Shown piece after piece: positions 1 to 64,000 of a DNA stretch of 64,000 nucleotides. The stretch is from the NCBI GenBank assembly GCA_964530925.1, contig CAZHBZ010000002.1:3621-67620 (forward strand). Reading direction: 5' to 3'. The DNA is from an uncultured Candidatus Saccharibacteria bacterium (GTDB lineage Bacteria; Patescibacteriota; Minisyncoccia; UBA6257; 2-01-FULL-56-20). Each line of letters begins with the position of its first letter. Within the stretch, counting starts at the first letter, position 1. Under the pieces are notes generated by a model. That model made no database searches and was not told the DNA's origin. It saw only the letters and a list, made by a program, of their open reading frames with translations. The translations under genes were made by a program, and so were the position numbers.

Positions 1-980
1 TTATATATGCTCTCTTCCGCCTTCCTCCAATGTATGGCTTCCGGATTAATGTGTGGAACAAAAAGACGCCAATCGTTCAAGTCCTCCTTGGCTAGATACC
101 GTTGAATAACAAGCCAATGGGATTTCGCGGCGACCTCGCTAAATCTCTCCTCGGAAACATCTCCGCGCAACAGCGAAGTAAGGGCCCGAGGGAATTCCGT
201 TTCATACTGGGATATCTCTTTTATTATGGAAGAATAATAAGGAATCTCGTAAAGATAGTGCATGATGAGCATGAACATACGCAGAATTTCTCCGGAAATT
301 CCCAAAAGCGCGGGGATAATAAAAATAATTCCCAGCTCTTTCAGGTGGCTGATGTTGTGCTTTTTCTTGCGCACAAATTCCTGGGCAACCGCGTCCCATT
401 TTGAGCTCAAAGCAATAACCTGGATATCACGCTCTTCGAAATCTTTCGCGGTCAGTTTTTCGTACTGCTTGAAGAAAACCGCGTTCAACCATTCGCTCCC
501 CTCTAAGAATCGCAAAGCCGCGAATATTTCAAAAATGTTTTCTTTTTCCACCATTTCCGCGGCGGATTTATAACCCAAAAAATCTATTACTTTTTGCGGC
601 GGTTCGGCTATTACAAGCTCCTTGGCCTTATCCACCCTTAAAAACAATCCCGTGGGAGGGTCAACAACCTTCCTGGCGATCTGGCCGATATTGTGACAAT
701 CGTCGATGCTTTTACAGCTTGGGCTCCCCAGGGCGTTAAATATTTTGAAGTCGTCCGACTCAATCTTCGAGATGAGCGCGTCGTAGACCTCTTTGGCCGA
801 GGCGTCGCGCCGTACTCCGAGCGCGAGCATCCTGTCTTCAATTAATTTTTCATTTTCCGCGAGAATGTCCTCTAGTACGTTTTTCTTGCCGGTTATCTCC
901 TCGAGATGCGCTATCGTTTTCTCGATAGTGTGTTTGTCGACCCGAAGCATTCTTGCGACTTTTTCGATAGATTTATCCAT
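1..980 (-). CDS. hypothetical protein, partial (N-terminus MDKSIEKVARMLRVDKHTIEK... at 980; C-terminus runs off the window start)
   Basis: Uninterrupted minus-strand reading frame from the ATG at 978-980 to position 1; absent from the ORF track because it has no in-window stop; it starts 1 nt after the PfkB stop; no family motif recognised. Confidence 0.5.
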   Translation of the reverse strand, partial: MDKSIEKVARMLRVDKHTIEKTIAHLEEITGKKNVLEDILAENEKLIEDRMLALGVRRDASAKEVYDALISKIESDDFKIFNALGSPSCKSIDDCHNIGQIARKVVDPPTGLFLRVDKAKELVIAEPPQKVIDFLGYKSAAEMVEKENIFEIFAALRFLEGSEWLNAVFFKQYEKLTAKDFEERDIQVIALSSKWDAVAQEFVRKKKHNISHLKELGIIFIIPALLGISGEILRMFMLIMHYLYEIPYYSSIIKEISQYETEFPRALTSLLRGDVSEERFSEVAAKSHWLVIQRYLAKEDLNDWRLFVPHINPEAIHWRKAEESIY

Positions 981-981
981 T

Positions 982-2028
982 CTAAAGAGATGTTTTAGTG
1001 ATTTTAAGAGAACGCCACCTGGATTGACCTTCAAACTCCCCCCTCTTTAAAAGTCCATCCTGAGCTCCAAACGATTCCACCTTGGAAGTGGCATTCGCGG
1101 ACGCGAGCCTAATCGCGCGCTCAATAGTTTCCGCGGAGAAAGAGGCCACTCCATTTTTGGTTTCGGATTTAGCCTTCATAAGACCGGCGATAAACCCGCT
1201 TCCGAAAGCGTCTCCGGCCCCGGTCCTATCCGCCATCTTTTTTTCTTTATAGATTCCGGCGGAAAATATATTTTCTCCGTCAGAAACAAGAACTCCCCTC
1301 CTGCCATCGGTCATGACCGCTACTCCATCCACAAGTTCGTCTAATTTACGGAATATTTTTTTCTCGTCTTCGTATTTCACCCCGGTGAGATACGAGGCCT
1401 CCTCCCTGTTCATAATGACCACATCCAATCGACTAAGAATCGGCTTCAGTTGTTTCGCCCCGAGCTCGATATAATACCTCGAAGGATTCATCGCTATCCT
1501 GGCCCCTTGGCTTTTTAGGTGAGCGACGAGGAGCGAGATAACAGAAAAAGGAATCCTTCCCGGAACGATATAGGCCCAGCGCGCTTTTAATTTTTTAAAT
1601 GGAACTTCCTGCTTTGAAACCTCCTCCGAAGCTCCGCGATAATTTAAAATTGTTCTCTCCCCCCCCGCGGTTAAAAGCACCACCGAAAAAGCGGTTCCTT
1701 TGTCGGCGGAAAAAAGAGGAACCGCGGTTATTTTTTCCTTTTTAAACTCCGAAAGTATCGCCTCGCCCGCGTCATCTTCGCCAATCTTCACAAGCGCTCC
1801 GGTCTTATATCCCTGTCTCGCAAAAGTGACCGCGGCATTGGCCGCGCCTCCCCCACAAGCGACAACAGGTTCCCCAACTTCTATTTTCCCGCCCAAAGCG
1901 AAACATTCCGCTTCGCCAGTCTTGAATCCGAGTTTTTCCAAATGCTCCGGGTCCCGCAAAACCTTAAAAGCGTCGCTTTTAACGAAAACGTCCCGGGTCG
2001 CCGTGCCAATGGTTAAGATATCGAACAT
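982..2028 (-). CDS. PfkB-family carbohydrate kinase (ribokinase-like)
   Basis: N-terminus MFDILTIGTATRDVF..., anion-hole GG, C-terminal GAGDAF motif typical of the ribokinase/PfkB fold. Confidence 0.85.
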   Translation of the reverse strand: MFDILTIGTATRDVFVKSDAFKVLRDPEHLEKLGFKTGEAECFALGGKIEVGEPVVACGGGAANAAVTFARQGYKTGALVKIGEDDAGEAILSEFKKEKITAVPLFSADKGTAFSVVLLTAGGERTILNYRGASEEVSKQEVPFKKLKARWAYIVPGRIPFSVISLLVAHLKSQGARIAMNPSRYYIELGAKQLKPILSRLDVVIMNREEASYLTGVKYEDEKKIFRKLDELVDGVAVMTDGRRGVLVSDGENIFSAGIYKEKKMADRTGAGDAFGSGFIAGLMKAKSETKNGVASFSAETIERAIRLASANATSKVESFGAQDGLLKRGEFEGQSRWRSLKITKTSL

Positions 2029-2103
2029 TGGATTAAGTATACAAAAAAACCGCCCAATGGAGAACCTGGGGGCGATCTTTCTTCTTTTTTGCGCCTTATA
2101 GCC

Positions 2104-3093
2104 CTACTTCCTTCTCAAAACCTTTTTTACTGCCGCCTTAATATGCTTCGCGGTCATCCCATACTTTTCCAAAAGTTCGGAAGATGAGCCGGATTCCGCA
2201 AAGACATTTTGCAATCCAACAAATTCCATAGGAACCGGATTATGTTTTGCCAAAAGCTCCGCGATTGCTCCTCCGAGTCCTCCGGATATCTGGTGCTCCT
2301 CGACGGCAACGATTGCCCCGTATTTTTTCGCTAATTCCAAAATTTTCTTTTCATCCAGAGGCTTAACGGTGTGGGAATTCAGAACCACAGTTCCAATTTT
2401 TTCTTTTTCGAGCTCCTTCGCGGCGAGAATCGCCTCGTAAAGCAAAGCTCCGCAACCAATTATTGCCACTTGCGGACGCTTGGATTGCCAAAGGACAATG
2501 GCTTTACCGGGAACGAACGGAGTTTCTTCCGTGGTAAAAACCGGAGTCTTCTCCCGCTGGAACCTCAAATATACCGGACCCCAAATCTTTGCCGCGACCA
2601 AAGTCGCCTTGCGGGCCTCAATGGAATCGCAAGGGACGATAACTTTCATGTTGGCCATCACCCTCATGGTCGCGATATCTTCCACCGCTTGGTGGGTCGC
2701 TCCGTCCGGACCCACGGAAATACCCGCGTGATGTCCGGCAATTTTTACATTGGAATCGTTATAAGAAATAGTGGTGCGAATCTGTTCCCAATTTCTGCCC
2801 GGAGAAAAAGTGGCGTAAGAAGAGATGAAAGGAATCTTGCCGGAAGTTCCAAGCCCCGCGGCGATGGTCGCCAGGTTCTGCTCCGCCACGCCAACCTGGA
2901 AAAACCTCTCCGGAAATTTTTTGGCAAAAGCTTCGGCCCGGGTAGATTCCGTAAGGTCGGCCGAAAGCGCGACCACGTTCTTGTTTTCCTCTCCGGCCAA
3001 AACCAACCCGTCGCCATAGCCGTCTCTAGTCGGCTTTTGGAGAACGTCTTTATCGAATATCTTCCCGCTTAATTTTGCCTCCGGATTTAACAT
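2104..3093 (-). CDS. transketolase, C-terminal (pyrimidine-binding) subunit
   Basis: 329 aa with conserved transketolase Pyr/C-terminal domain blocks (FQVGVAEQNL..., GPDGATHQAVEDIA...); lies next to the N-terminal subunit gene. Confidence 0.9.
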   Translation of the reverse strand: MLNPEAKLSGKIFDKDVLQKPTRDGYGDGLVLAGEENKNVVALSADLTESTRAEAFAKKFPERFFQVGVAEQNLATIAAGLGTSGKIPFISSYATFSPGRNWEQIRTTISYNDSNVKIAGHHAGISVGPDGATHQAVEDIATMRVMANMKVIVPCDSIEARKATLVAAKIWGPVYLRFQREKTPVFTTEETPFVPGKAIVLWQSKRPQVAIIGCGALLYEAILAAKELEKEKIGTVVLNSHTVKPLDEKKILELAKKYGAIVAVEEHQISGGLGGAIAELLAKHNPVPMEFVGLQNVFAESGSSSELLEKYGMTAKHIKAAVKKVLRRK

Positions 3094-3097
3094 TTAA

Positions 3098-3589
3098 TTA
3101 TATTTTCTTAGCTTTATACCCTAGAATCAACCTTCGGATTATCAGAATAATTCCCGCTCCAAAGAGAACGAGGCCTATCCATTCTCCGCCAAAAATGTAA
3201 AACAGCATATAAGTCGGATATGGCAGTACGCCAAGGGACGGAGTAAAATATAACGCTGCTCCTAAAAAGAGCAGCAAAACCCCGATTACCAGAGAAGCAT
3301 TACCGGTCTTCACGGTAAGAGAATTGTCGACTGACTCACCAATCCCCTGTTCGGTTTCAAGTTTTTTGAATTTACGTTTCAAGAAAAATCCCGAAACCAC
3401 CAAAAGGACCGAAAGACCCATAAAACTGCCCAAAATCGTATAATAAGCAGCCGGACCACCCGTTTTTGCTCCGAAACCGAGATCCATGGCCCCGGTAAAA
3501 AGAGCGATCACCGGCGCTAGAACCAAGGATATTACAAGCAAACCAAAACCGAGCCACATTAGAAAATTCGCTATTTTTATGTTTTTCAT
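3098..3589 (-). CDS. hypothetical polytopic membrane protein
   Basis: 163 aa, four or five hydrophobic helices, no recognisable motif. Confidence 0.6.
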   Translation of the reverse strand: MKNIKIANFLMWLGFGLLVISLVLAPVIALFTGAMDLGFGAKTGGPAAYYTILGSFMGLSVLLVVSGFFLKRKFKKLETEQGIGESVDNSLTVKTGNASLVIGVLLLFLGAALYFTPSLGVLPYPTYMLFYIFGGEWIGLVLFGAGIILIIRRLILGYKAKKI

Positions 3590-3602
3590 TTTATTTATTA
3601 TT

Positions 3603-3645
3603 CTCTACCTGCTACTCACTACTTACTACCCACTACCTAACTGCG
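3603..3645 (+). repeat. CTAC-repeat element (CTCTACCTGCTACTCACTACTTACTACCCACTACCTAACT) between the tktN stop and the membrane-protein gene start
   Basis: G-free tract on plus (GTAG-rich in minus mRNA sense); same submotifs as the other family members. Confidence 0.5.
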
Positions 3646-3646
3646 C

Positions 3647-4507
3647 CTACTGGTGTTCGCTTTTAATTTTTCCGGCCAGCGTCCGAAGCTCTTTTAGCGC
3701 AATCTTCGCCTCCTCCGGCTTTGGCGGCTTGCCGTGCCAAGTGTAGTCGTTTTCCATAAAATCCACACCCCTCCCCGGAATCGTGTGCGCGATTATCATT
3801 GTGGGTTTTTCATAAATTGCTTTCGCCTCCGCGCAGGCGGAAATTATCTGATGAAAATCGTGTCCGTTAATTTCCAAAACATGCCAGTTAAAAGCCTCGT
3901 ATTTTTTCCGCAGGGGCTCCAGGGGCATAACCGATTCCGTCACGCCATCAATTTGAATGTTATTCCGATCCAAAATGGCCGTGACATTTGAAAGCCTATT
4001 TTTACCGGCGAACATAATGGCCTCCCAAGTATTCCCCTCCTGGTGCTCCCCATCAGACATCAAACAATAGGTGCGATACTTTGCCTTGTCTAATTTTGCC
4101 GCGAGCGCGAACCCAATAGCCTGGGAAAGGCCAGAGCCAAGCGGTCCCGAAGTTGTCTCTACTCCCGGCAACGATCCGCGATGCGGGTGTCCTTGAAGCC
4201 TTGTTCCTAGCTGTCTTAAGGTTTTAAGTTCCGCCGGCGGGAAATATCCGGCCCGGGCAAGCGTTGCGTAAAACACGGGACAAATATGGCCGTTTGAAAG
4301 CACCACCCGGTCCCGCCCATCCCAATTCGGTTTTTTAGGCTCATGATTCAAAATGTGAAAATAAAGGGCGGTAAAAACATCCGCCATTCCCAAAGGTCCA
4401 GCGGAATGCCCGGAGCCGGCAGTCACAAGCATCTTTATAATATCCTCGCGTATCTGCGTGGCTTTCTCTTCCAAAAATTTCAATTTATCGTCGTGAAGCG
4501 CTTCCAT
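3647..4507 (-). CDS. transketolase, N-terminal (TPP-binding) subunit
   Basis: 286 aa with GSGHSAGPLGMAD... and GHPH... TPP-binding motifs of the transketolase N-domain; split-gene arrangement with the C-subunit gene. Confidence 0.9.
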   Translation of the reverse strand: MEALHDDKLKFLEEKATQIREDIIKMLVTAGSGHSAGPLGMADVFTALYFHILNHEPKKPNWDGRDRVVLSNGHICPVFYATLARAGYFPPAELKTLRQLGTRLQGHPHRGSLPGVETTSGPLGSGLSQAIGFALAAKLDKAKYRTYCLMSDGEHQEGNTWEAIMFAGKNRLSNVTAILDRNNIQIDGVTESVMPLEPLRKKYEAFNWHVLEINGHDFHQIISACAEAKAIYEKPTMIIAHTIPGRGVDFMENDYTWHGKPPKPEEAKIALKELRTLAGKIKSEHQ

Positions 4508-4551
4508 GTAGATTGATTATAACATACCCTCGGTAGCTATTTTCACGCGGG

Positions 4552-5208
4552 TTACGCCGCTAACAATTCTTCGTAAGCGATTTTCGGATCTTTAGCCTCA
4601 AAAATAAATGACGCGGAAATAAGTATATTTGCGCCCGCCGCTTTCACGGCCCTCGCGGTTCCCAAATTGATTCCTCCGTCCACCTCAATATTTGCTTTTG
4701 GAAAACTTTCCCGCAGAAATCTTATTTTTTCTAAAACTATCGGCAAAAAAACCTGGTCCGGCAATCCTGGATAGACTGCGAGTATTTGATATTCGGAAAA
4801 TCTTTTAAAATATTCCCGCCCCATTTCAAGCCTCGTTTCCGGAGAAAAGGCGAGCATCATTTCCACGGCATGCTCTTTGCCAAACTTTTCTATCTCTTCC
4901 GCGGCCTCCGAGGAAAGTGTTTCGGCGTGAACGATAATTCGCTCCGCTCCCGCTTCTATCCAATCCATAATTTGCTTTTCCGGTTCTTCGACCATCAAAT
5001 GGACTTCCAGTTTTAATTTGGAGTTCAAAGCTTTCCATTCCTCGGGCGAACCCCAGGTCTTGTTAAACGTAAATCTGCCGTCGGCTATATCCAAATGGAT
5101 CCAGTCGGAAAACCCTTTGGCTACTCGCGCTCTTTCCCGGGCGCATGCCAAGTCTTTGAAGCGGCAGTTAAGAGAAGGTATGACCTCCATTTGTGATAAT
5201 TTTAGCAC
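4552..5208 (-). CDS. rpe: ribulose-phosphate 3-epimerase
   Basis: IHLDIADGRF..., VDGGIN..., (beta/alpha)8 Rpe signature; the track start at 5208 is GTG; an alternative ATG start at 5190 gives MEVIPSL... Confidence 0.85.
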   Translation of the reverse strand: MLKLSQMEVIPSLNCRFKDLACARERARVAKGFSDWIHLDIADGRFTFNKTWGSPEEWKALNSKLKLEVHLMVEEPEKQIMDWIEAGAERIIVHAETLSSEAAEEIEKFGKEHAVEMMLAFSPETRLEMGREYFKRFSEYQILAVYPGLPDQVFLPIVLEKIRFLRESFPKANIEVDGGINLGTARAVKAAGANILISASFIFEAKDPKIAYEELLAA

Positions 5209-5223
5209 ATTGCGGGACTAAAA

Positions 5224-5240
5224 CCCCCGCGAACGCGGGG
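5224..5240 (-). terminator. GC-rich hairpin (CCCCCGC-GAAC-GCGGGG) followed by GUUUUAG in minus sense; putative intrinsic terminator
   Basis: Perfect 6-7 bp GC stem with a 4-nt loop and a U-rich 3' flank on the minus strand; it overlaps the stop of CDS 5247-5579. Confidence 0.4.
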
Positions 5241-5246
5241 TGTGCT

Positions 5247-5579
5247 TCAGTCTGCCGGGATAACCCGATAATCGCCATTGCGATTTTTCAATATTTTTAT
5301 TTTTTCTCCCTCCCTGGCCCCGAGACGGCAGATATTTTTTGCTACGCACATCTTCCCGTCTTCAAAATATATGGCCAAAGCGCAAATCCTTTTCTGTCTT
5401 TTGAAAACCCAGAAATTCGTGGAGTAGCTAAAATGCATATGCATATATTTCTTTAGTTCCCCTTCGGCCACAAGCGAATAATCCGGTTTGCGACGCATAT
5501 ATCTTGCCAAGGAACTGGCTAGAAGTGAAAAGAGCACGAAGACCGGCAACCAAAGCCGATCCCAGGGAACGCTCCTCAT
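5247..5579 (-). CDS. hypothetical protein with N-terminal membrane anchor
   Basis: 110-aa ORF with one N-terminal transmembrane segment; no recognised domain. Confidence 0.5.
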   Translation of the reverse strand: MRSVPWDRLWLPVFVLFSLLASSLARYMRRKPDYSLVAEGELKKYMHMHFSYSTNFWVFKRQKRICALAIYFEDGKMCVAKNICRLGAREGEKIKILKNRNGDYRVIPAD

Positions 5580-5625
5580 TCTCCACCTCCGACGCGAGCT
5601 AATATAAATTATATACTACGCGCTC

Positions 5626-5647
5626 GAAAAAACGCCCGTCCGGGCGT
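5626..5647 (-). terminator. intrinsic terminator downstream of the glutaredoxin-like gene
   Basis: AAAAAACGCCCG-tc-CGGGCGTTTT: GC stem flanked by A- and T-runs (bidirectional); minus sense reads stem then UUUUUU. Confidence 0.6.
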
Positions 5648-5654
5648 TTTCCAA

Positions 5655-5906
5655 TTAAACCTCTTTGAATATCTCGCGCAAACGCTCCCGATGATAGCCC
5701 ACAAGCAATTCGTCTTCTATTTCTATGACCGGCACAACTTTCGCTCCGGATTTTTTTATCATCTCCTCCCTCGCCGCCATATCCCGGGAAACATCTTTTT
5801 CTTCATAGGCCACACCCCTAACGCCAAAGAAAGACTTCGCCATCCGGCAATAAACGCAGGTCGGAGTGGTGTAAAGAGTAATCTTCTTCATAGCTTTATT
5901 ATACAC
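5655..5906 (-). CDS. glutaredoxin/NrdH-like thiol-disulfide oxidoreductase
   Basis: 83 aa, N-terminal CVYC active-site motif in a thioredoxin-fold context (ITLYTTPTCVYCRMAK). Confidence 0.8.
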   Translation of the reverse strand: MYNKAMKKITLYTTPTCVYCRMAKSFFGVRGVAYEEKDVSRDMAAREEMIKKSGAKVVPVIEIEDELLVGYHRERLREIFKEV

Positions 5907-5914
5907 CTCTTGGC

Positions 5915-6151
5915 TCAGGATATTTCAATCGTTTTTTCCTTGGATTTTACGCCAGAGACAAGCCGCACCCGGCCCAACCCTACGCCGAAATGCCGGGCAA
6001 TAGCCTCCAAGACCGCGAAGTTCGCCTTGTTTTCTTTGGCTGGTTCACGCACCCAAACCGCGAAGGTATTGCTCCCCAAGTCTTCAATCTTTTCCTGCTT
6101 CGCTCCAGGTTTAACTTTTACAGTTATCCGCATTTTATTCGGGGCTAACAA
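5915..6151 (-). CDS. DUF167 (YggU-like) family protein
   Basis: 78 aa; VKVKPGAK...E......VWVREPAKENKAN pattern typical of DUF167. Confidence 0.65.
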   Translation of the reverse strand: MLAPNKMRITVKVKPGAKQEKIEDLGSNTFAVWVREPAKENKANFAVLEAIARHFGVGLGRVRLVSGVKSKEKTIEIS

Positions 6152-7382
6152 TAACGGTCACGAACCGCTCGGGTTTAAGATATTTCGCGCGCAGAGCTTC
6201 GGCATCCGCGAGCCTGGACTTCTCTAAATATCTTTTCATCTTCTTGTACACTCCGGGAACATCTTTAAGCGTTTTCCCGGTCATCAGCCGTTCCCAAACA
6301 AAACCCTCCCAAACCCCAAGATCGTTATCATCCTCAAGGCTCACGGCATCCAAAGCTCTCTCCCGCGCGTCCGCGAAAGCCTTCTTATCGGTAAGCGGAA
6401 TATTGATAAGCCTCTTCATGAGCGCTTCAACCTTCGAAACATTTCCTGGCTTCGTTTCCGCGTAAAAATAAATATAACTGCCGAGCCCGGCGGCGGATGA
6501 AACCGACCCGCCAACGGCGTAAGCCAAGCCACGCTTTTCCCGTATCTCCCGATAAAGCCTGGAATTGCCTCCGATCATTAAAAGCCTTCCAAGGAGCGAT
6601 GAAGCCGCGTCATCTTTGTCGGAAATATCAAAAGGAATTTTGGCCGCCATCATAACTATGGCTTTGTTCCTTTTTGGTTTTTTTATCTCCACCCTTTCTG
6701 TCATCGGCGGAAGATCCAACTCCTCATCCCATTTTTCGTGGCGCAATTCCCCCCTCTTCATCGGAAAATTTTTATTGACGATCTTAACCAATTCCGCGTG
6801 CGCCAATTTCCCGGCGGCGAAAACAAGCGTGTTCGCGGGGATGTGCCATTTTCCTTTAAGTTCCAAGAGATCCTTTCGGGAGATATTTTTCATCCCCTCT
6901 TCCGTCCCGACGCCCTCCCTCCGCATTGGGTTGACCCGCCAAAGGGATTCGCGAATGGCCCGATGAGCGAGGTAATAATCCTCGTCATAATTCCTGGCGC
7001 GTTCTAGGAGAACCGCGTTTTTTTCTTTCTGTAATTCTTTCGCCGGATAAGTTGAGTTCAAATATATGTCGCAGAGGAAATCCACAATTAGCGGAAGTTT
7101 CCTCGCGACACCGGTGCCGTAATAGTCCACGGAAAGCCTGGCGGTCGAAGCGTTGGATCCCAGAAAGTTTTTGGCTTTGAATTCGGCAATATCTCTCGCG
7201 CTCCTTTTCTTCGTCCCCTTAAAGGCCATATGTTCGAAAAAGTGGGATAGCCCGGACTTGTCCTCCGGGTCGTACGCGAATCCGGCCATGCAAGTCACGG
7301 TCACATAAACCTTCCTTTCCGTCGGAATGCCCGCCGAGATTATCCTGAGCCCATCTTTGCGAATTGTTTCTTTTAATTCCAT
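6135..7382 (-). CDS. M16-family zinc peptidase (insulinase-like)
   Basis: Inverted zinc-binding motif HFFEHMAFKGT (HxxEH) near the N-terminus; 415 aa with two M16 domains. Confidence 0.85.
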   Translation of the reverse strand: MELKETIRKDGLRIISAGIPTERKVYVTVTCMAGFAYDPEDKSGLSHFFEHMAFKGTKKRSARDIAEFKAKNFLGSNASTARLSVDYYGTGVARKLPLIVDFLCDIYLNSTYPAKELQKEKNAVLLERARNYDEDYYLAHRAIRESLWRVNPMRREGVGTEEGMKNISRKDLLELKGKWHIPANTLVFAAGKLAHAELVKIVNKNFPMKRGELRHEKWDEELDLPPMTERVEIKKPKRNKAIVMMAAKIPFDISDKDDAASSLLGRLLMIGGNSRLYREIREKRGLAYAVGGSVSSAAGLGSYIYFYAETKPGNVSKVEALMKRLINIPLTDKKAFADARERALDAVSLEDDNDLGVWEGFVWERLMTGKTLKDVPGVYKKMKRYLEKSRLADAEALRAKYLKPERFVTVIVSPE

Positions 7383-7451
7383 AGTTTAATTATAACCCAG
7401 ACCAGGACCGCCTGTCTTTTTATAAGAGGCCCAGAAGACTATAATTTTTTT

Positions 7452-8066
7452 ATGAAGAAGTTCCCGGCAAAATACAGAAAGGATTTCGCCGTCTTCGAGA
7501 AACTCATCACTCCCGCGAAAGTCCAGGATTTTATAAACAAGATCCCGATAAATTTTGAACCCCAAGGCGAGACCTGCCGCTCTCCCCTTTCGACCCTCAA
7601 AGCCAAGCGCGCCCATTGCCTCGAAGGGGCGTACCTCGCCGCAGCCGCGCTCTGGTTTCACGGACACGAACCCTTGCTCTTGGATCTCCGAACCGTCCCC
7701 CGAGACAGCGACCATGTTGTCGCCCTGTTTAAAGAATCCGGCCGCTGGGGCGCGATAAGCAAAACCAACCACGCGGTCTTGCGATATCGGGAACCGGTCT
7801 ACGCTTCCGTCCGGGAACTTGCCATGTCCTATTTCCACGAATATTTTTTGGATGATGGCAAAAAAACCATGCGGGATTATTCCGCTCCATTTAGCCTTTT
7901 GAAATATGGAGATAATTGGCTTGTCTCCAAAAAGAATCTTTGGGATATAGGCGCAGACCTGGACGACTCCAGGCATTTCGGGATACTCCCCAAAAACTTA
8001 CGCTTGCGCCCAGCGGACAAAGTAGAAATTGAAGCGGGGAAAATCACGGAGTGGAAAAGGAGATAG
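7452..8066 (+). CDS. hypothetical protein, possibly transglutaminase-like (Cys-His-Asp) fold
   Basis: 204-aa ORF; spacing of Cys (RAHCLEGAYLAAAAL), His (DHVVALF) and a downstream Asp resembles the transglutaminase-like core; a minus-strand ORF at 7386-7976 overlaps it and is judged spurious. Confidence 0.55.
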   Translation: MKKFPAKYRKDFAVFEKLITPAKVQDFINKIPINFEPQGETCRSPLSTLKAKRAHCLEGAYLAAAALWFHGHEPLLLDLRTVPRDSDHVVALFKESGRWGAISKTNHAVLRYREPVYASVRELAMSYFHEYFLDDGKKTMRDYSAPFSLLKYGDNWLVSKKNLWDIGADLDDSRHFGILPKNLRLRPADKVEIEAGKITEWKRR

Positions 8067-8087
8067 ATTTGTCGGGATGGACCCCGG

Positions 8088-8849
8088 CTACATCAAAATT
8101 GTTTTTATAATTTCCAGAATATCGTGCTTGTGATTGTCGGACAAAACACCAAATATCTTCAAAACTTCCAAAAAGACTTTAATGTTGCTTTCTGTGATTT
8201 CGAAATAGGCCACTTCTTTCGCGCTGGCAACTCGCCCAATTAAATTACTTTCCGCCTTAAGTTCCGAAATCGGAAAACACAGATACAGCATTGGCTGAAT
8301 TCCTACCGCATACTGCTTCTCGGTAATTTTTATTTCGGTAACAATCTCATACCCGTTAAATTTATGGATTAAAAGAGGATATTTAACCTGAGTATATTCA
8401 AAATCAAATCCGTTTATATTTTTCGCTATCGGATGACTGCGATCAATTTGCAATTCGGAATTATTGCCAATCAAATTATTACTTGGAATCGAATCAAGAT
8501 AATCAACAACGGCTTCTAAGTCCTCCCCAGAAATAATCCCCCATTTATAAAAGTGCCAAATATATTCAGATAGCTCATAAAGCGCCTTGGTTTTCCCGTT
8601 CGCACCCGTAAATTGCGTATCCGGCAATGACGATTCCGAAAGTTTTTCGGCTTCCGCCTTAACGACGTCATAACCAATCTGCCATTCGACATAATTGCTT
8701 AAAGCAAATCCATCCCTCCTAACCGCAACAGGCGTTCCATATTCATTTAAAATTGAACGGTTCTTAATGCGGATTTTCCCACTAACAGCAGTTAGCAAGA
8801 TTGGGACTTCAATTTTATGCTCTTGTTGTTTAATTAAAATTTTTGGCAT
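8088..8849 (-). CDS. hypothetical protein; candidate restriction endonuclease partner of the adjacent methyltransferase
   Basis: 253 aa, no recognised family; overlaps the MTase gene by 20 nt on the same strand; AT-rich like the MTase gene; possible degenerate nuclease-like patch IDRSHP...FDFEYTQVK. Confidence 0.45.
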   Translation of the reverse strand: MPKILIKQQEHKIEVPILLTAVSGKIRIKNRSILNEYGTPVAVRRDGFALSNYVEWQIGYDVVKAEAEKLSESSLPDTQFTGANGKTKALYELSEYIWHFYKWGIISGEDLEAVVDYLDSIPSNNLIGNNSELQIDRSHPIAKNINGFDFEYTQVKYPLLIHKFNGYEIVTEIKITEKQYAVGIQPMLYLCFPISELKAESNLIGRVASAKEVAYFEITESNIKVFLEVLKIFGVLSDNHKHDILEIIKTILM

Positions 8850-10002
8850 ATTTTTCGCCTAATTTGCTTCCAAGTAATTCCCTAAAATAGTTATCTATTT
8901 TCGGCTTGGCATCTGGAATTTCCCTAAAATTAAATTTATTTCTTAGGACTGGATTTGTGTGTACGCTTTGGGCGATAAAACATTCTTTAATTTCATTGAA
9001 CTTCTCATTATCGATGATCACATCGCAATTTCCAAGGAAATAGGGCACTTTATCCGCGTATTGTTTGAAGACGTCAATATAACAATAATATGGCAGTTTT
9101 TCCATTAGCACATAGACGGTATTGTAAGTGTCGGAGTCAATAAACGTTCGATTGCGTTTGAGCGCGTTTATATCCCTAAGTGTCCAAAACTTTGCTATTG
9201 GCTTATCGTTTTTATTTAAAAATTTTTTATTCGGATACTTTTGGACATAATTGACTACAGTATCAAAATCGCTTAAACGGAAAAGCCCATCATCTTTTAC
9301 TTTAAACTGATAATTTTGGATATAATCGTAGGTCATCCCTTTCTGATCTTTTTCGTAAAGGGCAATTAAAATCGGGAAGGCCATTCCACGAGACGTATCG
9401 GAAAACTCGTGACTACTTATGATTATTCCATCGATTAATTTATAGTTTTGGGAAAATTTTGAAAGTAAGGCAAAATTGGCTTTTTTAATTAAATAAGACA
9501 AGGGGTGTAAAACACAAACGTAGTCTGCCCCTAATTTATCATAAGAAAGCAAGAACGACATTCCCAGGTCCCTGGTTTTTATATCAGAATCAATCCCGTT
9601 TTGAACAGAAGTGTCTTTTATAGAATTACGAATTATGGATGTAGTGTCGTTGTATGGCGGGTTGCCTATGGCTATAAGTTTTTCTTCGCCCCTTATGGCT
9701 AAATTATCGCGACAAACATTCGAAAGAGAATTTTGGTGAATAAAATTCGCGCCGCTAATTGTTTTTTTTGCTTCAAAAATAGCCTTTTGATCGATATCCG
9801 CCCCCACAAATCTTTTCGCGACCCCTCCCCTTGCCAAAAATGATCCGTAGCCGCAAGACGAATCTAAAATTGTAAAGTCTTTAAGGTTCGTGATGTTTTT
9901 TCGCAAAATGGAATAGGCCAGATCAACAATGGTCTCTGGCGTGTAATAAGAGCCGAGATTGATAGTGTCGGCGTAATTTAGGTGTTTCTGATTCCTGTCC
10001 AT
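8830..10002 (-). CDS. gamma-class DNA methyltransferase (N6-adenine or N4-cytosine) with C-terminal target-recognition domain
   Basis: YYTPETIVDLAYSIL (as in Eco57I/TaqI-like gamma MTases), motif I ILDSSCGYGSFL, motif IV IGNPPY, followed by about 200 aa of TRD. Confidence 0.85.
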   Translation of the reverse strand: MDRNQKHLNYADTINLGSYYTPETIVDLAYSILRKNITNLKDFTILDSSCGYGSFLARGGVAKRFVGADIDQKAIFEAKKTISGANFIHQNSLSNVCRDNLAIRGEEKLIAIGNPPYNDTTSIIRNSIKDTSVQNGIDSDIKTRDLGMSFLLSYDKLGADYVCVLHPLSYLIKKANFALLSKFSQNYKLIDGIIISSHEFSDTSRGMAFPILIALYEKDQKGMTYDYIQNYQFKVKDDGLFRLSDFDTVVNYVQKYPNKKFLNKNDKPIAKFWTLRDINALKRNRTFIDSDTYNTVYVLMEKLPYYCYIDVFKQYADKVPYFLGNCDVIIDNEKFNEIKECFIAQSVHTNPVLRNKFNFREIPDAKPKIDNYFRELLGSKLGEKYAKNFN

Positions 10003-10041
10003 CTGGGTTCATTATACCAGTTTTCAGGTCTCAATAAGAAT

Positions 10042-10074
10042 AAAAAACGGCGCCCGCGAAGGGTGCCGTTTTTT
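10042..10074 (-). terminator. bidirectional intrinsic terminator between tRNA-Ser and the MTase gene
   Basis: AAAAAACGGCGCCCGCGAAGGGTGCCGTTTTTT: 9-bp GC-rich stem (one G-T) flanked by A6 and T6; directly 3' of the tRNA on the minus strand. Confidence 0.65.
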
Positions 10075-10079
10075 GCTAG

Positions 10080-10164
10080 CGGAGGGGGAGAGATTCGAAC
10101 TCTCGGTACCTTGCGGTACGCCACCTTTCCAAGATGGTGCACTAGACCACTATGCGACCCCTCC
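10080..10164 (-). tRNA. tRNA-Ser (anticodon GGA), type II with long variable arm, CCA not encoded
   Basis: Manually folded: acceptor GGAGGGG/CCCCTCC, D-arm GCA-TAGTGGTCTAG-TGC, anticodon stem CCATC/GGTGG with loop TTGGAAA (anticodon GGA), 17-nt variable arm, T-arm GAGAG-TTCGAAT-CTCTC, discriminator G. Confidence 0.85.
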
Positions 10165-10347
10165 AGGGTCTCGGCCACCAGTAAAATCTAAGCTAAATCC
10201 TAAAAATTTACAACCCGCGAAGCGAGCTTCTAAATTCTACTTTTCCCGATATCGGTTACGATATCGAGGATCCTCGATTTTGTAGCGCAAATAAATTCGC
10301 GGACAAAATCGGGGCTACTTCCTACATTCCGGACTCTGCGTTTTATT

Positions 10348-10364
10348 TTCTACTACTTACTATG
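10348..10364 (+). repeat. short CTAC-repeat element (TTCTACTACTTACTATG) abutting the TPM gene stop
   Basis: Same submotifs; low complexity. Confidence 0.3.
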
Positions 10365-10367
10365 TTT

Positions 10368-11297
10368 TCACCATCCCCCGCTTGCGCCTCCTCCGCCGGA
10401 ACGTCCGCCGCCGAAACCCCCGAACCCTCCGCCGCTGTGACTTCCTCCGCCAAACCCGCCAAAGCCTCCGCCGCCTCCAAGCCAGGGGCCTTTTCCGCCG
10501 CTGTCCTTCCACATCTTATAGCTTTTAGAAACGAGAAAATCGAAAAGCGCGCCAAAGCCTCCTAAGAAAATAATTATTAAAATCCGCCAGACCATCCCGC
10601 CTATCCAAAGCCAAAGCAAAAGACCCAAGAGTCCGCCCAGCACTCCCCCGAGCCACCAGGACTTTGTCCGCCCCAAAAAGATCGCGAATATTCGCAGGAT
10701 CAAAAACGGAATAAAAATAAATATCCAGCCACCGTTGGAGAATAAAAGCTTCATTATCCAAGAATCCTTTAGTTTCTCGCCGCTTTCGGAAAATCCCGCC
10801 TCGCTTTTTACGGCCAAAACAATATCGTCCACCGCCAAGTTCAATCCTTTATAGTATTCCCCCTCTTTAAAGGCCGGAACAATATCCTCGTTTATTATTT
10901 GCGCGCTTTGTATATCCGTTAGCGCTCCCTCAAGTCCATATCCGGTTTGAATGCGCGCCTTTCTGTCTTCCAAAGAGACCAGGACGAGCGCTCCGTTGTC
11001 TACTTTTTCTTTACCGATTTTCCAAGTATCGAATATTTTTTGCGCGGCATTTTCGATCGTGTCGCCATTCAAGGATTTTACGGTCACCACCGCTATTTCT
11101 ATTGTTGTCGTGGCATTAAAATCCCTGAGTTTCAATTCCAGGGCGGAAACTTCTTCCGCGCTCATCATTCCCGCGAAATCGCTCACGAACCCTGCGGGTT
11201 TTTCGGGGACAACAAAAGCCGCGAGCGAAGCTCGCGGCGAGATTGCGACCGCGAGCAAAAGGAAAGTGAATGCCTTAAGGGCGGTCTTCATCTTCAA
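10368..11297 (-). CDS. TPM-domain (TLP18.3/Psb32/MOLO-1) protein with signal peptide, C-terminal TM segment and Gly-rich tail
   Basis: Signal peptide, then the TPM domain (DFAGMMSAEEVSALELKL...ALVLVSLEDRKARIQTGYGLEGALTD), a TM segment and a GGFGG repeat tail; ends in a TGA stop. Confidence 0.8.
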   Translation of the reverse strand: MKMKTALKAFTFLLLAVAISPRASLAAFVVPEKPAGFVSDFAGMMSAEEVSALELKLRDFNATTTIEIAVVTVKSLNGDTIENAAQKIFDTWKIGKEKVDNGALVLVSLEDRKARIQTGYGLEGALTDIQSAQIINEDIVPAFKEGEYYKGLNLAVDDIVLAVKSEAGFSESGEKLKDSWIMKLLFSNGGWIFIFIPFLILRIFAIFLGRTKSWWLGGVLGGLLGLLLWLWIGGMVWRILIIIFLGGFGALFDFLVSKSYKMWKDSGGKGPWLGGGGGFGGFGGGSHSGGGFGGFGGGRSGGGGASGGW

Positions 11298-11303
11298 TTT
11301 AAA

Positions 11304-11858
11304 TTAGAAAGCGACTTTTGGGGCAGTCTCCGCTCCGGAAGCCGCCTTGAAAAGTTCCCTCGCGTCGAACCCGAAAATACCGGCGGCAATATTCGACGGG
11401 AATCTCTGAACTTTTACGTTCAAGACGCCAACCGCGTCGTTGTAGCGTTGTCTTTCGACCGCGATACGATTCTCGGTTCCCTCAAGCTGGGTCATAAGAT
11501 TTTGAACAGTGGCGCCGGAAGTAAGCTGCGGGTAATTTTCCATTATCACCAAAAGTCTGCCGAGCGCGCCCTCGACTTCGCTAGCCGCGGACGCCTTCTC
11601 ATTCACGCTCTGCGCTCCCGCGTATCTTGTCCTCGCTTCGGATATAGCGCCGAATACTTCTTTTTCCTGCGTCATTATCCCCTGGACGGACGCGACCAAA
11701 TTCGGGATAAGGTCAAATCTCCTTTGAAACTGCGACTCTACCTGGGACCACTGAACATCCACCGCGGTATTCAAAGAGACAAAGCTGTTATAGCTCATCC
11801 AAAGATATCCGCCGACCACTACAACTATCGCAAGCGCTATCCAAAGTGTTTTTTTCAT
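11304..11858 (-). CDS. LemA-family protein
   Basis: N-terminal TM segment plus the conserved LemA blocks (YNSFV.L...V...WSQVESQ.QRR.DLIPNLV, ...RQRYNDAV); forms the conserved LemA-TPM gene pair. Confidence 0.85.
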   Translation of the reverse strand: MKKTLWIALAIVVVVGGYLWMSYNSFVSLNTAVDVQWSQVESQFQRRFDLIPNLVASVQGIMTQEKEVFGAISEARTRYAGAQSVNEKASAASEVEGALGRLLVIMENYPQLTSGATVQNLMTQLEGTENRIAVERQRYNDAVGVLNVKVQRFPSNIAAGIFGFDARELFKAASGAETAPKVAF

Positions 11859-11907
11859 ATTTTTTTGTTGGTTTCTGATTTCTTTGATTATACCCTAAAC
11901 CCATATT

Positions 11908-11958
11908 TTTAAAAGAAAAGCCCCGACTTGGCCTGCTGACAGCAGGCAGGGTCGGGGC
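11908..11958 (-). terminator. intrinsic terminator downstream of thyX
   Basis: GCCCCGAC...(inner hairpin CCTGCTGACAGCAGG)...GTCGGGGC with a U-rich flank (UUUUCUUUU) in minus sense. Confidence 0.55.
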
Positions 11959-11970
11959 GAGTGCTAGACC

Positions 11971-12702
11971 TTACGATTGACAGTTTTGTACCACGGATGT
12001 CCGTCCACGATCTCCACTTCGTAATCGGCAAAGATATTCGGATATCTCTTCTTCGGCTTCAGGGGCTGTTCGCATCTCAAGGCAATGGCGCAGAGCGCGA
12101 AGGTTTGCGCTCCATCCGATAGAAGTTGCGAGTCCGAGCGGCGCGACACGCCGGAAAGCGGAGGTGAGCTTTTTCTTTTCGGCAAAACTCTTTTTCTCCG
12201 CGATATTCGCCGCCTCGGCCAGATTCTTCTGCACGTCTTCGAGAAGCCCGACCACATTGGTCATGATCGTCATAACCTCCGGCGTTTCTTGGATCACTGT
12301 CGGAACCCAGAAACCCAGCTCGGTCAGACGCACATAACGCAAACTTTCCTGAGATATCGCAGTCCCTGCCCGGTGGCGCACCAACTCATGAGTGAACACC
12401 CGGCTCACGCCAGCGAAAACGAAATTCACATTCGCGTGCTCGAGGACGGAACCGTGTTTCACATTCACGATGTTCTGAATGTAATCGACGTTTCCTTCGC
12501 GCACCTTGGTCACATTCGGATTGAGACCCGGAGCAAAACTCCGGTAGCAAATCCGGCCCATAACCTCAGTCAGCTCTTCCGCGTCGGAAGGGGCATCGCT
12601 TTTCCATTCCGGAGCACCGACGTATTCGAGATAGGCCTCTAGACCTTCGTGATTCAGGGTCGTTTCTCCCAAGAGAAAGACCTTCGGTTCTACGATTTTC
12701 AC
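11971..12702 (-). CDS. thyX: FAD-dependent thymidylate synthase ThyX
   Basis: ThyX motif ELVRHRAGTAISQESLRY (RHRxxxxxxxS); GTG start at 12700-12702 preceded by AAGGAGG Shine-Dalgarno. Confidence 0.85.
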   Translation of the reverse strand: MKIVEPKVFLLGETTLNHEGLEAYLEYVGAPEWKSDAPSDAEELTEVMGRICYRSFAPGLNPNVTKVREGNVDYIQNIVNVKHGSVLEHANVNFVFAGVSRVFTHELVRHRAGTAISQESLRYVRLTELGFWVPTVIQETPEVMTIMTNVVGLLEDVQKNLAEAANIAEKKSFAEKKKLTSAFRRVAPLGLATSIGWSANLRALRHCLEMRTAPEAEEEISEYLCRLRSGDRGRTSVVQNCQS

Positions 12703-12746
12703 TTAATCCTCCTTCTTTTCTTTCGTGGGGCTGCCTTCAACCTACT

Positions 12747-12782
12747 AAAAACCGCTCCGTTTGTCTACGGAACGGTTTTTGT
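12747..12782 (-). terminator. intrinsic terminator downstream of groEL (bidirectional A-run/T-run flanks)
   Basis: AAAAACCGCTCCGTttgtctaCGGAACGGTTTTT: interrupted GC stem with A5 and T5 flanks. Confidence 0.6.
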
Positions 12783-12793
12783 TATTCTGTTCC

Positions 12794-12816
12794 CGCTACC
12801 CACTACTCACTATCTC
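12794..12816 (+). repeat. short CTAC-repeat element (CGCTACCCACTACTCACTATCTC) abutting the groEL stop codon
   Basis: Same CTAC/CCAC/TCAC submotifs; lies between the groEL stop and its terminator. Confidence 0.4.
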
Positions 12817-14466
<1,650 letters not shown>

Positions 14467-14490
14467 TTTTTCCCAAGAGCGAAGCGATTG

Positions 14491-14544
14491 GCTGAAAAAA
14501 TGAGCACCCCGCCGGAATCGTCAGATGTAGGCGGGGCCGCCTAC
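14491..14544 (-). promoter_or_regulatory. attenuator-like element in the groES-groEL intergenic region: two mutually exclusive hairpins, the distal one terminator-like
   Basis: mRNA sense: GUAGGCGG-cc-CCGCCUAC (perfect 8-bp stem), then CCCCGCC...16 nt...GGCGGGG followed by UGCUCAUUUUUU; the CCCCGCC arm is shared, so the two hairpins exclude each other. Confidence 0.4.
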
Positions 14545-14616
14545 GCTTCACAAAATATTTTTATTCGACTTATTTTTTGAAATTAGTAATTGGAAATTAG
14601 GATTTGCAATTTTGGA

Positions 14617-14907
14617 CTACTCCAAAATTGCCAGAATATCCTCCTCCTCCCCGACCAGATATTTCTTCCCCTCCACCTCCACTTCGTCCGGCCCGTATTT
14701 TTTAAAAAGAACTTTATCCCCGACCTTCACGGACATCGGCATCCTTTCGCCTTTTTCGTTAAATTTGCCAGGGCCCACAGCGACAACAGTTCCCATAACC
14801 GGTTTTTCTTTCTCGGCGGTCTCCGGCAAAACAATACCCGACTTGGTGGTCTTTTCTTCAGAAAGAGCTTCTATAAACAAATGATTTGATAGCGGCTTTA
14901 ACGTCAT
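14617..14907 (-). CDS. groS: co-chaperonin GroES (10 kDa)
   Basis: 96 aa; MTLKPLSNHLFIEALSEEKTTKSGIVLP... canonical GroES. Confidence 0.95.
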   Translation of the reverse strand: MTLKPLSNHLFIEALSEEKTTKSGIVLPETAEKEKPVMGTVVAVGPGKFNEKGERMPMSVKVGDKVLFKKYGPDEVEVEGKKYLVGEEEDILAILE

Positions 14908-15020
14908 TGTTATAAGTTATTTGTTATTAGTTTTACTTACTAGCAATCCCGACCTTCGTCTGCTAATGATAGTAAGAATTTTTTTTAAAGGCAAGCGTGT
15001 TCTGCTCGCCCCCGGAAGAC

Positions 15021-15050
15021 ACAAAAATACCGCTTTCAGCGGTATTTTGC
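15021..15050 (-). terminator. intrinsic terminator downstream of trxB (perfect palindrome ATACCGC-tttca-GCGGTAT with A/T flanks)
   Basis: AAAAATACCGCTTTCAGCGGTATTTT; minus-sense stem followed by UUUUU. Confidence 0.7.
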
Positions 15051-15071
15051 ATTTTTCTTAGGCCTTTAAGC

Positions 15072-15992
15072 CTATCCCTTCACAAGTTTGTCGTAGATAT
15101 TAAGCGCAGCCTTAATCGCGTCTCCGGCGGAAGTGTTGTTCTGCTTATAAAGCGCGTCAGACACGTCTCCGGCCGCCCAAATACCGGGGTTCGAGGTCGC
15201 CTGGGTTTTGGGATCGGCTATCACCTCCCCTTTAGCATTGATATCCGCCAATCCTTTAACGATTTCCGAATTCGGCAACGCCCCCACCTCCACAAACACA
15301 CCGCTGACCTTCAATTCTTTTAATGTTCCTTCCTTGCGATCTTTATAGCGCAATCCGGTCACAAAATTATCGCCCAAAATTTCTTCGGTATCCGCTTGGG
15401 TTATTATTTCCACCTTCGCATTTGAGGAAACCTTTTCGAGCGTGACCGGATCCCCTTTCGGCCCCTCGGAGCGGACTACTAGATATATTTTTTTTGCGTA
15501 TGGGAAAAGATCCACCACCGCCTCAAGTCCGGCATTGCCTCCGCCTATTACCGCCACCTCCTTATCTTTAAAGAGCGGCGCGTCGCAGATCGAGCAAAAG
15601 ACTACTCCTTTGCCGTCGTATTTATCCTCGCCCGGCACGCCAAGGCGCTTTCGCCGGCTCCCCGAAGCAAGCAGAATATATTTCGTTTCAAAACTTTTTC
15701 CGCCGCTCGTCGCTACCTTAAACCCGCCCTCCGTTTGTTCAATTTTTTCCGCGCGCTCGCCTTCTTCAATTTCGATACTGCCGTCAAAAGAACGCAGATG
15801 GTTTTCCATCGACTTTGCGAGGTCGTAGCCGGAAATAGACGGACTTCCTATCCAATTTTGGATATCTGCGGAAACCACCGATTGTCCGCCGAAGCTTTCG
15901 ACGATTATTAACGTTTTAATTTTTTTTCTGGCTGCGTATATTCCCGCGGCAATTCCCGCAGGTCCACCACCAATGATAATGAGATCATACAT
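15072..15992 (-). CDS. trxB: thioredoxin-disulfide reductase
   Basis: MYDLIIIGGGPAGIAAGIYAAR (FAD binding), redox-active CSICD, second Rossmann GGGNAG; 306 aa. Confidence 0.93.
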   Translation of the reverse strand: MYDLIIIGGGPAGIAAGIYAARKKIKTLIIVESFGGQSVVSADIQNWIGSPSISGYDLAKSMENHLRSFDGSIEIEEGERAEKIEQTEGGFKVATSGGKSFETKYILLASGSRRKRLGVPGEDKYDGKGVVFCSICDAPLFKDKEVAVIGGGNAGLEAVVDLFPYAKKIYLVVRSEGPKGDPVTLEKVSSNAKVEIITQADTEEILGDNFVTGLRYKDRKEGTLKELKVSGVFVEVGALPNSEIVKGLADINAKGEVIADPKTQATSNPGIWAAGDVSDALYKQNNTSAGDAIKAALNIYDKLVKG

Positions 15993-16097
15993 GGTAATTA
16001 GTTAGTAGTTGGTCGTAGGTAGCAAGTGGTTAATATGGGAATGGAATCCACGGTTCTGGACGCATCACGACTAACGACAGACGATCTACGACTTACT
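15993..16097 (-). repeat. inverted pair of CTAC/CGAC/TAAC repeat elements (GT-rich arm 15993-16031, CA-rich arm 16062-16097) between the SPW gene stop and the trxB start
   Basis: GTCGTAGGTAG...GTTAGTAG on one arm and CACGACTAACGACAGACGATCTACGAC on the other; could form a long interrupted RNA stem; member of the window-wide repeat family. Confidence 0.6.
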
Positions 16098-16265
16098 TTC
16101 TTTATCCTCCTTCTCCCCAAACAGCTCCCAAGCAAAAGCCACAGCCAAGACCAATCCCGCGATAACCGAGCTCCACTTAGCGAGAGATATCCCGTCAAAG
16201 CCCAAAAGCCAAGGAGAAACGATGAGCCAAACCCCAAGACCAAAAGCTATCCAAGAAGAGTTCAT
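16086..16265 (-). CDS. SPW-repeat family small membrane protein
   Basis: 59 aa from the internal ATG (MNSSWIAFGLGVWLIVSPWLLGF...); two TM helices with the SPW motif. Confidence 0.6.
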   Translation of the reverse strand: MNSSWIAFGLGVWLIVSPWLLGFDGISLAKWSSVIAGLVLAVAFAWELFGEKEDKESKS

Positions 16266-16287
16266 TTTTATTTTTGGTTTTCGAATA

Positions 16288-16998
16288 CTAGTTCTCGGCA
16301 AGAAGCTTATCGATAGCGGCCTGAAAAACGCTGAAAGGCTGCGCGCCTAAAATCTTTTGCTGGCCGACGAAAATTGTCGGCGTGGAATTTACCCCCAAGG
16401 CCTGCGCGTCGGAAACCACTCTGGAAACCACGCTCGCGTATTTACCGGAATCAATACAGGAACCGAACTTTGCCGTATCCATACCAACATCGCCGGCGAG
16501 CTTCATAAACAAAGTTTTATTCAAATTGCCGTTTCCCTCTTTATTGTCGGCTATCTCCGCGACATAAAGAGCGTCGTGATAAGCCCAAAACTTTCCCTGG
16601 TCCTTCGCGCACTCTGCGGCTTCGGCCGCAGCGGTCGATTCCGACCCCAAAAAGGCAAAGTCCCTATAAACCATTTTCACTTTCCCGGACTTAACATATT
16701 GCTCGCGTATTTGAGCCCCCGCTTCCGTGTGGAACTTTCCGCAGAACGGGCACTGAAAGTCCGCGTATTCCACAACCGTAACCGGCGCGTTCGGATCACC
16801 TAAGACTACATCCCGTTCGCCGAGCTTCGTTACATCATTCGTCGGAGCGCCCCCTTGATCCTTTGGCAGCCCCTCTACCCCGGCAAACTGGTTTCCCGTC
16901 CCGCCGCTCTTCACTAAATAAATTATTGAACCCGAGATCATTACTGCCGCTATTAAAATACTTGCCGGCAAAAGCCAATCTTTTTTTATTTTATCCAT
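16288..16998 (-). CDS. DsbA-family thiol:disulfide oxidoreductase, membrane anchored
   Basis: TM anchor then a thioredoxin fold with CPFC active site (YADFQCPFCGKFH); start taken at ATG 16996-16998 (MDKIKKD). Confidence 0.85.
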   Translation of the reverse strand: MDKIKKDWLLPASILIAAVMISGSIIYLVKSGGTGNQFAGVEGLPKDQGGAPTNDVTKLGERDVVLGDPNAPVTVVEYADFQCPFCGKFHTEAGAQIREQYVKSGKVKMVYRDFAFLGSESTAAAEAAECAKDQGKFWAYHDALYVAEIADNKEGNGNLNKTLFMKLAGDVGMDTAKFGSCIDSGKYASVVSRVVSDAQALGVNSTPTIFVGQQKILGAQPFSVFQAAIDKLLAEN

Positions 16999-17021
16999 AC
17001 AAACAATTCTAAAGTAGGCAT

Positions 17022-17061
17022 AGCAAAAGTAAACCCCCGCGCCAAAGTCTCGGCGCGGGGG
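17022..17061 (-). terminator. intrinsic terminator (CCCCCGCGCC-aaagtctc-GGCGCGGGGG) downstream of CDS 17097-17684
   Basis: Perfect 10-bp GC stem; the minus-sense 3' flank is U-rich (UUUACUUUU). Confidence 0.5.
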
Positions 17062-17096
17062 CGGCAAAGCGCCGGTAAAGACAGGGTCAAGCCCGT

Positions 17097-17684
17097 CTAC
17101 CGGTTGTTTTGATTCGGGAGAAATTCCGAAGGATCGGCCGCGTTCCCGACAGTCACAAAGGTTTCGGCGTGCTTCTTTATCGAACGTCCGGTCGGCCAGA
17201 GGAGTCCGCTTCGCTTATGAACGAAAAGAACCCTGGATGTCCCTCCGGGCGGAACGATGAGAAACACGGTAACCCAATCTCCATAGTCAGCGCTAACGAT
17301 GCCTAGAGAGAATACCGGAGCGAACTCTTCCTCTCCGAACCTCCCCCTCTCCGCGAAAGCGACCTCCCTGCCTCTCCAGCTCCCGTCTTTTCCATTCTCA
17401 AGAACGGAAAACCTCTTGATAACCAAATAACGCCAAAGACTCATCGCTCCCTTTTTGAGCCAACCGATTGGCGCGGTTCCGAGAACCCAGCCAAGAAAAA
17501 CAAATGTCGCAAGAAAAGCGAAGCCGGACATGAGATACGGCAGAATCCCGCTCCCGGGAAAATTGGAGGCAAGCGCTTCCCAGCCCCGGTAGATGTTTTT
17601 CGCGACAGGATAGATGATCGCCAGAACCACCGCGCGCAGAAGTATTGAGGGGAACTTGCCCGAAGCTCCGGATTCCTTCACCAT
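17097..17684 (-). CDS. hypothetical membrane protein
   Basis: 195 aa, two or three TM helices plus a soluble domain; no recognised motif. Confidence 0.55.
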   Translation of the reverse strand: MVKESGASGKFPSILLRAVVLAIIYPVAKNIYRGWEALASNFPGSGILPYLMSGFAFLATFVFLGWVLGTAPIGWLKKGAMSLWRYLVIKRFSVLENGKDGSWRGREVAFAERGRFGEEEFAPVFSLGIVSADYGDWVTVFLIVPPGGTSRVLFVHKRSGLLWPTGRSIKKHAETFVTVGNAADPSEFLPNQNNR

Positions 17685-17822
17685 GTCATTCTCCCTTCAA
17701 AATTGAAGTCAAAAAAACCAGGTTCAGTATACATTCTTTTCGCGTTTCCACAACCACGGAATTAAAATTTGAAATGTCCCTGGCCTGGAAAAATAAGCGA
17801 ATTCCGCATAACATAAGGATTA

Positions 17823-19136
17823 ATGTCTAGCCTAAAGAAAACCGCCCTATTTCTTGGAGATACGGTTATTTTGTATGTCTCGCTCGCGGCGACGCTTTTT
17901 ATCCGCTACCGTGGCGAGAACCTCCCGACCTATTTCAACACCCACCTTCTCCCGTTTTCCTTAATCTTTATAGTGTGGCTTACAATCTTCTACGTCGCCG
18001 ACCTATATAAGCATTCGACATTCAGAACTCGCGGAGCGTTATTCAGCTCTCTTTTTAGCTCGGTTTTTATCTCTGGCATTTCCTCCGTTATTATTTTTTA
18101 TATTTTCGGCGGCTTTTTTGAATTGACGCCAAAAACCAATCTGGCGATTTTCTCCGCGGTATTCCTCGCCTTGGATTATCTTATGCGCAGCGCTTTCCTC
18201 GGACTATTCCGTTCCGGCGCGATAAACATCGTCGTCTTGGGAGATTCTCCGCTAATCAAGGAGGCTCTTGCCGGGCTCAAAGATAATCCGCAGGCTGGAT
18301 ATAAAGTAATTCATTGGTTCAATGATTTCAGCGAAGACTCTCTTCCTTCTTTGTCCGAAATAGTAAGATCCGGCCGGGCGGAGCTTGTTGTCATCCAACC
18401 CAAACTTGTTTCCGACCCAAAAACAATTGCCGCTCTATACGACTTGCTCCCGATGGGAATCAATCTTATGAACTTCTCTGATTTTTATGAAGCCATTTTC
18501 GAAAAAGTTCCACTCGAAGAAGTCGAGGAGGGATGGTTCGTAGAACACATAGCCCCCCGCCGCCCAATATATGATCGCGTCAAACGCCTCACTGACATTC
18601 TGTTTGCTTCGCTTGGCGGCCTTATCCTCCTCCCCTTCGCCCTCCTTATCGCGATAATCATAAAAACAACCTCGCGCGGACCCCTTATATACAAGCAAGC
18701 GCGGCTTGGCCGGGGCGGCAAGATATTCACGCTCTATAAATTCCGCAGTATGACCACTAACCAAGAGGGGCCGCTCTGGACGGAAAAAAATGATTCTCGC
18801 ATAACTAGATTCGGGCGAATAATTCGTTTTACCCATCTGGATGAAATTCCGCAATTTTGGAACATTCTCAAAGGAAATATTTCGATCGTGGGTCCCCGTC
18901 CGGAAGCCGTGGGTCTCGCGGAAAAATATTCGGAGTTCCCCTACTACGAGATACGCCATATTATTCCTCCGGGATTGACTGGTTGGGCGCAGACGCATTT
19001 CCGCCCCAGCGCCTCCATGTCGGAAGCCTGGGAAAAACTGCGCTACGACATCTACTATGTAAAAAACCGTTCCTTTGTCCTGGATTTTCTCATAATCCTA
19101 AAGACCCTCAAATACTTCTTCGCGAATCACGATTAA
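17823..19136 (+). CDS. polyprenyl-phosphate sugar-1-phosphate transferase (WbaP/CpsE-type initiating 'bacterial sugar transferase')
   Basis: N-terminal TM block plus the conserved C-terminal catalytic domain (KRLTDILFASLGGLILLPF..., YKFRSM, GPRPE..., PGLTGWAQ). Confidence 0.92.
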   Translation: MSSLKKTALFLGDTVILYVSLAATLFIRYRGENLPTYFNTHLLPFSLIFIVWLTIFYVADLYKHSTFRTRGALFSSLFSSVFISGISSVIIFYIFGGFFELTPKTNLAIFSAVFLALDYLMRSAFLGLFRSGAINIVVLGDSPLIKEALAGLKDNPQAGYKVIHWFNDFSEDSLPSLSEIVRSGRAELVVIQPKLVSDPKTIAALYDLLPMGINLMNFSDFYEAIFEKVPLEEVEEGWFVEHIAPRRPIYDRVKRLTDILFASLGGLILLPFALLIAIIIKTTSRGPLIYKQARLGRGGKIFTLYKFRSMTTNQEGPLWTEKNDSRITRFGRIIRFTHLDEIPQFWNILKGNISIVGPRPEAVGLAEKYSEFPYYEIRHIIPPGLTGWAQTHFRPSASMSEAWEKLRYDIYYVKNRSFVLDFLIILKTLKYFFANHD

Positions 19137-19144
19137 TCTTCCGA

Positions 19145-20629
19145 ATGCTTAAGCGCATAAAATCCTGGCTTTTTGAAAATCGCCACACAAGACAAACTGT
19201 TGTTAAAAACACCATTTGGCTTTCCATAGGCACGATTGCGAGCCGTGTCATTAAAGCCATAATAATAATTTACGCAGCCCGCGTTATGGGCACGGAAAGT
19301 TACGGTATCTTTTCTTACGCCTTGAGCCTCGCGGCAATGTTCTCTCTGTTCGCGGACATAGGCACGGGCGGAATCCTAACAAGAGAAGTTTCGCGCGATC
19401 CTGCCACGCTAGAAAAAAATCTCTCTTCTTCTTTTGTTATCAAAATCAGCCTGTTGTTGTTCAGCATGTTCTTGGTCGGCGGAGTAGCTCCGCTCTTTTC
19501 CGCGATAAAGGGCGCGGACTCCCTCATGCCTCTTGCGGCGCTTCTCATCGCCTTTGACGCTCTTCGGGAATTCGGCTTCAGTATCACGAGGGCATGGCAA
19601 AAAATGGAAATTGAGGCCGGAATAAATATGGTTACCGGCATCGGAATCACCATTTTCGGACTGATTGCTTTATGGATCAAACCTACCCCGTTCGTTCTTA
19701 TGGTGGGCTACGTTCTCGGTTCCGGCCTCGGGCTTTTAATTGCCGCGATTCTTTTAGGGAAATATCTCAAAAATTTCTGGAAAAATTTTGATTGGCAACA
19801 CACCAAAAATATGCTGGCGATAGCGTTGCCCTTCGCAATCGGCGGAGTACTTAACGCGCTAACGGTGAATACGGATGCCGTAATGATCGGCTGGCTCCGC
19901 GGGGCAAGCGATGTTGGTCTTTATGCAGCCGCACAAAGACCAATTCTGCTGATTTATATGGCCTCCTCCCTCTTGGCGACAAGCGTTTTCCCGATAATGA
20001 TGAAATCTATAGGAAAGGATGAGCAGCGCGTAAAATTGATATTCGAAAAAACAATGACTATTTCTTTTCTGGCTAGCATGCCGATATTTGTAGGTGGCGC
20101 GATTCTTGCACCCCAAATAATCTCTTTTATATTCGGCTCGCAATACACTAGCGCATCAGCGACGTTCGCAACACTACTATTCACAGTTGTTATGGTCTTC
20201 GCCGCCGCCAACCTCATTAACGGCATATTCGCCTACAACAAACAAAAGATGCTGGTCACTTATTTGATAATCGGAGGAGTCGGGAATGTCCTCCTCGATT
20301 ATCTCTTAATTCCTTCGTTTGGAATATTAGGCTCAGCTATCGCGACAATAATCTCCCAAGGGTCGGCTTATGGATACCTTTGGTACCAACTGAAAAAAAT
20401 TAATAATTTCCACACCCTCAAATATCTGACCAAGGGATTCGCGGCTGTCGGCATAATGGGCCTGTCCACATTCTTAATGGGAATGGTGCATATAAACGTT
20501 ATCGCCAATGTGGCAATTTCCGCAATCGTATACTTCGGGGCTTTAATTCTTCTTAAGGAAGAAATGGTGGAAGAAGTAAAATCTATTTTCCACCTCGGAA
20601 ATGCAGCTTCCTCTTCCGCGGGAGTCTAG
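19145..20629 (+). CDS. polysaccharide flippase (Wzx, MOP/MATE-like superfamily)
   Basis: 494 aa, about 12-14 TM helices, typical 'polysaccharide biosynthesis protein' architecture; the ATG at 19145 avoids overlap with the upstream gene. Confidence 0.8.
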   Translation: MLKRIKSWLFENRHTRQTVVKNTIWLSIGTIASRVIKAIIIIYAARVMGTESYGIFSYALSLAAMFSLFADIGTGGILTREVSRDPATLEKNLSSSFVIKISLLLFSMFLVGGVAPLFSAIKGADSLMPLAALLIAFDALREFGFSITRAWQKMEIEAGINMVTGIGITIFGLIALWIKPTPFVLMVGYVLGSGLGLLIAAILLGKYLKNFWKNFDWQHTKNMLAIALPFAIGGVLNALTVNTDAVMIGWLRGASDVGLYAAAQRPILLIYMASSLLATSVFPIMMKSIGKDEQRVKLIFEKTMTISFLASMPIFVGGAILAPQIISFIFGSQYTSASATFATLLFTVVMVFAAANLINGIFAYNKQKMLVTYLIIGGVGNVLLDYLLIPSFGILGSAIATIISQGSAYGYLWYQLKKINNFHTLKYLTKGFAAVGIMGLSTFLMGMVHINVIANVAISAIVYFGALILLKEEMVEEVKSIFHLGNAASSSAGV

Positions 20630-21852
20630 TTCCGTCTCCCAGAAATTATCTCCCTTATCCTCTGAACTGCAAACTCTAACGAAAGATTCTTCTCGGCGTA
20701 TTCGCGCCCATGCTGCCCCATTGTCGCCATTTCTTGTTCGCTTTTGGCGGCTAATTCACGAATATTTTTTTCTGCGGTTTCCATATCCCCAGCCACGGAA
20801 GCCAACCCGCAATTCGTTTTTGATACCAGCTCGAAAGCGTCGCTCTCCTTATTTAAAAATGCCAATATGGGCTTCCCCGCGGCCATATAGCCCAAAAATT
20901 TGCCCGGAACAAATGGGGTTTTGTTCTGGGAGCTCAAACAGACAATGCCCACATCGGCAATCGCCGCCAGATCCGGATAATCTTCCTTAGAAACAAAACC
21001 TTGAAGAGAAATATTCTTAAGTCCATATCTCTCCATGGCGGCCGCTACTTTTGGCTTTTCCATTCCATCGCCCACCAGCAAAAAGACGGTGTTCTCAATA
21101 TCTTTAACCTTATTTGCGACTTCAACCAAAAACTCCATTCCCTGCGCCGGACCCATAATACCGGCAAATAAAAATATTTTTTTACCTTCCAGGCCGTAAA
21201 TTTTTCGGAAATCTTTCTGAGCCGGCCTCCCGTACTCTCCCAGATCTATCCAGTTTTCCAAAGTGACTATCTTATTTTCCGGAACATGCTTCTTCTCTAT
21301 CAAAAACTTCCTGCCTCCAGCCGAATGAAAAGTTATAACGTCCGCGCTCTTATACGCAAATTTTTCAATCGCCTCAAAAAATTTTATAGCCAGGCCGTTC
21401 TTTAATATTCCCAAATCAATGGCATTTTGAGGGAAGATATCCTGAAGATTTAACAAAAACTTTGCCCCATACTTCCTTTTGATGAGCGCACCGGCAATCG
21501 GGAGAGTCACCGGGGGGCTATACACTATCACTCCATCCAAGTTTTTCCCCGCGTATTTTCTTGCCTTACGAAACACCAAAAATGGCAGAAGCAACTGGGA
21601 GACACCCCTAATTATGAAATTAACCTTCTTAAGCGGCGGAGTTTTTATTCTAATTACTTTTATGCCGCCCTCGTCCATAAATTCATCGAATTTCCCGGCG
21701 AGAGACTTGTCCGCCAAGTAATGCTTGGGATGCGTGGTGGCAACAATTACTTCGTCGCCCCGAGCCGCAAGCCCCTGCGAAAGCTCCTGAATCAAACTTG
21801 CCGCTGAGGACACCTCCGGCGGATAAACATCGGCGATTATGAGTATCTTCAT
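20626..21852 (-). CDS. GT4 glycosyltransferase (WbuB-like, putative L-FucNAc transferase)
   Basis: GT-B GT4 architecture (MKILIIADVYPPEVSSAA...E...G motifs); sits directly downstream of the fnlC-like gene, as in fnlABC-wbuB clusters. Confidence 0.8.
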   Translation of the reverse strand: MKILIIADVYPPEVSSAASLIQELSQGLAARGDEVIVATTHPKHYLADKSLAGKFDEFMDEGGIKVIRIKTPPLKKVNFIIRGVSQLLLPFLVFRKARKYAGKNLDGVIVYSPPVTLPIAGALIKRKYGAKFLLNLQDIFPQNAIDLGILKNGLAIKFFEAIEKFAYKSADVITFHSAGGRKFLIEKKHVPENKIVTLENWIDLGEYGRPAQKDFRKIYGLEGKKIFLFAGIMGPAQGMEFLVEVANKVKDIENTVFLLVGDGMEKPKVAAAMERYGLKNISLQGFVSKEDYPDLAAIADVGIVCLSSQNKTPFVPGKFLGYMAAGKPILAFLNKESDAFELVSKTNCGLASVAGDMETAEKNIRELAAKSEQEMATMGQHGREYAEKNLSLEFAVQRIREIISGRRN

Positions 21853-22985
21853 TATAGGGCGCGCTTTTTCTTGAGTATCCTCGTCAGACCAACTATATGC
21901 CTCAGCACCTTGCTTGAAACGTTCGTATCTCGATAATTGCGCGGAACGTTCATTTTTACACCTCGAGCTCGTTCTCCCACCGTCACATCTATGGCAAGCA
22001 AGATCGCGTCCCTGCTTCGTCCGGCGAGAATCGCCACTCCCTCATCAAACGCTTCCGGCCTCTCGGAACTGACCCTCATTTGTACCGCCGGAAAATCCAT
22101 CGCCGCGGATTCTTCGTGGATACTCCCGCTATCGGAGATAACGCAAAACGCTTCTCTCTGAAGTTTATTGAAATCAAAATATCCGAAAGGTTTGTGGAAG
22201 TTTATAAGTTCATTCGCCTTCATTCCATATTCTTCCAACCTCTTGGCGGTCCTCGGATGCGTGCTCATGATTATCGGCATTTTGTACTCCTCCGCTACCG
22301 CGTTCAAAGAATCAATGAGCTCCGTAAAAGACTCTTTGGAATCCACGTTTTCTTCCCGATGGATAGTCGCCACAAAATATTTTTTGGGCTCGAGTTTTAA
22401 CTCTTCCAGTATTTTGGATGCATCCACCCCATCCTTATATGCGGCAAAAACTTCCGTAAGTGGGGTGCCGGTGACAAATATGGTGCCCGGGGGTATTCCT
22501 TCTTGGATAAGATACTGCCTCGCGTTTTCGCTGTACGGCAAATTTATGTCGCTTATGTGGTCCACAATACGGCGATTTATTTCTTCCGGCAGATGTTCGT
22601 CGAAAGAACGGTTGCCGGCTTCCATATGAAAAATGGGGATACGAAGGCGCTTGGCTATTATCGCGGCGAGCGCGCTATTAGTATCACCCAAGATAAGCAC
22701 CGAATCCGGATTTTCCTTTTTTATAACCTCCTCGCTCTTTTCTATTATTTTCGCGATCTGGCCTCCAAGAGTTTCCGACTTAACCTCTAAAAAGTAGTCC
22801 GGCTTCCTGACCCTCAGGTCGTCGAAAAACACTTGGTTCATTTCGTAATCGTAGCTCTGCCCGGTATGCACCATTATGTGTTCAACATATTCATCCAACT
22901 TCGCAAAGACCCGCGATAAACGAATTATCTCCGGCCTCGTGCCGAAGATGGTCATAACTTTCAGCTTTTTAGAATTGGTCTTCAT
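21852..22985 (-). CDS. UDP-N-acetylglucosamine 2-epimerase (non-hydrolysing; FnlC/Cap5G/WecB-like)
   Basis: 377 aa; GTRPEIIRL..., HxEAG, ...DSGSI(H)EE blocks of the UDP-GlcNAc 2-epimerase family. Confidence 0.9.
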   Translation of the reverse strand: MKTNSKKLKVMTIFGTRPEIIRLSRVFAKLDEYVEHIMVHTGQSYDYEMNQVFFDDLRVRKPDYFLEVKSETLGGQIAKIIEKSEEVIKKENPDSVLILGDTNSALAAIIAKRLRIPIFHMEAGNRSFDEHLPEEINRRIVDHISDINLPYSENARQYLIQEGIPPGTIFVTGTPLTEVFAAYKDGVDASKILEELKLEPKKYFVATIHREENVDSKESFTELIDSLNAVAEEYKMPIIMSTHPRTAKRLEEYGMKANELINFHKPFGYFDFNKLQREAFCVISDSGSIHEESAAMDFPAVQMRVSSERPEAFDEGVAILAGRSRDAILLAIDVTVGERARGVKMNVPRNYRDTNVSSKVLRHIVGLTRILKKKRAL

Positions 22986-22993
22986 TTTTTATT

Positions 22994-23380
22994 TTATACT
23001 TCCTCCGGAAAAGTGTCTGGATTTTCGGGGTCAAATACCTCATTTACCCAAACAACCAGCCCCATCTCTCCTTCGCCGATATTTTTAATATTGTGCGTCC
23101 AATTGAGCGGCATATCAATGATGGTCGGATTTTCGCCAGAAACATCAAACTCCGCTTTTTCGCCGGTTTCTCTGTTCCGGAGCGATATCTTAGCCCTCCC
23201 TTTGACCACACAGAAACGCTCCACCTTGTGCTTCAAGTGATAGTGATTTCCTCGAGTTTTGCCGGGATGCGTTGTGGAATAGAAAACCTGGCCAATCCCC
23301 GGAAATTTAAAAAGCTCCGCCAAGCTCCCTCGCTCATCGGACTTCCAGTCCAACTTTTCCACCTTAATTTCCTGGGACAT
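22994..23380 (-). CDS. cupin-domain protein corresponding to the C-terminal domain of FnlB/Cap5F/WbjC-type reductase
   Basis: Double-stranded beta-helix motifs (GxHYH...N.G....V...E); ATG at 23378-23380 (MSQEIKV) overlaps the upstream SDR ORF stop by 17 nt. Confidence 0.7.
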   Translation of the reverse strand: MSQEIKVEKLDWKSDERGSLAELFKFPGIGQVFYSTTHPGKTRGNHYHLKHKVERFCVVKGRAKISLRNRETGEKAEFDVSGENPTIIDMPLNWTHNIKNIGEGEMGLVVWVNEVFDPENPDTFPEEV

Positions 23381-24110
23381 ATGACAAATATACCTTATAT
23401 AATATTTTTTCCAACTTAGTCTCGGGCTTGATGGAGCCTTCGGCAAATCCCTCCATAAGCTCCGCGAGCCGTCCCACAGAAATTTCGTCTTTAGAATCCA
23501 GCTTTTTAAAAAACAGTTTTTGCTTCCGTTTGGCCCGAACCTCTCGAGTCAGCTCTCTCACCACTTCTCCAACGTATAAAAGACGGATGGTTTTCTTTGG
23601 ATCGTTGATCGGCAACTTTTTCCCGCCTGCCGCTTCGCTAGCAAAAGTCGAAACCACCGAATTATAAAACGGTCTCCCTCCCTCCCCGAATAAATTCGTG
23701 AGCCGAAATATGGAAACCTTGATCCCGTGTTTCCTTGAGATTTCTTCCAAAAGATTTTCCGCCAAACGCTTGCTTCGCCCATAAACAGAATCGTTCTCCG
23801 CCTGCACTGAAGAAGTGAAAATTATTTTTGCCTTCGGATTATTCGCCCAAACCGCCTCAGCCAGATTAAAGGTGGTTATGATGCTTCCGGCTACTACTTC
23901 CGCGTCCGTTCCCCGGTTGACGGCGGCGGCATGGATTATGACATCCGAACTTTTTACGAATTTTTTGAGTGCCGCCTGGGATGGGTGGACCAAGTTATTG
24001 TCCGGCAGGTCAAAATAAATGACCTTAAAACCCTCTTTCTTGAGAGTGTCGGAAAGATGCCTGCCTAAAAACCCTTTTCCGCCGGTTATTCCGACGGTTT
24101 TTCGATTCAT
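23364..24110 (-). CDS. short-chain dehydrogenase/reductase domain protein corresponding to the N-terminal domain of FnlB/Cap5F/WbjC
   Basis: Rossmann motif ITGGKGFLGRHL, catalytic Y..K (YGRSK); 248 aa; start overlaps the fnlA-like stop (ATGA). Confidence 0.8.
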   Translation of the reverse strand: MNRKTVGITGGKGFLGRHLSDTLKKEGFKVIYFDLPDNNLVHPSQAALKKFVKSSDVIIHAAAVNRGTDAEVVAGSIITTFNLAEAVWANNPKAKIIFTSSVQAENDSVYGRSKRLAENLLEEISRKHGIKVSIFRLTNLFGEGGRPFYNSVVSTFASEAAGGKKLPINDPKKTIRLLYVGEVVRELTREVRAKRKQKLFFKKLDSKDEISVGRLAELMEGFAEGSIKPETKLEKILYKVYLSYVPGN

Positions 24111-25153
24111 TTTCCTTGTGCTTTTAGTTCCGCCTTGACCTCATCCAAAGACAATATCAATTGCTTTGTCTCCTCTAGTGTCAATCGTCTGGTGTTCGCG
24201 GAAGTAAATCCCTCGTCCGGAAGATCTATTTTTTTGACCCCTTTAAAATAATAATCGCGATAATCAATTCCGTTGCCTTCCGGAACGATCTTGTAATACT
24301 CACCCATGTCTTCTGCGCGAAAAACTTCCTCCGAAGAAAGAAGAACTTCGTGCATTTTTTCTCCGGGACGAATTCCTATCTCTTCGACTCCGGCTTTATG
24401 ATCGAAAATGGAAACCAGCGCCTCGGCCACGTCCGCCATCGTAGAAGCTGGAGCTTTTCTTACATACATTTCTCCTTGCTTCCCATGAGCAAGCGCGAAC
24501 AATACAAGATCCGTCGCTTCTGACATCGGCATCATAAATCTGGTCATTTGATTGTGAGTGACCGTAAGAGGTTTGCCGGCTTTAATTTTACTCACGAAAT
24601 ACGGCAGCACGGACCCGCGCGTGTACATAACGTTTCCGTATCGGGTTCCGCAAACCACGGTTTTAGAATTATTCTCGCTCCGCGAGGCCGCGATCATAAC
24701 TCTTTCCATCAAGGCCTTGGTCATGCCCATCACGTTTATCGGGTACACAGCCTTGTCGGTCGAGAGTATGACAACCCGTTCCACACCATGGTGAATTGCC
24801 GCCTGAATCACATTGTGCGCTCCAAGCGCATTGGTCCTAATTGCTTCTACGGGAAAGAACTCGCAATTCGGAACCTGTTTTAAGGCCGCCGCGTGAAAAA
24901 CCAAGTCTATCCCTTTCATGAGATAGGTCACGGTGTCATGGTCGCGCACATCGCCCAAAACAAACTTAAGCCGGGGATCGTTAAATTTGTTCCCCATGTC
25001 GAATTGCTTTTTCTCATCCCGGCTGAAAATAATTATTTGTTTTGGCTCTAGCTTCAAAAGGCGTTCGGCCATGGCATTGCCAAAAGAACCGGTCCCGCCG
25101 GTTATAAGGATCGTTTTGCCGTTTATATTTTTGGCTACATCTTCTTCGCTCAT
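24107..25153 (-). CDS. UDP-N-acetylglucosamine 4,6-dehydratase/5-epimerase (FnlA/Cap5E/CapE-like)
   Basis: ILITGGTGSFG, MGMTKALMERV (CapD/PseB/FnlA family lysine-containing motif); 348 aa. Confidence 0.88.
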   Translation of the reverse strand: MSEEDVAKNINGKTILITGGTGSFGNAMAERLLKLEPKQIIIFSRDEKKQFDMGNKFNDPRLKFVLGDVRDHDTVTYLMKGIDLVFHAAALKQVPNCEFFPVEAIRTNALGAHNVIQAAIHHGVERVVILSTDKAVYPINVMGMTKALMERVMIAASRSENNSKTVVCGTRYGNVMYTRGSVLPYFVSKIKAGKPLTVTHNQMTRFMMPMSEATDLVLFALAHGKQGEMYVRKAPASTMADVAEALVSIFDHKAGVEEIGIRPGEKMHEVLLSSEEVFRAEDMGEYYKIVPEGNGIDYRDYYFKGVKKIDLPDEGFTSANTRRLTLEETKQLILSLDEVKAELKAQGK

Positions 25154-25200
25154 TTAAGTGTGTTTATTATAAATCGATTCTCAAAAATTGGCAAATGCTG

Positions 25201-26022
25201 CTACTTTGTCTTCTTCGCCCTTAGAATATTCACGTCCACCATCCACCTATACCAAAATCCTTGTAAAAAATGGAATCTCGTTCCGACCCAACCGTCCAAA
25301 AACCCAAGTTGGAAAAAATATCTATAGATGAAATACAGTATGACCCGCAAAAACGGCGGAAATTTATAATACACTCCCATTTTAAGGCGATAGTTCCGGC
25401 TGAACTCTCCATCTTCGAAAGTTTTATTTTTATCGCTCAAATATGCCCGCGCTTCGCGAACGGCATATTTTCTGTGCTTCTCTTTCCACTCCTCCAATCC
25501 TTTCAAATTATTATCAACAAAATCATTATTGAGCTTCTCGGTTGTTCCGCGCGTCAAAACCAGATGCTCATCCATCTCGCGCTCCTCGCTCTTGCCCCAC
25601 CCCTTCCGAAAAATTCGGAGGAGCCAGGTCGGATAATACCCCCCATGCCTTATCCACCGACCCAAAAAATAATTACGTCTTTTTATATAAAATCCGCCCA
25701 TGTTCGCGTCTGCCTCTGGAAGTTTTTCTAAAATTTCGGCTTTTAATTCCGGCAAAAGCTCCTCATCCGCGTCCAACCGCAAGATCCAATCTCCACTAAA
25801 CTCCAAATTCCCCAACGCCCAATTTAATTGATCTGCCTGATTTTTAAATTCGTGAACCACGAATTTAGCGCCGAATCTTTCCGCGATCTCTTTGGTTCCG
25901 TCAGTAGAACCCGAATCCACGATTATTATCTCCGACACCAGGTCCCCGGCACTCTCAAGACACTTCGAAAGGTTCGCTTCTTCGTTGTAGGTCAGAATCA
26001 AAAGTGAAATATTCGGCTTCAT
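25201..26022 (-). CDS. GT2 glycosyltransferase
   Basis: N-terminal LILTYNEE...VDSGSTDGT...LDADE (DxD) GT-A signature. Confidence 0.85.
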   Translation of the reverse strand: MKPNISLLILTYNEEANLSKCLESAGDLVSEIIIVDSGSTDGTKEIAERFGAKFVVHEFKNQADQLNWALGNLEFSGDWILRLDADEELLPELKAEILEKLPEADANMGGFYIKRRNYFLGRWIRHGGYYPTWLLRIFRKGWGKSEEREMDEHLVLTRGTTEKLNNDFVDNNLKGLEEWKEKHRKYAVREARAYLSDKNKTFEDGEFSRNYRLKMGVYYKFPPFLRVILYFIYRYFFQLGFLDGWVGTRFHFLQGFWYRWMVDVNILRAKKTK

Positions 26023-26044
26023 ATAGTGAGCTTACCTCGTGAAC

Positions 26045-26075
26045 GATTTTTTTACAAAAAGCTCCGGCTTGCGGC
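26045..26075 (-). terminator. intrinsic terminator downstream of CDS 26088-26789
   Basis: GCTCCGGC-ttgc-GCCGGAGC: perfect 8-bp stem followed in minus sense by UUUUUGUAAAAAAA. Confidence 0.6.
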
Positions 26076-26087
26076 CGGAGCGTGATT

Positions 26088-26789
26088 TCAGTACTTGTCG
26101 TTCCTGTTGCGCAGGGTGTCAGTTAGCCAGTCTGCCAAAAGCTTCGTATTCGGAATGACGCAATGCCCGCCGATCTTTCCGGGCATAGCCTTCAAGACGG
26201 GCCTTACCACCTGCGGCATTCCAAGCTCTCTATACCCTCGGTTATAGTCGCTATTCGGTTCGGTATATACCTCTTCAAAATCTAGACCCAGCTCATCACA
26301 GATGCGTTTCGCTTCCTTGGCGAAGACGATATTCCAACCGTAATAGGTGGTATCAAGAATCTTCAAAAGTTCCGTGGTTTCCGGTTTCGGAAAAGTTTTT
26401 GTTTTGACACCTGCGGCTTCGAAATCCGCAGCCGCTTCAAGGGCCCTGGCTCCTCCGAAATATTTTTCGAAGGTCAGGATCCCCTTGGCGAGATGCGGGT
26501 GAACTCCGCGAATCGGGCTATGGACCGCGTTCTGTCCGATTTTCCGGGTCGTGCCGACGGGCACCGTGGAATGGACGACAACGATTTCAGGATGATACTG
26601 CCGGACATAGTTCTTCGCGGCCCGCACAAATCCCTTGCCCGGCGGGAAACAGATATGCAGAACTCCAAAGCTTCCCTTCGGACCTCCCTCCACATCGCGA
26701 ATTTCCACGGACCACCGCCCTCCCAAGACCTCCTTGAGGGCGACACCAACCTCCCCCGCGCCAACGATAAGATGCGTGCGATTTTTCAA
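26088..26789 (-). CDS. short (233 aa) homologue of nucleotide-sugar dehydrogenase (UDP-glucose/GDP-mannose dehydrogenase family) lacking most of the C-terminal domain
   Basis: LIVGAGEVG Rossmann, VVVHSTVPVGTT (UGDH NAD-domain hallmark), central-helix-like TTELLKILDTTYYGWNIVFAKEA..., catalytic-Cys-like GGHCVIPNTK; conspicuously GC-rich with antisense ORFs. Confidence 0.6.
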   Translation of the reverse strand: MKNRTHLIVGAGEVGVALKEVLGGRWSVEIRDVEGGPKGSFGVLHICFPPGKGFVRAAKNYVRQYHPEIVVVHSTVPVGTTRKIGQNAVHSPIRGVHPHLAKGILTFEKYFGGARALEAAADFEAAGVKTKTFPKPETTELLKILDTTYYGWNIVFAKEAKRICDELGLDFEEVYTEPNSDYNRGYRELGMPQVVRPVLKAMPGKIGGHCVIPNTKLLADWLTDTLRNRNDKY

Positions 26790-26860
26790 AGGAATGCCTC
26801 CTTCCTATTAGATTCTTTACTAACACCATATTCTCCGAAGAGATGCGCTAAGTCAAGAAA

Positions 26861-28054
26861 TCATTTACCGCCATCTTCAATTATCTTGCGATATTCTAAA
26901 ATGAATTTTTTTGCGATGCTTTCCTCGGAAAGATATTTCTCAGCCGCGATCCTGCCGTTTGCACCGAATTTGCCGCGTAATTGGTCATCCGCAAGTATTT
27001 TTTCGATCGCTCCCGCAAGCTCATTTTTATCCTTTTTTATAACCATACCCGCCCCGCCTTCGTCGACTATTCCCGAAACCCCAACTCCCGTCGTTGCGAT
27101 GACCGGAATTCCCATCGCCATCGCCTCCGCGGTGGCCATGCCGAAACTCTCCGACTCCGACGGTTGAACCAATAAATCGGTCGCCCTAAGAGCGATTTCT
27201 TTTTGGCGGCCGGAGAGCATGCCGGCAAAAACTATATTTTCTCCCAACCCATAATCGGAAATTAGTTTCTCCACCTCCTTTTTATATCCTTTTTCGTCAT
27301 CTCCGCCGATTATCAACAGCCTTACCGAAACTTTTTGGCGAATCAGATCCGCGAAAGCCGGGATTAGAGTGTCGAATCCTTTTATTTTGCTGATCCTCCC
27401 GAGACAAGAAACTATCTTCTCTTCTGCGCGAACGCCAAATCTTTTTCTGAATTCGTGAACCTCTTCTGCGGAAACAGAACCTAATTCCGGCAACTTTATG
27501 CCGTTTGGCAAAACCATCGAGTGTTTAAGCGGCAATCCCAAATCGATATAATCCCCCTCTTCCTCTTTGCTCGTAAAATCCATCCCCGCGGCACCAGCTA
27601 AATTTCTTTTTTCTATAAGAAAAATATATATCTTTTTTTTCAGGCGAGATGTGGAAAGCGGATTTTTCATTAAATTCCCGCGCGGAGAAATAATATAAGG
27701 AACTCCGTATTTTTTCGCGTAATATGCTCCAAATGCGGAGGCCGACAAAAAGGTGGAAGTAATGTGTACGATGTCAAAATTTTTTATTGTTTTTTTGATC
27801 GCCCGCCTCATTAAGGTGGAGTTATACCAGCCAACCGGAAAGTTGAGCGGAAAATAATATATTTTTACCCCATCCATATCCACCGGCTCCCCGAGCGGCA
27901 CGTTTAACCTGGACTTGCCATCTGCATTGGTCGTATAAACAGTTACTTCCGCCCCAGCTGCGACAAGCGCCTTATTCATATTATGAACGCTCTGAACCGG
28001 CCCGCCATATCTTGTCGCGGGAAGGTAGCTTGGCACTATGTGGAGAATTTTCAT
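26861..28054 (-). CDS. GT4 glycosyltransferase
   Basis: GT-B/GT4 motifs (MKILHIVPSYLPATRYGGP...; C-terminal E..E.FG); ATG start overlaps the upstream stop (ATGA). Confidence 0.85.
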   Translation of the reverse strand: MKILHIVPSYLPATRYGGPVQSVHNMNKALVAAGAEVTVYTTNADGKSRLNVPLGEPVDMDGVKIYYFPLNFPVGWYNSTLMRRAIKKTIKNFDIVHITSTFLSASAFGAYYAKKYGVPYIISPRGNLMKNPLSTSRLKKKIYIFLIEKRNLAGAAGMDFTSKEEEGDYIDLGLPLKHSMVLPNGIKLPELGSVSAEEVHEFRKRFGVRAEEKIVSCLGRISKIKGFDTLIPAFADLIRQKVSVRLLIIGGDDEKGYKKEVEKLISDYGLGENIVFAGMLSGRQKEIALRATDLLVQPSESESFGMATAEAMAMGIPVIATTGVGVSGIVDEGGAGMVIKKDKNELAGAIEKILADDQLRGKFGANGRIAAEKYLSEESIAKKFILEYRKIIEDGGK

Positions 28055-28938
28055 ACAAAATTTGGAATTCTTTTTGTTATTCCATATATCCTTCCGCATC
28101 TTGAACATTTGTAGGCATTATCGGTCAATATTAACTGGGCTCGACAGTCGGGGCATACCAAGATATCCGCGAGTTTAATCTTTCGATTTCGAATGTTTTG
28201 CGAAAAAACTTTTCTGGCAAGAAACAGGACTATCTTTTTTAGCTTGGTTTTAAAATCACCCCTCCCGGGAATCCACCCCTCAAGCGTGGCTGGCTCCCAA
28301 TCAAAAGCATATTCCGGGTTAAGTATTTTATATTTTATTCCACCCGAACTTCTGCTCCAGTAATATCGGACGTGAAAATCAAACGGATTCCCGGAAAACC
28401 AAGGTTGAGCTATTTTTCTGGCTTTATTTTTGAAAAGCTCAAAAAGTTCTTTGTCTTGAGTTGGCGCCATTTTTTTTCGAATTAGAAGGATCCCGTTTGT
28501 ATCGGTTATTTCTAACATGTGAAATGGGTAGTTAGTTAACCGCTCCATAAAAGCATCCGGCACCTCTATATACCCGGCCCTCCCGACTCTTTGAATCTCG
28601 GAAATAAACCTATCCGGACTTTTAGAGTGTTCAAGAACGTGTGAGGCTATTACAAAATCAAAACTGTCGTCACTAAATGGCAATTTTTCCGCCTCTGCCA
28701 AAACTATCGGTCTGTCGGTAATAAGTTTTTCGGAAAACCTCTCCACGGTGTCCAAGTGCGCATCGCATAATACATTCGCGCGACAGTATGGGTTCCCGCC
28801 ACTCCCCACCTCAAGAACCAAAGCTTCCTTTGATACGGGACAATAAAGCCGGCGCAACGACCAGGCTAAGGAATTTAAGCCCAGCCTCTTAAAAAACTTC
28901 ATTGCCGAACTTTCTTGTTCTGACCCCTTTGAAAACAT
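28051..28938 (-). CDS. class I SAM-dependent methyltransferase with C-terminal Trm112-like zinc ribbon
   Basis: LEVGSGGNPY (motif I), ...FDFVIASHVLEH..., C-terminal CPDC...CSRCGRIY; start taken at the ATG next to the upstream stop (alternative 28974). Confidence 0.8.
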   Translation of the reverse strand: MFSKGSEQESSAMKFFKRLGLNSLAWSLRRLYCPVSKEALVLEVGSGGNPYCRANVLCDAHLDTVERFSEKLITDRPIVLAEAEKLPFSDDSFDFVIASHVLEHSKSPDRFISEIQRVGRAGYIEVPDAFMERLTNYPFHMLEITDTNGILLIRKKMAPTQDKELFELFKNKARKIAQPWFSGNPFDFHVRYYWSRSSGGIKYKILNPEYAFDWEPATLEGWIPGRGDFKTKLKKIVLFLARKVFSQNIRNRKIKLADILVCPDCRAQLILTDNAYKCSRCGRIYGITKRIPNFV

Positions 28939-28939
28939 T

Positions 28940-29860
28940 TTATAAACCAGTTTTCTGAGTTGCTCTCTTCGCAAAAAGCATACCTATATTCATATACGCG
29001 TATTTCCCGTGGCGTTCCGGAACATGCAACGGAACTCCTTTCGTGTGGCTAACTTCAAAACCCGCTTTTTTTAGACGATTCTCGGCCTCTTCAAAGCCAT
29101 AGTGATACTCCATAACCACATATTCAAATTTTCGCAATAATTCATCAGATGTACTGTTCAATATGTCGTATTCCCACCCCTCGCAATCTATTTTCAACAA
29201 ACCGTCCTCAACGGAATTTGCGAGGACAACAGACTCCAGCGTGACAACCGGTGTTTTTGTGGCAAATTCTTTTTTCAGCTGATCGTGGGGGCCGAAGACA
29301 ACTTTGAACATCTCGTCTTCGGAAATATCCGGAAGCGGAACTCGGCCAACCCCGGCATGGATAACCTCTATGATCTCTTCCATATGATTCGCGGATACAT
29401 TCTCCGATGCTATATCCGCAAAAGTTTTTACCGGCTCCACGGCTACAACTTTCTTCGCCCCCAAAAGACTAAAATATACCGGCGTATCCCCCAACATTGC
29501 CCCAATATCCACAACGGTCCGGTTCGAAAAATTTACATCCTTAATAAAAGGTTTGTAGCTTTCCCAACCGAACACCTCTTCCAGCATCCAAACACCGGCA
29601 TCCGCGCAATTAAAGCTGATGTTTTTGCCCATATATACGATAGTCGCGTACTTCCCGCTTATCTTACCTTTTGGGAAATAACGGAAAAAACCGACATAAT
29701 TCATAAATTCCGCCCAGGTTGACCTACTTACCCTTATGGAAAATCCGCTTTCAAATCTTGCCTCCACCTCTTTATTCAAACCGTATACCCCCAAAAGCAC
29801 CGCCAAACTATTTTTTACGAACAACAGAACTTTTATAAAATCTTTAATTTTAGTTAACAT
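28940..29860 (-). CDS. FkbM-family methyltransferase
   Basis: VVDIGAMLGDT and LKIDCEGWEYDIL match the FkbM-family signature blocks. Confidence 0.8.
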   Translation of the reverse strand: MLTKIKDFIKVLLFVKNSLAVLLGVYGLNKEVEARFESGFSIRVSRSTWAEFMNYVGFFRYFPKGKISGKYATIVYMGKNISFNCADAGVWMLEEVFGWESYKPFIKDVNFSNRTVVDIGAMLGDTPVYFSLLGAKKVVAVEPVKTFADIASENVSANHMEEIIEVIHAGVGRVPLPDISEDEMFKVVFGPHDQLKKEFATKTPVVTLESVVLANSVEDGLLKIDCEGWEYDILNSTSDELLRKFEYVVMEYHYGFEEAENRLKKAGFEVSHTKGVPLHVPERHGKYAYMNIGMLFAKRATQKTGL

Positions 29861-29866
29861 TTTTTA

Positions 29867-30556
29867 TTATTTTTTGCACTCGGCGAATAACGAATGCCCG
29901 GGATAAACGTCCAGAGAATCAATATCCGGACACTCTCCCTTCCTATAATCTTGTTTTCTTACTTCTCTAAATCCTACCGTTTTAAGGTGAGCCTCAAGAG
30001 AGCCAAAGTTATACCCGTATTTGTGAGCATGAAAATCAAACCTATCTGAAGTATAGAAAAAACTGCGAAGCATTTCATCCACCTTGCCGGAAGCGTAAAG
30101 CTTCGCCGCAAAATCCAGATCTGGGACAAGCACCCGCATCAACCCCCCGGGCTTCAGCGCCCGATGACAATCTTTCAAAAAATTCAATCCATCCGCTTCG
30201 GTTAGATGTTCCAAAAAATGGCTTGTGAAAATGATATCCAAAGAATTATCTTCAAAAGGAACGCCATCTCTGAGATCGAAGAATAGCAAGCCACTATTTT
30301 TTATAATTTCGTTGTACTGCTCTAAGGTGTAAAACTCAGAAGAACCGGCAAGTTTATATAAAATATCATTGATGGATGAGAGCCTGCGCGAACCGAAAAG
30401 AGCGGTAAGGCTTCCATCCACATTTTGCCATCCCGGCAGACAGCGCAATCCGCAACCTAAATTCGCCCAGGCGTTATGAGTTGGAACTTTGTATCTCTTG
30501 CCCCGGTAAAAAATGTTAGCCGTCGCAAGAACCGCCCCTACTAAAAACTTTTTCAT
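29867..30556 (-). CDS. class I SAM-dependent methyltransferase (type 11-like)
   Basis: ...LDIIFTSHFLEHLT...LKPGGLMRV motif blocks; start taken at the ATG abutting the upstream GT2 stop (alternative 30604). Confidence 0.75.
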   Translation of the reverse strand: MKKFLVGAVLATANIFYRGKRYKVPTHNAWANLGCGLRCLPGWQNVDGSLTALFGSRRLSSINDILYKLAGSSEFYTLEQYNEIIKNSGLLFFDLRDGVPFEDNSLDIIFTSHFLEHLTEADGLNFLKDCHRALKPGGLMRVLVPDLDFAAKLYASGKVDEMLRSFFYTSDRFDFHAHKYGYNFGSLEAHLKTVGFREVRKQDYRKGECPDIDSLDVYPGHSLFAECKK

Positions 30557-31578
30557 TATAGATTTGGGGTTTTGCCGAGCATTTTTTTTATCATCATTAT
30601 GCAAAAGTCGCAGATATTTTTGCCAAAAACAAGAAGCGCTGCGGCATATATATAGTAATACGGAGTTGCATTGTATCCCAGTTTACTGAGTTCCTTCGCG
30701 TATTTCATAAAAACCCCGACTCCCTTATTCCGATGAATGGCCAAAATTGGATACGAATATTTAGAAAGATCTCTCATTACGTTGGGCAAAGAATGAAAAC
30801 CGTATTTCGCATCCATATATTTCGCTATTTTTGGATAGCCGCTCATAAAAGCTAAGGAGCGGGAGGTGTCTACTGGCCGCGAAACAATCTTTTTAGTTCC
30901 TTCTTCATACATTGTTTCTTTGGCGCGGGTTGCCAAGTCTTCCACTTGTCTGGTAATTGGTGTATCAAAATAGGCGGATTTATACTTCAAGACCAGCTCA
31001 GCAACCCAATATATCTGGATTAATCCAAATCGGTCAAAATCGTTTATAAGATGCGGCAGTATTAAATCTCTTCGTATTGCGAAGCCGGAAATGAAAACGC
31101 TCTTACGAAATATTTCCTCGTAGGTTTTTTCGCCCGGTGAGAATATCCTGTCGCCGACATAGTAGCGGAAGTCCTCCACGCTCCCGTCCGCATGGACTGT
31201 CTCATAGCGCCGGAGGACATAAACTATTTCCGGATTATTTTTTATGAAGTCGGTCAACTTATCCAAGCCGCCAGAAATAAATTCGTCGTCATCACCCATA
31301 AGGACAATCCACTTGCCGCTCGCTGCTTTTACGAGCTCAATCAGGTTTCCGTCGTAGCCCAAGTTATTTTCATTCTCCCTGTAAACAACCGAATATTTAG
31401 AATTCGATTTAAATTTTTCTACCATCGCCCTTATCTCCGCCTGTTTAGGGCTCGCGTCCTCGGAAATGACTATCTCGACTTCCTTGGGGTTTTCCGAGTT
31501 TATGGTTTTAAGCAACCTTACCAAGGTTTCTGGGCGGTTGTAGGAAGGAATACAGATTGATACAAATGGTTCCGCCAT
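30556..31578 (-). CDS. GT2 glycosyltransferase
   Basis: VSICIPSYNRPETL...SEDAS...DDDE GT-A signature. Confidence 0.85.
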   Translation of the reverse strand: MAEPFVSICIPSYNRPETLVRLLKTINSENPKEVEIVISEDASPKQAEIRAMVEKFKSNSKYSVVYRENENNLGYDGNLIELVKAASGKWIVLMGDDDEFISGGLDKLTDFIKNNPEIVYVLRRYETVHADGSVEDFRYYVGDRIFSPGEKTYEEIFRKSVFISGFAIRRDLILPHLINDFDRFGLIQIYWVAELVLKYKSAYFDTPITRQVEDLATRAKETMYEEGTKKIVSRPVDTSRSLAFMSGYPKIAKYMDAKYGFHSLPNVMRDLSKYSYPILAIHRNKGVGVFMKYAKELSKLGYNATPYYYIYAAALLVFGKNICDFCIMMIKKMLGKTPNL

Positions 31579-31687
31579 TTTGGTCAGTATATTTGTTTAT
31601 GCCTTTATTTTCAATTAAAATTTGATTGACTTTTAACTGGCCGGAGATTAATGTTCTGGAAGAATCTTGAGGCGAAAAAGGAGAAAG

Positions 31688-32302
31688 ATGAAAATCTACA
31701 TTACTACAACCGCGGAAATAGGTGCGCGATGCGCCGCCTGGGCAATGGAGAACCTCCCACCCGGAGTGTCTTTTGTCGAAAATATGGAAGATTCGGATAT
31801 CTTTTTTTCGATCTTCTACAACAAGCTGATCTCCGAGGAATTTATCGCCGGGCGGAAAAAGTGTCTTAACTTCCACGGCGGGATCCTTCCGGAATATCGA
31901 GGCTCCGGCACCATCAATTGGGCGATCATCAATGGAGAAAAAGAGACCGGGATTACCCTCCATGAGATAGACGCGCAAATTGACCATGGTCCCGTTATTG
32001 ACATCCAACGAATCCCGATAGAAGACACCGATACAGCGGGAACCCTCTATGTAAAATTGGAAGAACTGATCTTCCAAATGTTCAAAAGCTGGTTTGCGAG
32101 ACTCATTTCACTGGACTACATAGCCACCCCCCAAGACCATTCCCGGGCAAAACTTTATTTCCGGAAAGATCTCCAAGCCGCAAAAGACCTAACCCGCTTT
32201 GTTCGGGCGTTCGAATATCCCGGCAAAGAAAATGCATACTACTTAACCAACACAGGAGAGGTGGTTCCTCTAAAATACGAACCGAACAAGGCATCGACAT
32301 AA
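31688..32302 (+). CDS. formyltransferase domain protein (putative sugar N-formyltransferase)
   Basis: Formyl-transferase catalytic motif ...LNFHGGILPEYRGSG (N...H..LP..RG) plus a downstream Asp; AAGGAG Shine-Dalgarno 4 nt upstream; adjacent to the sugar aminotransferase gene. Confidence 0.8.
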   Translation: MKIYITTTAEIGARCAAWAMENLPPGVSFVENMEDSDIFFSIFYNKLISEEFIAGRKKCLNFHGGILPEYRGSGTINWAIINGEKETGITLHEIDAQIDHGPVIDIQRIPIEDTDTAGTLYVKLEELIFQMFKSWFARLISLDYIATPQDHSRAKLYFRKDLQAAKDLTRFVRAFEYPGKENAYYLTNTGEVVPLKYEPNKAST

Positions 32303-32339
32303 AAGCAAAAGGCCGTCCGCATTTCGCGAACGGCCTGTT

Positions 32340-33458
32340 TTATATGTTCCTGAGCACCCCTCTCAAACTGTCGCAAACGTAGTCGATCTCTTCAGAGCTA
32401 AGCTCGGGTCCACTGGGAAGATAGAAGCCGTTCTCGCCGACGAAGTTTGCAACCGGGCAATCCCCTTCCCTGGTCCAACCATCCTTGATGAAGATCTTCT
32501 GTTGATTCGCAGGAACGAACGCCACTCGCGTTTCGATTCCCTTCCCCGCAAGAGCTTCCGTAATTTCCGCGCGGTGGCCGACTGCCTTACCGCGAAGCAC
32601 CACGTGGAACATCCAGTAGACATTCCGCGCGTACCTTTTCTCCACCGGCAGTTGAAGCTCCGGGATTCCGGAGAGCCGAGACGTATAAGCCTTGGCCATC
32701 GCTCGCTTCATGCCGATAACTTTGTCCAGTCCGGCCATCTGCCCAAATCCGATTGCAGCATGCAGATTGGACATGCGGTAGTTAAAACCCACAGCTTCGT
32801 GCATGAACTTATTCGCTCGGCCGTAAGCCAAAGACCTAAGAGATGCGGCCTTCGCGGCGTAGTCCGGATTATTCGTCGTGAGCATTCCGCCTTCGCCGGT
32901 CGTAAGGATCTTATTTGCGTAAAAGCTGAAGCAGCCGATATCGCCAAGCGATCCAACCCTCTTGTCTTTATAGGTCGCGCCGTGCGCCTCAGCCGCATCC
33001 TCGATAACGAAAAGGTTGTTCTCCCTTGCGATGTCTGAGATCGGATCCATATCTACAGGATGTCCGTAAATATGAACTGGCATGATGGCCCGGGTCCGCT
33101 TCGTGAGTTTGCTCTCAAGAAGGGCCGGATTCATGTTCCAAGTATCCGACTCGATATCGATCGGCACCGGAGTGGCTCCGACATAGAGAATGGCGAAGAA
33201 AGTCGCCATATTCGTAAAGGTGGATACCAGGACCTCATCACCCTTTCCGATTCCCACCGTCGCGAGAGCCAGATGCAGAGCAACGGTCCCGTTGGTTACG
33301 GCGACCCCATGTTCGCAATCCGAAAAGTTTGCGAACCTCTTTTCGAACGCGGATACATAGGTTCCGGCCAATCCGGATATCTCATTTTGCCGCAGCGCAC
33401 TCAAGACCGCTGTTCTTTCCTCAATGCCGATTAGTGGCTTGGCTAGCGGAATTTTCAT
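32340..33458 (-). CDS. DegT/DnrJ/EryC1/StrS-family PLP-dependent sugar aminotransferase
   Basis: 372 aa from ATG at 33456-33458 (MKIPLAKPLIG...), AGGTG Shine-Dalgarno; conserved ...EDAAEAHG... and FSFYANKILTTGEGG (PLP-lysine region); the ORF-track N-terminal extension is judged spurious. Confidence 0.88.
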   Translation of the reverse strand: MKIPLAKPLIGIEERTAVLSALRQNEISGLAGTYVSAFEKRFANFSDCEHGVAVTNGTVALHLALATVGIGKGDEVLVSTFTNMATFFAILYVGATPVPIDIESDTWNMNPALLESKLTKRTRAIMPVHIYGHPVDMDPISDIARENNLFVIEDAAEAHGATYKDKRVGSLGDIGCFSFYANKILTTGEGGMLTTNNPDYAAKAASLRSLAYGRANKFMHEAVGFNYRMSNLHAAIGFGQMAGLDKVIGMKRAMAKAYTSRLSGIPELQLPVEKRYARNVYWMFHVVLRGKAVGHRAEITEALAGKGIETRVAFVPANQQKIFIKDGWTREGDCPVANFVGENGFYLPSGPELSSEEIDYVCDSLRGVLRNI

Positions 33459-33594
33459 CTCTTTCACCTCTTTTTTATTCGGAACTAGCCACAACATAGA
33501 ACAGAATACTAAATTTGGCAAGTTGTTGTTGACATGCCAACACAAATGCGAGAGCATGAAGCCAGCAAACTTACATTTCCAAAAAGGAGGGCTT

Positions 33595-34578
33595 ATGGAG
33601 GAGATCCGAAATAAGCGCGTCTGCGTCATCGGTGGAGCCGGCTTCCTTGGAAGCCATCTCGTTAACTTCCTGGTCGAAGAACGCGGTTGCCAGGTTCTTG
33701 TGCTCGACAATCTCATCACCGGACTCCGGAAGCACGTGCACCCAGAGGCCAAGCTCGTGTGGTTCGACATCCGCGACAACAGCGACGAACTGGCGGATGT
33801 CCTAAGGAAGTATGAAATCGAATACGTCCTGAACTACGCGGCCGAGCCGTACATTCCCGAGTGCTTCGAACGTCCCATGCATTTTTTTGAGATCAACGCG
33901 GTTGCGGTTCTGAAGGTCCTGAACGCTTGCCAAAAGGCTGGCGTCAAGAAGATCCTGCAGGTTTCTTCCGCGGAAATCTACGGCGACATGAAGGGCAAGA
34001 TCAAGGAAACCGACATGGTTGTCGCCCACTCCACCTACGGAGTGTCCAAGCTCGCCGCAGATGGTCTGGTTCAGGTCCGCTGGAGAGAAGGAAAGGTTCC
34101 GGCAATCGCCATGCGCCAGTTCAACTGTGTCGGCGAACGCGAAACCCACGCCTACGTGATCCCGGAGATCATCTCCCAAATCGACCGAAACGGCCCCGTG
34201 GTCCATCTTGGTAACAACAGCTTCCGCGACTTCCAGTATGCTGGTGATGCCGTTAGGATGGCGGTCGAGCTTCTCGAGAAGGGAGAATCCGGCGAGGTCT
34301 ACAACATGGGCTCCGAGACCGGCATCCAGATCTATGATCTGGCCCGCCTGATCGGCTCTCTCATGGGACATCCCAGTATTGAGATCGTCACCGATCCGCA
34401 GAGGGTCCGCCCCTGGGAAATCTGGCACCTCCAGTCCGACAACAGCAAACTCTACGCGGCGATTGAAACGCGTCCGCAGGTCTCGCTCGAAGAGGCCCTC
34501 CGACGCACGATCAACTGCTTCGTCGAGAACGGAAGACGCTGGGACTTCTTCACCGAAAAGAGCGGATGGGTCATCTGA
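33595..34578 (+). CDS. NAD-dependent nucleotide-sugar epimerase/dehydratase (extended SDR; candidate 4,6-dehydratase)
   Basis: VIGGAGFLGSHL, catalytic YGVSK, about 58% GC with a full-length antisense ORF artefact; AGGAGG Shine-Dalgarno; TGA stop. Confidence 0.85.
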   Translation: MEEIRNKRVCVIGGAGFLGSHLVNFLVEERGCQVLVLDNLITGLRKHVHPEAKLVWFDIRDNSDELADVLRKYEIEYVLNYAAEPYIPECFERPMHFFEINAVAVLKVLNACQKAGVKKILQVSSAEIYGDMKGKIKETDMVVAHSTYGVSKLAADGLVQVRWREGKVPAIAMRQFNCVGERETHAYVIPEIISQIDRNGPVVHLGNNSFRDFQYAGDAVRMAVELLEKGESGEVYNMGSETGIQIYDLARLIGSLMGHPSIEIVTDPQRVRPWEIWHLQSDNSKLYAAIETRPQVSLEEALRRTINCFVENGRRWDFFTEKSGWVI

Positions 34579-34587
34579 TCCCCCGCA

Positions 34588-34611
34588 CCCCGCCAATGGC
34601 GGGGCTTTTTT
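34588..34611 (+). terminator. intrinsic terminator after the epimerase/dehydratase gene
   Basis: CCCCGCC-aat-GGCGGGG perfect stem followed by CTTTTTT. Confidence 0.8.
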
Positions 34612-34625
34612 ATCCATTAAGATGG

Positions 34626-34654
34626 TTTAGAAAAAAACCTAAATCGAGTATAAT
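34626..34654 (+). promoter_or_regulatory. putative sigma70-type promoter (-35 TTTAGA, 17-bp spacer, -10 TATAAT) for the methyltransferase gene
   Basis: Perfect TATAAT at 34649-34654, 16 nt before the ATG; located immediately after a terminator. Confidence 0.4.
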
Positions 34655-34670
34655 CCCAGTATCCAACCCA

Positions 34671-35618
34671 ATGAACAAATCATGCGAATTATTGGTCGTT
34701 TGTCCGCATTGTAAAAAATCTCTAAAATGGACAAAAGAATTCGCGGAGTGCCTCGCTTGCAAGAAAAAGTACCCTATTGAAATTGGCGTAGTTCGCTTTT
34801 TGGAAAATATCGACGAATTTTACGAGGGCAACTATGTTCGCCAAATACACTATATACCCGGCAATAACCTTCTTAAAAATTGGGTTTTTTTCAATTTAGT
34901 CCAAAGCGGCATCCTTGGAGAAATAAAAAAATCCGTGAATCCAAATGCTAATGTTTTAGACATAGGTTGCGCCGGAGGCATTAGATGGCTGGGCAGCTAT
35001 GCCCAAACCATTGGCATAGATCTTTCCCTCTCTTCATTGATTAAGGCGACAGAATGTTACGACCTAGCGATTCAGGCAAAGATAGAGATCCTTCCGTTTA
35101 AAGATTCTTCGTTCGATTTAATTTATGGAAGCTATATATTTGAACACTTGTCAGACAAAAGTAAAAGTGAATTTTTAAATGAGGCCCGACGCGTCTTAAA
35201 GCCGGGTGGAAAATTAATTTTACAATTTGATACGCTTTCCGACAACTGGCTGACTCGTTTTGCGATGAAAGACATGGCTGCATTTGAAAAAAGTTTTATC
35301 GCAACCGACGGGCACATAGGCCTGGAACCCCTCCCCGCTGCGCTTGAAAGATTCCGCTCGCGCGGTTTTAAGGTGTTGCGAGCGCTAAAATTCGGAACCA
35401 CATTCCTTCAATATCAGGCGACTTATGGCTGGCTAAACACCGCCTACGGAAAAGATTATGCATGGATTCGCTGGGTATCCGGATTTGTGAACTGGGCTCT
35501 CGGCAAACCGTCCGGAATAATTTTGGAATTTGCGGTTACAGCATTCGATAAAACCATAAACCGATTTTCTTCCGCCAAAGCGGCGACAAGAGCGATAGTC
35601 GTAGCGGAAAAAGTTTAG
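34671..35618 (+). CDS. class I SAM-dependent methyltransferase with N-terminal Trm112-like zinc ribbon
   Basis: N-terminal CPHC...CLAC ribbon, then VLDIGCAGG (motif I), ...FDLIYGSYIFEHL...LKPGGKLIL. Confidence 0.8.
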   Translation: MNKSCELLVVCPHCKKSLKWTKEFAECLACKKKYPIEIGVVRFLENIDEFYEGNYVRQIHYIPGNNLLKNWVFFNLVQSGILGEIKKSVNPNANVLDIGCAGGIRWLGSYAQTIGIDLSLSSLIKATECYDLAIQAKIEILPFKDSSFDLIYGSYIFEHLSDKSKSEFLNEARRVLKPGGKLILQFDTLSDNWLTRFAMKDMAAFEKSFIATDGHIGLEPLPAALERFRSRGFKVLRALKFGTTFLQYQATYGWLNTAYGKDYAWIRWVSGFVNWALGKPSGIILEFAVTAFDKTINRFSSAKAATRAIVVAEKV

Positions 35619-35642
35619 GTTGCCAGATTCGCGCCCGCCCTA

Positions 35643-36647
35643 TTATTCTAAAAATTTGAATCTCCGATGGCTGAAAAATAATTTGTATCCTTTATACAAT
35701 ATCTTATTCACCCAAAGCGGAAGCAAAAAAAGAGGCATGGCAATCCAAAATTCCGGGAAGCTCCAATAAAGCTTAAACATTTTCCACCTCTTGCCTTTTG
35801 GCGTATCCCACCCGCCAATCCATGCAACCGCCATCCCGCGCCAAAGAGAAGCAAAATTTACCGATAAAATTCTTCGAACTGCGCTTCTGCTAAATTTCCC
35901 CTTAAATTCCATAAGTATGTTGTAAAAATCCACCCCGTATGAATTAAATGCTATGTTTTCTATTTTCTCGTTTTTGATAAAACTTTTTTTAAATTCTTCC
36001 GGCGTAGTCGGGTGACAGAGTATATATGGTCCGGATAAAAAATAGAGTCCTTTGTTCCCGGATATTACATGGAATATCAAAACCAGCGAGGCGAACGAGA
36101 ATCCCACAATATGTTTTTTTGCCAAAGGCATGGCGGCTATCCCGTCTGCGCAGCGAAAAATCAAAGAGGATAAAAGCCCAATCCCAGTCCCCAATACATC
36201 CAAAACTTCGTTCCCATCTTTAAAAAATCCGTCGGCCCTATTAATTGCCGGATTCCCAAATTTTTGAACACCAAAATTAACCCAAACGAATGAAATGTCG
36301 GGGTGTTTTTTTACCAATTCCAAAACGCGTGCGACTGCCCCCGGCAGCAACTCATCGTCATCAGAGAACCACCACAAATACTCTCCCGTGGAATGTTCCA
36401 CAAGGAAAAGATTGGCGGCATCCAAGCCTATTTTCTCACCATGGAAATAACTGAGCTTGCAAGGCGGGTTGAATTTTTTAATCAACCCATCCAAAACCTT
36501 CTTTGTTTCTTCGTTTGGACTATCGTCTCGAATTACCAACTCCGTCTCAGAAGTTAGCTGCGGCAAAAGGCCTGTAAGCATCCGGCGAAATTTATCCGGA
36601 CGGTTGTACGTGGGAACGGCAACGCTAAGAAGTGGTGCTTTATTCAT
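35643..36647 (-). CDS. GT2 glycosyltransferase
   Basis: LSVAVPTYNRP...RDDSP...DDDE GT-A signature. Confidence 0.85.
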   Translation of the reverse strand: MNKAPLLSVAVPTYNRPDKFRRMLTGLLPQLTSETELVIRDDSPNEETKKVLDGLIKKFNPPCKLSYFHGEKIGLDAANLFLVEHSTGEYLWWFSDDDELLPGAVARVLELVKKHPDISFVWVNFGVQKFGNPAINRADGFFKDGNEVLDVLGTGIGLLSSLIFRCADGIAAMPLAKKHIVGFSFASLVLIFHVISGNKGLYFLSGPYILCHPTTPEEFKKSFIKNEKIENIAFNSYGVDFYNILMEFKGKFSRSAVRRILSVNFASLWRGMAVAWIGGWDTPKGKRWKMFKLYWSFPEFWIAMPLFLLPLWVNKILYKGYKLFFSHRRFKFLE

Positions 36648-36670
36648 GTCGCAAAATTATAGTTTAAAAA

Positions 36671-37723
36671 TTAACTACTCGCCATAGTTTTCACAAGCAT
36701 CTTGGAAAGCTGCTCTTTCATCCCATAACCGCCTCTCAAACATCTTTCCAGCCCTGCCGCAGCTATATTCCGGCGTTCGGCTTCGTGTTCCAAATAATAT
36801 TTAGTCTTTTTGAGCATTTCTTCATTTGAATCGAAAAACTCCGCCTCCTTCCCCTCTTCAAAAAACTCCAATTGCCGGCCGGTCCTTTCCCCCAACATAA
36901 ATCCCCCACAAGCCGGTATCTCTACGGTCCGGCTCGTAACCATATCCCGATTCAATTTGCGCAGAAAACAAAGGTTTATTTTTGTAGCATTTATCGCTTT
37001 AGAATAATCTATGCCGAAAAGATGCCTGTTCTTAATAATCAGATTCGGATGCTTACCGAGCCACGAGCCCCAGTCATTTCCCCAAACGACAACCCTGATT
37101 CCGTTCTGTGCAAGATAGAGCATTCTTTGGGCGCGATCTTCTTCAAAAGAACCGGCGAACCCGACCTCCGCAAAATACATATCTTTTTCTTCTGGAGTTA
37201 GATCCATCGAGTGGTGGATGTCTTCATTATAGGCGTCCAAAAATAATTCGGTTCTTTTGGCGCCCAGTGTTTTCAACTCATCCAAGTTGTAGGTTTTGGT
37301 CGTAAAAACAATATCGTAATATTTTAACCCCCAAAGATAATAGAAAGAACGGTTGTGGCTCCTTCCCATATCATCCTCGGAAGAGGAAATCAGCTTGGTT
37401 TCCGGGAAATTGGTTTTGATGTGTTTCAGCGTTGCTGGCCTGATAAGATTCCCCTTCTCGATCCAGATTATGTCAAATTTTTCTTTTCCGAGTTCCGCTA
37501 ATATCTTTTTATTCACACCGACCCAATCCAATGGGAGTTTAAGCCTCCAAAAAACTCTGGAAATGAAACTTGGTGTGTTAATTCGAGCGCGCCACGGAAT
37601 AGGCATTTCAGATACCCCGGCAACTCTGTGCCCGAGTTTTTGGAAAGAAGAGTATCTCTGGTAGGTGCGGGTATAATCGTTTAAGTCTCCGACAAACAAT
37701 ATTTTAAGTGAAGGGGTTTCCAT
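36671..37723 (-). CDS. CgeB-like GT-B glycosyltransferase (DUF3880/Glyco_trans_1_2-type)
   Basis: 350 aa, C-terminal R..E.PACGGF(M) motif characteristic of CgeB-family transferases. Confidence 0.65.
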   Translation of the reverse strand: METPSLKILFVGDLNDYTRTYQRYSSFQKLGHRVAGVSEMPIPWRARINTPSFISRVFWRLKLPLDWVGVNKKILAELGKEKFDIIWIEKGNLIRPATLKHIKTNFPETKLISSSEDDMGRSHNRSFYYLWGLKYYDIVFTTKTYNLDELKTLGAKRTELFLDAYNEDIHHSMDLTPEEKDMYFAEVGFAGSFEEDRAQRMLYLAQNGIRVVVWGNDWGSWLGKHPNLIIKNRHLFGIDYSKAINATKINLCFLRKLNRDMVTSRTVEIPACGGFMLGERTGRQLEFFEEGKEAEFFDSNEEMLKKTKYYLEHEAERRNIAAAGLERCLRGGYGMKEQLSKMLVKTMASS

Positions 37724-37724
37724 T

Positions 37725-38612
37725 TTATTTCTTTACCGCAAACACATTTGCGCCTCCATTCGCGCCACCGGAACATTTTTTTATAAACTCTTCCGTATTT
37801 ATTATCGGGCAAACTTGTTTCGTCACCGCATCAATGTTGAATATCTCAAAATTATTATCGTCGAGTATCTGAAAAAATTCTGCGGGGTCGCAACCCGCCT
37901 TCTCAATGGCATAAGGCCAGAATTCGGAAACAATCGATAAATCTGCCGATTTTTTTAGAACTTCCTCCGCTCCTCTTAAAACAAGAACCTCCGCGCCCTG
38001 GACATCCATCTTCAGGAAATTTATACCGGAAGATTCTCCCCTAAGCGCATCGTCCAGCTTTATCGCCTCAATCTCCACAAAATCTCTGGAATCCCCGGAG
38101 TCATAAATCCTGTGATCCCCCCGATTGTCCTCATTTAGGTACAATTTTATTCTTCCGGACTTGTCCGATAGCGCTTTTTGTTCCAATACTGCGTTCTTGC
38201 AGCCGTTCAATTCCATATTAGATTTCAGGATTCTGAAGTTTTCCGGGTCCGGCTCAAAGGCAAACACTTTGCCGTTTTCTCCTGCTAATCTAGAAAAAAT
38301 GGTCGTGTAATAACCGATGTTCGCTCCCACATCCACCACAACATCTCCGGGTTTAATTTTGGTCCTAAGAAACCCGGTCTCAAATTCTTCATACAGACCG
38401 AAAATGGAAAGTCCCAAAGAATCTTTCTTATCCAGGTTTAGTTTAAAATTTTTCATGCCGGGAACGGAAATATCCGCCTGCGCTCCCGGATTCTTTAGCC
38501 GCCCAGAAATCCCTTCGTACATCCACACCACCGGTCTGAAACGGGAGAGTCCCAACCCCCTGCTTAAAAATTTAACCGTCGCGGCAAATATTTTGCTTAA
38601 AATTTTTTTCAT
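37725..38612 (-). CDS. FkbM-family methyltransferase
   Basis: VVDVGANIGYYT, AFEPDPENF, LKMDVQGAEVLVL FkbM blocks. Confidence 0.85.
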   Translation of the reverse strand: MKKILSKIFAATVKFLSRGLGLSRFRPVVWMYEGISGRLKNPGAQADISVPGMKNFKLNLDKKDSLGLSIFGLYEEFETGFLRTKIKPGDVVVDVGANIGYYTTIFSRLAGENGKVFAFEPDPENFRILKSNMELNGCKNAVLEQKALSDKSGRIKLYLNEDNRGDHRIYDSGDSRDFVEIEAIKLDDALRGESSGINFLKMDVQGAEVLVLRGAEEVLKKSADLSIVSEFWPYAIEKAGCDPAEFFQILDDNNFEIFNIDAVTKQVCPIINTEEFIKKCSGGANGGANVFAVKK

Positions 38613-38711
38613 AATTAGGTGAAGCCCAATAGATTAACAAAGGCTGAATTTTGCGCTCGTTCGATCTACCCAATACTAATCCTTAAGTCCTCATATTTCA
38701 ATTTTATCAAA

Positions 38712-39761
38712 CTAAATCAGGGCACTGATAAACAAATCTATTTTTCTCTCAACCGCCTCTAGTCCAAAATTTTCTACTGTTTCCCTTCGCAAATACTCTC
38801 GATCATAAAACCTCTGATCGGCGCGGCCGGCAAGCAGAGAAATTATGGCGCTGGATATTTCCTCTGTCTTCTCTGGATTAATCAAAATTCCGGTTCTTCC
38901 ACAAAGGACCGCATCGGTCGAACCATCCTTATTCCCCGCAACAACCGGAATTCCCGAAGCGGTAGCCTCGATGAACACGATGCCGAAACCTTCGCCGGTT
39001 GAGGGCATAGCAAATACGTCCGCCAAGTTATAGAAATCTGGCAATTCTTCATCCGATACTCGGCCGGCCATAATTACCGAATCAGTCAAATTTAATTTTT
39101 TGATGTACATCCTTATCCTTTCTTCATCACTTCCGCCCCCAACTAAAATATATTTGGCGCCGGGAACCTTTTCCAAAATACTTGGCAAAGACGCGATTAT
39201 TTTATCATAACCCTTATATCCTTCTTCCGAAGAAAGACGCGATACGGTGAGAATTATCTTGTTGCCGGCAAGATTGTACCGGCTAAGCAGTGAGGCCGGT
39301 TTGTTGCTTATTTTAAATCTATTCGCATCTACGACATTCGGAATAACTGTAAGTTTCTCGACCACGCCAGGCAATTCCCTACCGAGACGCTCTGCTGTAT
39401 ATTTTGAAACGGAAATTATTTTATCTGCACCTTTTAGTCCGGCAATTCTCGGCGCGGATTTCAAACCCCAAACGTCCACGCCATGAACCGTGACCGCATA
39501 TTTAACTTTAAATATCGTTTTCAATGCCAAACAAAGCGGAGAAAAATTAACGTGTCCGGCGATTATAAGTTTTGGACGAAAAACTATTTCGGCAAAAAAT
39601 GTCCTAGCAACGAAGGAAAGCTTCCCGAGCAGAGAAGATCTCCTAAGCTCCACTATGCGGCAATCATTTCCAAGATTCTTTAGGGCTTCGCAAAACGCTA
39701 GATTGTGAGCCCCTATGCCACCCTGAGCCGACAGTTTGAAAGCTATATAAATTATTCTCAT
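38712..39761 (-). CDS. GT4 glycosyltransferase
   Basis: GT-B GT4 motifs (…MPSTGEGFGIVFIEATASGIPVV…). Confidence 0.85.
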   Translation of the reverse strand: MRIIYIAFKLSAQGGIGAHNLAFCEALKNLGNDCRIVELRRSSLLGKLSFVARTFFAEIVFRPKLIIAGHVNFSPLCLALKTIFKVKYAVTVHGVDVWGLKSAPRIAGLKGADKIISVSKYTAERLGRELPGVVEKLTVIPNVVDANRFKISNKPASLLSRYNLAGNKIILTVSRLSSEEGYKGYDKIIASLPSILEKVPGAKYILVGGGSDEERIRMYIKKLNLTDSVIMAGRVSDEELPDFYNLADVFAMPSTGEGFGIVFIEATASGIPVVAGNKDGSTDAVLCGRTGILINPEKTEEISSAIISLLAGRADQRFYDREYLRRETVENFGLEAVERKIDLFISALI

Positions 39762-40456
39762 CTCAACTTCTTTTTTAATTCCCGACTGAATTTAATGGTT
39801 CTTTTTATAAATTTACATTTTGAAGCCAGCCCCGTGTTCCAGCTGGATTCCCCGTGAATACGTTTTGGAAAAAACACCGGGAACCTAACAAGTTTCAACT
39901 CGTTTACCCTGGCAAGGTACAAAGCATAGAGATCAAATGCAAAATCCTTGGGCGGACTCTGCCACTTATCAAAAAAATTGCGATGAAATATATTTGGTTG
40001 GGCATTGACCTCAAACAGCATTCTTCCCAAATATAGCGTTTCAAAAATACCCATGCCAAGGCTAAAAAATGAATCTGCCAAGGGCCTTCCCCTGCGGCTG
40101 CCTTTAACATATATATTCTCCGGATTACCCGCCTTTTCTATTATATCTAGCGCTCGGATAACATCCGCAGGGTCGGTTTGCATATCAGCATGAGTCCAAC
40201 CCAGATACTCTCCATTAGCCGAACGCAGTCCGGCCAAAACCGCGCTTCCGTAACCGGCTTCCGGCTCAAAAACAGATTTGGCAAATTTATATCGTGGCAA
40301 AAACTCTGCAAGAACCTGCTTTGTATTATCTTTGGAATTATTGTCCACCAAAACAACTTCCACATCTTCCCTTTTTATAGCGGAAGAAAAGCGGGAAAGA
40401 ATCAGCGGTATGTTTTCCGCTTCGTTATAACACGGGACAACTATTGATAATTTCAT
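39758..40456 (-). CDS. GT2 polyprenyl-phosphate sugar synthase (GtrB/ArnC/DPM1-like)
   Basis: LSIVVPCYNEAENI...VLVDNNSKDNT, 232 aa soluble GT-A immediately upstream of a large GT-C-like membrane protein. Confidence 0.8.
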   Translation of the reverse strand: MKLSIVVPCYNEAENIPLILSRFSSAIKREDVEVVLVDNNSKDNTKQVLAEFLPRYKFAKSVFEPEAGYGSAVLAGLRSANGEYLGWTHADMQTDPADVIRALDIIEKAGNPENIYVKGSRRGRPLADSFFSLGMGIFETLYLGRMLFEVNAQPNIFHRNFFDKWQSPPKDFAFDLYALYLARVNELKLVRFPVFFPKRIHGESSWNTGLASKCKFIKRTIKFSRELKKKLR

Positions 40457-42379
40457 TTAATTTCTTATTAATCCGACAACCGCAGAACCGTATTCCCTAT
40501 TTTCAAAAGTTTTCCATATCTTCCAGCTGGAATAGACCAGTTTGTTTATATAAACTTCTTTCCCGGGAACATCGGACACGAGAACCAGATTTATCCGTTT
40601 ATCCGAAACAATCTCCCCGGGTGAAAGCATCGGGAAGCCGTTTCTCAGTTCGTCTTCCCCGGCAGACAAATTTCTTGCCGCACGGACCTCTCTAACCGAA
40701 AATCCTGCGAGAATCTGGGGAAAAACTCCGTAAGTGGAGCCGGCAATGTAGGCTGAAGATGCGTAACCGTCATTTTTTGCTTCGGTTAAGGCTCTTCCAT
40801 AATCATATGGAAATTCCGAAAGAATACTATATTCCCCAGGTTTTTTAATTACCGCAGTAAATTCACCGGCAAGAGAATCTATCCGCAAGTTGTCCGCCGG
40901 GATGCGGTTAAACACATATATATTGTTTGTAATAAGAACTAAAAGCCCCAGAGACAAAGCATAGCGCGAAACAGATACTCTTTCGCTTGAAAAAACCAAC
41001 ACTGCGAAAATCCCCAGAATTGCGAACGGAGCGATATATTCCGCCTGATAGCGGCCTATTCCCCAAAGGTCGGGCAAAATAAGATAAAAAATCAAAATTC
41101 CACCAAGGAATAAGCTTATGATTTCCAAAAAACGCTTCGTCTTTATGGTATAGAAAACAAAAGCAAACGCCGCAAAAATTATCCATATAGGCTGAACCGA
41201 ATTCGTTATTGCTGTCCAGGCGATCCCGGACTTCAACGCGAACCACACGCGCCCGAGAGCGGAAAGCCCGGTCGGAAGAAATGATTCTCCCCCGGAAACA
41301 AAACTTGCGGAGGTTCCGCCGATGAAGCTTCCGAGAAGAAACGGCGCGGCCACAAGCGCAGGCGACATCGCCACAAACAGATCTTTCCTCGCGGTTTTAC
41401 TTTTCCAAAAATCGGATCCGAGACGGATGAATGCGGGCACAAAAGCCACAAAGGCTGTTTGCCTCACCAGCGTCAATATCGCAATTACGGAAAATAGGCG
41501 CAAATGATCCTGCGCGGAAAGATCGTCCTTGGAAAACAAATATAGAAGCGTAAAACTCCAAGCTAAAGTTGCCCAGACGGACTGCTCGACCAAAATCCCA
41601 ACGTGCCAAACGACCGGAATTGTTGCCGCCGCGATCCCAAAAAGAATGGAATTTAAAAAACCGATTTTTTTAACGGCGAATCTATACGCCATAAATCCCA
41701 GTCCCAACAGCGCAGCAAACTGCGCAAATCTAAAAGCGAAGTCGGAGGGCGAGAATATCGCCCCTGAAAGCCAAAGCGGGAATAGGCGGAACGGCGGATG
41801 CGGGCCACCGCTTCCACCCAAAAGAATTATCATCTCCCTGAAAAGGATAAAAACCAGCGCGTATCCGATAATCTTATAAACCAACTTTTTATTCCGTAAA
41901 AATCTATAAAATAAAATCCCGGCGGCCGCAGTGATCAAACTTACGACCCACAGCAGGGCGCTGAAACTTATATCTCCGAGCCAGGCAAACTTCCCGGAAA
42001 GGATATAGATCAAATTCATCCCGTGAGACTCCGCTTGCTGGGCGTGAGCCAAGCCGTCGTTCACGACCGAGTTTGTCAGGGCGGAAAAAGAAATCGGGAA
42101 TAAAGCGGCGAGTAATAATAAACCCGCAAACACATCCCTCACGCTCACGGCAAAGAAATCTTCAAAAATGTCCGTCTTCTTTTGCCAAAAGAATAGAAAC
42201 AACATAAATATACCGAATAGGATCGGAAACAAAATAAAATTCTTTAGCCAACCCCCCGAGGATAAAGCCCCGAAAAAACCGTAAACCCAAAACGCCGCAA
42301 AAGCGAGTATTGCTGCCCAGTTGATCCGGAAAGCGAATAAAACCTTCGATAAATTCATACTTTTCAGACGCCCAAACAT
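40457..42379 (-). CDS. polytopic membrane glycosyltransferase, GT-C-like (ArnT/PMT-type), 640 aa
   Basis: About 12-13 TM helices plus a C-terminal extracytoplasmic domain; partnered with the upstream polyprenyl-P-sugar synthase (classic GtrB plus GT-C pair). Confidence 0.6.
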   Translation of the reverse strand: MFGRLKSMNLSKVLFAFRINWAAILAFAAFWVYGFFGALSSGGWLKNFILFPILFGIFMLFLFFWQKKTDIFEDFFAVSVRDVFAGLLLLAALFPISFSALTNSVVNDGLAHAQQAESHGMNLIYILSGKFAWLGDISFSALLWVVSLITAAAGILFYRFLRNKKLVYKIIGYALVFILFREMIILLGGSGGPHPPFRLFPLWLSGAIFSPSDFAFRFAQFAALLGLGFMAYRFAVKKIGFLNSILFGIAAATIPVVWHVGILVEQSVWATLAWSFTLLYLFSKDDLSAQDHLRLFSVIAILTLVRQTAFVAFVPAFIRLGSDFWKSKTARKDLFVAMSPALVAAPFLLGSFIGGTSASFVSGGESFLPTGLSALGRVWFALKSGIAWTAITNSVQPIWIIFAAFAFVFYTIKTKRFLEIISLFLGGILIFYLILPDLWGIGRYQAEYIAPFAILGIFAVLVFSSERVSVSRYALSLGLLVLITNNIYVFNRIPADNLRIDSLAGEFTAVIKKPGEYSILSEFPYDYGRALTEAKNDGYASSAYIAGSTYGVFPQILAGFSVREVRAARNLSAGEDELRNGFPMLSPGEIVSDKRINLVLVSDVPGKEVYINKLVYSSWKIWKTFENREYGSAVVGLIRN

Positions 42380-43173
42380 TACCCCACTCTACGCAAAACT
42401 ATCTGTCTCTGCAAGGCGAAAATCCCAGGCAGGATCCGCGTTAAAATATTATCCAGAAATCTAAGGATCTTTAATATAAAAATCGGCAACGGAATATAAA
42501 CCGTCTTAGCCACCACTCCACCGGAATTAATGAAATTAAAGAACTCGCTGAAACTTTGTTTTTCTATTTTGAAATATGGTACTTCTTTTTCAAACTTTTT
42601 TGCATCGTCAAAAAGCAATCTTGGAATGGCGCAGTTCGCAGACCAGAGATCATTCGGATCGGTTGCAACTTTTTCTCTGCTAAATACATCCGCGCCGAAA
42701 TCATATCCCTCGTGCCTCATAAGTCTGAGAAGCGCGCGCATAAAGAATGATGCGTTTATCTCTTGGACCAGCAAAACTCCACCCGGCTTCAAAAGCCTCT
42801 TCGTTTCTTCGAAAAATTTTACCGGATAAGGAGTGTGATGAATCATGTTGCTGGAAATTACAAAATCAAACTCGCCGTCTTTAAATGGCGTGGCTAGCGC
42901 ATCCACATTTTCTACATCCAACCAGTCGTTCGGCGCGTAATCTGTGACTAGATAATCAGCTTTTATAAATTCCTTGCTAAGCCCCGACCCGGCTCCGACC
43001 TCCACCCCTTTTGCTCCGGCAGGGATAAACGCGTTCATCCAGTCAAATCTCCCCTCTAATAGAAACTTTAGGTTGTGGAATTTGGTTCCGAAGAAAAACT
43101 TGCGCGCGGCGAGAACATCGCCTTCCTGGCGCATGCGGTTCAGCTCGTGCGCCGGTTTGTAGGTCCTGCTCAT
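42379..43173 (-). CDS. class I SAM-dependent methyltransferase
   Basis: VEVGAGSGL (motif I), ...FDFVISSNMIHH...LKPGGVLLV. Confidence 0.8.
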   Translation of the reverse strand: MSRTYKPAHELNRMRQEGDVLAARKFFFGTKFHNLKFLLEGRFDWMNAFIPAGAKGVEVGAGSGLSKEFIKADYLVTDYAPNDWLDVENVDALATPFKDGEFDFVISSNMIHHTPYPVKFFEETKRLLKPGGVLLVQEINASFFMRALLRLMRHEGYDFGADVFSREKVATDPNDLWSANCAIPRLLFDDAKKFEKEVPYFKIEKQSFSEFFNFINSGGVVAKTVYIPLPIFILKILRFLDNILTRILPGIFALQRQIVLRRVG

Positions 43174-44000
43174 CTTGTTTTATATATGCTGTCGAAAAAT
43201 TTTACCCAGAGCTTGCTTTCGGCATCTTCCCGAGTCTTCAAATCTCCGTAAACATAAAGATATTCCAGCTCTTCATACCTATGGAGATCTGCCGGCTTTC
43301 CCCAGCCGACATAGAGATCTACATCAAAAATAACGCTCTTAAGTCCAAGCTTTTTGTAGAAAATAGGCAGAGAGTCCACATAAAATTCGTTGTTTATCCT
43401 GTAATTTTCACTTATCATCAGCTCACAAGCATCCTTAAACTGCTTGGCCTTCTTGAAATAGAAGGTCGCCACGACGGCATGATCATTGAACGGTGTATCG
43501 GAAACTGGAATCTTTACCGACATATCCGCGATCGTCTCCCCGTCTTCATCCAGCCTCACCCAGCCCCAAGCTTCCGGCTTGGAGAGCAACAATTCATTCT
43601 TGGTGAAGGTCCACAAGACCATATCTACATCGGATCTTTTTTTCAGGGCAGAAAATTTTTCCTCATCGTATAAAAAGCTATTGTCGCAGGCAGCGATCAA
43701 AACATCCTCTTCCGGGTCCAAATAAGACAGAGCGAGCATGCAACTTGTCGCTTGGCCGACCGGCTTCTCTTCCGGCACGATTATCGCCCCGGGAAGTTTT
43801 TTTAAGATTACTTTATCTATCCCGTAGTTATCGATGTGCTCTTTTCTAACCACAAATATCCACTTATCCGAAGGCGGCAGCGCATCGATTATGGTCAGGA
43901 TCATCGGGGCGCCGGAAGCGGGAATAACCGGCTTAGGCAAAATATAGCCTTCTGCGGCAAAGCGGGAACCGGAGCCGGACATTGGGATTACATTCGCCAT
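43170..44000 (-). CDS. sugar-phosphate nucleotidyltransferase (GT-A-like NTP-transferase fold), paralogue 1
   Basis: N-terminal nucleotide-binding motif VIPMSGSGSRF...PKP; 276 aa. Confidence 0.7.
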   Translation of the reverse strand: MANVIPMSGSGSRFAAEGYILPKPVIPASGAPMILTIIDALPPSDKWIFVVRKEHIDNYGIDKVILKKLPGAIIVPEEKPVGQATSCMLALSYLDPEEDVLIAACDNSFLYDEEKFSALKKRSDVDMVLWTFTKNELLLSKPEAWGWVRLDEDGETIADMSVKIPVSDTPFNDHAVVATFYFKKAKQFKDACELMISENYRINNEFYVDSLPIFYKKLGLKSVIFDVDLYVGWGKPADLHRYEELEYLYVYGDLKTREDAESKLWVKFFDSIYKTR

Positions 44001-44909
44001 TTATTTAAGTTTACGGCTTAATGGGTGATGCCCGCAAACAGAGAAATATCCTTTCCAATAATCATGGGATTTATCCCGAGATTCCAAATTTATCTTCACA
44101 TTTATCTCCCGTTCCGCGGGGATGTCCGTAATTCCTTTTTTCTCACCGATCTCTTCCGCAAAAAATCTCGACCATGCCTCATACTCTTCCAGGTCTTCAG
44201 GGGTTCCCCATTGGCAAAAATACTCCGCCGGATATACGAGAGACCTAAATCCATCTTTTATCATCGGATTAAAAACCAAACTGGTATACGATTCCCCATT
44301 CAAAGTCCAATTTTCTTTTAGCGAACGTTCGCAATATTCTTTAAGCAATTCTCCGGAAGAAAACCAAAAAAGGCCGGACTGCTGCCAGGTATCCATCTTG
44401 TTCGAAGTAAACGAAAATTTTTCGCGCACCTCTTCTGCAAAATTGTTCCCGCCAACCCTAACTCCGGCATAAAGATTCGGACCCAAAAGATGCGGATGAA
44501 AGCCTTTATAACAGATAGAAGCGCTGTCGGCGCCGCGAACCTTGGCTTCCGCCAAAAAATCCTTCTCGTCCCAATACATGGCAAAATCGCAGTAGCTTAC
44601 AAAGACAGGTTCGTCATCCAAAAATTTTTTTGCGGCTAGGATTGCATAGTTGGGACCGAATTTATGCGGCTCAATACTAATTATTTCCGAGTTAGGAGAA
44701 ATCTTTCTCAAAATTCCCCCCATTCCAATATCCGCATCTTTAAGATGCTCCGAATTACAAATAAAAATAAACTTGTCTTCCGGCAAGAACATCTTCGTCA
44801 CATGCTCTATAATGGGCAGTCCGTCCACGCGGATAAGGGGCTTCGGGCTTAAATACCCGGCGGCTTTGAATCGCGACCCAAGTCCGGACATTGGAATAAT
44901 TACTTTCAT
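44001..44909 (-). CDS. sugar-phosphate nucleotidyltransferase, paralogue 2
   Basis: VIIPMSGLGSRFKAAGYLSPKPLI; start at the internal ATG 44907-44909 (MKVIIP...), abutting the upstream gene. Confidence 0.7.
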   Translation of the reverse strand: MKVIIPMSGLGSRFKAAGYLSPKPLIRVDGLPIIEHVTKMFLPEDKFIFICNSEHLKDADIGMGGILRKISPNSEIISIEPHKFGPNYAILAAKKFLDDEPVFVSYCDFAMYWDEKDFLAEAKVRGADSASICYKGFHPHLLGPNLYAGVRVGGNNFAEEVREKFSFTSNKMDTWQQSGLFWFSSGELLKEYCERSLKENWTLNGESYTSLVFNPMIKDGFRSLVYPAEYFCQWGTPEDLEEYEAWSRFFAEEIGEKKGITDIPAEREINVKINLESRDKSHDYWKGYFSVCGHHPLSRKLK

Positions 44910-44922
44910 TTTATTTAAAACC

Positions 44923-45534
44923 CTACTCCCAAAAATGGGCATTCGAAAGCGAACACATGACCGCATCAAGGGACATGCCCAGATCCTCTATCTTGCGCCT
45001 ATAAGACTCAATGTCCTCCGGACGACCCCACCTATCCGGAGAAACCAAAGCCGTTTTAAAGGGGGTTAACCTCACCACCACCTCCCGATCGAGGGGGAGG
45101 ATGGTGTTTGTGTCTATCCACGCCCAATTAACCAACCCAGCCTGAGCAAGCGCGAATTCAATTGGTTCCGCCTCGCTGTAGCGTACCGCAATTTCTTTAA
45201 CACCGGAGCGCGATGCGCGATATAGGTATGGAAATTCCACATCCAGGAGAAAATAGTTTTCTTTTGGAATTTTATATTTTTCCGCCAGAACGATACAGCG
45301 CTCTTCTGTCCCAGCCTCTTTTATATTAAAAATGATAAATTTGTGTTTGAAATTCTGCAGATATAATTCCAAACCATCGCATTCTTCCCCCGGCCCCGCT
45401 GGGTCATGGCTTAAATATAAGCTATCCGTTGTGGGGTTATGTCGCACATCTATCTCTACGCCGTAGATTTCGGGTACTTTTTTTAGATCCTCCACGCGAT
45501 TGATCCTGTGGATTATTATGATTGGTTTTTTCAT
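44923..45534 (-). CDS. GDPD-like (glycerophosphodiester phosphodiesterase/PLC-like) small protein
   Basis: IIIHRINRVEDL...GVEIDVRHNPTTDSLYLSHD resembles the GDPD HR...E.D...HD catalytic pattern; 203 aa. Confidence 0.5.
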   Translation of the reverse strand: MKKPIIIIHRINRVEDLKKVPEIYGVEIDVRHNPTTDSLYLSHDPAGPGEECDGLELYLQNFKHKFIIFNIKEAGTEERCIVLAEKYKIPKENYFLLDVEFPYLYRASRSGVKEIAVRYSEAEPIEFALAQAGLVNWAWIDTNTILPLDREVVVRLTPFKTALVSPDRWGRPEDIESYRRKIEDLGMSLDAVMCSLSNAHFWE

Positions 45535-45536
45535 TT

Positions 45537-46436
45537 TCAGATCAACATTGTCTTCCTGTGCTTCTCCGTTTCCATATTCCTCAAGTATATTACTTTTGCT
45601 TCTGGCAACAGCTCTATTTGAAAGCCGAGATTATTCGCGGAGGAAAGCACATAACTCCAGGCTCCGAACAATTCCTTTTCGGCAGGAGAATAATCATTAA
45701 ACCCCCGCCCGTTCACGGAAAAAACTGCTTGGTCCGGAAAGATAATGTCTTTCCCAAAATTAAAATTGTGCGTTCCCGCACCCACAACGTCCGGGACGTA
45801 TCGGGAAAGCCCTAGCTGAACTTTTATTTCTAAATCCAATTTCTTATGCAAATCCGCAAGCCTCTCGGCAGAATCTGCGGAAACTATCACTCCATGGTTC
45901 TTTAGGAAAATTATTTCGGGAATGCCTCTCTCTCTAACTAATTCGGCAACCGCGATCGCCAGCTCGGCCCCGGGATGGAAATATCCTAAAAATGCGGAGC
46001 TGAATCCGAGTTTCGAGCAAATATTCGCCGATAATTCTTCTCCGCCCGCAGAACAGGTCAAAACATTCGCATAAACGGAATGGGTATGAAGAACGTACTT
46101 CCCAAGAAATGCATGGAACCCGGCCTCCATTGAGGGCCTAAAATCCCCTCCGGCGAGTCGGCAGGACAAAAGAAATTCTGCTTCTTTTTTCTCGCCGCTT
46201 TCGCGATCCGGCTCCGCTAGCTTGCCATATCTTTCGGCAAGCATCGGATAGTTAATCTCCACAAATCCTTTTTGGGGGCTTAATTCGGAAAATCTCATCC
46301 CGGACGCCTTAATGATCATCGTACCTGCGCCCGTTTTAACCGAAAGATTTCCCCCGCTTCCCTGAACCGCATCCGGCGCGGAAAAATCGGCGGCAATCAT
46401 GGAAAGCTCAGTAAGTTCTTTTTTCATATTCTTCAA
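45537..46436 (-). CDS. class II aldolase/adducin-family protein (L-ribulose-5-P 4-epimerase/L-fuculose-P aldolase-like)
   Basis: GSGGNLS phosphate-binding motif, metal-binding H.H (HTHS...H). Confidence 0.8.
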   Translation of the reverse strand: MKNMKKELTELSMIAADFSAPDAVQGSGGNLSVKTGAGTMIIKASGMRFSELSPQKGFVEINYPMLAERYGKLAEPDRESGEKKEAEFLLSCRLAGGDFRPSMEAGFHAFLGKYVLHTHSVYANVLTCSAGGEELSANICSKLGFSSAFLGYFHPGAELAIAVAELVRERGIPEIIFLKNHGVIVSADSAERLADLHKKLDLEIKVQLGLSRYVPDVVGAGTHNFNFGKDIIFPDQAVFSVNGRGFNDYSPAEKELFGAWSYVLSSANNLGFQIELLPEAKVIYLRNMETEKHRKTMLI

Positions 46437-48534
46437 TTCTCATTCCTTCAAAAATATAATAACAGATAAAGAGCTGCATAAGCCCATCATAGCCGGAGGC
46501 CCACTTCGGTTCCCCCACGACAACATCCCAAAGCTCCGGGGCCACGCTGAAAGCAATCGAATCTATCTCTCCGGGAGAAACCTGCCCCTCTACCCTGACT
46601 TCTTGAAATTCATCTGAGAAAGAATGGTTCACGCGCATCCCCCGGAGCTCTCCCAGTGCGGAAAGAAGCGGATCCATATTTACGTGATTCCCGCACCTTA
46701 TGGCCAAATTCATATTCCCAGTTCCATCCACCCTGCCGAGAGAAACAACAATATCCGAATATTGTTCCTGGGGCTTAATGAACCGTTCGGAGTCGGATCC
46801 TCTTTTTTTAATCTGTTCCAGCACACGCGCCCGATCATAGCCCCTCTCTCGCATGTCACGTTCAACTTTCCAGTCAACCCTTAAATCTTCATCTGGACGC
46901 AAAAATATTTTTAGATCCAAGATGTCCCTCATCTTCGTCAGATACAAAGAGTGAAGCCCTTCAAAAATAATTATTTTTTTGGATTCCAGCTTTTCCGGAA
47001 GGGTAAACCTTCCTCTATTATGGTCGTATCTTTTCCTTTCCACTCCATCGCCTCCGCCGAGCCTAATCGCTTGCTCCAGGTCAGCGTGAAGATTATTTGC
47101 CCGCGGATCGAGGTGGGTAAACTTATTCCACATTTTGTTCCCCCTCTCCCATTTATGCATATCGTCTCCTTCGGCGACCACGGTATTTTTCTCCCCAAAT
47201 ACATCCGATATCAACCTAGCAACCGTAGATTTGCCGCTACCTGAGTCCCCGGAAAGTCCGATAAGATAGGGTTTGTAACTTATTTTGTAACGCATATTGC
47301 TCTCGATTCCCTTTCGGTATATCCAAAAAACACTGAGCGCCAAAGCGGCCTGCAGCGCGCTAAATATAGAATTAATTATTATCGCCGGGTTATGGCCATA
47401 GGAGGAGATGGCCGAATAAAGATTAGGATACCCGGCTATAACTTTTGATATAGGATAAAACACCTCGAACATATCCGAGTTGGGAATAAACATAAAATAC
47501 AAAAAATAAAGAAAGTTCAGGGCAAAAAAGCTAAGCATTGGAGCATCGTCCTGTTTTATGTAGAAATATATAAGAAACGGAAGCACCCAATAATACCAGC
47601 CTTGCATGGGCGGGATAAAGAAAGTAAGTATGCCGAAACTGAAACCGAGAAACATCAGGAAAATGTCTCGATTATAAGTCTTATAGGTGAAACCTTTCGC
47701 CAGAAGAAGAAGGTACGCAAATGGAACCAGGTAGATGACGAAGTTCCCGCCAAAATTTATCTTGAAGTCGAATACCTTAAACTCTTGGGGAGTTTTGAGA
47801 ACTATCTCTACGAATCCCGGAGATAGAAGGTAGTTGGCATTCAGCGCCAAAAAGACAAAGATCGGGATTGCCGAAAAGAGCAATACCTTTCTGACTCCTA
47901 TTTTCTGGCTCACAAGATATGCGATAGCAAAGGGTAGAACTATTAACATCCCCGTCTTCGCAGAAACAGCGAGCCCGAGAAATATAAAAGCCGCAAATAA
48001 TTTTTCTTTAAAAATAAAGTATAGCGAGACAAAAAGAAGGGCAATGGGAATCGCATCCAGCTGGCCATGAATATAGCTTATATAAAAAAGTATCGGTGAA
48101 CACCAATAATAGCGCAGCACTTTCTCTTGTTTGCTCTTGAGCCACCTGACCAAAATCAGGAATATCGCCAAGTCCGCCAAAAGTATGGGGAGTCTGTAGA
48201 TCAGGAGGTGCAGATTTCCGGCCGCGAAATAGTCCGCGCTAACCAGAAAAGAAAAAATTGCCCTTGGAACGGCCAGCGCCCAAAGCATCACGCTCGGGTA
48301 GGGAAAAATATCCAGAATCCCGGCTTGAGAAAAAAATGCATACGGGTTCTCAAACCCGCTAACCACGAAATAATTTATAAATCTGGAGAATAAATCCGTT
48401 AGGTAGTGTGAAGCGAAAAGCGCCGAAGACAGCAACTTCAGACCCAAAACACACCAAAAGAGAGGCCGTCTCAATATTGGGACTTTAAAACTTCCCTGCC
48501 TGTCATAAAGACGGCTTTTCAGGTATTTGACCAT
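46408..48534 (-). CDS. fusion protein: N-terminal polytopic membrane domain (about 420 aa, GT-C/DUF2029-like) plus C-terminal phosphoribulokinase/uridine-kinase-family P-loop kinase domain
   Basis: C-terminus: LIGLSGDSGSGKST (P-loop), IIFEGLH, KIFLRPDEDLRVDWKVERDMRERGY...PQEQYSDIVV closely follows the PRK/Udk family blocks; N-terminus has 11 or more hydrophobic helices; overlaps the downstream gene by 29 nt. Confidence 0.7.
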   Translation of the reverse strand: MVKYLKSRLYDRQGSFKVPILRRPLFWCVLGLKLLSSALFASHYLTDLFSRFINYFVVSGFENPYAFFSQAGILDIFPYPSVMLWALAVPRAIFSFLVSADYFAAGNLHLLIYRLPILLADLAIFLILVRWLKSKQEKVLRYYWCSPILFYISYIHGQLDAIPIALLFVSLYFIFKEKLFAAFIFLGLAVSAKTGMLIVLPFAIAYLVSQKIGVRKVLLFSAIPIFVFLALNANYLLSPGFVEIVLKTPQEFKVFDFKINFGGNFVIYLVPFAYLLLLAKGFTYKTYNRDIFLMFLGFSFGILTFFIPPMQGWYYWVLPFLIYFYIKQDDAPMLSFFALNFLYFLYFMFIPNSDMFEVFYPISKVIAGYPNLYSAISSYGHNPAIIINSIFSALQAALALSVFWIYRKGIESNMRYKISYKPYLIGLSGDSGSGKSTVARLISDVFGEKNTVVAEGDDMHKWERGNKMWNKFTHLDPRANNLHADLEQAIRLGGGDGVERKRYDHNRGRFTLPEKLESKKIIIFEGLHSLYLTKMRDILDLKIFLRPDEDLRVDWKVERDMRERGYDRARVLEQIKKRGSDSERFIKPQEQYSDIVVSLGRVDGTGNMNLAIRCGNHVNMDPLLSALGELRGMRVNHSFSDEFQEVRVEGQVSPGEIDSIAFSVAPELWDVVVGEPKWASGYDGLMQLFICYYIFEGMRIEEYEKRTY

Positions 48535-48558
48535 GATGCGTTGAGCCAGCTAGATTGC

Positions 48559-49212
48559 CTATCCTAAAAGAACCGTTCTTATTCCCGCTGCCTTTGCTCC
48601 GGAAATATCCTTTTCCAAATCGTCTCCTATAAGAAGGCACTCCTTTGGCCTCAGTTTAAGCTTCTTAAGAGCCAGGGAGAATATCGCCTCGTGGGGCTTA
48701 TCCTTTCCAGCCTCTTCCGAAGATACAATAAAATCCAGGTATTTATCAACCGAAAGGGATTTAACTTTCTCCATCTGTATCCGCGCAGTAAGATCGGTTA
48801 TCAGACAAATCTTTATCCCTCTTTTTTTCGAATTGGATAAAAAGGTTTTTACGCCCTCTTTCAAATTCATTTTTTTGAAAAAATTATTCCAAAAAATTTC
48901 TTCAATCCGCAAAGTCAGGGCGATATCAGTTCTTCCCAGATGTTTTTCCAAAAGTACCTGAAAATAAAGAAGGCGCGAGTGAGAGGCTGCTGTTCCTCCC
49001 AGAGAAGATTTTACTTCCTTGCGAGCTTCGCCATACATACGCTCCAGATCTTTTTCGGAAAGATTAAGGCGGCGACTCAACACCTTGAAACAGGCGCTCA
49101 TGCCGTTTTTGTTTGCCGGTTCGTAATCATAAAGAGTGTTGTCCAGATCCAAAAGGATACCCCTCACGCCAGACAGAGCAATTTCTGGGATATAAAATTT
49201 ATTTTTTTTCAT
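48559..49212 (-). CDS. HAD-superfamily hydrolase (subfamily IA-like phosphatase)
   Basis: Motif I LLDLDNTLYD, motif III K, motif IV LLIGDDLEKDISGAKAAG. Confidence 0.85.
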   Translation of the reverse strand: MKKNKFYIPEIALSGVRGILLDLDNTLYDYEPANKNGMSACFKVLSRRLNLSEKDLERMYGEARKEVKSSLGGTAASHSRLLYFQVLLEKHLGRTDIALTLRIEEIFWNNFFKKMNLKEGVKTFLSNSKKRGIKICLITDLTARIQMEKVKSLSVDKYLDFIVSSEEAGKDKPHEAIFSLALKKLKLRPKECLLIGDDLEKDISGAKAAGIRTVLLG

Positions 49213-50935
49213 AATTTTTCAAAACCAATTCAGCCCAAAAGCGAGAGAGGTGGCCTGGCGCGCCTTTTAAATCCAAAGAAAGCCAATTCCCCAGCGGAAA
49301 TGCGAAACCCATTTTCGGTCTGTCCCACACCTCGCGCGGCAAGTCTCGACCCATGGCGGAGATAAGCAACTCCTTGGGTCGCGCAGTCAGCTTGAGCGAG
49401 ACAGGAAGCGAACTTATATATTCCACGAGTACGTGATCCAAAAATGGGACCCTCGCCTCTATAGAATGTCGCATCGACATGAAATCCGTGTCTTTCAAAA
49501 GCTGGTTGGCCATGTAAAAATTGACCTCCAGCCAGGAAAGGGCGTCGGCCGGATGCAAATTCTTGAGTTCGGTTGGCAGGAAATCTCCAAGTTTAGCAAT
49601 ATAGCTCCAAACCGAAGACTCGTTTATTTTTAAAGTTTCCGCTATCTCCGCCGGGGGGAAAAGTCCCCGAAGCGACAAATAGAAGTTTATGAGCCCCTTT
49701 CCCTCATATAGATAAATTAATTTCGCCCAACTCCTCCGAAGGGATAAGAGTTTGAGCGGCCACTTTAAAATTTTTGGTAATTTTTGAACGAATCGAAAAA
49801 GGCTCGCTCGCTTAAAATAGTGGTAGCCCATAAAAATCTCGTCGCTCCCCAACCCGGAAAGCACCGCCTTGAGTCCGGCCTCTTTGGCCGCTCGAGAGAC
49901 AAAATATGTATTTACGCCATCGATGGTTGGCTGATCCATGGCCGCAAATATATTTTCCTTTTCCGACTCGAAATCTTCCCTCCCGACCAAGTATTCTTTG
50001 TGCCGGCTTTTAATTCGCGCCGTCACACCTTCCCGATACTTTTTCTCCGAAAATTTATATTCTTTAAAATCAATAGAAAGCGTATCTAGAGCTTTTTCTC
50101 TCTGTTTCGCGGCTAAAATGGCCAAAACGGATGAATCTATTCCCCCGCTCAAGAAAACTCCGAGTGGCGCGTCGCTTATGAGATGTAACCTGACGGATTC
50201 ATTCAATAGTTCCTTGATTCTTGAAACAGCCGCTCCTTTTGCTGGCGAAATTTTTTTGAGAAAGGAAGTTAGGGGCTCATAATATTTGATTTCTTTGGCC
50301 CCGTTTTTTGAAAAACTTAGATAATGTCCGGCTCTCACAGAATAAACCTCCTTGAATGTAGTCTTGGGAAGTGGCACCGAGCCAAAAAGCAAAAAGCCAA
50401 TCTTTGCCTCCTCGTCTTCATGTAGTTCCACGAGGCCGCTCTCTTTTATGGCCACGACCGTCGAGGCAAAAACAAGACCTCCCTGGGTCGCTGCGTAATA
50501 AAGCGGTTTTATCCCGTACCGATCGCGCGCGAGAATCAACTCTTCTCCCCGAGAATCATAAAGCGCTATCGCGAACATTCCCCGCAACTTGGAAAATGAT
50601 TCCTTCCCCCACTCTTTGTAGCTTGCGAGAATTACCTCAGTGTCAGTTTTTGTTTTGAACGAATACCCTTTTGCGACAAGTTCCTTTTTAATTTCTTCGA
50701 AGTTATATATCTCTCCATTGAAAGTTATATGCAAATTACCCGAAGACATCGGTTGATGCCCGTCGGCCGAAAGATCGATTATAGAAAGGCGTCTTTGGCC
50801 GAACGTTGCCGGACCGAAAGAATCGAGCCCTTCATCATCCGGCCCTCGAAGCTTCTGACGAGCGTTCATCTTGCGGACCGCATCTTCGGACCCTCGCCCA
50901 TCCGAAAACGAAATTGCCCCCGCGATTCCGCACAT
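49199..50935 (-). CDS. asparagine synthase (glutamine-hydrolysing) family amidotransferase
   Basis: N-terminal MCGIAG (Ntn Cys), SGGIDSS PP-loop; 578 aa; embedded in the glycan operon (WbpS/AsnB-like context). Confidence 0.88.
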   Translation of the reverse strand: MCGIAGAISFSDGRGSEDAVRKMNARQKLRGPDDEGLDSFGPATFGQRRLSIIDLSADGHQPMSSGNLHITFNGEIYNFEEIKKELVAKGYSFKTKTDTEVILASYKEWGKESFSKLRGMFAIALYDSRGEELILARDRYGIKPLYYAATQGGLVFASTVVAIKESGLVELHEDEEAKIGFLLFGSVPLPKTTFKEVYSVRAGHYLSFSKNGAKEIKYYEPLTSFLKKISPAKGAAVSRIKELLNESVRLHLISDAPLGVFLSGGIDSSVLAILAAKQREKALDTLSIDFKEYKFSEKKYREGVTARIKSRHKEYLVGREDFESEKENIFAAMDQPTIDGVNTYFVSRAAKEAGLKAVLSGLGSDEIFMGYHYFKRASLFRFVQKLPKILKWPLKLLSLRRSWAKLIYLYEGKGLINFYLSLRGLFPPAEIAETLKINESSVWSYIAKLGDFLPTELKNLHPADALSWLEVNFYMANQLLKDTDFMSMRHSIEARVPFLDHVLVEYISSLPVSLKLTARPKELLISAMGRDLPREVWDRPKMGFAFPLGNWLSLDLKGAPGHLSRFWAELVLKNYEKK

Positions 50936-50936
50936 T

Positions 50937-51536
50937 TTATTTTCCTTTTTCCGGAGCCTTTAGCGTCGCCAAAAGATCGCTCACCCGGGAATCATCCGGC
51001 CAATATTTCAAAATAGTCCCTCCAACTTCTCTTGTATTCTCGTCATCTCCGACCGCGCTATAAAGCGTCAGAAGACCGTAAAGGACCGGCGGCAATTTCG
51101 GTCCGAGTTCACGCGCTCGTTTGTAATAGTCTATGGCGGCATCATAATCATCCTGCTTCATAAACCGAGTGAGAGACATTGTGTGAAGAGTTGCCATAGC
51201 AATATAATGCCGCGTGTCCGGATATATTTTCGGTTCGATATAATCTATAAGTTCCCGCGCCATCGATTCGGATATGTCTTGCTGCGAGTTGACCACGGAA
51301 AGGATATTGCTTGTAAGATATTTCGCCGACTCCTCTCCTCCGACCGGAGAATAGAAATCAAAAACTTTATCGAAATTCGCTTTGAAATCAGCGATGGTGC
51401 GCACGCTGTTGGCGCTTCGGGCCGAGTCTATATAGGTTTGCGATTTTAAGACCGGCAAGACCGAACCGAATACAAACAAAAAAACCACGGCGAGGATACA
51501 GAGCGAAATAACCGCCAATTTAAAACTATTGTTCAT
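50937..51536 (-). CDS. hypothetical membrane-anchored TPR-like protein
   Basis: N-terminal TM segment followed by helical repeats (…AIDYYKRARELGP…); no precise family. Confidence 0.5.
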   Translation of the reverse strand: MNNSFKLAVISLCILAVVFLFVFGSVLPVLKSQTYIDSARSANSVRTIADFKANFDKVFDFYSPVGGEESAKYLTSNILSVVNSQQDISESMARELIDYIEPKIYPDTRHYIAMATLHTMSLTRFMKQDDYDAAIDYYKRARELGPKLPPVLYGLLTLYSAVGDDENTREVGGTILKYWPDDSRVSDLLATLKAPEKGK

Positions 51537-52896
51537 TAGTCCTGTTTTCTTTTGCCCGCGACGAATTCAGAAGATAGTAGGCAAAACCAAAGAAGAGAAA
51601 AATATTCAAGTAAGTCGGCAATATGTCGAAAAGCACCATGCCCTGCACCAGGTAAGCTATGGGCAACGCGAAGACTATCGCCTTGGCGGCTGGCGAGAGC
51701 TTCGCTAGTCTTGAAGCGTTCTCGTGGCTCGAATGTTTCTCCCGCCCCTTTCTTAAAACCTCCACGAAGAAAACCAAAAAAATAGAGAAGTACGCGAGAG
51801 TTCCCAAAAGCCCTATCTCCGCCAAATAATCAAAGAATATATTATGAGCCCTATCGAACCACGCGCCGAACGCCGCCGGCGGCTTGAAATATTCGGTATT
51901 AAAATTGCGGTCAAAAACATGTAAGAAATTTTCCGGACCGGCTCCCAAAAGCGGCCTCTCTTTAAATCCGTCCCAAGCCATCTTCCAGATAGTGCGGCGG
52001 TCGCTGAAAGTTTGAGCGCTGAAAGAAATATCAAAAACCCTGGCGAACGGGAGCTTCTTTATGAGCGGATTATCTTTTAAGACGACCATCGCCGACACAA
52101 ACAAAACCACAAACGCCGCAAGCCCAATAAGCCACTTCCTCCACTCTTTTTTGGAGAACGCCAAAAATCCCAGGAAAAATACCGAACTCGCGATTAAAGC
52201 TAGGAAAGCTCCGCGGGTCGCCGCCAAAAATAGAAATACAATAAATATCAAAACGGAAGCGGCTATCGGCAGGCCCTTAACCGAACGAATCTGTCCGCGA
52301 TATTTAGTAAAAAGGAGATAAAGAGCGAAAAAGAGCATAAAAATCATGTAAGTCGCGAAATAGGCCGGGTTTCCGATAGAACCTTGGAATCGGAAATTCT
52401 CCGCGCTAAACGCCGGGCCGATCACGTTCTCCACTCCCCAGCCCGCCAAAAGACCGTAACCAATAGAAAGGAAGGCGGCGGAAAAAGAGCACCAGAATAT
52501 TCTTATCCAGTTCTTCTCTTCGTCAAAAAGCGCCGCTAAAAGCAGAAAAAATCCATAAAGATGGAGTATCTGTAAGCCACCCTCTCCCCGCTCAAAATTA
52601 GACCAAAAAGAATTGGCTGGATCGACGCCAAAAGCTCCAGAGAGAAGAAAAAAGAATGTAAACGCTGAAATCGCGATGCCGAGCGGAGACCTTATAACTT
52701 TGCGTAGCTTGTCTAGATAGACATCGCCGTCGCTCTCTTTTATGAGCCCGATAAGGAAAAAGATAAGCGCGAAGTCAACGGAACTCCGAAACCACGCGTA
52801 TTTCCCAACGATAAAAGGGAAAAGCGTGGATGTAGTAACCAAGGTTATCGCGAAAACCGCGGCGTAAAGAAAAAATTTTGATATTTTGAATGACAT
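51526..52896 (-). CDS. O-antigen ligase/polymerase family membrane protein (Wzy_C)
   Basis: 10-12 TM helices with a periplasmic loop (…QGSIGNPAY…ATRGAF…); 456 aa; closes the Wzx/Wzy-type locus. Confidence 0.75.
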   Translation of the reverse strand: MSFKISKFFLYAAVFAITLVTTSTLFPFIVGKYAWFRSSVDFALIFFLIGLIKESDGDVYLDKLRKVIRSPLGIAISAFTFFFLLSGAFGVDPANSFWSNFERGEGGLQILHLYGFFLLLAALFDEEKNWIRIFWCSFSAAFLSIGYGLLAGWGVENVIGPAFSAENFRFQGSIGNPAYFATYMIFMLFFALYLLFTKYRGQIRSVKGLPIAASVLIFIVFLFLAATRGAFLALIASSVFFLGFLAFSKKEWRKWLIGLAAFVVLFVSAMVVLKDNPLIKKLPFARVFDISFSAQTFSDRRTIWKMAWDGFKERPLLGAGPENFLHVFDRNFNTEYFKPPAAFGAWFDRAHNIFFDYLAEIGLLGTLAYFSIFLVFFVEVLRKGREKHSSHENASRLAKLSPAAKAIVFALPIAYLVQGMVLFDILPTYLNIFLFFGFAYYLLNSSRAKENRTNEQ

Positions 52897-52937
52897 AGGC
52901 GTGAGTAGTTTGTCGTAAGTCGTTGGTAGTTAGACTT
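52897..52937 (-). repeat. GT-rich (plus-sense) arm of an inverted repeat pair flanking the four-helix-bundle gene; its reverse complement forms the leader of the ligase gene
   Basis: GAGTAGTTTGTCGTAAGTCGTTGGTAGTTAGAC, about 75% match to the reverse complement of the arm at 53312-53344. Confidence 0.55.
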
Positions 52938-52945
52938 CTCCTGCT

Positions 52946-53311
52946 TTATTCTAGACTTTTAGCCAATTTGTTGAGCATCCTCATAACGTCATCAAGCAGC
53001 ACTAGAACTTTAGCATAATCTTCTTTGCGCCCAAAACCAAGATTCTTGGCAATCTCAAGCTGCGTTTCCAATTCCGCGCCAGAACCAAACGCTATTAACA
53101 CAAAATGCCTGAAATCTTTTTTTGTTCCTCACCTGCTTCCTTCGGCTATATTTGAAGGGATCGAGACAGCCGATCTTTTAATCTGGGATACAAGAGCGAA
53201 TCTTTCGTCGGACGGGAATACCTCGGTTAAGGAATACACCAAACCCGCAAGTTCGACGGATTTTTGCCAAACATGAAGTTCTCTATATGAACCAAGTTTC
53301 ATTGCCCCCAT
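52946..53311 (-). pseudogene. four-helix-bundle protein (23S rRNA intervening-sequence protein family) interrupted by an in-frame TGA at 53129-53131
   Basis: MGAMKLGSYRELHVWQKSVELAGLVYSLTEVFPSDERFALVSQIKRSAVSIPSNIAEGSR-TGA-GTKKDFRHFVLIAFGSGAELETQLEIAKNLGF...LNKLAKSLE; both halves match the family consensus in one frame. Confidence 0.75.
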
Positions 53312-53344
53312 AACTACCTACGACCCACGACTAACGACCAACTA
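53312..53344 (-). repeat. CA-rich (plus-sense) arm of the inverted repeat pair; overlaps the rny stop codon
   Basis: AACTACCTACGACCCACGACTAACGACCAACTACC containing the family core CACGACTAAC. Confidence 0.55.
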
Positions 53345-54862
53345 CCTGGCAAACTCCACCGCCCTCATTTCCCTGATAACATTCACCTTAATTTCGCCCG
53401 GATACTTAAGCTCGCTCTGTATCCTGTTTGCGATTTCCTTGGCCATCTCGAGCGCCCGGAAGTCGTCTATTTTTTCGGGAATTACGAACACGCGCAATTC
53501 GCGGCCCGCGGAAATAGCATAGGCATTTTTAACCCCTGGAAATTCGGAGGCGATCTTTTCCAAATCCGCCAGACGTTTAATGTAATTTTCCACCGTTCCC
53601 CTCCTCGCTCCGGGGCGCGCGGCGGACAACACGTCCACGGCAGTTATAACAAATGACTCCGGAGACGCGTACGGATAATCTTCGTGATGGCTCCTCATCC
53701 CGTTTATCACATCTTCGGAAATACCGTACTTCTTGAGTATCTTCATTCCAAGATCCACGTGCGTTCCTTCTACCTCGTGGTCTATGGCTTTTCCGATGTC
53801 GTGCAAGAGCGCGGCCTTCTTCGCCACCGCCACATTCAACCCCAACTCCGCCGCCATCATGCCGGCAAGATAAGTCATCTCGATCGAGTGGTTCAAAACA
53901 TTCTGACCAAAACTGGTGCGGAAATGTAAGCGCCCCAAGAGCGAAAGAATTTCTTTTGGCAGATCGTAAACACCGACCTCCATTGCCGCCGCCTCGCCAA
54001 TCTCGCCCACGCGCTTGTTGAGTTCTTCTTTGGCTTCCTCAACCTTTTCCTCTATCTTCGCGGGTTGGATCCGGCCGTCTTTAATGAGTTGTTCCAAGGC
54101 AAGCCTCGCGACTTCCCTGCGGAAAGGGTCGAAGGACGAAATGACTATGGTGTCCGGAGTTTCATCCATCACGAATTCCACGCCGGTCGCTCTTTCCAGA
54201 GCGCGGATGTTGCGGCCTTCGCGGCCGATTATTTTTCCTTTAATTTCCTCGTCAGCCAGATGGAAAACAGTGGTGGTAAGTTCGGAAACGTGCGAACGGG
54301 CGTAGCGCTGCATCGCGGTCGTGATTATCTCCACAGATTTTTTCTCGAGCTCATCCCGGAGATTCTGTTCGAGCTTCTGCATAGTTTTCGCAAGATCCTC
54401 CCGATTCTGTTCTTTTACCGCGGAATACAAAGCTTCCTTTGCCTGCTCGGGCGAAAGACCGCTCACTTTTTCTAGCTCCACCTGCGCCTTGGCGCGGACT
54501 TCGTCTACCTCTTTGTGGCGCGCTTCGAGAGCCTCTCGCTCAGCGCGAAGTTTAGCGGAATCCTGGTCCAACGCGGTTAATTTCTTTTCCAAAGACTCCT
54601 CGCGTTCATGGATGCGGGATTCGAGGGCCAATATTTCTTTTTTCCGATCGCGTTCCTCCTTTTGCGCTTCTTCCAAAATGTTCGAGGCTTTCTCTTTCGC
54701 GCCAAGCAAAATTTCCTTGGCCTCGCTCTCGGCTTTTTTATTCTTCTCTTCTATTTGCTGCTCGAGCGAACCTAACTGTTTAGTCGCCCAAACCTGTCGC
54801 ACAAAGTATCCTGCCGCCAGACCCAAAACAAGGCCCCCTAAGGGAATCAGTATTGAAGACAT
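53342..54862 (-). CDS. rny: ribonuclease Y
   Basis: N-terminal TM anchor, coiled-coil, KH domain (…IGREGRNIR…) and HD domain (…HDIGK…); 506 aa. Confidence 0.92.
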   Translation of the reverse strand: MSSILIPLGGLVLGLAAGYFVRQVWATKQLGSLEQQIEEKNKKAESEAKEILLGAKEKASNILEEAQKEERDRKKEILALESRIHEREESLEKKLTALDQDSAKLRAEREALEARHKEVDEVRAKAQVELEKVSGLSPEQAKEALYSAVKEQNREDLAKTMQKLEQNLRDELEKKSVEIITTAMQRYARSHVSELTTTVFHLADEEIKGKIIGREGRNIRALERATGVEFVMDETPDTIVISSFDPFRREVARLALEQLIKDGRIQPAKIEEKVEEAKEELNKRVGEIGEAAAMEVGVYDLPKEILSLLGRLHFRTSFGQNVLNHSIEMTYLAGMMAAELGLNVAVAKKAALLHDIGKAIDHEVEGTHVDLGMKILKKYGISEDVINGMRSHHEDYPYASPESFVITAVDVLSAARPGARRGTVENYIKRLADLEKIASEFPGVKNAYAISAGRELRVFVIPEKIDDFRALEMAKEIANRIQSELKYPGEIKVNVIREMRAVEFAR

Positions 54863-55048
54863 TATTAATTTTTCGTTGAAACTCCATCTCGATAAGACGA
54901 AGGTTGATGACTCTTTCGAACTTCATCATACCCCAATTTGGCCTAAATGGTCAATAAAATGGCATAATTGTATTAGTCAGATAATCGCCCGTCGTTCAGA
55001 AATTCTTCGCCCAATAAAACGGGACAAGAATTACTCCTTGTGTTTTTT

Positions 55049-55085
55049 CCTATAACCCAACACCTATAACCTATCACCTATTTCT
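55049..55085 (+). repeat. CA/CT-rich leader element (CCTATAACCCAACACCTATAACCTATCACCTATTTCT) directly upstream of the gpmI ATG
   Basis: G-free 37-nt tract abutting the start codon with no Shine-Dalgarno; a degenerate member of the CTAC-type repeat family. Confidence 0.45.
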
Positions 55086-56621
55086 ATGGCAAAAAATGTC
55101 GTTCTTATAATCCTGGACGGTTGGGGCATCGGCCGGAATGACGAGTCCAACCCCATCTACATGGTCAAACCCCAGAATCTGAAGTTTCTGGAGGACAACT
55201 ACCCCGTAACAAGCCTTCAAGCCTCGGGAATCTCCGTGGGGCTCCCCTGGGGCGAAGTGGGCAACAGCGAAGTAGGCCACCTAACCATCGGCGCGGGCAA
55301 AGTCATCTATCAATACTTCCCGCGGATCACTATGGCCATCCAGGACGGGACTTTTTTTGAAAATCCCGCCATCAAGGCTGCTTGCGACCACGCCAAAAAA
55401 AATAATTCGTATCTGAATTTCATGGGACTCTTGTCCAAGGGGAACGTTCATGCTTCCCTCGATCACCTGAAAGCGCTTTTGAAATTTGCCGAGAAAGAAG
55501 GGGTCGCGAACGTGCGCCTTCATCTCTTCTCCGACGGAAAAGACTCCCCGCCCAAAACGCTTGAAAAATTCTTGGCGGAGCTTCCCGCGGGAAAGATCGC
55601 GACCTTGACCGGACGATATTATGCGATGGACCGCGAAGGTAATTGGCGGCTCACCGAACAGGCCTATAACTGCATGACCGGAACCTCGGGAACGCTGGCC
55701 AAGGATAATTTCTCCAAGCTCATTACCGACAATTACGCCAAAGGCCTAAACGAAGAATATCTGCCCCCGCTTCGCCTTCAAGAAGATGGCGGAATAAAAG
55801 ACGGCGACGCGCTTTTCATTTTTAACTATCGCGAAGATTCCATCCGACAAATAGCGGAGTCGTTTATCGTTAAAGATTTTGACAAATTCCAGAGGAAAGA
55901 TTTTAAAGATCTTTTCGTAGCGACCATGACCCACTATATGGATAAATTCGATTGCCCGGTCGCCTTTCCTTCGGAAGTGGTAAAATCCCCTCTCGGCAAA
56001 GTAATAAGCGACGCGAAAATGACCCAGCTCCGTCTCGCGGAATCTTACAAATACGCCCACGTCACTTATTTTTTCAACGGATTTACCGAACCTCCTCTCG
56101 AAGGAGAATATCGCGTCCTCATTCCCTCTGAGCCCATCCCTCACCCCGATGAACATCCGCAGATGATGGCCTCGGCTATAACCGACCGGCTAATTCAAGC
56201 CATCGAAAACCGGGCGTTTAATTTTATTTTGGTGAATTATGCGAACGGCGACACCATCGCCCACACCGGAAACTACAATGCGGCCAAGGAGGCGGTTAAG
56301 ACCATAGACAAGGAACTTGGGCGCGTCATCCAATCCGTTCTCGCGAATGACGCCCTGCTTTTTATTAGCTCCGATCATGGCAACGTGGAAGAACTTTTGA
56401 ATCCGATGACCGGCCAATCCGAGACCCAGCATGATCCAAATCCGGTTCCCTTCCATATCGTCGGCAATGAATTTAAAGGGAGAAAGTTCATCAACTGGCA
56501 AAGTGTGGCTACGGAACCGCTCGGCATCATCTCCGATATAGCCCCGACAATACTCGAGATAATCGGCCTCAAGAAACCGGAAGATATGAGCGGGAGAAGT
56601 CTCCTTCGGGACCTTCTATAA
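55086..56621 (+). CDS. gpmI: 2,3-bisphosphoglycerate-independent phosphoglycerate mutase
   Basis: MAKNVVLIILDGWG (metal-binding N-terminus of iPGM), 511 aa. Confidence 0.93.
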   Translation: MAKNVVLIILDGWGIGRNDESNPIYMVKPQNLKFLEDNYPVTSLQASGISVGLPWGEVGNSEVGHLTIGAGKVIYQYFPRITMAIQDGTFFENPAIKAACDHAKKNNSYLNFMGLLSKGNVHASLDHLKALLKFAEKEGVANVRLHLFSDGKDSPPKTLEKFLAELPAGKIATLTGRYYAMDREGNWRLTEQAYNCMTGTSGTLAKDNFSKLITDNYAKGLNEEYLPPLRLQEDGGIKDGDALFIFNYREDSIRQIAESFIVKDFDKFQRKDFKDLFVATMTHYMDKFDCPVAFPSEVVKSPLGKVISDAKMTQLRLAESYKYAHVTYFFNGFTEPPLEGEYRVLIPSEPIPHPDEHPQMMASAITDRLIQAIENRAFNFILVNYANGDTIAHTGNYNAAKEAVKTIDKELGRVIQSVLANDALLFISSDHGNVEELLNPMTGQSETQHDPNPVPFHIVGNEFKGRKFINWQSVATEPLGIISDIAPTILEIIGLKKPEDMSGRSLLRDLL

Positions 56622-56640
56622 AAACAGACTTTTAGAATTT

Positions 56641-56673
56641 TTAATTAAAAAAACGCCGCTCACCGCGGCGTTT
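56641..56673 (-). terminator. intrinsic terminator (ACGCCGC-tcacc-GCGGCGT with A/T flanks) for the small minus-strand gene; convergent with the gpmI 3' end
   Basis: Minus sense reads AACGCCGCGGUGAGCGGCGUUUUUUUAAUUAAAAA. Confidence 0.65.
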
Positions 56674-56842
56674 CGTCATATTTCACAGAGAGAAGGAGTG
56701 CGAGGCCAACCAGCGCCGCTCCGGACGCGCAGATGAGCAGCATGGGCCGCCAGGCAAAATCGCTAAGTAGTCCTCCGAAAACAATCGCGAACCCCAGGAG
56801 CGCCATTCCCTGGAGAATCTTTTCCCTTTTCTTCGCGCGCAT
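56660..56842 (-). CDS. hypothetical small membrane protein
   Basis: 60 aa, two TM helices. Confidence 0.45.
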   Translation of the reverse strand: MRAKKREKILQGMALLGFAIVFGGLLSDFAWRPMLLICASGAALVGLALLLSVKYDETPR

Positions 56843-56924
56843 TTCAACCCTCCATCCGCTTTAAGCTGATTATAATTATAGCCTCAATATTCCGCGACGC
56901 AACCTAAATTGGTATAATCAAAAC

Positions 56925-57281
56925 ATGTTCAGACTGATTGCGCGCGCGATAATCGCGGTTGTCGTTAATGCTCTTGGCCTTTTGGCCGCTTCGCACTACA
57001 TAAACGGCTTTAACCTGAATAATGACTTCGGGGAACTTATAATCGTCGCGGCTGTTTTCACCGCGATTTATTTTATCCTGCGCCCGATAGTCAAAATGAT
57101 ATTGGGTCCGTTTTTGGTGCTTACTTTGGGCCTAGGGCTTATCGCGGTCAACGCCATAATGCTCTATGTTCTTGACTTAGCCTCCAAAAATCTTATGATA
57201 GATGGCGTCGGAGCGCTCCTTGAGGCAACACTGCTTCTAAGCGTCCTGAACTTTATTCTGCATTACGCGGAAAAAGAATAG
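56925..57281 (+). CDS. DUF360/phage-holin-4_2-family membrane protein
   Basis: 118 aa, four TM helices; N-terminus RAIIAVVVNALGLLAASHYINGF resembles the YvlD/DUF360 signature. Confidence 0.6.
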   Translation: MFRLIARAIIAVVVNALGLLAASHYINGFNLNNDFGELIIVAAVFTAIYFILRPIVKMILGPFLVLTLGLGLIAVNAIMLYVLDLASKNLMIDGVGALLEATLLLSVLNFILHYAEKE

Positions 57282-57393
57282 TGGACAGAAATTAACCTAA
57301 TTGCTCTAATTACCCTAATTGACCGGGGCGGGCTCGCCTCATCTTAGAATAATTAGTTGTAATTAAAATAATTAGAAATAATTTACTTAAGAT

Positions 57394-57606
57394 ATGATCT
57401 CAATAATATATATAATCGTAGCCGTTGCCTTAGTAACCCTAATCCTGCTTCAGCAGCGCTCCGGAGGAATGTCCGGTCTTTTTGGCGGCGACTCAAGCGG
57501 CTTTTATCAGACCAGGCGCGGGCTCGAAAAACTTTTTCTTTGGGGAACCGTCGTTCTTTCCGTTCTTTTTGTGGCGCTCTCCCTTTGGCAGTTAATCCAA
57601 AAATAA
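57394..57606 (+). CDS. secG: preprotein translocase subunit SecG
   Basis: 70 aa, two TM helices separated by a Gly-rich loop (LLQQRSGGMSGLFGGDSSGF). Confidence 0.8.
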   Translation: MISIIYIIVAVALVTLILLQQRSGGMSGLFGGDSSGFYQTRRGLEKLFLWGTVVLSVLFVALSLWQLIQK

Positions 57607-57609
57607 ATC

Positions 57610-57630
57610 TCCCGCGAACAGCGGGAATTT
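57610..57630 (+). terminator. weak terminator-like hairpin after secG (TCCCGC-gaaca-GCGGGA)
   Basis: 6-bp GC stem, weak T-tract (ATTT); the same CCCGCGAAC-GCGGG hairpin core as at 5224-5240. Confidence 0.3.
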
Positions 57631-57690
57631 AAAGATGGCTCGTTTCACGCTATACTTTAGTAGCACGATTTTGATTTGATATTTTGCGCG

Positions 57691-57724
57691 CGCTACCTAC
57701 TACCTACTACTAACTACCCACTGC
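57691..57724 (+). repeat. CTAC-repeat leader element (CGCTACCTACTACCTACTACTAACTACCCACTGC) upstream of the SBP gene
   Basis: Member of the CTAC/TAAC repeat family; ends 9 nt before the ATG. Confidence 0.5.
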
Positions 57725-57733
57725 ATTTCAAAG

Positions 57734-59383
57734 ATGGTTTGGCTAAAAAAAATATTCGCATCCTTTTCCAGAAAAGAACGTCTTAGTTTCGTTTTTGCTT
57801 CAACTCTGGCGGCGGCCGCGGGGGCGCTGCTTCTTTGGCTCATATTCATAAACGTAACCACAACCGCGCCCGCCCGAGGCGGCGACTATGCCGAAGGCTT
57901 CTTGGGCCAGCCGGCATACGCGAATCCCCTTCTTGCGGAGACCCCCGTAGATAAAGCCTTAGTACGGCTAGTATTCGCGAACCTTCCAGACCTATCTGAC
58001 AAAATCGAAAGCGACAAGACCGGGAAAAGCTATAAGGTCCGGCTCAAGGAAAATCTCTTCTGGTCTAACGGACAGAAGCTCACAAGCGACGACGTTATCT
58101 TCACCCTCCAAAAGCTCCAAGATCCGCAAACCGCGAGTCCATATTTTTCGAACTGGCAAGGCGTTGCCGCCGCCCGAGTGAGCGAACTGGAAGTTCAGTT
58201 CACCCTCGCCGCTCCTTACGCGTTCTTTTCGCAAAGCCTTCAAAACTTCTATGTCGTCCCCAAGCACCTTTTTGCCGACACGCCAGCGTCCAATTGGAAA
58301 TTATCCGATTACAACCTGAAGCCGGTCGGTTCCGGTCCTTTTTCTTTTTACTCCTACGAAAAACGGGATGATGGATTTATAAATGCTTATCATCTAAAAG
58401 CGAACGAAAAGTATGCCGGCGGGGCCCCTTATATAGAAAACTTTGATTTGCGTTTTTTCACCAAACCAGAAGATATTGTTAAGGCGTTTAACTCCGGACA
58501 AATTGACGCCATCTCCGATTTGGATCCGGAAACTCTAAAAAGCATTCGCCGCACCTACAATCTCGCGGAGTTTCTTTTGCCGAACTATTACGCGGTTTTC
58601 TGGAATCAAAGCCAAAACGAGGCACTGACAGACTCATCCGTGCGGCAAGCCCTCTCGCTTTCGATAAACAGAAGCGAAATTATCCGCGACGCCCTTTACG
58701 GTTATGGCCGCGAAAGTCTTGGTCCGATTCCAAAAGATATCCCGGGGCTCGATATATCTTATTCCGCTCCCCAAAACGATCCGGATGGAGCGAACAACCT
58801 CTTGGAGTCTGCCGGATGGAAAATGGGAGACGGAGGCCTCCGCGTGAAAGAAACCAAAACCGGATTCTTAGAATTGAAATTCCGATTGACCGTCCCAAAT
58901 ATCCCGTTTTTGGTTTCCACCGCAAAAACTCTAGCCTCGGAATGGTCCAAGGTTGGAGCGATAGCCGAACTCAAGATTATGCCCCCGGATGAAATAATCT
59001 CCGGTCAAATAAAAAACAGGGATTACGAAGCTGTTCTTTTCGGGAACCTCTTGGGCTCGAATGGCGATCTGTACGCATTCTGGCACTCTTCGGAAAAATA
59101 CTATCCCGGATTGAACCTGTCCCTCTATGGGAACAAGCAGACTGATAAGCTTTTGGAATCCATACGTCAAAACCCGGATAAAACAAGCCGAGAAGAGCAA
59201 TTTCAAGATCTCGCGGATAAGATTACCGATGCCCTTCCGGCAACCTTCCTTTACTCTCCATCTTATCTCTTTGTATCAAGCCGCGATTTGGGCGGCGTCG
59301 AAGGAGGGTTCCTGGGCGAGAACGCGGATCGCCTTCGAAAAGCTAGGGACTGGTTCGTGAAAGTCGCGCGGGTATTCAAATAA
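57734..59383 (+). CDS. ABC transporter substrate-binding protein, family 5 (oligopeptide/nickel type)
   Basis: 549 aa, N-terminal TM/signal anchor, SBP_bac_5 architecture. Confidence 0.8.
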   Translation: MVWLKKIFASFSRKERLSFVFASTLAAAAGALLLWLIFINVTTTAPARGGDYAEGFLGQPAYANPLLAETPVDKALVRLVFANLPDLSDKIESDKTGKSYKVRLKENLFWSNGQKLTSDDVIFTLQKLQDPQTASPYFSNWQGVAAARVSELEVQFTLAAPYAFFSQSLQNFYVVPKHLFADTPASNWKLSDYNLKPVGSGPFSFYSYEKRDDGFINAYHLKANEKYAGGAPYIENFDLRFFTKPEDIVKAFNSGQIDAISDLDPETLKSIRRTYNLAEFLLPNYYAVFWNQSQNEALTDSSVRQALSLSINRSEIIRDALYGYGRESLGPIPKDIPGLDISYSAPQNDPDGANNLLESAGWKMGDGGLRVKETKTGFLELKFRLTVPNIPFLVSTAKTLASEWSKVGAIAELKIMPPDEIISGQIKNRDYEAVLFGNLLGSNGDLYAFWHSSEKYYPGLNLSLYGNKQTDKLLESIRQNPDKTSREEQFQDLADKITDALPATFLYSPSYLFVSSRDLGGVEGGFLGENADRLRKARDWFVKVARVFK

Positions 59384-59553
59384 AGCGAGAGCGGCCGGAC
59401 AAGCTTGACCTCGTCCGGGATTAACGCTAGGATATATCCAACTTCGATTCCTCCTGTGTCCACACATCCAAAAAGAAGGATATCTTTCTCCAGCCGGTTT
59501 TTTGTTTATCTCAATAAATAATATCTACACCCAAGCAAGCGGCAAATTAAATT

Positions 59554-59573
59554 TGGCGGAAACTGGAAGACGC
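59554..59573 (+). repeat. partial, degenerate copy of the tRNA-Leu 5' region (D-arm) about 40 nt upstream of the tRNA gene
   Basis: TGGCGGAAACTGGAAGACGC versus tRNA TGGCGAAACTGGCAGACGC (about 20 of 22 identical). Confidence 0.45.
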
Positions 59574-59595
59574 AAAGACGATTGTTAATTTAAAA

Positions 59596-59679
59596 GCCCT
59601 CCTGGCGAAACTGGCAGACGCGCAGGCTTCAGGAGTCTGTGGGAGCAATCCCGTGGAGGTTCAAATCCTCTGGAGGGCA
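59596..59679 (+). tRNA. tRNA-Leu (anticodon CAG), type II with long variable arm, CCA not encoded
   Basis: Manually folded: acceptor GCCCTCC/GGAGGGC, D-arm GCG-AAACTGGCAGAC-GCG, anticodon stem CAGGC/GTCTG with loop TTCAGGA (anticodon CAG), variable arm, T-arm GAGG-TTCAAAT-CCTC, discriminator A. Confidence 0.85.
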
Positions 59680-59745
59680 CACTAAGTAAAATTAGTAAAA
59701 AAAAATATAAACAAGTCGAAAGTTGGTCATTTGTATTGAGGCTTA

Positions 59746-59785
59746 AAACTACTCACTACTCACGACTAACCACCAACTAATTCAA
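59746..59785 (+). repeat. CTAC-repeat leader element (AAACTACTCACTACTCACGACTAACCACCAACTAATTCAA) abutting the rnj ATG
   Basis: Contains the family core CACGACTAAC; near-identical in composition to the trxB leader (CTACCTACGACCAACTACTAACTAATTAC). Confidence 0.55.
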
Positions 59786-61609
59786 ATGATGCAAAACACA
59801 TCAAGAAGGGGCGCCCCAAGAGGGCACCGATCGAATGCCCCGGCGGCGCGCCATGCGTCCCCAGGACGCGCCGGCGCTCACCCGCAAAGACATACGCCTT
59901 CCGCTAAACCGGAAGCCGACCGCATTTATAAACATGAGCCGAAAAAGGAACTCAACCTCCGCTTCATTCCGCTTGGCGGATTGGAAGAAATAGGCCGCAA
60001 CTGCCAATATTTCGAATACGGCAACGAAATAGTTATCGTGGATGTCGGCATTCAATTCCCCGAAGAGGCTACCCCGGGCATCGACTACATAATTCCCAAT
60101 GTCGCCTCCTTGGAACACAGAAAGCACGACATCAAGGGGATAATCCTCACCCACGGCCACTATGACCACATCGCGGCCATCCACTATTTGGTGGAAAAAC
60201 TCGGCAATCCGCCGATCATAACCTCCGCCTTCACCAAGGCGATGGTCGAAAAACGGCACGAAGAGTTCACGAACGCCCCGCGCCTGAATTTCATAACCGT
60301 GAAAGACGGCAGTCGCGTTCCCCTTTCTCCGAATTTAACCGCCGAATTTTTTGCGGTCGGGCACACCATTCCCGAAGCCCTGGGTTTTATCCTTAACACC
60401 CCCTCCGGTAAAATGGTCAACTTCGGAGACTTCCGCCTGGACATAGACAAAGACGGCAAACCGACCAATCTGGAAGTTTTCCACCGCTTGGCCAAAGAAG
60501 GCATTCACAGCATTTTCATTGATTCCACAAACGCCGACTATCCGGGCTATTCCGCCTCGGAACGCGTAGTTGAATCGGAACTGGAGAAACTCCTTAAAAA
60601 CGCGCAGGGCCGCGTTATAATCGCGACCTTCGCCTCGCTCGTGGACAGACTCCTCGAGATCATCAAGATCGCGGCTAAACTTGGCCGCAAAGTAGCCATC
60701 AACGGCCGCTCCATGAAGACCAATTTGGAAATCGCCAAACAATTGGGCTACTTCAAAGAAATGAAGGATCAAATGATCCCGCTTGAAGAAGTGAACAAGC
60801 ACAAAGACGATAAGATATTGATTCTCACAACCGGCGCGCAGGGCGAACCGAACGCCGGACTCATGAGAATCGTAAGCGGCGAACACAAAGTCGTAAGGCT
60901 CAAACCCACCGACACGATAATCTTTTCTTCCTCGGTGGTTCCCGGAAACGAACGCTCCGTGCAATCGCTTCAGGACAATATCGCCCGCCAGGTCGACGAA
61001 TTATACAATTCCAAACTCTTGGATATTCATGCTTCCGGCCACGCGCACGGCGACGATATAGAACTAATTTTGAGCATCATCAAGCCGAAATTCGTGGTAC
61101 CGATACACGGCTATTACTTTAAGCGTAAAACTCTGATTAAGATCGCGAAGCGCGCGGGCATGAGCAAAGAAAGAGTCATCATGATGGATAATGGAGACAT
61201 CGCGGATATCTTGCCGGACAAATTCTCCGTCTCCGGCGAAAAAGTCCCGGCCTCCTATGTCATGGTCGACGGCTTGGGTGTCGGCGACGTGGAAGAAGTG
61301 GTGCTGCGCGACAGATTGAACCTAGCCAAAGAAGGCATGGTGGTCATCATCGTCACGCTTGATAGGAGAAACGGCCGAGTTCTAAAAAACCCCGACATTA
61401 TCTCCCGCGGATTCATCTATCTCAAAGATAACCAAGTCATCCTTGAAGATATCCGAAAAAAAGTCCGCGCCGTCATCTCTCGACTTCCCGCCCATCAGGA
61501 AGTGGAAACTGACTACTTGAAAACGCTCATCCGCGATCAGGTCGGCCAATTCTTGTACACCAAGACCAAACGCCGCCCCATGATCCTCCCCGTGACAATA
61601 GAGGTTTAA
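59786..61609 (+). CDS. rnj: ribonuclease J (beta-CASP metallo-beta-lactamase) with a 55-aa Arg/Pro/Ala-rich N-terminal extension
   Basis: HGHYDH motif, beta-CASP and C-terminal domain; N-terminus MMQNTSRRGAPRGHRSNAPAARHASPGRAGAHPQRHTP... precedes the conserved ...LRFIPLGGLEEIGRN start. Confidence 0.9.
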   Translation: MMQNTSRRGAPRGHRSNAPAARHASPGRAGAHPQRHTPSAKPEADRIYKHEPKKELNLRFIPLGGLEEIGRNCQYFEYGNEIVIVDVGIQFPEEATPGIDYIIPNVASLEHRKHDIKGIILTHGHYDHIAAIHYLVEKLGNPPIITSAFTKAMVEKRHEEFTNAPRLNFITVKDGSRVPLSPNLTAEFFAVGHTIPEALGFILNTPSGKMVNFGDFRLDIDKDGKPTNLEVFHRLAKEGIHSIFIDSTNADYPGYSASERVVESELEKLLKNAQGRVIIATFASLVDRLLEIIKIAAKLGRKVAINGRSMKTNLEIAKQLGYFKEMKDQMIPLEEVNKHKDDKILILTTGAQGEPNAGLMRIVSGEHKVVRLKPTDTIIFSSSVVPGNERSVQSLQDNIARQVDELYNSKLLDIHASGHAHGDDIELILSIIKPKFVVPIHGYYFKRKTLIKIAKRAGMSKERVIMMDNGDIADILPDKFSVSGEKVPASYVMVDGLGVGDVEEVVLRDRLNLAKEGMVVIIVTLDRRNGRVLKNPDIISRGFIYLKDNQVILEDIRKKVRAVISRLPAHQEVETDYLKTLIRDQVGQFLYTKTKRRPMILPVTIEV

Positions 61610-61611
61610 AA

Positions 61612-61706
61612 TTAGTGGTTAGAAAATAGTAGATGGTATATAGTAGAATTAAGAATAAGATTTCCGGATTGCTCCTATCTACCATTCACTATCTACTATC
61701 TACTCA
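61612..61706 (+). repeat. inverted pair of repeat elements (GT/AG-rich arm 61612-61650, CA-rich arm 61674-61706) between rnj and trpS
   Basis: TAGTGGTTAGAAAATAGTAGATGGTATATAGTAG ... CCTATCTACCATTCACTATCTACTATCTACTCA abutting the trpS ATG. Confidence 0.55.
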
Positions 61707-62690
61707 ATGAAACCCATTCTTATCTCCGGCATTCAACCCTCAGGCAAGCTCCACCTGGGCAATTACCTGGGCGCCTTAAAAAACTTTGTTTCCCTCCAGA
61801 ACTCCGGCAAATACCAGTGCTTCTTTTTTATCGCCGATCTTCACTCCCTGACCGAAGAATCCACGCCAAAGGAAAAGGCTAGACAAATAGCGGAGCTGGC
61901 TGCCGATTATCTGGCCGTGGGTTTGGATCCGAAAAAATCCACGATATTTTTGCAGTCTTCAGTTCCGGCGCACTCCGAACTTGCTTGGATTTTGAATACC
62001 ATCACGCCGTTCGGCGAATTACGAAGAATGACGCAATTCAAAGACAAAGGCGGCGAAGCGGAAGCAACTAATGTCGGTCTTTTCGATTACCCGGTTTTAA
62101 TGGCTGCGGATATTTTGCTCTACGACGCGCAGGTAGTTCCCGTAGGCGACGACCAGCTCCAGCACTTGGAGCTCGCAAGGACTCTGGCCCGCAAATTCAA
62201 TTCCAAGTTTGGAAAAACTTTTGTGGAACCGAAACCCCTCTTGACCGAAATCCCCCGAGTGATGAGCCTGGACGCACCGGACAAAAAAATGAGCAAGTCT
62301 CGACCTCAAGGCTGCATATTCCTGGACGATTCCCCCGCGGAGATAAAAGAAAAAGTTAAGCGCGCCCAGACAGATTCCGAATCGGTCATCCGCTACGACC
62401 CCGAGAGAAAGCCCGCTATCTCCAACCTTATGCGTCTTTACGGCGCGCTCTCGGGCGATTTGATGCCGGACCTCGAAAAGAAATTCCAAAGTATGAATTA
62501 TTCGGAATTGAAACTCGGACTCGCGAACACCATCGCCAACTATTTTGCCCCCTTCCGCGCCAAGAAAGCGGCTCTTAAAAAACAGCCGAAGATAATAGAA
62601 AAAATGTTGAAAGCCGGCAACGCCAAGGCGCAGAAAATTTCCGCGAAGAAAATTGAGGATGTAAAGAAAAAGATCGGCGTCGCAAGATAG
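61707..62690 (+). CDS. trpS: tryptophan--tRNA ligase
   Basis: Class I HIGH-like GIQPSGKLHLGNYLGA and KMSKS motifs; 327 aa. Confidence 0.93.
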   Translation: MKPILISGIQPSGKLHLGNYLGALKNFVSLQNSGKYQCFFFIADLHSLTEESTPKEKARQIAELAADYLAVGLDPKKSTIFLQSSVPAHSELAWILNTITPFGELRRMTQFKDKGGEAEATNVGLFDYPVLMAADILLYDAQVVPVGDDQLQHLELARTLARKFNSKFGKTFVEPKPLLTEIPRVMSLDAPDKKMSKSRPQGCIFLDDSPAEIKEKVKRAQTDSESVIRYDPERKPAISNLMRLYGALSGDLMPDLEKKFQSMNYSELKLGLANTIANYFAPFRAKKAALKKQPKIIEKMLKAGNAKAQKISAKKIEDVKKKIGVAR

Positions 62691-62706
62691 TAACATAGCG
62701 ACAAAT

Positions 62707-62733
62707 CAAAAAAACGGCGTAAGCCGTTTTTTT
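62707..62733. terminator. bidirectional intrinsic terminator between convergent trpS and ileS
   Basis: AAAAAAACGGC-gtaa-GCCGTTTTTTT: perfect stem flanked by A7 and T7. Confidence 0.8.
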
Positions 62734-62745
62734 GATTCGGGGAGA

Positions 62746-64000
62746 TTATGCTTTCCGAAGGCCAAGCCAGGCTTCCGCTCCATCAAACTTGGTCGCGATT
62801 TCCGCGTCGAATTTCTCGCTCTTCTTGTATTCGATTCTTTTTGCGCCAACTTCCATTTTTATTTTTGCTTCACTGCTTTGAACCGCAAGTTCCATATCGG
62901 CCGGCAACGCGAGCATCAAAAACACCTTATCTTTTGGCGAGAGCTTGGCGCTTTGCCTTAGTTCCTGCACTGCGCGCATCACTTCCCGAACCAATCCTTC
63001 TTCTTTCAACTCTGGGGTAATTTCTTTATCCAATTCCACTTCGCCTTCGATTCCTTTTTTGGGCGCGACTTCTTTTACATTCACCTCGTCGCGGATGATA
63101 TCCAAAATTTCTTTGTCTTTTATTATTTTCGCGGAAGATTCTTTTATCCAAAGCGTTTTAAGTGGCTGGCGGACTTTTATTCCCGCGGCGGCTCTGGCGG
63201 CGAGCCCCAGGCTCGAAACCTTACGCGCCTCTTTCATTTGCGCGAGAAGTGATTCGTTTTTGACTTCCGCGATCTTCGGCCAGTCGGCAAGATGCACCGA
63301 TTCTTTCTTTTTACCCGCGAAAGATAGAAGCTCCAAATACATCGCTTCGCTCATGAAGGGCATAAAAGGCGCGGAGAGTTTTTGGAGATTCAGAAGGGCG
63401 GAGTAAAGAGTATCTGAAGCGGCCGCGAAATCTTTTTTGTCTTCCGCTTTTTGGAAACGGCGCCTGGAGCGGCGGATATACCAGCGAGAGAGATCGTCGG
63501 TGAATTCTTCGAGCGCTAAGCCCGCGTCCCGCACATCATATTTTTCCAAAGATTCAGTAACAACTTTTGCCGCCTCCGAAAGCCGCGCGTTTATCCAGCG
63601 GTCCAAGATGTTTTTGGAAACGCCGGGCTTCGGCGAAGGCGACTTGCCGTAGGTGCGGAAAAACACCAGAGAGTTGAAGGCTAGCATGTGAAACTTCCTA
63701 TAGCTTTTAACTATCTCCGCTTCGTCAAAGTTCTTAGGTTCTCCCGCCGGGTTAACGGTATAAAAATACCAGCGGACCGCGTCCACTCCATATTTCTCGA
63801 TCATGTCCCAAGGGCTCACCACGTTCCCAATGTGCTTGCTCATCTTCTGTCCGTTCTTGTCATGAATAAGGCCCAGTGAGATCACGTTTTTAAACGGCTC
63901 TTTATATCCTAAAAGTGTCGCGAGCGCCAAAAGCGTATAGAACCAGCCGCGGGTTTGGTCCATGGCCTCGCAGATATAGTCCGCGGGGTAGCTGATCTTG
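62746..64000 (-). CDS. ileS: isoleucine--tRNA ligase, C-terminal portion (gene continues beyond the window end)
   Basis: ...PADYICEAMDQTRGWFYT... and KMSKHIGN (KMSKS) plus anticodon-binding/C-terminal domains; the frame stays open upstream of the track's first Met to position 64000. Confidence 0.85.
   Translation of the reverse strand, partial: KISYPADYICEAMDQTRGWFYTLLALATLLGYKEPFKNVISLGLIHDKNGQKMSKHIGNVVSPWDMIEKYGVDAVRWYFYTVNPAGEPKNFDEAEIVKSYRKFHMLAFNSLVFFRTYGKSPSPKPGVSKNILDRWINARLSEAAKVVTESLEKYDVRDAGLALEEFTDDLSRWYIRRSRRRFQKAEDKKDFAAASDTLYSALLNLQKLSAPFMPFMSEAMYLELLSFAGKKKESVHLADWPKIAEVKNESLLAQMKEARKVSSLGLAARAAAGIKVRQPLKTLWIKESSAKIIKDKEILDIIRDEVNVKEVAPKKGIEGEVELDKEITPELKEEGLVREVMRAVQELRQSAKLSPKDKVFLMLALPADMELAVQSSEAKIKMEVGAKRIEYKKSEKFDAEIATKFDGAEAWLGLRKA

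Follow-up and report, generated by a model that had tools for sequence, protein, structure and literature searches.

Degenerate heptamer arrays at gene borders in patescibacterial DNA and their possible role as arms of IVS-like hairpin elements

Tandem heptamers next to open reading frames have been described in several bacteria. The Coxiella intervening sequence (IVS) has a 28-bp inverted-repeat stem and tandem GACAGAT heptamers, the first of which is where RNase III cuts; the heptamers lie just upstream of the ATG of S23p, a four-helix-bundle (4HB) protein (PMC4990558). The heptamers GGGAATC and GGGGAYT of Xanthomonas and Nostoc have a mode of four units and form 70-75 convergent pairs (PMC4692102). 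The TAACTGA repeats of Beggiatoaceae stop ~1 nt short of start codons, and the spacers concerned have no ribosome-binding site (MacGregor 2015). Heptamers are the most abundant class of long SSR in many bacteria, according to work cited in PMC4679880 and PMC4692102. The repeat class is known, though unexplained. Here, we describe a new version, a degenerate tandem heptamer CTACYNA that is the unit of short spacer arrays in a 64-kb stretch of DNA (the window) from an ultra-small CPR/Patescibacteria bacterium. Its 7-nt periodicity ties the family to the known heptameric repeats. In polarity and pairing, the window arrays match those of Xanthomonas and Nostoc (PMC4692102), and the Coxiella IVS, with its heptamers before a 4HB ORF at an RNase III cut site, parallels the window arms.

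We called an array wherever at least three C[TGC]A[CT] cores lay in register and compared periods of 4-11 nt. Period 7 gave 11 arrays in the window, with 3-5 units each, and the other periods gave 0-4. All 11 arrays are intergenic (6,393 nt in total), and the 57,711 nt of coding DNA contain none; in 500 dinucleotide shuffles of the spacers the mean was 0.08 arrays (maximum 2). The sequence CTACNNNCTACNNNCTAC has 10 matches with at most one mismatch versus 0.07 expected. A logo of 43 units reads C (100%), T/G, A (100%), C/T, Y (91%), N, A (81%), with G at position N in a single unit; positions 5-7 took no part in array detection. The decamer CACGACTAAC occurs exactly at 16066, 53326, and 59761, and the tract at 53312 is identical to the rnj leader tract at 59746 in 28 of 33 positions, in direct orientation on the + strand. 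Hence, the repeat family is real, dispersed, and strand-asymmetric, with a common core. An earlier note on this DNA had described tracts of mixed CTAC, CGAC, and TAAC units and listed ten intervals. We found such tracts in all ten (that at 10348-10364 is weak). The mixed units are real, but they are a degenerate tandem heptamer whose period had gone unnoticed, and the shared decamer, exact at three sites, had been placed 1-4 nt off. The note had also passed over the groES leader and trailer, the arm downstream of tRNA-Leu, and the CTAATT/AATTAG pair (Table 1).

Table 1. Arrays, weak tracts, and the 4HB gene of the window
Feature	Position	Strand	Units	Description
Transketolase-N trailer array	3603..3645	-	CTACCTG CTACTCA CTACTTA CTACCCA CTACCTA (+ strand)	G/U-rich in sense, 5 units, single arm; starts 5 nt past stop (3647-3649), ends 15 nt before ATG (3589) of 163-aa ORF; predicted unstructured
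TPM trailer tract	10348..10364	-		Weak G/U-type, ~2 units, below 3-unit threshold; 3 nt past TPM-domain gene stop (10368-10370)
groEL trailer array	12794..12816	-		G/U-rich, 3 units, directly after stop (12817-12819); canonical terminator hairpin beyond (12747-12780)
groES trailer tract	~14575-14616			C-type, past groES stop
groES leader array	14908..14936	-	AUAACNN x4	Variant G-poor; adjoins ATG (14907)
SPW–trxB 3' arm	15993..16029	-	CCACUUG CUACCUA CGACCAA CUACUAA CUAAUUA (sense)	G-poor; adjoins trxB ATG (15992)
SPW–trxB 5' arm	16060..16097	-		G/U-rich in sense; overlaps end of 71-aa SPW-repeat gene and supplies its TAG stop (16086-16088)
4HB–Wzy 3' arm	52897..52937	-	CUACCAA CGACUUA CGACAAA CUACUCA (sense)	G-poor; ends 5 nt before ATG (52896) of Wzy_C (O-antigen ligase-like) gene
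4HB gene	52946..53311	-		PF05635 / TIGR02436, 23S-rRNA-IVS protein, Avd-like
RNase Y–4HB 5' arm	53312..53344	-	UAG UUGGUCG UUAGUCG UGGGUCG UAGGUAG UU	G/U-rich; starts with RNase Y stop (53342-53344), ends at 4HB ATG (53311)
gpmI leader array	55049..55085	+	CCUAUAA CCCAACA CCUAUAA CCUAUCA CCUAUUU	Variant G-free, single arm; ends 1 nt before ATG (55086)
CTAATT/AATTAG pair	57297..57376	+	CUAAUU x3, GC-rich centre, AAUUAG x3	Related yet distinct, period 8-10, opposite order; between holin-like gene stop and secG ATG
SBP (solute-binding protein) leader array	57691..57724	+	CUACCUA CUACCUA CUACUAA CUACCCA	G-poor, single arm, 9 nt before ATG (57734); predicted single-stranded
tRNA-Leu–rnj arm	59721..59740	+	AGUUGGUCAUUUGUAUUGAG	Decayed G/U-type; downstream of tRNA-Leu
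rnj leader array	59746..59785	+	CUACUCA CUACUCA CGACUAA CCACCAA CUAAUUC	G-poor; ends 2 nt before rnj ATG (59786)
rnj–trpS 5' arm	61610..61650	+	UUAGUGG UUAGAAAA UAGUAGA UGGUAUA UAGUAGA	G/U-rich; right after rnj stop (61607-61609)
rnj–trpS 3' arm	61675..61706	+	CUAUCUA CCAUUCA CUAUCUA CUAUCUA CUCA	G-free; adjoins trpS ATG (61707)

The form of an array is governed by its position relative to ORF ends. Read in the sense of the gene, the G/U-rich form (NRGUAGU)n begins at or just past a stop codon, and the G-poor form (ACUACYN)n finishes 0-9 nt ahead of an ATG that lacks a Shine-Dalgarno. All 13 CTAC-family arms, at ~8-9 independent sites, obey this rule. Stop codons of transketolase-N, TPM, groEL, SPW, RNase Y, and rnj are followed or overlapped by tracts. 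Seven genes (groES, trxB, Wzy, gpmI, SBP, rnj, and trpS) lack a Shine-Dalgarno and have an array at a distance of 0-9 nt from their ATG; their final 30 leader nucleotides include 0-3 G, where 5-9 would be typical. The earlier note had recognized the start-codon contacts except that of groES, and the stop-codon contacts except those of transketolase-N and rnj. Its remark that single tracts are C/A-rich on the plus strand is true in the window, but this follows from gene orientation and is not the rule. Likewise, genes with a Shine-Dalgarno do lack arrays, but these genes are few and many others here look leaderless; the window contains no 16S rRNA. G-rich arms carry 4-8 stop triplets and G-poor arms 0-3. 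The array itself supplies the stop codon of SPW, RNase Y, and, in relative L043, ackA, and in L045 an array is read as the N-terminus of tpiA. Exceptions to the polarity are the CTAATT/AATTAG pair, a family also present in L022, the groES trailer, and Pseudanabaena L053, whose arrays are direct, not inverted.

Single arms are predicted to be unpaired. Where a G-rich and a G-poor arm share one spacer, they have the potential to form a long interrupted hairpin. The rnj–trpS spacer folds at -25.8 kcal/mol (z = -3.35), with the base of the stem spanning stop to ATG, and the CUAU/CCAU unit variant of the trpS arm is mirrored in the 5' arm. The SPW–trxB pair reaches z = -2.5 against shuffles. The arm downstream of tRNA-Leu is 75% complementary to the rnj leader array (hairpin z = -2.76). 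Structure prediction thus bears out the claim that the tracts occur singly or as inverted pairs able to fold. A special role of G-U pairs in RNA, also proposed in the earlier note, finds no such backing: sense RNA pairing was the better one in 6 of 15 arm pairs and antisense pairing in 9, so the complementarity could belong to an inverted repeat at the DNA level or just reflect common origin. Among the window arm pairs compared, cognate arms were no better partners than non-cognate arms, with rnj–trpS the only exception. One pair is filled: the 4HB gene fits exactly between two arms, from RNase Y to Wzy. Its single reading frame is interrupted by a stop at codon 61, and it is probably a pseudogene. 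Of the four window pairs, this is the only one with a 4HB gene inside.

The association with 4HB genes extends well beyond the window. We compared 21 4HB genes or contexts from Patescibacteria, Cyanobacteria, Bacteroidota, and Gemmatimonadota and from an Azospirillum 23S IVS. Nearly all have arrays of period 7 or 8 at their flanks, in every phylum sampled, and in most a purine/G-rich array lies upstream and its complement downstream. The best self-match lag (4-11 nt) was 7 in 16 of 21 upstream and 16 of 21 downstream flanks; in 3 of the 21 contexts it was 8 for both flanks. At least three in-register TAGs were present in 6 of 9 CPR upstream flanks versus ~1% of random 80-nt windows. An arm-4HB-arm layout was also seen between rnj and trpS in L005 and L027, in six further CPR contexts, in nine cyanobacterial plasmid contexts, in Riemerella and Gemmatirosa, and in the Azospirillum IVS. 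The arm units of the widespread CPR cassettes (CCANTAG/GGTNTAG) differ from the GTAG/GTCG units of the window.

The orthologous rnj–trpS junction was found in several states: an empty hairpin (window, L002, and L016), 4HB-filled (L005 and L027), a single TAG array (L004 and L006/L025), a plain terminator and promoter (L001, L018, and L033), and an overlapping TAATG (L014). The window, L016, and L002 keep a common hairpin with the unit sequence of both arms changed; 6 of its 39 pairs show compensatory double changes. In the closest relative, L001, with 85% identity in RNase J, the orthologous genes lack arrays and have plain A-rich leaders. Arrays are also absent from L007, L012, and L013. The case of L001 indicates that the host does not need arrays.

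Our preferred reading, which we hold with moderate confidence, is that the tracts belong, as arms, to IVS-like hairpin elements, a family whose members sit filled, empty, or half in mRNA spacers. A full element would consist of a purine/G-rich heptad array (NRGTAGT, 3-5 units), a PF05635 Avd-like 4HB gene, and a complementary G-poor array (ACTACYN). The window would then hold one full element, with the decayed 4HB gene, three empty hairpins (SPW–trxB, rnj–trpS, and tRNA-Leu–rnj), and several half copies, the single arms. The element would be co-transcribed with its neighbors. Its first arm would adjoin or supply the upstream stop, with UAG, UGA, or UAA in all three frames in this genome, since a 7-nt unit shifts the frame at every repeat. 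The second arm, almost G-less, would reach the next AUG free of alternative start codons, Shine-Dalgarno-like sequence, and self-structure. Together, the arms could form an interrupted stem of 25-35 bp whose base joins upstream stop to downstream start. RNase III probably processes this stem, as it does in the intervening sequences of 23S rRNA, where it cuts at the heptamers. A cut would free the loop (the 4HB mRNA, if present) and would leave the downstream cistron an open, G-free leader for Shine-Dalgarno-independent initiation. Solo and half copies may derive from 4HB cassettes or act as docking sites for them, a suggestion that comes from architecture and not from sequence remnants in the loops. 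Several results weigh against this reading: the lone and broken 4HB copy among four pairs, the different units of the CPR cassettes, arms that favor neither their cognate partners (rnj–trpS apart) nor sense RNA pairing, the polarity exceptions, and the array-free genes of L001.

Alternatively, the G-poor arrays might primarily be translation signals, that is, unstructured G-free leaders that replace the Shine-Dalgarno and attract the ribosome through S1 or another protein that binds single strands, with the G-rich copies as incidental complements. We consider this unlikely, although the seven array-led genes with few G near the ATG and the predicted single-strandedness of single arrays fit it. 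TMV omega, a G-free leader known to act in this way, offers a parallel, as do the Beggiatoaceae repeats that end near start codons lacking ribosome-binding sites (MacGregor 2015) and for which such a role has been proposed. However, equally many arrays have the opposite sense and lie right after stops, some with only a terminator following (groEL), and leader function cannot explain these. Moreover, the A-rich leaders of L001 serve orthologous genes, relatives carry G-rich arrays directly before ATGs (4HB genes; trpS in L006), and paired spacers would sequester the leader in a stem.

It is quite unlikely that the arrays are neutral by-products of replication slippage, which reportedly favors 7-nt units (the LSSR of Mrazek 2007), and are kept only where harmless, without function or mobility. 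The reported abundance of heptamers among long SSRs (cited in PMC4679880 and PMC4692102) points that way, as do the fast turnover of unit sequences between relatives, their differences within genomes, and the four relatives without arrays. Against it, the units are degenerate yet conserved at fixed positions (C1, A3, Y5, and A7) and do not decay evenly, and three assemblies made independently from one population (99.8-99.96% identity) agree in copy number. Slippage would also leave unaccounted for the near-identical copies at unlinked sites, the strict polarity and codon adjacency, the co-variation of paired arms, and the tight association with one protein family.

We think it very unlikely that the arrays are multivalent targets of an oligomeric protein (for example, a HutP-like hexamer, KH or cold-shock-domain proteins, or the pentameric 4HB protein itself) that binds RNA or ssDNA and reads a 3-5-nt core every 7 nt. 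A fixed core with variable spacer positions, 3-5 units per array, UAGs spaced by 4 nt as in the HutP recognition pattern (UAG-N4-UAG), and the proximity of nearly all 21 4HB genes to such arrays would suit such a protein. But core sequences differ widely between and within genomes, so no single specificity fits, and the window yielded no candidate protein. Avd reportedly binds nucleic acid, with no known preference for heptads.

REP/BIME-type or classical MITE elements mobilized in trans by a RAYT or transposase would also be a dispersed intergenic family with inverted pairs and near-identical copies, but this is highly improbable here: the arms are heptad arrays of skewed composition rather than GC-rich palindromes, a single arm cannot fold by itself, neither the Pfam-scanned neighbors nor the gene tables for contigs of the same population include a transposase or RAYT, and the element borders are the neighbors' stop and start codons, with no target-site duplications. 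The REP/BIME label of the earlier note hence finds no support; its MITE-like label comes nearer, in that one pair encloses a 4HB pseudogene, the others look empty or half, and the rnj–trpS junction is empty in some relatives and filled in others. Equally hard to sustain is a role as translational insulators, in which the G-rich arm stops ribosomes in three frames and its complement does so for antisense translation: three units with UAG, UGA, or UAA every 7 nt cover all frames, the stop counts per arm and the array-supplied stops agree, and recurring stops in all frames have likewise been pointed out for TAACTGA, but Xanthomonas GGGAATC and several cyanobacterial 4HB arms (e.g., AAGGGAA), unlike the G-rich arms of the window, have no stop codon in any frame, so insulation is not a general principle, and selection for back-up stops is usually weak.

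Two smaller features lie near arrays. A promoter-like site (57628-57656) precedes the SBP array, and loose (T)TAG repeats continue further downstream of the TPM trailer tract, towards tRNA-Ser.

Tracts were present at all ten intervals where an earlier note had listed CTAC/CGAC/TAAC intergenic repeats, marginally so at 10348, and their organising principle proved to be a 7-nt period. With a minimum of three in-register C[T/G/C]A[C/T] cores per array, period 7 yielded 11 arrays and the other periods from 4 to 11 yielded 0-4. A motif-free self-match scan returned 9 regions at lag 7 versus 0-3 at other lags. Every one of the 11 falls within the 6.4 kb that is intergenic (10% of the window), and the 57.7 kb of coding DNA has none; dinucleotide shuffles of the intergenic DNA produced a mean of 0.08 arrays. 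The arrays are 3-5 units long, and a logo built from 43 units reads C, T/G, A, C/T, Y, N, A, degenerate at three of the seven positions. At positions 5-7, Y5 occurs in 91% and A7 in 81% of units and G is nearly absent; because these positions were not part of the detection pattern, the preferences are independent of detection. The decamer CACGACTAAC recurs exactly at three places, and the tract that follows RNase Y matches the rnj leader tract as a direct copy (28/33 identity). We added four features to the earlier list, two of them related to the family but breaking its polarity rule (see table).

Coordinates of array features and other loci in the window
Feature	Position	Strand	Remark
TATAAT-like boxes, examples	2029-2045; 4508-4530; 7383-7451; 10003-10020; 36648-36670; 56910-56924		
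Transketolase, C-terminal subunit gene	2104-3093		
163-aa ORF	3098-3589	-	weak DUF996 match
Transketolase, N-terminal subunit gene	3647-4507		
Low-GC island	8001-10000		GC 0.38 vs ~0.47
N6-DNA-methylase-like gene	8830-10002		in low-GC island
groES leader array	14908-14936		added to earlier list
groES trailer tract			related, rule-breaking; added to earlier list
Promoter-like sites upstream of arrays	57628-57656; 14994-14966		
Decamer, exact copies	16066; 53326; 59761		
Arm downstream of 4HB gene	52937-52897		ends before Wzy ATG
4HB gene	52946-53311	-	PF05635 / TIGR02436
Arm upstream of 4HB gene (post-RNase Y tract)	53344-53312		starts with RNase Y stop
Second-family pair	57297-57376		related, rule-breaking; added to earlier list
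Region compared with L016	58707-61969		
Decayed partner arm	59721-59740		added to earlier list
rnj leader tract	59746-59785		

Array orientation follows gene ends. Read in the sense of the neighbouring mRNA, the G/U-rich form begins at, or no more than 5 nt from, the stop codons of transketolase-N, TPM, groEL, SPW, RNase Y, and rnj, and the array itself supplies the TAG stop of SPW and of RNase Y. The G-poor form ends 0-9 nt before the ATG of groES, trxB, Wzy, gpmI, the solute-binding protein gene, rnj, and trpS. All CTAC-family arms obey this rule, and the window holds four pairs, in the SPW-trxB, rnj-trpS, tRNA-Leu-rnj, and RNase Y-Wzy spacers. Single copies had been described as C/A-rich on the plus strand, which is not an independent rule: the arms are governed by their position at gene stops and starts, so the strand bias is a by-product of which strand the genes occupy (mostly minus to 54.9 kb, plus beyond). 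A plus-strand or replication-strand rule was rejected, since, despite uniformly negative GC skew, four arms have their G-rich form on the plus strand, at just the places that gene ends predict. The skew itself runs from -0.05 to -0.20 over positions 1-64000 and stays negative even at 55-62 kb, where genes are on the plus strand, so it tracks the replication strand and not the transcription strand. A pair in the order G-arm, then C-arm reads identically from either strand; the order is therefore a real asymmetry of the element. A second repeat family, seen in the rule-breaking pair and downstream of rnj in the relative L022, consists of CTAATT x3, a GC-rich centre, and AATTAG x3 at period 8-10, with reversed arm order: the C-type arm follows the stop and the G-type arm precedes the start.

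The seven genes with a G-poor leader array lack a Shine-Dalgarno and have 0-3 G in their last 30 upstream bases. Only ~8 genes in the window carry a recognisable Shine-Dalgarno, and in about 12 others, which lack one, the ATG follows 6-9 nt after a TATAAT-like box, so their mRNAs are probably leaderless or near-leaderless. The G-free heptad leader adds a third class of gene start in the CPR, beside leaderless and Shine-Dalgarno. We considered the arrays as promoters and rejected this: a consensus scan places promoter-like sites upstream of some arrays and never inside them, and its total in the window is not above shuffles. In two relatives (L003 and L019), a different heptad family does extend into a TATAAT box.

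The suggestion that paired copies form long interrupted stems was borne out by prediction: in three spacers they fold into long interrupted hairpins, better than shuffles. In the rnj-trpS spacer (-25.8 kcal/mol, z = -3.35), the predicted stem base runs from just past the stop to just short of the ATG; the tRNA-Leu-rnj and SPW-trxB folds have z = -2.76 and z = -2.5, respectively. Single arms are predicted to be unpaired, as expected of G-free or C-free sequence. A duplex matrix showed that every G-rich arm can pair with every G-poor arm and that cognate partners are not special except at rnj-trpS, where a CUAU/CCAU variant is mirrored in both arms. We therefore rejected 5'-3' pairing specific to cognate arms within an mRNA, because the strongest duplexes (-46 kcal/mol) are non-cognate, the arms being copies of one sequence. 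The role proposed for G-U wobble in RNA did not hold up either: among 15 arm pairs, sense pairing beats antisense in 6 and antisense beats sense in 9, leaving no G-U signature of selection on sense RNA alone.

One of the four arm pairs, that in the RNase Y-Wzy spacer, encloses a four-helix-bundle (4HB) gene, and the other three contain no PF05635 ORF. Its family is annotated as '23S rRNA intervening-sequence protein' and is related to DGR Avd. One in-frame stop, at codon 61, interrupts the gene, and an independent assembly (L041) has the same split; this is either a pseudogene or a read-through stop. Intact copies occur between rnj and trpS in relatives L005 and L027, with (NNNNTAG)n before and (CTANNNN)n after the gene, and six of six further CPR homologues, at different gene junctions, share this layout. 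At least three in-register TAGs stand ahead of 6/9 CPR 4HB genes versus ~1% of random windows. In L047, CCACTAG x5 plus related units precede the gene and TGGCTAG x5 follows (duplex -77 kcal/mol). Arrays also reach into neighbouring genes, supplying the stop of ackA in L043 and being translated as the N-terminus of tpiA in L045. The 4HB proteins of distant CPR lineages are 62-75% identical, which suggests horizontal spread.

A tblastn search for plasmid 4HB contexts matched mostly Nostoc, Calothrix, Trichormus, and Anabaena; we read 12 (L048-L059), nine of them cyanobacterial and the rest from Riemerella, Gemmatirosa, and Azospirillum. Inverted arrays flank the gene in Nostoc edaphicum, as (GGGAGTA)8 ... 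(TCCCTAC)5, and also in Stanieria, Leptolyngbya, Geminocystis, Picosynechococcus, and Riemerella, and in the Azospirillum 23S rRNA intervening sequence (IVS) a heptad arm stands on either side (GGACGGA TGACAGA ... / TCCGTCC TCTGTCT ...). The two copies in Nostoc 7120 have a clear array on the downstream side only, the arrays are direct in Pseudanabaena and weak in one Calothrix, and those of Gemmatirosa have period 8 and are apparently direct, not inverted. Over 21 4HB contexts from five phyla, period-7 (sometimes period-8) arrays flank nearly every gene: of the lags tested (4-11), the best self-match was 7 in 16/21 upstream and 16/21 downstream flanks, while three contexts had 8 both upstream and downstream. 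Most have a purine/G-rich array upstream and its complement downstream.

Two 4HB cassettes with heptad arrays are inserted between neighbouring cas genes in CRISPR operons, in L053 (Pseudanabaena, cas6 and cas4) and L059 (Picosynechococcus, cas10 and cmr3). In L042 (813-3363), a cassette lies between an ORF for a TraC/VirB4 N-terminal domain (216 aa) and a DUF87/AAA_10/TraG P-loop ORF, and the arrangement looks as if a VirB4-type gene had been split in two by the cassette; 900 nt upstream is another 4HB copy, which is truncated and has TAATTAG arrays. In L044 (1410-1925), a ~20-nt direct repeat (CTGAAATTATTTATA[A/G]TC) flanks the 4HB gene on either side, inside of the heptad arms, and may reflect how the element inserted.

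Period-7 arrays are frequent in many relatives, though not all: we counted 16 in L004, six each in L002, L003, L021, and L029, and none in the closest, L001. Their units vary between and within genomes (TAGAANN/CTANNTT, TTATTAG, GTTAC, CGTTNGT, and others), with TAG/TAA or their complements recurrent and inverted pairs within one spacer frequent. A unit shared among relatives was rejected, CTAC-type in-register arrays being scarce (1-3 each in L001, L002, L003, L014, and L015) or absent (ten other relatives); by these counts, the CTAC flavour is largely private to the window's lineage. RNase J relatives at 60-85% identity come from MAGs that bear the labels Parcubacteria, Ca. Liptonbacteria, and Ca. 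Paceibacterota. The window is matched at 99.8-99.96% identity by three contigs of other assemblies; among these three same-population assemblies, the arrays are identical and we found no copy-number polymorphism, variation being seen only between species-level relatives.

The rnj-trpS junction is particularly instructive. In the window, L016, and L002, it holds a heptad hairpin with differing units and a common structure of 39 pairs, 6 of which show double compensatory changes; between L016 and the window, the flanking coding DNA is ~86% identical and the spacer 62-71%. In L005 and L027, the hairpin is filled with the 4HB gene. L004 and L006/L025 have a single TAG array; L001, L018, and L033 a plain terminator and leaderless-type promoter; and in L014 the genes overlap as TAATG. 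Over the region compared, L016 matches the window at ~100% identity over its initial 1.24 kb, a stretch that takes in the rnj leader and the first ~160 nt of rnj, and at ~86% thereafter. The contig is either recombinant or a chimera formed when two populations were assembled together; these two populations carry different rnj-trpS heptad hairpins.

The evidence best supports a reading of the tracts as arms of IVS-like hairpin elements in mRNA spacers, of which one contains a decayed 4HB gene, three are empty, and several are half copies. Polarity would follow from the element's fixed G-arm-then-C-arm topology and its habit of filling the whole stop-to-start spacer. We suggest that the element is co-transcribed with its neighbours, that paired arms form the modelled stem in the transcript, and that, by analogy with rRNA IVSs, RNase III might process it. 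The residue could be benign or useful to the host: a trailer rich in stops and free of C, and an unstructured leader that lacks both G and start codons. Solo arms may derive from 4HB cassettes. A precedent is the Coxiella burnetii 23S IVS, in which a 28-bp inverted-repeat stem surrounds the S23p (4HB) ORF, 2-3 tandem GACAGAT heptamers directly precede the S23p ATG, and the first of these is where RNase III cleaves in vitro (Warrier et al. 2016; PMC4990558). As in 23S IVSs of Coxiella, Leptospira, and others, the window's elements have terminal inverted repeats with the potential for a long stem, although only one of the four pairs encloses a PF05635 ORF. Unlike them, the copies lie between protein-coding or tRNA genes and not in 23S rRNA helix 25 or 45, most are empty or half, and RNase III excision has been shown only for Coxiella. 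Within largely open-access literature, a search for 4HB-heptad links or for Patescibacteria heptads turned up this single-organism description alone; it yielded no paper on a link of general scope and none on such repeats in Patescibacteria.

Five rival explanations each account for part of the data, and each fails on specific observations. Two, a pure translation leader and an insulator of stops in all frames, have a parallel in the TAACTGA heptamers, repeated directly in marine Beggiatoaceae and in some Cyanobacteria and Bacteroidetes (MacGregor 2015; PMC4679880). These have 2-6 units, are almost all intergenic, end a few nt before starts without a recognisable Shine-Dalgarno, sometimes overlap the upstream stop, and repeat a unit that puts a stop in each of the three frames; binding by S1, Csp, or CsrA has been suggested. 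In TAACTGA arrays it is the stop-rich orientation that points at the start, and inverted pairs number 1/170, whereas in the window, with its CTACYNA unit, the stop-rich form follows stops, the stop-poor complement faces starts, and pairs are common. For a protein-binding array, the UAG-N4 spacing of HutP/TRAP-type sites is present in the G-rich arms, but the spacer context is not that of an attenuator. Against neutral slippage, the window's arrays show neither the perfect or near-perfect iteration nor the variation in length among strains that mark the Xanthomonas/Nostoc type of the LSSR/STRR class. The earlier note's REP/BIME- or MITE-like label fits in that the elements are small, dispersed, intergenic, often inverted, and non-coding, and inverted arms are indeed present; however, REP/BIME and MITEs have no heptad periodicity or strand-skewed arms and depend on RAYTs or transposases, and here single copies are unstructured (no self-folding GC-rich palindrome), no RAYT occurs among neighbours within the window and same-population contigs, the only enclosed gene (4HB) is not a known transposase, and the borders inspected showed no target-site duplication. 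The earlier note's observation is confirmed and sharpened, and its interpretation was right only in part.

The family has close counterparts among known repeats. Heptamers GGGAATC in Xanthomonas campestris/citri and GGGGA(C/T)T in Nostoc/Anabaena PCC 7120 are ~90% intergenic, prefer ~4 units, and form 70-75 convergent (inverted) pairs (Rehm et al. 2015; PMC4692102). Their G-rich strand is coding within 0-50 bp after a stop (stop overlap included) and non-coding within 0-50 bp before a start; between close relatives, position is conserved and length and sequence vary, and G-quadruplexes were proposed, with function left unexplained (PMC4692102). The window agrees in its 7-nt unit (only period 7 is enriched), ~4 units, intergenic location, polarity, and convergent pairs, and differs in having no G-runs, far more degenerate units, and a Patescibacterium as host; a 4HB link is not reported for the Xanthomonas/Nostoc heptamers. 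Cyanobacterial STRRs (short tandemly repeated repetitive heptanucleotides) are usually near-perfect and longer; Mazel et al. in 1990 reportedly described them as tandem heptanucleotides in non-coding DNA, with several unit families per genome and function unexplained. We know of no polarity rule or 4HB link described for STRRs. STRR-like heptad arrays flank the cyanobacterial 4HB genes that we read.

Among the long simple repeats of bacteria, heptamers are the most common but have no explained function, and in the window a Patescibacterium displays every part of the published syndrome. The family is a non-G4, highly degenerate variant, in a new phylum, of these known but unexplained polar repeats. 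Units without G-runs cannot form G-quadruplexes, which removes the sole structural explanation offered for Xanthomonas/Nostoc and points to a cause independent of unit sequence. The association of heptad arrays with 4HB/IVS genes is previously ungeneralised. It offers a concrete lead, arrays as arms bracketing such genes, with one orthologous junction empty in some relatives and 4HB-filled in others, and gives the class a testable origin and mechanism. Three old puzzles become testable: what heptameric repeats do, where rRNA IVSs come from, and what role stand-alone Avd-like proteins play. A much bolder unification, which we think rather unlikely, would see STRRs, Xanthomonas GGGAATC, Beggiatoa TAACTGA, the CPR arrays, 23S IVSs, and the highly abundant PF05635 (Avd-like) proteins as footprints of one widespread class of minimal selfish cassette: a 4HB gene in inverted heptad arrays that inserts between genes, within genes, or into rRNA hairpins and is cut from the transcript at the stem, leaving empty hairpins and half-arms used by hosts as leaders, trailers, and processing sites, with the 4HB oligomer recognising the arrays and aiding spread.

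Some features of the window are noted separately. Coding sequence makes up ~90% of it, and the arrays are confined to 3.6-16.1 kb and 52.9-61.7 kb. A minus-strand polysaccharide/glycosyltransferase cluster at 17-52 kb (first gene Wzy_C) is nearly spacer-free and has zero heptad arrays. An Rfam scan of the window found two tRNAs only, with no rRNA and no known RNA family in the spacers. The low-GC island, which also holds a 253-aa ORF, may be an acquired restriction-modification module. The 163-aa ORF is wedged between the two transketolase subunit genes and is preceded by a G/U-rich heptad array.

Follow-up and report, generated by a model that had tools for sequence, protein, structure and literature searches.

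Few restriction enzymes are glycosylases, and the reviews drawn on here place these exceptions in a handful of thermophiles and in Campylobacter and Helicobacter only (PMC4615327; PMC10273834). The founding member, R.PabI of Pyrococcus abyssi (PDB 2DVY, 3WAZ), has the HALFPIPE fold and recognises GTAC, with m6A protecting the site (PMC5059719; PMC4357717), and for HpyAXII of Helicobacter pylori restriction of DNA with unmethylated GTAC sites is reported (as cited in PMC4357717). The glycosylase triad consists of Y68, H211 and D214 in R.PabI and of Y52, H222 and D225 in R.CcoLI of Campylobacter coli (PDB 7CFA; PMC7806768). R.CcoLI carries a mesophile-type insertion with an AP-lyase lysine (Lys71), whereas R.PabI is without the β-sheet insertion that points a lysine to the active site and its AP-lyase activity is therefore weak. 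In the bacterial lineage the restriction gene follows the methyltransferase gene on one strand; in the archaeal systems the two genes are arranged tail to tail, with a methyltransferase that may be non-orthologous to the bacterial one (both from PMC4615327). Among the mobile forms that R-M systems can take, Furuta, Abe and Kobayashi 2010 (PMC2853133) described one in which the R-M genes sit together with an integrase in a tRNA gene and one in which they insert alone, with a long target duplication.

The segment 8058-10078 of the window (the whole stretch of 64,000 nt that was analysed) is best explained, with a probability that we put near 0.88, as a two-gene PabI-family Type II R-M cassette in a Parcubacteria-like CPR bacterium. 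It would encode a GTAC glycosylase/AP lyase together with an m6A methyltransferase, would have arrived or replaced other cargo at tRNA-Ser(GGA), and may serve in defence and/or addiction.

Gene layout and protein families

The two R-M genes are the sole gene content of the 2,021-nt segment (Table 1), and the initial annotation had correctly seen a gamma-class methyltransferase whose ORF overlaps that of its 253-aa partner by 20 nt. The tRNA-Ser(GGA), placed at 10080-10164 by Rfam RF00005 (52.8 bits), is on the minus strand, so that its 3′ end faces the methyltransferase start at a distance of 76 nt. Both genes are AT-rich relative to their neighbours, as had been noted: GC is 0.34-0.39 over 8000-9750 against about 0.46-0.54 around it (500-nt windows), and the pair has a GC of 0.36-0.37 and a GC3 of 0.38 compared with 0.50-0.53 and 0.55-0.61, respectively, in six neighbour genes.

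Table 1. Features of the cassette and its flanks (positions in the window)
Feature	Position	Strand	Remark
tRNA-Ser(GGA)	10079..10164	minus	ARAGORN; native host gene
Left edge of variable segment	10078		first base past the tRNA
A6-stem-U6 hairpin	10042..10074	minus	directly 3′ of the tRNA; spacer RNA fold
Extended -10 promoter element (putative), TGGTATAAT	10011..10019	minus	8 nt 5′ of the methyltransferase ATG; read from sequence
Methyltransferase ORF	8830..10002	minus	390 aa
Overlap of the two ORFs	8830-8849	minus	20 nt; methyltransferase 3′ end, restriction ORF start
Restriction ORF	8088..8849	minus	253 aa
Right junction	8058..8087		window 7950-8100 and L084 2950-3100 compared by reading
204-aa gene	7452-8066	plus	convergent

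The 80-nt spacer (10003-10082, minus strand) folds with -24.1 kcal/mol (z = -3.4; 0 of 200 shuffles as stable), and its hairpin, non-homologous to the one at the same place in the sister contig L084, looks like a bidirectional intrinsic terminator. Such a terminator had been taken to be all that separates the pair from the tRNA; the hairpin stands, but the putative extended -10 element lies in the spacer as well. A scan for consensus promoters and terminators flagged neither, the hairpin being missed because of one stem mismatch. The motif TGnTATAAT recurs 6-10 nt 5′ of the ATG in most relatives of the CPR clade, and its position would imply a near-leaderless mRNA. Leaders of different loci can be aligned from about -45 to -1. 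As read from the sequence, this promoter would transcribe both genes, the overlap would couple translation of the restriction gene, and the cassette would operate without a control protein. Rfam returned tRNAs only for the window segment and eight related loci. Among the relatives, conserved sequences without an Rfam match occur 3′ of the restriction gene.

Judged by its database matches, the 253-aa protein is a PabI-family (HALFPIPE) restriction protein; by homology it would excise adenine from DNA in a sequence-specific way and also act as an AP lyase. Described at first as of no recognisable family, it matches Pfam PF09522 (R.Pab1, RE_R_Pab1), the profile of the conserved C-terminal domain, over its whole length (1-119 of 119; E 2.9e-45, 153.7 bits, cut-off 25), the sole Pfam match at E <= 0.1, and PADLOC REase_II (E 3.4e-19); NCBIfam gave it no model. 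Searches with phmmer retrieved R.CcoLI (7CFA, E 4.1e-57 over residues 11-252) and R.PabI (2DVY, E 5e-16). Foldseek yielded 11 matches with E <= 0.001 for an AlphaFold model, all of them R.CcoLI or R.PabI (7CFA, 3WAZ, 2DVY, 6L2N, 6L2O, 5IFF; E 1e-13 to 3e-8, TM-score 0.50-0.69), with the next match at E 0.13 and no nuclease fold among the matches. The model (pLDDT 64, pTM 0.72) is only moderately confident because the underlying alignment of 25 close homologues is shallow, so that it is sequence homology that carries the weight for the half-pipe fold.

R.CcoLI is the best match in both structure and sequence (48% identity, alignment A1). When residue roles are mapped by alignment onto those in PMC7806768, the catalytic residues Y60, H240 and D243 (Tyr68, His211 and Asp214 of R.PabI) are conserved, and they are invariant in alignments A1 and A2. 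K88 aligns with the AP-lyase lysine Lys71, its active-site neighbours N84 and D61 align with Asn67 and Asp53, respectively, and the inserted antiparallel β-sheet is present. In contrast to R.CcoLI, the window protein has 9 extra residues in the insertion (67-75) and a tyrosine in place of Arg159, and the window genes overlap whereas the CcoLI genes are separated. The restriction proteins of the HpyAXII, H. cinaedi and H. muridarum loci, which belong to the same bacterial lineage, are 50-52% identical to that of the window, and R.PabI only about 27-34%.

By its motifs and relatives, the 390-aa protein is a gamma-class N6-adenine DNA methyltransferase, a homologue of M.PabI from the bacterial lineage. 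Membership was taken from the motif order X, I, IV followed by a C-terminal target-recognition domain, and this order is present: the previously noted YYTPETIV (motif X, YYTP) at 19-26, ILDSSCGYGSFL (motif I, DxxCGxGxF) at 45-56 and NPPY (motif IV, within IGNPPY) at 114-117, with about 270 residues C-terminal of NPPY. The protein matches PADLOC MTase_II (E 1.7e-86) and Pfam N6_Mtase (24.9 bits, above cut-off), more weakly Eco57I-methylase and MTS, and in NCBIfam below threshold; a PDB sequence search found generic SAM-methyltransferase folds only (best E 0.003). Among characterised-lineage counterparts, it is 49% identical (E 7e-104) to the methyltransferase that precedes an R.Pab1 gene annotated on a plasmid of C. 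coli and 46% identical (E 2e-114) to the H. cinaedi partner; the methyltransferases of the Helicobacter loci are 45-47% identical over full length, and the identity of 46-49% to the Helicobacter and Campylobacter partners includes the target-recognition domain. The window pair has the bacterial-lineage order, methyltransferase upstream on the same strand, as in the CcoLI-type Campylobacter loci. A methyltransferase homologue accompanies the restriction gene in 77 of 80 R.Pab1 loci, the three exceptions lying at contig ends.

The predicted target site

Indirect evidence points to 5′-GTAC-3′ as the predicted target, with m6A protective and GTm6AC as the predicted methyltransferase product. All ten base-contact residues listed for R.CcoLI in PMC7806768 are identical in the window protein: K25, R27, E55, Q57 and Y189 for guanine, Q185 and M187 for thymine, I58 and F233 for adenine, and Q179 for cytosine. 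R27 and E55 correspond to the guanine-recognising Arg32 and Glu63 of R.PabI. Yet Tyr180 of the window protein stands where R.CcoLI has Arg159 and R.PabI has Arg156, a residue that reportedly matters for reading GTAC (PMC5059719). A tyrosine occupies this position in 90% or more of the CPR clade, so that specificity or affinity could differ.

The genomes of the carriers bear on the same question. In the 64-kb window minus the cassette, GTAC has an observed/expected ratio of 0.73 (z about -2.6), a modest depletion shared by TGCA, CTAG, GGCC and GATC to about the same degree; since this statistic is too weak alone, a pooled comparison of carriers with controls was added. Over 337 kb of CPR-clade carrier flanks GTAC is the most depleted 4-nt palindrome (observed/expected 0.62, z = -8.1), whereas the CPR control loci (514 kb) give a ratio of 0.94. 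Such avoidance points to restriction pressure in the carriers. It is unlikely, in our estimate, that the family assignment is right but that the CPR clade reads another site, its specificity shifted by the Arg-to-Tyr replacement in the β8-β9 loop and by a diverged methyltransferase recognition domain: Tyr180 and the identity of only 46-49% to characterised-lineage methyltransferases would fit such a shift, but the ten retained contacts, and GTAC depletion that is strongest among palindromes in carriers and missing in controls, argue for GTAC.

Transferred from the biochemistry of R.PabI, R.CcoLI and R.HpyAXII, the proposed mechanism for GTAC restriction would run as follows. The methyltransferase would make N6-methyladenine in 5′-GTAC-3′. 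A dimer of the 253-aa protein would bind DNA through its half-pipe surface and, at unmethylated GTAC, would remove a base rather than cut the backbone directly. Lys88, in the mesophile-type β-sheet insertion, would then break the strand by β-elimination, by way of a Schiff base formed at the abasic site, and two opposed lesions would give a double-strand break whose ends resist religation. The expectation that the 253-aa ORF is the cognate endonuclease thus holds as regards a cognate restriction enzyme, but the enzyme is predicted to be a glycosylase/AP lyase of the PabI family and not a classical phosphodiesterase. Because the PabI-family fold is not that of a phosphodiesterase, the accompanying proposal, that a confident non-nuclease fold would speak against an R-M pair, would have misfired.

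Probable acquisition beside tRNA-Ser and the remaining alternatives

Comparison with sister genomes supports the view that the R-M pair was horizontally acquired, or replaced other cargo, beside the tRNA-Ser 3′ end. The sister contig L084 has the same synteny and a tRNA-Ser(GGA) that is base-for-base identical (86 nt, by reading), but it is without the R-M pair. L084 and a second contig, L085, keep the order M16-peptidase gene, 204-aa gene, tRNA-Ser(GGA), and L084 continues with TPM, LemA, ThyX and GroEL genes (GroEL 93% and ThyX 96% identical). Where the window has the R-M pair, both contigs carry about 650 nt of unrelated sequence. Similarity to L084 resumes at about 8057, in the last codons of the convergent gene, whose product ends in ...EWKRR* in the window and ...EWKKNRNTKRKLIRAIHALPKK* in L084. 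The boundaries, previously called uncertain, are thereby set by this comparison at 10078 and about 8058, and the fact that the difference begins exactly at the tRNA 3′ end supports acquisition or replacement at the site. Loss or replacement in the L084 lineage would look the same in this comparison, which therefore does not prove in which direction the change went. The inference of horizontal acquisition in the initial annotation is nevertheless strengthened by the foreign GC3 and the R-M-free sister genome. Its report that the tRNA 3′ end is not repeated agrees with our search, which found no such repeat in 2000-16100 (about 6-8 kb each side; <=4 mismatches per 20 nt), and neither a tyrosine nor a serine integrase was found in the 2,021-nt segment or in the window.

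The reverse history, in which the pair is ancestral at the locus and the L084/L085 lineage lost it and gained a 139-aa ORF, appears improbable. Consistent with it are the lack of a tRNA-end direct repeat and of an integrase in the window, and the saturation of synonymous sites against all relatives, which means that none of the sampled donors passed this copy on very recently. Against it stand the GC3 of 0.38 amid neighbours at 0.55-0.61, the unrelated gene contexts of the other 77 methyltransferase-bearing loci, where no flank family recurs in more than 9 loci, and the more distant relatives of the 204-aa gene neighbourhood (L086-L163), which have no methyltransferase or restriction-gene match.

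Decay of the restriction gene to a remnant beside a methyltransferase that alone is functional is very doubtful. R.PabI homologues are often disrupted, as in Helicobacter (Kojima and Kobayashi, PMC4615327), but the window ORF is full length at 253 aa, the length of most clade members, its functional residues are all intact, dN/dS is 0.02-0.07 for both genes of the pair, and the carriers' GTAC avoidance implies restriction pressure. Hardly credible is a classical Type II system with an unrecognised PD-(D/E)xK, HNH or GIY-YIG phosphodiesterase, for which a place 3′ of and overlapping the methyltransferase would be typical, as for any Type II restriction gene, but against which speak PF09522 as the only Pfam match, the full-length R.CcoLI alignment (E 4e-57), the Foldseek result and the retained glycosylase triad and AP-lyase lysine.

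The CPR clade and its placement

The window pair is best read as an intact R-M system, an uncharacterised member of the known PabI family and thus not a new type of system. It belongs to a large, tightly conserved PabI-family clade in CPR bacteria. Its setting differs from those of the described relatives: the window cassette lies beside a tRNA on the chromosome of a CPR bacterium, whereas CcoLI and its plasmid relatives are on a conjugative plasmid, and the Helicobacter loci belong to another phylum, have other insertion sites and are described as long-term orthologous or in defence islands, with no mention of tRNA-Ser linkage in the consulted part of PMC4615327. Plasmid carriage of relatives was seen in Campylobacter only. 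Carriage of the restriction protein by phages was considered and dropped, there being no relative in IMG/VR viral contigs or GenBank phages. Bacteria-to-archaea transfer, raised by the 'Pacearchaeota' (L035) and 'Woesearchaeota' (L044) MAG labels, was likewise set aside, as an L035 ORF is LexA-like by eye and several other MAG labels look unreliable.

A tRNA-Ser lies <=600 nt upstream on the same strand in 12 of 78 loci; this zone makes up 5.7% of flank sequence and holds 13 of the 20 tRNA-Ser genes of all flanks. Related pairs occur just 3′ of tRNA-Ser genes with four anticodons (TGA, GCT, CGA and GGA), without an integrase, and in L012 and L014, two loci with the same tRNA-Arg / tRNA-Ser(GCT) / tRNA-Ser(TGA) neighbourhood, the pair stands behind different tRNA-Ser genes. 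Direct repeats containing the tRNA 3′ end flank the cassette in L054 (29 nt) and L011 (20 nt), and tRNA-tail repeats also flank cassettes in L015, L017 and L038. All-vs-all clustering of flank ORFs revealed, beyond the two R-M families, none that recurs in more than 9 related loci, and hence no recurrent integrase or flanking gene in these loci. Small GIY-YIG gene cassettes occupy the same tRNA-Ser site.

The window resembles the mobile forms of Furuta et al. in being a two-gene R-M unit of foreign composition that adjoins a tRNA gene, and L054 and L011 add repeats with the tRNA 3′ end; however, the window has neither integrase nor repeat, and the repeats of the relatives are below the 30-bp threshold for long target duplication of PMC2853133. 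Tentatively, the PabI-family pair of CPR bacteria, and of at least two Oscillospirales genomes, could be a minimal integrase-less cassette repeatedly placed precisely at tRNA-Ser 3′ ends of any anticodon, either by an att-like tail and a recombinase acting in trans or by riding with GIY-YIG cassettes, the tails being a docking site shared by the R-M pair, GIY-YIG genes and the 139-aa ORF. The linkage might instead go back to a small number of old insertions that were passed on vertically, or to selection for intergenic sites that are permissive and transcribed.

As regards annotation, the 253-aa gene is simply an ordinary R.Pab1 family member that databases recognise. Together, the window and the 242 species genomes extend the PabI family to a large clade in ultrasmall CPR bacteria, one with a measurable footprint of GTAC avoidance. 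The clade offers enzymes predicted to be mesophilic that carry a natural Arg-to-Tyr variant of the recognition loop, and it points to possible tRNA-Ser-directed cassette mobility. As a defence or addiction module, the cassette may bear on DNA uptake in CPR bacteria.

The restriction protein and its methyltransferase partner

Judged by all the defining features that can be tested on sequence, the system in the window is a PabI-family Type II restriction-modification member, with the one qualification of Tyr180 in the restriction protein. The 253-aa ORF, which the initial annotation had described as being of no recognisable family, matches the whole Pfam profile PF09522 (R.Pab1 restriction endonuclease, E 2.9e-45) as well as the PADLOC Type II restriction-enzyme model, with R.PabI of Pyrococcus abyssi (2DVY, 3WAZ and others) as a more distant match (E about 1e-15). 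The confidence of an AlphaFold model, for which 25 close homologues were used, is only moderate (pLDDT 64, pTM 0.72); in a Foldseek search of the PDB the model retrieved only chains of R.CcoLI and R.PabI (E 1e-13 to 3e-8), with no match beyond these better than E 0.13. Both enzymes belong to the HALFPIPE superfamily and are restriction DNA glycosylases according to the literature. The earlier view of the ORF as the cognate restriction enzyme holds, while its class becomes that of the restriction DNA glycosylase family; with these two corrections, of family and of enzyme class, the initial interpretation is supported.

Residue roles (PMC7806768) were transferred through HMMER and MAFFT alignments. 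The catalytic triad corresponds to Y60, H240 and D243, and K88 is the counterpart of the R.CcoLI AP-lyase Lys71, with D61 and N84 in the positions of Asp53 and Asn67. The inserted β-sheet region that bears K88, N84 and D61 is kept and is longer by 9 residues. All ten predicted base-reading residues are identical (K25, R27, E55, Q57, Y189, Q185, M187, I58, F233 and Q179). Arg156 of R.PabI (R.CcoLI Arg159), which is reported to be important for GTAC recognition (PMC5059719), is replaced by Tyr180, and Tyr occupies this position in 90% or more of the members of the close clade of relatives from candidate phyla radiation (CPR) genomes. One clade protein, P0120, retains the Arg. Strong purifying selection acts on the two genes, with a dN/dS of 0.02-0.07 for each against eight relatives and with synonymous sites saturated.

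The 390-aa ORF carries the motifs YYTPETIV, ILDSSCGYGSFL and IGNPPY in the gamma-class order X, I, IV (NPPY), followed by a long C-terminal domain, as initially read, and a Type II methyltransferase model of PADLOC recognises the protein at E 1.7e-86. The decisive test of this protein as a PabI-family partner was genomic context. One genome per GTDB species was scanned with an alignment of restriction-protein homologues (242 genomes; 80 loci fetched), and a methyltransferase homologue was found in 77 of the 80 loci, nearly always directly upstream on the same strand; the three exceptions are loci on contigs that break off at the restriction gene. The set takes in Helicobacter cinaedi, H. muridarum, H. 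canis and one Campylobacter (45-47% identity, E about 1e-102), and Kojima and Kobayashi (PMC4615327) treat the H. cinaedi and H. muridarum loci as PabI-family loci. Similarity extends through the C-terminal recognition domain both in the H. cinaedi partner (46% identical, E 2e-114) and in the methyltransferase of a conjugative C. coli plasmid (49% identical, E 7e-104), which precedes a gene annotated as 'R.Pab1 family restriction endonuclease'. The window pair also has the gene order that PMC4615327 describes for the bacterial PabI lineage, in which the methyltransferase gene precedes the restriction gene on the same strand.

A low-GC segment beside tRNA-Ser

The 20-nt overlap of the two ORFs reported initially was recovered in the ORF table and is constant throughout the close clade. 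The GC content falls to 0.34-0.39 within 8000-9750 compared with roughly 0.46-0.54 on either side (500-nt windows), and the pair is, as first noted, AT-richer than its surroundings (GC 0.36-0.37 and GC3 0.38, versus GC 0.50-0.53 and GC3 0.55-0.61 in six neighbouring genes). The ARAGORN and Rfam placements set the 3' end of tRNA-Ser(GGA) facing the start of the methyltransferase ORF across a 76-nt spacer. The terminator described there would correspond to an A6-stem-U6 hairpin; the 80-nt spacer fold reaches -24.1 kcal/mol (z = -3.4), and an extended -10 element (TGGTATAAT) ends 8 nt before the methyltransferase ATG. A search of about 6-8 kb to each side of the tRNA turned up no second copy of its 3' end, in agreement with the initial reading, and the cassette has no distal tail repeat.

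Coordinates of features in the window and in related loci
Feature	Sequence	Position	Strand	Basis or remark
Methyltransferase ORF, 390 aa	window	8830..10002	minus	ORF table
Restriction ORF, 253 aa	window	8088..8849	minus	ORF table
Codon of restriction-protein residue 180	window	about 8310-8312	minus	alignment
tRNA-Ser(GGA)	window	10079-10164; 10080-10164	minus	ARAGORN; Rfam
A6-stem-U6 hairpin in spacer	window	10042-10074		RNA fold
Convergent 204-aa neighbour	window	7452-8066	plus	
tRNA-like stretch, about 105 nt	L084	within 3516-3690	minus	starts GGAGGGGT (tRNA acceptor 5' strand), ends with 16-nt tail copy
139-aa ORF	L084	3068-3487	minus	N-terminal hydrophobic segment
Direct repeats	L054	4625-4653 and 7018-7046		
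Direct repeats	L011	4301-4320 and 6932-6951		
tRNA-tail copy	L015	4709-4730		
tRNA-tail copy	L017	4709-4721		
tRNA-tail copy	L038	4575-4592		
GIY-YIG genes	L017	4404-4700, 4045-4278		
GIY-YIG gene	L011	4411-4647		
GIY-YIG gene	L032	146-385		
GIY-YIG gene	L034	4858-5091		
GIY-YIG gene	L041	11287-11499		

The closest named relatives of the window GroEL are from Liptonbacteria, Colwellbacteria and Paceibacterota (Parcubacteria-type CPR, 72-81% identity). With the convergent 204-aa neighbour as query against metagenome contigs, a sister contig was found, L084, with 93% identity in GroEL, 96% in ThyX, 91% in LemA and 87% in the 204-aa protein. The order M16-peptidase gene, 204-aa gene, tRNA-Ser(GGA), TPM, LemA, ThyX, GroEL is kept in L084, which contains neither a methyltransferase nor a restriction gene; a shorter contig (L085) has the M16-peptidase gene, 204-aa gene and tRNA-Ser in the same order and also lacks the pair. 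The tRNA-Ser genes of the window and L084 agree at every base, and the two sequences part at the first base past the tRNA and rejoin at ~8057, where the 204-aa gene is in its last codons, which leaves 8058-10078 (2,021 nt) as the segment specific to the window. The C-terminus of the 204-aa protein departs from the sister genome exactly at this junction. The protein has no match in Pfam or NCBIfam and has relatives in at least 537 metagenome stretches, the best 80 of them 54-87% identical.

In L084 the site instead holds about 650 nt, including a different terminator hairpin, a tRNA-like stretch that neither ARAGORN nor Rfam calls as a tRNA, and a 139-aa ORF with no match in Pfam, so that after an identical tRNA the same site holds alternative cargo. 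The horizontal acquisition at tRNA-Ser proposed initially gains from this comparison: the sister contig without the pair and the foreign GC3 both speak for an insertion, or an exchange of cargo, at the 3' end of the tRNA, in a direction that we infer.

The cassette in relatives and its placement at tRNA-Ser

The close clade (77-86% protein and about 77% nucleotide identity) is found in MAGs whose labels name many different CPR groups, with cassette GC almost always under flank GC. Nucleotide similarity to the window sets in 22-49 nt ahead of the ATG of the methyltransferase gene and breaks off at the stop codon of the restriction gene, and TGnTATAAT lies 6-10 nt before the ATG in most loci. 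Flanking genes differ between loci: other than the pair itself no family occurs in more than 9 loci, the commonest recurring flank families are spurious ORFs inside the restriction-modification genes, and no recurrent integrase was found across the flanks. No relatives of the restriction protein were found on viral contigs or phage genomes.

Two conserved non-coding stretches of 60-190 nt, differing from each other, follow the restriction stop codon in some loci: class A ('ggcggcgcgccagNNNNctggcacgaaattcggcgg...gcgagggcggg'; L014, L022, L024, L027, L034, L025, L032, L041) and class B ('aataaggagttttgGattttgggcattcacccctaacccctctgcccaaaatc'; L005, L009, L018, L019, L028, L029, L033). Neither has a match in Rfam and both are absent from the window. 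Several low-GC contigs with the CPR-clade pair belong to MAGs that bear the names Gammaproteobacteria, Bdellovibrionales, Verrucomicrobiota, Pacearchaeota or Woesearchaeota; these labels, taken from record titles (L018, L019, L020, L022, L023, L032, L035, L044), look unreliable and cross-domain transfer is thus not to be read from them. One ORF in L035 looks by eye like LexA.

By ARAGORN, 12 of 78 loci have a tRNA-Ser gene on the same strand no more than 600 nt upstream of the methyltransferase (L006, L007, L011, L012, L014, L015, L017, L030, L038, L054, L055 and the window), with the pair 28-540 nt downstream and anticodons TGA, GCT, CGA and GGA. This upstream zone makes up 5.7% of flank sequence and contains 13 of the 20 tRNA-Ser genes of all flanks, along with only three other tRNAs (Ala, Trp, Gly); since the loci are not independent samples, the binomial figure (12/15, p about 1e-9) is an indication only. 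Some of the insertions are clearly independent events: L012 and L014 share the neighbourhood tRNA-Arg / tRNA-Ser(GCT) / tRNA-Ser(TGA), and the pair follows the GCT tRNA in one and the TGA tRNA in the other.

Exact repeats of the tRNA tail, of 13-29 nt, occur in five loci. In an Oscillospiraceae MAG (L054) a 29-nt direct repeat, composed of the terminal 19 nt of the tRNA and 10 further nt, surrounds the pair, and in L011 a 20-nt repeat surrounds a small GIY-YIG gene and the pair. L011 also has two internal tail-like copies, unlike the host tRNA, as if cassettes had piled up in series. L015, L017 and L038 each have a tail copy in the stretch from the tRNA to the methyltransferase gene; in L015 and L017 this copy is at the left edge of a conserved restriction-modification leader of about 120 nt. 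Stand-alone GIY-YIG genes (79-99 aa; PF01541, E about 1e-14) are found beside tRNA-Ser genes, in L011 and L017 between tRNA and pair, with the L017 cassette between the intact tRNA and the tail copy; they may be homing-type cassettes at the same site. The window has no such gene. The tail repeats resemble site-specific integration at tRNA 3' ends, here by a unit without an integrase, and the arrangement is related to, and distinct from, the mobile forms of restriction-modification systems of Furuta et al. 2010 (PMC2853133). The recurrent placement downstream of tRNA-Ser suggests a tRNA-Ser-directed insertion route that would operate without an integrase; docking of the cassette at tRNA-Ser as such is a tentative and rather doubtful hypothesis.

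GTAC avoidance and the CPR clade

Against a maximal-order Markov expectation GTAC is the second most under-represented of the 256 tetranucleotides in the window (observed/expected 0.72, z only about -2.7), with TGCA, CTAG, GGCC and GATC about as low. Because of this low z and these similarly low palindromes, flanking DNA was pooled with the restriction-modification genes taken out.

GTAC in pooled sequence sets, ranked among the 16 palindromic tetranucleotides
Set	Size	Observed/expected	z	Rank
Flanks of close (CPR) clade carriers	337 kb	0.62	-8.1	most depleted
Flanks around more distantly related members of the family	285 kb	0.32	-15	most depleted
CPR control loci via an unrelated gene	514 kb	0.94	-2.3	mid-table
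Window without cassette	62 kb	0.73	-2.5	second

The pooled depletion supports GTAC as the predicted target of the CPR clade despite Tyr180. Over window 1-64000, depletion (z -2.6 to -5.4) extends to TGCA (observed/expected 0.64), CTAG, GGCC, GATC and TCGA, a hint that the lineage is, or once was, under pressure from other restriction systems.

Public databases already contain the exact window proteins as unnamed entries, and close homologues are auto-annotated as 'R.Pab1 family restriction endonuclease'. The PabI-family reviews consulted (including PMC4615327) describe it from a few thermophiles and from Campylobacterales, with no mention of CPR bacteria, and full-text searches linking PabI with CPR terms gave no relevant match, so the system is a new uncharacterised family member. 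Modestly new are a large clade in CPR bacteria that bears a footprint of GTAC avoidance and the repeated placement of the pair at tRNA-Ser. The Arg-to-Tyr exchange at position 180 is a natural variant worth testing, and the GTAC depletion supports a restriction pressure that would have been real over evolutionary time.

Follow-up and report, generated by a model that had tools for sequence, protein, structure and literature searches.

The window analyzed here, a stretch of 64 kb of DNA, contains a surface-glycan island of ~35 kb (17.8–52.9 kb of the window), which formed a single contiguous block according to Pfam domains and synteny. The island occupies a conserved chromosomal slot, bordered by GroEL-TrxB-DsbA at one end and by TPR-Wzy_C-RNase Y-iPGM at the other, and the size of this slot varies, with only ~2.3 kb between TPR and DsbA in L029. 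The host is a CPR bacterium of the Paceibacteria ("Liptonbacteria"-like). RNase Y displayed 61–79% identity to Patescibacteria/Liptonbacteria MAGs, and a small genome of the host is consistent with a Patescibacteria taxon. The GC content of the locus was 0.457 compared to 0.490 in the flanks, with single genes ranging from 0.41 to 0.55. Thus, the GC mosaic described in a first-pass annotation was real, but its magnitude was modest.

The island begins with a large WbaP/CpsE-type initiating polyprenyl-P sugar-1-P transferase (17823–19136, +; Pfam Bac_transf, E 1.6e-60, and CoA_binding_3; 5 TM) and a Wzx-type flippase (19145–20629, +, refined start; Pfam Polysacc_synt, ~12 TM). It ends with a membrane-anchored TPR protein (50937–51536, −; Pfam TPR) and its conserved partner, a Wzy_C-family membrane protein (51526–52896, −; Pfam Wzy_C, E 8.9e-23). 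Pfam thus placed the initiating transferase, Wzx, and Wzy_C in one contiguous surface-glycan locus, as had been annotated. The genes from 52896 down to 35643 form a tightly packed co-directional string, which was arranged in the same way in a sibling genome and in L085. The length, common direction, and tight packing of this string suggest co-transcription.

The UDP-L-FucNAc pathway is predicted to be encoded in a row at 21852–25153 by FnlA, a split FnlB, and FnlC. These genes were an FnlA/CapE-type UDP-GlcNAc 4,6-dehydratase/5-epimerase (24107–25153, −; Pfam Polysacc_synt_2, E 2e-101, and Polysacc_syn_2C), the SDR (reductase) domain (23364–24110, −; Pfam Epimerase/RmlD_sub_bind) and the cupin domain (22994–23380, −; Pfam Polysacc_synt_C, E 7e-43) of CapF/FnlB as separate ORFs by three-frame reading, and an FnlC/CapG-like UDP-GlcNAc 2-epimerase (21852–22985, −; Pfam Epimerase_2, E 2.5e-93). 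All three enzyme types of S. aureus CapE/CapF/CapG (FnlA/FnlB/FnlC) were present with strong Pfam matches, whereas CapF/FnlB, in contrast to S. aureus CapF, was divided into two ORFs; this split was common to the present genome and the sibling.

A second predicted sugar pathway consisted of an RmlB/LegB-like NDP-hexose 4,6-dehydratase (33595–34578, +; Pfam, NCBIfam; GC3 0.71), a LegC/PseC-like DegT-family NDP-ketosugar aminotransferase (32340–33458, −, refined start; Pfam E 1.5e-114, NCBIfam), and a sugar N-formyltransferase resembling the ArnA N-domain (31688–32302, +; Pfam Formyl_trans_N, E 1.4e-21). The formyltransferase is the true gene at a site where the ORF 31508–32077 (−) was rejected as spurious. 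A short NDP-sugar dehydrogenase-like protein of 233 aa (26088–26789, −; Pfam UDPG_MGDP_dh central domain; TIGR03026, E 8e-11) was kept in the sibling at 247 aa. An AsnB-type glutamine amidotransferase (49199–50935, −; Pfam; TIGR01536, 428 bits) may form a uronamide or may be a genuine Asn synthase. The + strand N-formyltransferase, the UDP-L-FucNAc trio, and a second GT-C domain fused to phosphoribulokinase (PRK) had been missed in the first-pass annotation.

In total, the island contains the WbaP-type initiating transferase, seven cytoplasmic glycosyltransferases (GTs), six SAM methyltransferases, two GT-C domains, and a DPM1-like GT2. The cytoplasmic enzymes, all assigned by Pfam, were GT4 proteins at 20626–21852 (−), 26861–28108 (−), and 38712–39761 (−), GT2 proteins at 25201–26022 (−), 30556–31578 (−), and 35643–36647 (−), and a CgeB-like Glyco_trans_1_2 protein at 36671–37723 (−; E 3e-30). 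A 640-aa PMT_2-like GT-C with 12 TM (40457–42379, −; 12 hydrophobic peaks) had a weak Pfam match of 24.8 bits, under the cutoff of 26.1. The methyltransferases included two FkbM-family members (28940–29860, −, and 37725–38612, −; Pfam, TIGR01444) and four others, namely 28051–28974 (−; Methyltransf_11, with a C-terminal Trm112p-like zinc ribbon), 29867–30604 (−; Methyltransf_11), 34566–35618 (+; Methyltransf_11/25), and 42379–43173 (−; Methyltransf_11/23). Pfam therefore confirmed both the earlier tally of three GT4, four GT2, one CgeB-like, and one GT-C (the last below cutoff) and the six methyltransferases with two FkbM types, and the GT and methyltransferase domain assignments were correct. 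The methyltransferase share of 6/34 genes, counted within this locus alone, is high.

The write-up of the first-pass annotation had left out the genes for PRK, HAD, the aldolase, and the nucleotidyltransferases, although no other part of the locus was as unusual. These genes belong to a seven-gene cassette, and this cassette with a PRK fused to a membrane glycosyltransferase is an undescribed module. Its members were a small soluble DPM1/ArnC/PpgS-like GT2 as a putative polyprenyl-P glycosyl synthase (39758–40456, −; Pfam, NCBIfam), two sugar-phosphate nucleotidyltransferase-like paralogs with 30% mutual identity (A, 43170–44000, −, Pfam NTP_transf_3 and a PDB match; B, 44001–44909, −, refined start, Pfam and a PDB match), a GDPD-like enzyme (44923–45534, −), a class II aldolase/epimerase-like Zn enzyme (45537–46436, −; Pfam Aldolase_II), the fusion of GT-C (aa 1–410) with PRK (aa 415–708) (46408–48534, −), and a HAD phosphatase (48559–49212, −). 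The methyltransferase at 42379–43173 was inserted into the cassette, and the sibling and L085 also carry it at this site.

The PRK domain scored 191 bits, below the NCBIfam equivalog cutoff of 236. Its invariant residues R464, Y503, H505, R559, D560, and R564 correspond to the Ru5P site of CrPRK formed by R64, Y103, H105, R159, D160, and R164 (bioRxiv 10.1101/422709). The best NCBIfam match of the HAD was the haloarchaeal RuBP 5-phosphatase NF053830 (E 4.9e-60; 203 bits, below the cutoff of 330), and its PDB match was NANP-like. In the aldolase-like protein, the FucA-type N, S-G, SxE, HxH, and NHG residues were conserved across 54 sequences, with a conserved C-terminal extension; the protein was remote from characterised FucA, RhaD, AraD, and MtnB. 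The GDPD-like (glycerophosphodiesterase-fold) TIM-barrel enzyme had no Pfam family. It had 1470 homologs and showed HR, ExDxR, and HD motifs, and its AF2 model (pLDDT 97) matched GDPD/GlpQ in Foldseek (E ~1e-6, TM 0.64–0.72).

The recurrence of the cassette was analyzed in 84 metagenomic loci anchored on the GT-C-PRK fusion protein. Its neighbors were the aldolase-like gene in 69 loci, HAD in 62, the GDPD-like gene in 59, nucleotidyltransferases A and B in 57 and 56, and the GT2 in 49. Where enough flank was available, 20 of 23 loci carried the full seven-gene set, which covered a median of 6.96 kb, and in most of the 84 loci the cassette was found without the other island genes. The 640-aa GT-C was linked to the cassette in only 4/84 loci; the proposed pairing of this enzyme with a GtrB-like GT2 was thus not supported, and judging from co-occurrence the GT2 partners with the GT-C-PRK fusion. 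Cassette parts were also joined in GT-C-PRK-aldolase, PRK-aldolase, HAD-aldolase, and GDPD-NTP-NTP fusions, the last in L202. The soluble core was also seen in 77 loci on viral contigs, from phages as well as giant viruses, with the aldolase-like gene in 63 and an NTP-like gene in 68; viral occurrences adjoined DegT-type genes. Most viral versions had a single NTP gene and no HAD, GDPD-like, or GT2 gene. Within the window, a ribulose-P 3-epimerase and a transketolase would account for the Ru5P supply. No GtrA-like flippase was present in the window; GtrA-like genes adjoin the cassette in some relatives.

In the sibling genome, the entire locus was colinear across 35.3 kb with the same housekeeping flanks; it is syntenic and not scattered. 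The differences were one swapped GT, one missing gene, and uneven divergence. A GT9 gene took the place of the GT4 at 38712–39761, and the formyltransferase window 31632–32307 had no DNA match. Amino acid identity ranged from 61 to 97% per gene: FnlA 97%, the initiating transferase 91.5%, Wzy_C 90%, the GT2 at 30556–31578 65%, Wzx 63%, and the methyltransferase at 34566–35618 61%. Together with the seven-gene block found alone elsewhere, the swap, the presence or absence of the formyltransferase, and this range of identities agree with the cassette-wise assembly suggested earlier.

Wzy_C family proteins include true polymerases. Here, the Wzy_C and TPR pair was found beside RNase Y in ~50/80 related genomes with differing downstream genes, and the two were one fused protein in L082. 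The 64-kb window contained no Wzz/PCP or LCP gene and no second polytopic candidate. Because the pair is conserved in the lineage next to RNase Y and Wzz/LCP is absent from the window, Wzy_C is more likely a glycan ligase or O-oligosaccharyltransferase than a polymerase, a reading based on conservation and synteny.

The explanation toward which we lean is that the island makes a methylated hetero-oligosaccharide, which the PRK cassette supplies with an NDP-activated unit. The oligosaccharide, containing FucNAc and a formamido sugar, would be assembled on undecaprenyl diphosphate, moved across the membrane by Wzx, and passed en bloc by the Wzy_C/TPR pair to a surface acceptor, with pilin, S-layer or other protein, and the wall as candidates. 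The GT-C enzymes would then decorate it outside the membrane using polyprenyl-P-sugars. We infer a route by cassette enzymes from ribulose-5-P via RuBP to an activated sugar and onto polyprenyl phosphate, and this activated sugar is probably of a new kind. The PRK domain would convert ribulose-5-P to RuBP, the HAD would remove the 5-phosphate, and the aldolase-like enzyme would remodel the ketose-1-phosphate, with cleavage, epimerisation, and dehydration as candidate reactions. The GDPD-like enzyme and the two nucleotidyltransferases may then form an NDP-activated pentulose or pentose-derived unit, which the small GT2 would put onto polyprenyl phosphate and the fused GT-C domain would attach. 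Several observations count against this scheme: a ketose-1-phosphate has a non-anomeric phosphate, yet the GT2 needs a glycosyl donor; the HAD and PRK scores are under the equivalog cutoffs, and that of the 640-aa GT-C is under the Pfam cutoff; the aldolase-like protein is distant from the characterised enzymes; and the window lacks a GtrA-like flippase. Given the reduced gene content of most viral versions, the real order of steps may differ.

The main reading of the first-pass annotation was a classical Wzx/Wzy heteropolysaccharide (capsule/O-antigen-like), in which Wzy_C polymerises flipped units and anchoring of the polymer to the wall falls to an enzyme from another locus. We consider this possible but unlikely. 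PGT, Wzx, and Wzy_C lie together in one locus, the GTs are sufficient for a 7–8 sugar repeat unit, and the Wzy_C Pfam family takes in polymerases; however, the window lacks Wzz/PCP and LCP genes, Wzy_C and TPR are syntenic in ~50 relatives in which the neighboring glycan genes differ or are nearly missing, and Wzy_C equals housekeeping genes in its conservation in the sibling (90%), in contrast to the more divergent Wzx and several GTs (61–65%). CPR bacteria also lack LPS (PMC5220378). The Wzx/Wzy-type label, which implies a polymerase, should be revised. There is also a limited chance that the region houses at least two separate systems side by side, one for a Wzx-dependent oligosaccharide and an independent one of the Gtr-like kind. 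The latter would consist of the cassette, the second GT-C, and a methyltransferase and would act on another polymer or another protein; this reading overlaps with our preferred explanation and does not exclude it. The solitary cassette in most of the 84 loci and the island mosaic in GC and divergence are in its favor, as is the fact that Gtr-type systems modify preformed polymers, but the co-directional string suggests co-transcription and recurs in the sibling and L085.

Two further alternatives concern the chemistry of the cassette. A teichoic-acid-like phosphodiester decoration, in analogy to CDP-ribitol/CDP-glycerol, appears doubtful. A CDP-pentulose (or derived polyol/C3 unit) on a non-anomeric 1-phosphate would be transferred as 'X-phosphate', and the GT2 and GT-C pair would handle a separate ordinary sugar. 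The phosphate of Ru1P is indeed non-anomeric, polyol phosphates are typical substrates of MobA/IspD-like NTP transferases (the matches include IspD and inositol-1-P cytidylyltransferase), the GDPD fold implies phosphodiester chemistry, and GT2 is absent from most viral versions. However, the cassette contains no TagF-, LicD-, or CDP-alcohol-phosphotransferase-type enzyme and no reductase for polyol formation, whereas the GT2 and GT-C are integral and conserved in bacterial cassettes, with the PRK physically fused to the GT-C. It is very improbable that PRK, HAD, and the aldolase-like protein form a central-carbon or catabolic shunt (Ru5P to RuBP to Ru1P to DHAP and glycolaldehyde) placed in the island by chance, which would give bacteria a counterpart of the haloarchaeal non-carboxylating pentose bisphosphate pathway. 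A haloarchaeal HAD and FucA operon that carries out the two corresponding steps, on RuBP and on Ru1P, is an experimental precedent both for such a shunt and for the RuBP route of the preferred scheme (PMC9700705). The likeness extends to a HAD matching RuBP 5-phosphatase beside a class II aldolase-family enzyme with all FucA-type Zn and catalytic residues kept, and RuBP is the implied substrate. In contrast to that pathway, RuBP here would come from PRK and not from R15P isomerase, which is absent together with R1P kinase, and the aldolase-like protein lies outside the FucA clade with its own C-terminal extension. Moreover, PRK is fused to a GT-C, nucleotidyltransferases, GDPD-like, and GT2 genes flank the trio in 20/23 complete loci, and the GDPD-NTP-NTP and HAD-aldolase fusions and viral DegT-type neighbors point to biosynthesis. 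Because its genes are embedded with nucleotidyltransferases, GT2, and GT-C, the cassette looks biosynthetic, not catabolic.

The preferred reading, an oligosaccharide transferred en bloc, was compared to loci for general protein O-glycosylation that use an O-oligosaccharyltransferase of the Wzy_C family (Neisseria PglL, Geobacillus WsaB, Tannerella forsythia cluster; PMC6120980). These loci likewise combine PGT, several GTs, several methyltransferases, Wzx, and a Wzy_C-family protein, without a chain-length regulator, and here too an Und-PP-linked oligosaccharide moved en bloc is predicted. In contrast, our locus is from a CPR host, has a separate TPR partner for Wzy_C, and is the only one with six methyltransferases, two GT-C domains, and a PRK-fed cassette.

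The pair of a small DPM1/ArnC-type GT2 and a GT-C, which would use a polyprenyl-P-sugar outside the membrane, resembles Gtr three-component systems (GtrA/GtrB/GtrC; ArnC/ArnT, Ppm1/PimE, CsbB/YfhO). Unlike in those systems, a cytoplasmic kinase is joined to the GT-C, five enzymes for making the precursor are part of the system itself, the GT2 lacks TM segments, and GtrA is missing from the window. In the mycobacterial decaprenyl-phospho-arabinose route, a pentose-phosphate gains a phosphate and loses its 5-phosphate, and polyprenyl-P-pentose feeds GT-C enzymes. The proposed cassette scheme may follow the same logic, as may Pseudomonas TfpW pilin arabinosylation; however, PRPP synthetase, UbiA-type transferase, and DprE1/E2 homologs are absent here, and the path appears to run via RuBP and nucleotidyltransferases.

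The nearest sequences and structures to the PRK domain were archaeal and 'cyanobacteria-specific' PRKs (PDB 5B3F, 9QKO) and those reported in CPR Gottesmanbacteria and Peregrinibacteria (PMC6389311), with which it shares all Ru5P-binding and catalytic residues. Those PRKs are stand-alone and interpreted with RuBisCO, whereas the window contains no RuBisCO and the PRK is fused to a GT-C in a glycan cassette. A hallmark enzyme of the Calvin cycle is thus found within a surface-sugar island of an uncultured CPR bacterium.

The genes reported for the surface-glycan island (17823–52896) in the first-pass annotation were confirmed by a six-frame ORF listing and Pfam scans. The island starts with the initiating polyprenyl-P sugar-1-P transferase (PGT; 17823–19136, + strand; Bac_transf, E = 1.6e-60) and a Wzx flippase with about 12 TM segments (19145–20629, + strand, with a refined start; Polysacc_synt, E = 1e-35), and its other end is occupied by a protein with a Pfam Wzy_C domain (51526–52896, − strand). 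Pfam also recovered the expected glycosyltransferases, namely three GT4, four GT2, one Glyco_trans_1_2 (CgeB-like), and one GT-C. This GT-C, a 640-aa protein, displayed 12 hydrophobic peaks and a PMT_2 match of 24.8 bits, below the threshold of 26.1. The methyltransferase load of the island is high: six SAM methyltransferases were found as predicted, two of them of the FkbM type (Pfam, with FkbM also in NCBIfam), and all six were retained in the sibling genome (ENA ERZ13692958, NODE_60). The genes are tightly packed, and those from 52896 down to 35643, which include an AsnB-type amidotransferase (49199–50935), form a single co-directional string. The most interesting content of the island is a PRK-fed cassette of seven genes, encoding a GDPD-like protein, a HAD phosphatase, a GT-C–PRK fusion, a class II aldolase-like protein, two nucleotidyltransferase-like (NTP-like) paralogs, and a small GT2. 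The PRK, HAD, aldolase, and nucleotidyltransferase genes had been omitted from the first-pass write-up.

The GC content was 0.457 in the island compared to 0.490 in the flanks and was uneven along the island, with values of 0.53–0.55 in the aminotransferase, the dehydratase, and a short dehydrogenase-like gene, and of 0.42–0.44 in the methyltransferase and GT blocks. The GC mosaic proposed earlier is real, but its size is modest. A repeat search yielded neither mobile-element repeats nor boundary repeats, and Rfam at gathering thresholds returned two tRNAs and nothing else. The short NDP-sugar-dehydrogenase-like gene (26088–26789, − strand; 233 aa, GC 0.54) encodes a Rossmann N-terminus and matched UDP-glucose/GDP-mannose dehydrogenases in their central domain only. 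It was considered as a truncated Ugd pseudogene and rejected as such; its conservation at a similar length in the sibling, with 63% identity, makes a genuine short protein probable.

The RNase Y adjoining the island was 61–79% identical to homologs in Patescibacteria MAGs labelled Liptonbacteria, Paceibacteria, or Parcubacteria. The window also holds genes for iPGM, RNase J, TrpRS, GroEL, ThyX, TrxB, a DsbA-like protein, a split transketolase, a ribulose-phosphate 3-epimerase, and a PfkB kinase. A restriction-modification pair on the − strand (8088–10002; an R.Pab1-like endonuclease and an N6 DNA methylase) adjoins tRNA-Ser(GGA) (10079–10164) and, with a GC content of 0.36–0.37 against about 0.50 in its neighbours, looks like a recently acquired islet.

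Synteny in relatives, the check suggested along with the first annotation, was examined in the 319-kb sibling contig, where the whole island was colinear over 35.3 kb with the same flanks. Amino acid identity was 88–97% for the flanking genes. Within the island it ranged from 97% for FnlA and the dehydratase and 96% for the GT-C–PRK fusion to 61–65% for Wzx, one GT2, one methyltransferase, and the dehydrogenase-like gene. The GT4 gene at 38712–39761 was swapped for a GT9 gene in the sibling, and the formyltransferase was not present there. This comparison shows gene-level replacement as expected of a surface-antigen locus. Between DsbA and the PGT lies a gene (17097–17684, − strand) whose 195-aa product has three hydrophobic segments and matches no family; its place in the sibling is taken by a 188-aa gene, and similarity between the two was undetectable by tblastn.

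Two amino-sugar pathways were recognized. The UDP-L-FucNAc trio FnlA/CapE, FnlB/CapF, and FnlC/CapG is adjacent at 21852–25153 (Pfam), with the dehydratase, the reductase plus cupin domain, and the 2-epimerase side by side. CapF/FnlB is encoded as separate SDR and cupin ORFs (22994–24110, − strand) that overlap by 17 nt, and the sibling gene (11044–12183 of its locus) is likewise split, with a short gap between the two ORFs. Because the sibling genome shares it, this division of the gene between its two domains is conserved and not a sequencing error. A frameshift or pseudogene was suspected at 23364–23446 and rejected, as an ATG of its own opens the cupin ORF where the domains meet, and the sibling is split alike. 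The second pathway comprises a Formyl_trans_N protein (31688–32302, + strand) akin to the N-domain of ArnA and to dTDP-sugar formyltransferases, an adjoining LegC/PseC-like aminotransferase (32340–33458), and an RmlB/LegB-like 4,6-dehydratase next to this region (33595–34578). Together these three genes predict an N-formylated amino-dideoxy sugar. An ORF at 31508–32077 (− strand) was dropped, since it has no family match and its opposite strand codes for the formyltransferase.

The role of the Wzy_C protein was considered in the context of 80 loci anchored on RNase Y. About 50 of these had a Wzy_C homolog (32–51% identity) and a TPR protein directly after RNase Y, with variable genes beyond. 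At one locus (L029), a DsbA homolog lies only about 2.3 kb after the TPR gene, an interval that contains 33 kb of glycan genes in the window. A distant relative (L082, 4176–6371) encodes Wzy_C and TPR as one 731-aa fusion protein, which supports a functional pairing of the window genes at 50937–52896. Downstream of RNase Y in the two nearest loci by that protein (L001 and L002, 77–79% identity), neither the Wzy_C/TPR pair nor glycan genes were present and unrelated convergent genes were found instead; the anchor pair is lost or moved in this nearest sampled lineage.

A polymerase function of Wzy_C is possible, given its domain and the presence of the PGT and Wzx in the same island, but the protein is conserved and syntenic whatever glycan genes adjoin it. 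In addition, no Wzz/PCP chain-length regulator or LCP ligase family was found by Pfam among ORFs of at least 100 aa in the 64-kb window, though such genes may lie elsewhere in the genome, and the window contains no additional polytopic candidate polymerase. Polymerases usually co-vary with the structure of the repeat unit, whereas Wzy_C was 90% identical to its sibling counterpart compared to 63% for Wzx. This conservation favours a role as a ligase or O-oligosaccharyltransferase (O-OTase), which would transfer the oligosaccharide en bloc. The earlier interpretation is supported in part, as a glycan island with mosaic evolution, and the system is probably of the ligase rather than the polymerase type. 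LPS is reported to be absent from CPR bacteria and their envelope to be unresolved (PMC5220378), and an O-antigen in the strict sense is therefore unlikely.

The GT-C–PRK fusion (46408–48534) is a 708-aa protein of two domains, with PRK in the C-terminal 290 aa. The PRK domain matched an NCBIfam PRK subfamily at E = 2.6e-56, with NF005655 scoring 191 bits, under its cutoff of 236. Against the PDB, it matched the PRKs of cyanobacteria and Methanospirillum at E of about 1e-40 and uridine kinases at 1e-17. It has the PRK fold, the P-loop, and the conserved Ru5P-binding and catalytic residues. Among 26 fusion proteins, R464, Y503, H505, R559, D560, and R564 were invariant, and these correspond to the Ru5P-binding/catalytic residues R64, Y103, H105, R159, D160, and R164 of Chlamydomonas PRK (bioRxiv 10.1101/422709). 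More than 740 homologs of the fusion protein were found. Earlier reports of PRK homologs from CPR bacteria were limited to Gottesmanbacteria and Peregrinibacteria and interpreted them together with RuBisCO (PMC6389311). No description of the GT-C–PRK fusion or of the seven-gene module was found in the literature searched, the coverage of which was incomplete and does not prove absence.

The best family for the HAD phosphatase was the haloarchaeal RuBP 5-phosphatase NF053830 (E = 4.9e-60), at 203 bits under a cutoff of 330. The class II aldolase-like protein (45537–46436) keeps the FucA-type residues for phosphate binding, the Glu, and the zinc-binding His-His-His. It was best matched by the RhaD-type N-domains found in bifunctional enzymes; with FucA models, E came to no better than about 1e-5. 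In its C-terminal extension, P234, D235, E291, and R294 were at least 93% conserved. The homologs in the metagenomic loci L081–L164 share this extension, with the motifs FPDQ and, at the terminus, N-M-E-S-E-K-Y-R, which are not known from characterized class II aldolases.

The GDPD-like protein (203 aa, about 1,470 homologs) had no Pfam match even at E up to 5, the GDPD model included. Its AF2 model (pLDDT 97) shows a TIM barrel of the GDPD type, with Foldseek matches to the GDPD/GlpQ structures 2pz0, 5t91, and 3ks5 (E of about 1e-6, TM 0.64–0.72). In 33 sequences, the motifs HR, ExDxR, and HD were represented by invariant H9-R10, E27-x-D29, and H43, with D44 following H43 in most; we take HR...ExD...HD to be the catalytic set of the GDPD superfamily. 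The modelled fold and these motifs together place the protein as a probable member of that superfamily. The two NTP-like proteins are paralogs with 30% mutual identity, and two genes beyond them lies the small GT2. This soluble 232-aa protein of the DPM1/ArnC/PpgS type has no TM helix and matched ArnC, PgfS, PpgS, and Dol-P-hexose transferase weakly, far under all cutoffs.

The cassette was recovered as a unit in 84 loci anchored on the fusion protein, with neighbours identified by tblastn; many of these loci end early at contig ends. The aldolase-like gene was a neighbour in 69 loci, HAD in 62, the GDPD-like gene in 59, the NTP-like genes in 57 and 56, and GT2 in 49. All seven genes were present in 20 of the 23 loci for which enough flank was available, with a median span of 6.96 kb. 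The 640-aa GT-C and its adjacent methyltransferase lay beside the cassette in only 4 of the 84 loci and appear to be a lineage-specific insertion. Cassette parts were also linked by fusion into single proteins: GT-C–PRK–aldolase (1,058 aa), PRK–aldolase (470 aa), HAD–aldolase (556 aa), and GDPD-like–NTP–NTP (746 aa).

A PRK domain without GT-C was encoded on 77 IMG/VR contigs (L167–L243), among them giant-virus bins and one phage-like contig that also carries DnaB. Its neighbours were the aldolase-like gene (63/77), an NTP-like gene (68/77), the GDPD-like gene (22/77), and HAD (14/77), with GT2 and GT-C in none of the 77 loci. The architectures included a PRK–aldolase fusion with an NTP-like gene, a HAD–aldolase fusion, and a GDPD-like–NTP–NTP fusion (for example, L239 9995–12228 and L202 9350–17005), and the cores often adjoined DegT aminotransferases. 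Among GenBank phages, the PRK–aldolase module had no record.

The domain and fold identities, the co-occurrence, and the fusions were observed, and the order of the reactions is what we infer. The cassette is likely to serve glycan-related biosynthesis, with the PRK reaction as its first step. PRK would convert Ru5P to RuBP, and Ru5P would be supplied by a non-oxidative pentose-phosphate block on the − strand (982–5208; a PfkB-family kinase, transketolase with one gene for each half, C and N, and ribulose-phosphate 3-epimerase). HAD would then remove the 5-phosphate of RuBP to give ribulose-1-P; a haloarchaeal HAD and FucA operon provides experimental precedent for this removal and for the action of a class II aldolase on Ru1P (PMC9700705). 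The aldolase-like enzyme may remodel the ketose-1-phosphate by epimerisation, by cleavage and recondensation, or by dehydration. The GDPD-like enzyme and the nucleotidyltransferases would form an NDP-activated unit, which GT2 would transfer to polyprenyl phosphate and the fused GT-C domain would attach outside the membrane.

Even in outline, these six steps are put forward tentatively. Three points count against the scheme: the phosphate of a ketose-1-phosphate is not anomeric, HAD, GDPD, and GT2 are missing from the minimal viral versions, and the window has no GtrA gene. Several routes to the product may apply, and none is set apart: NDP-Ribf or NDP-Araf via an aldose-1,5-bisphosphate, migration of the phosphate from position 1 to 2 through a cyclic phosphate, MtnB-like dehydration, or DHAP plus glycolaldehyde. 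The most far-reaching reading, which we regard as rather unlikely, is an undescribed sugar-activation route leading from Ru5P via RuBP (PRK) and a ketose-1-phosphate to a nucleotide-activated and then polyprenyl-phosphate-linked ketopentose (e.g., ribulo- or xylulofuranose) or derived pentose. The fused GT-C would add this sugar to the cell surface, and the soluble core (PRK, aldolase-like, nucleotidyltransferase) would also be used by uncultured phages and giant viruses.

CPR bacteria are episymbionts, and their envelopes and host-contact surfaces are essentially uncharacterized. A conserved slot for a probable glycan ligase, with a fast-changing 33-kb glycan island, offers a concrete way into how their surfaces vary. 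The cassette would place PRK, the usual marker of CO2 fixation, in a glycan/nucleotide-sugar pathway, which bears on how PRK matches are read in metagenomic surveys. If the most far-reaching reading is true, many of the PRK genes seen in CPR and viral metagenomes would serve glycan biosynthesis and would not be Calvin-cycle genes or RuBisCO partners, and the route would bear on an open question, namely how ketofuranoses are activated for glycan assembly in bacteria. A new activated sugar is predicted from the cassette, together with new enzymology of the class II aldolase-like enzyme and the minimal GDPD-fold enzyme. It is widespread, with numerous homologs of the fusion and GDPD-like proteins and the soluble core on phage and giant-virus contigs. 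Because its parts are small and soluble, the prediction is directly testable in vitro.

In comparison with known systems, the whole island is most like the loci for general O-glycosylation that include a Wzy_C-type transferase, for instance that of Tannerella forsythia (PMC6120980), with additional Gtr-type GT2/GT-C decoration. The components of Wzy_C-type O-OTase/ligase systems (PglL/WsaB/WaaL-like), namely a polytopic Wzy_C protein, an Und-PP-oligosaccharide assembly line, and Wzx, are all present. With respect to the three-component Gtr systems, the GT-C fold transferase is present but a GtrA-like small flippase is absent from the window, and the island has no intergenic room for one; GtrA_DPMS_TM genes lie beside the cassette in two relatives. 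The cassette also differs from the pentose bisphosphate pathway of the non-carboxylating type, as its HAD falls under the RuBP 5-phosphatase family cutoff, its aldolase-like protein is not of the FucA clade, and the window contains no R15P isomerase, R1P kinase, or nucleoside phosphorylase. The logic of the cassette resembles that of the haloarchaeal RuBP phosphatase/aldolase pair, the Gtr systems, and the mycobacterial decaprenyl-P-arabinose route. It does not qualify as any of the three, and its pathway is possibly new.
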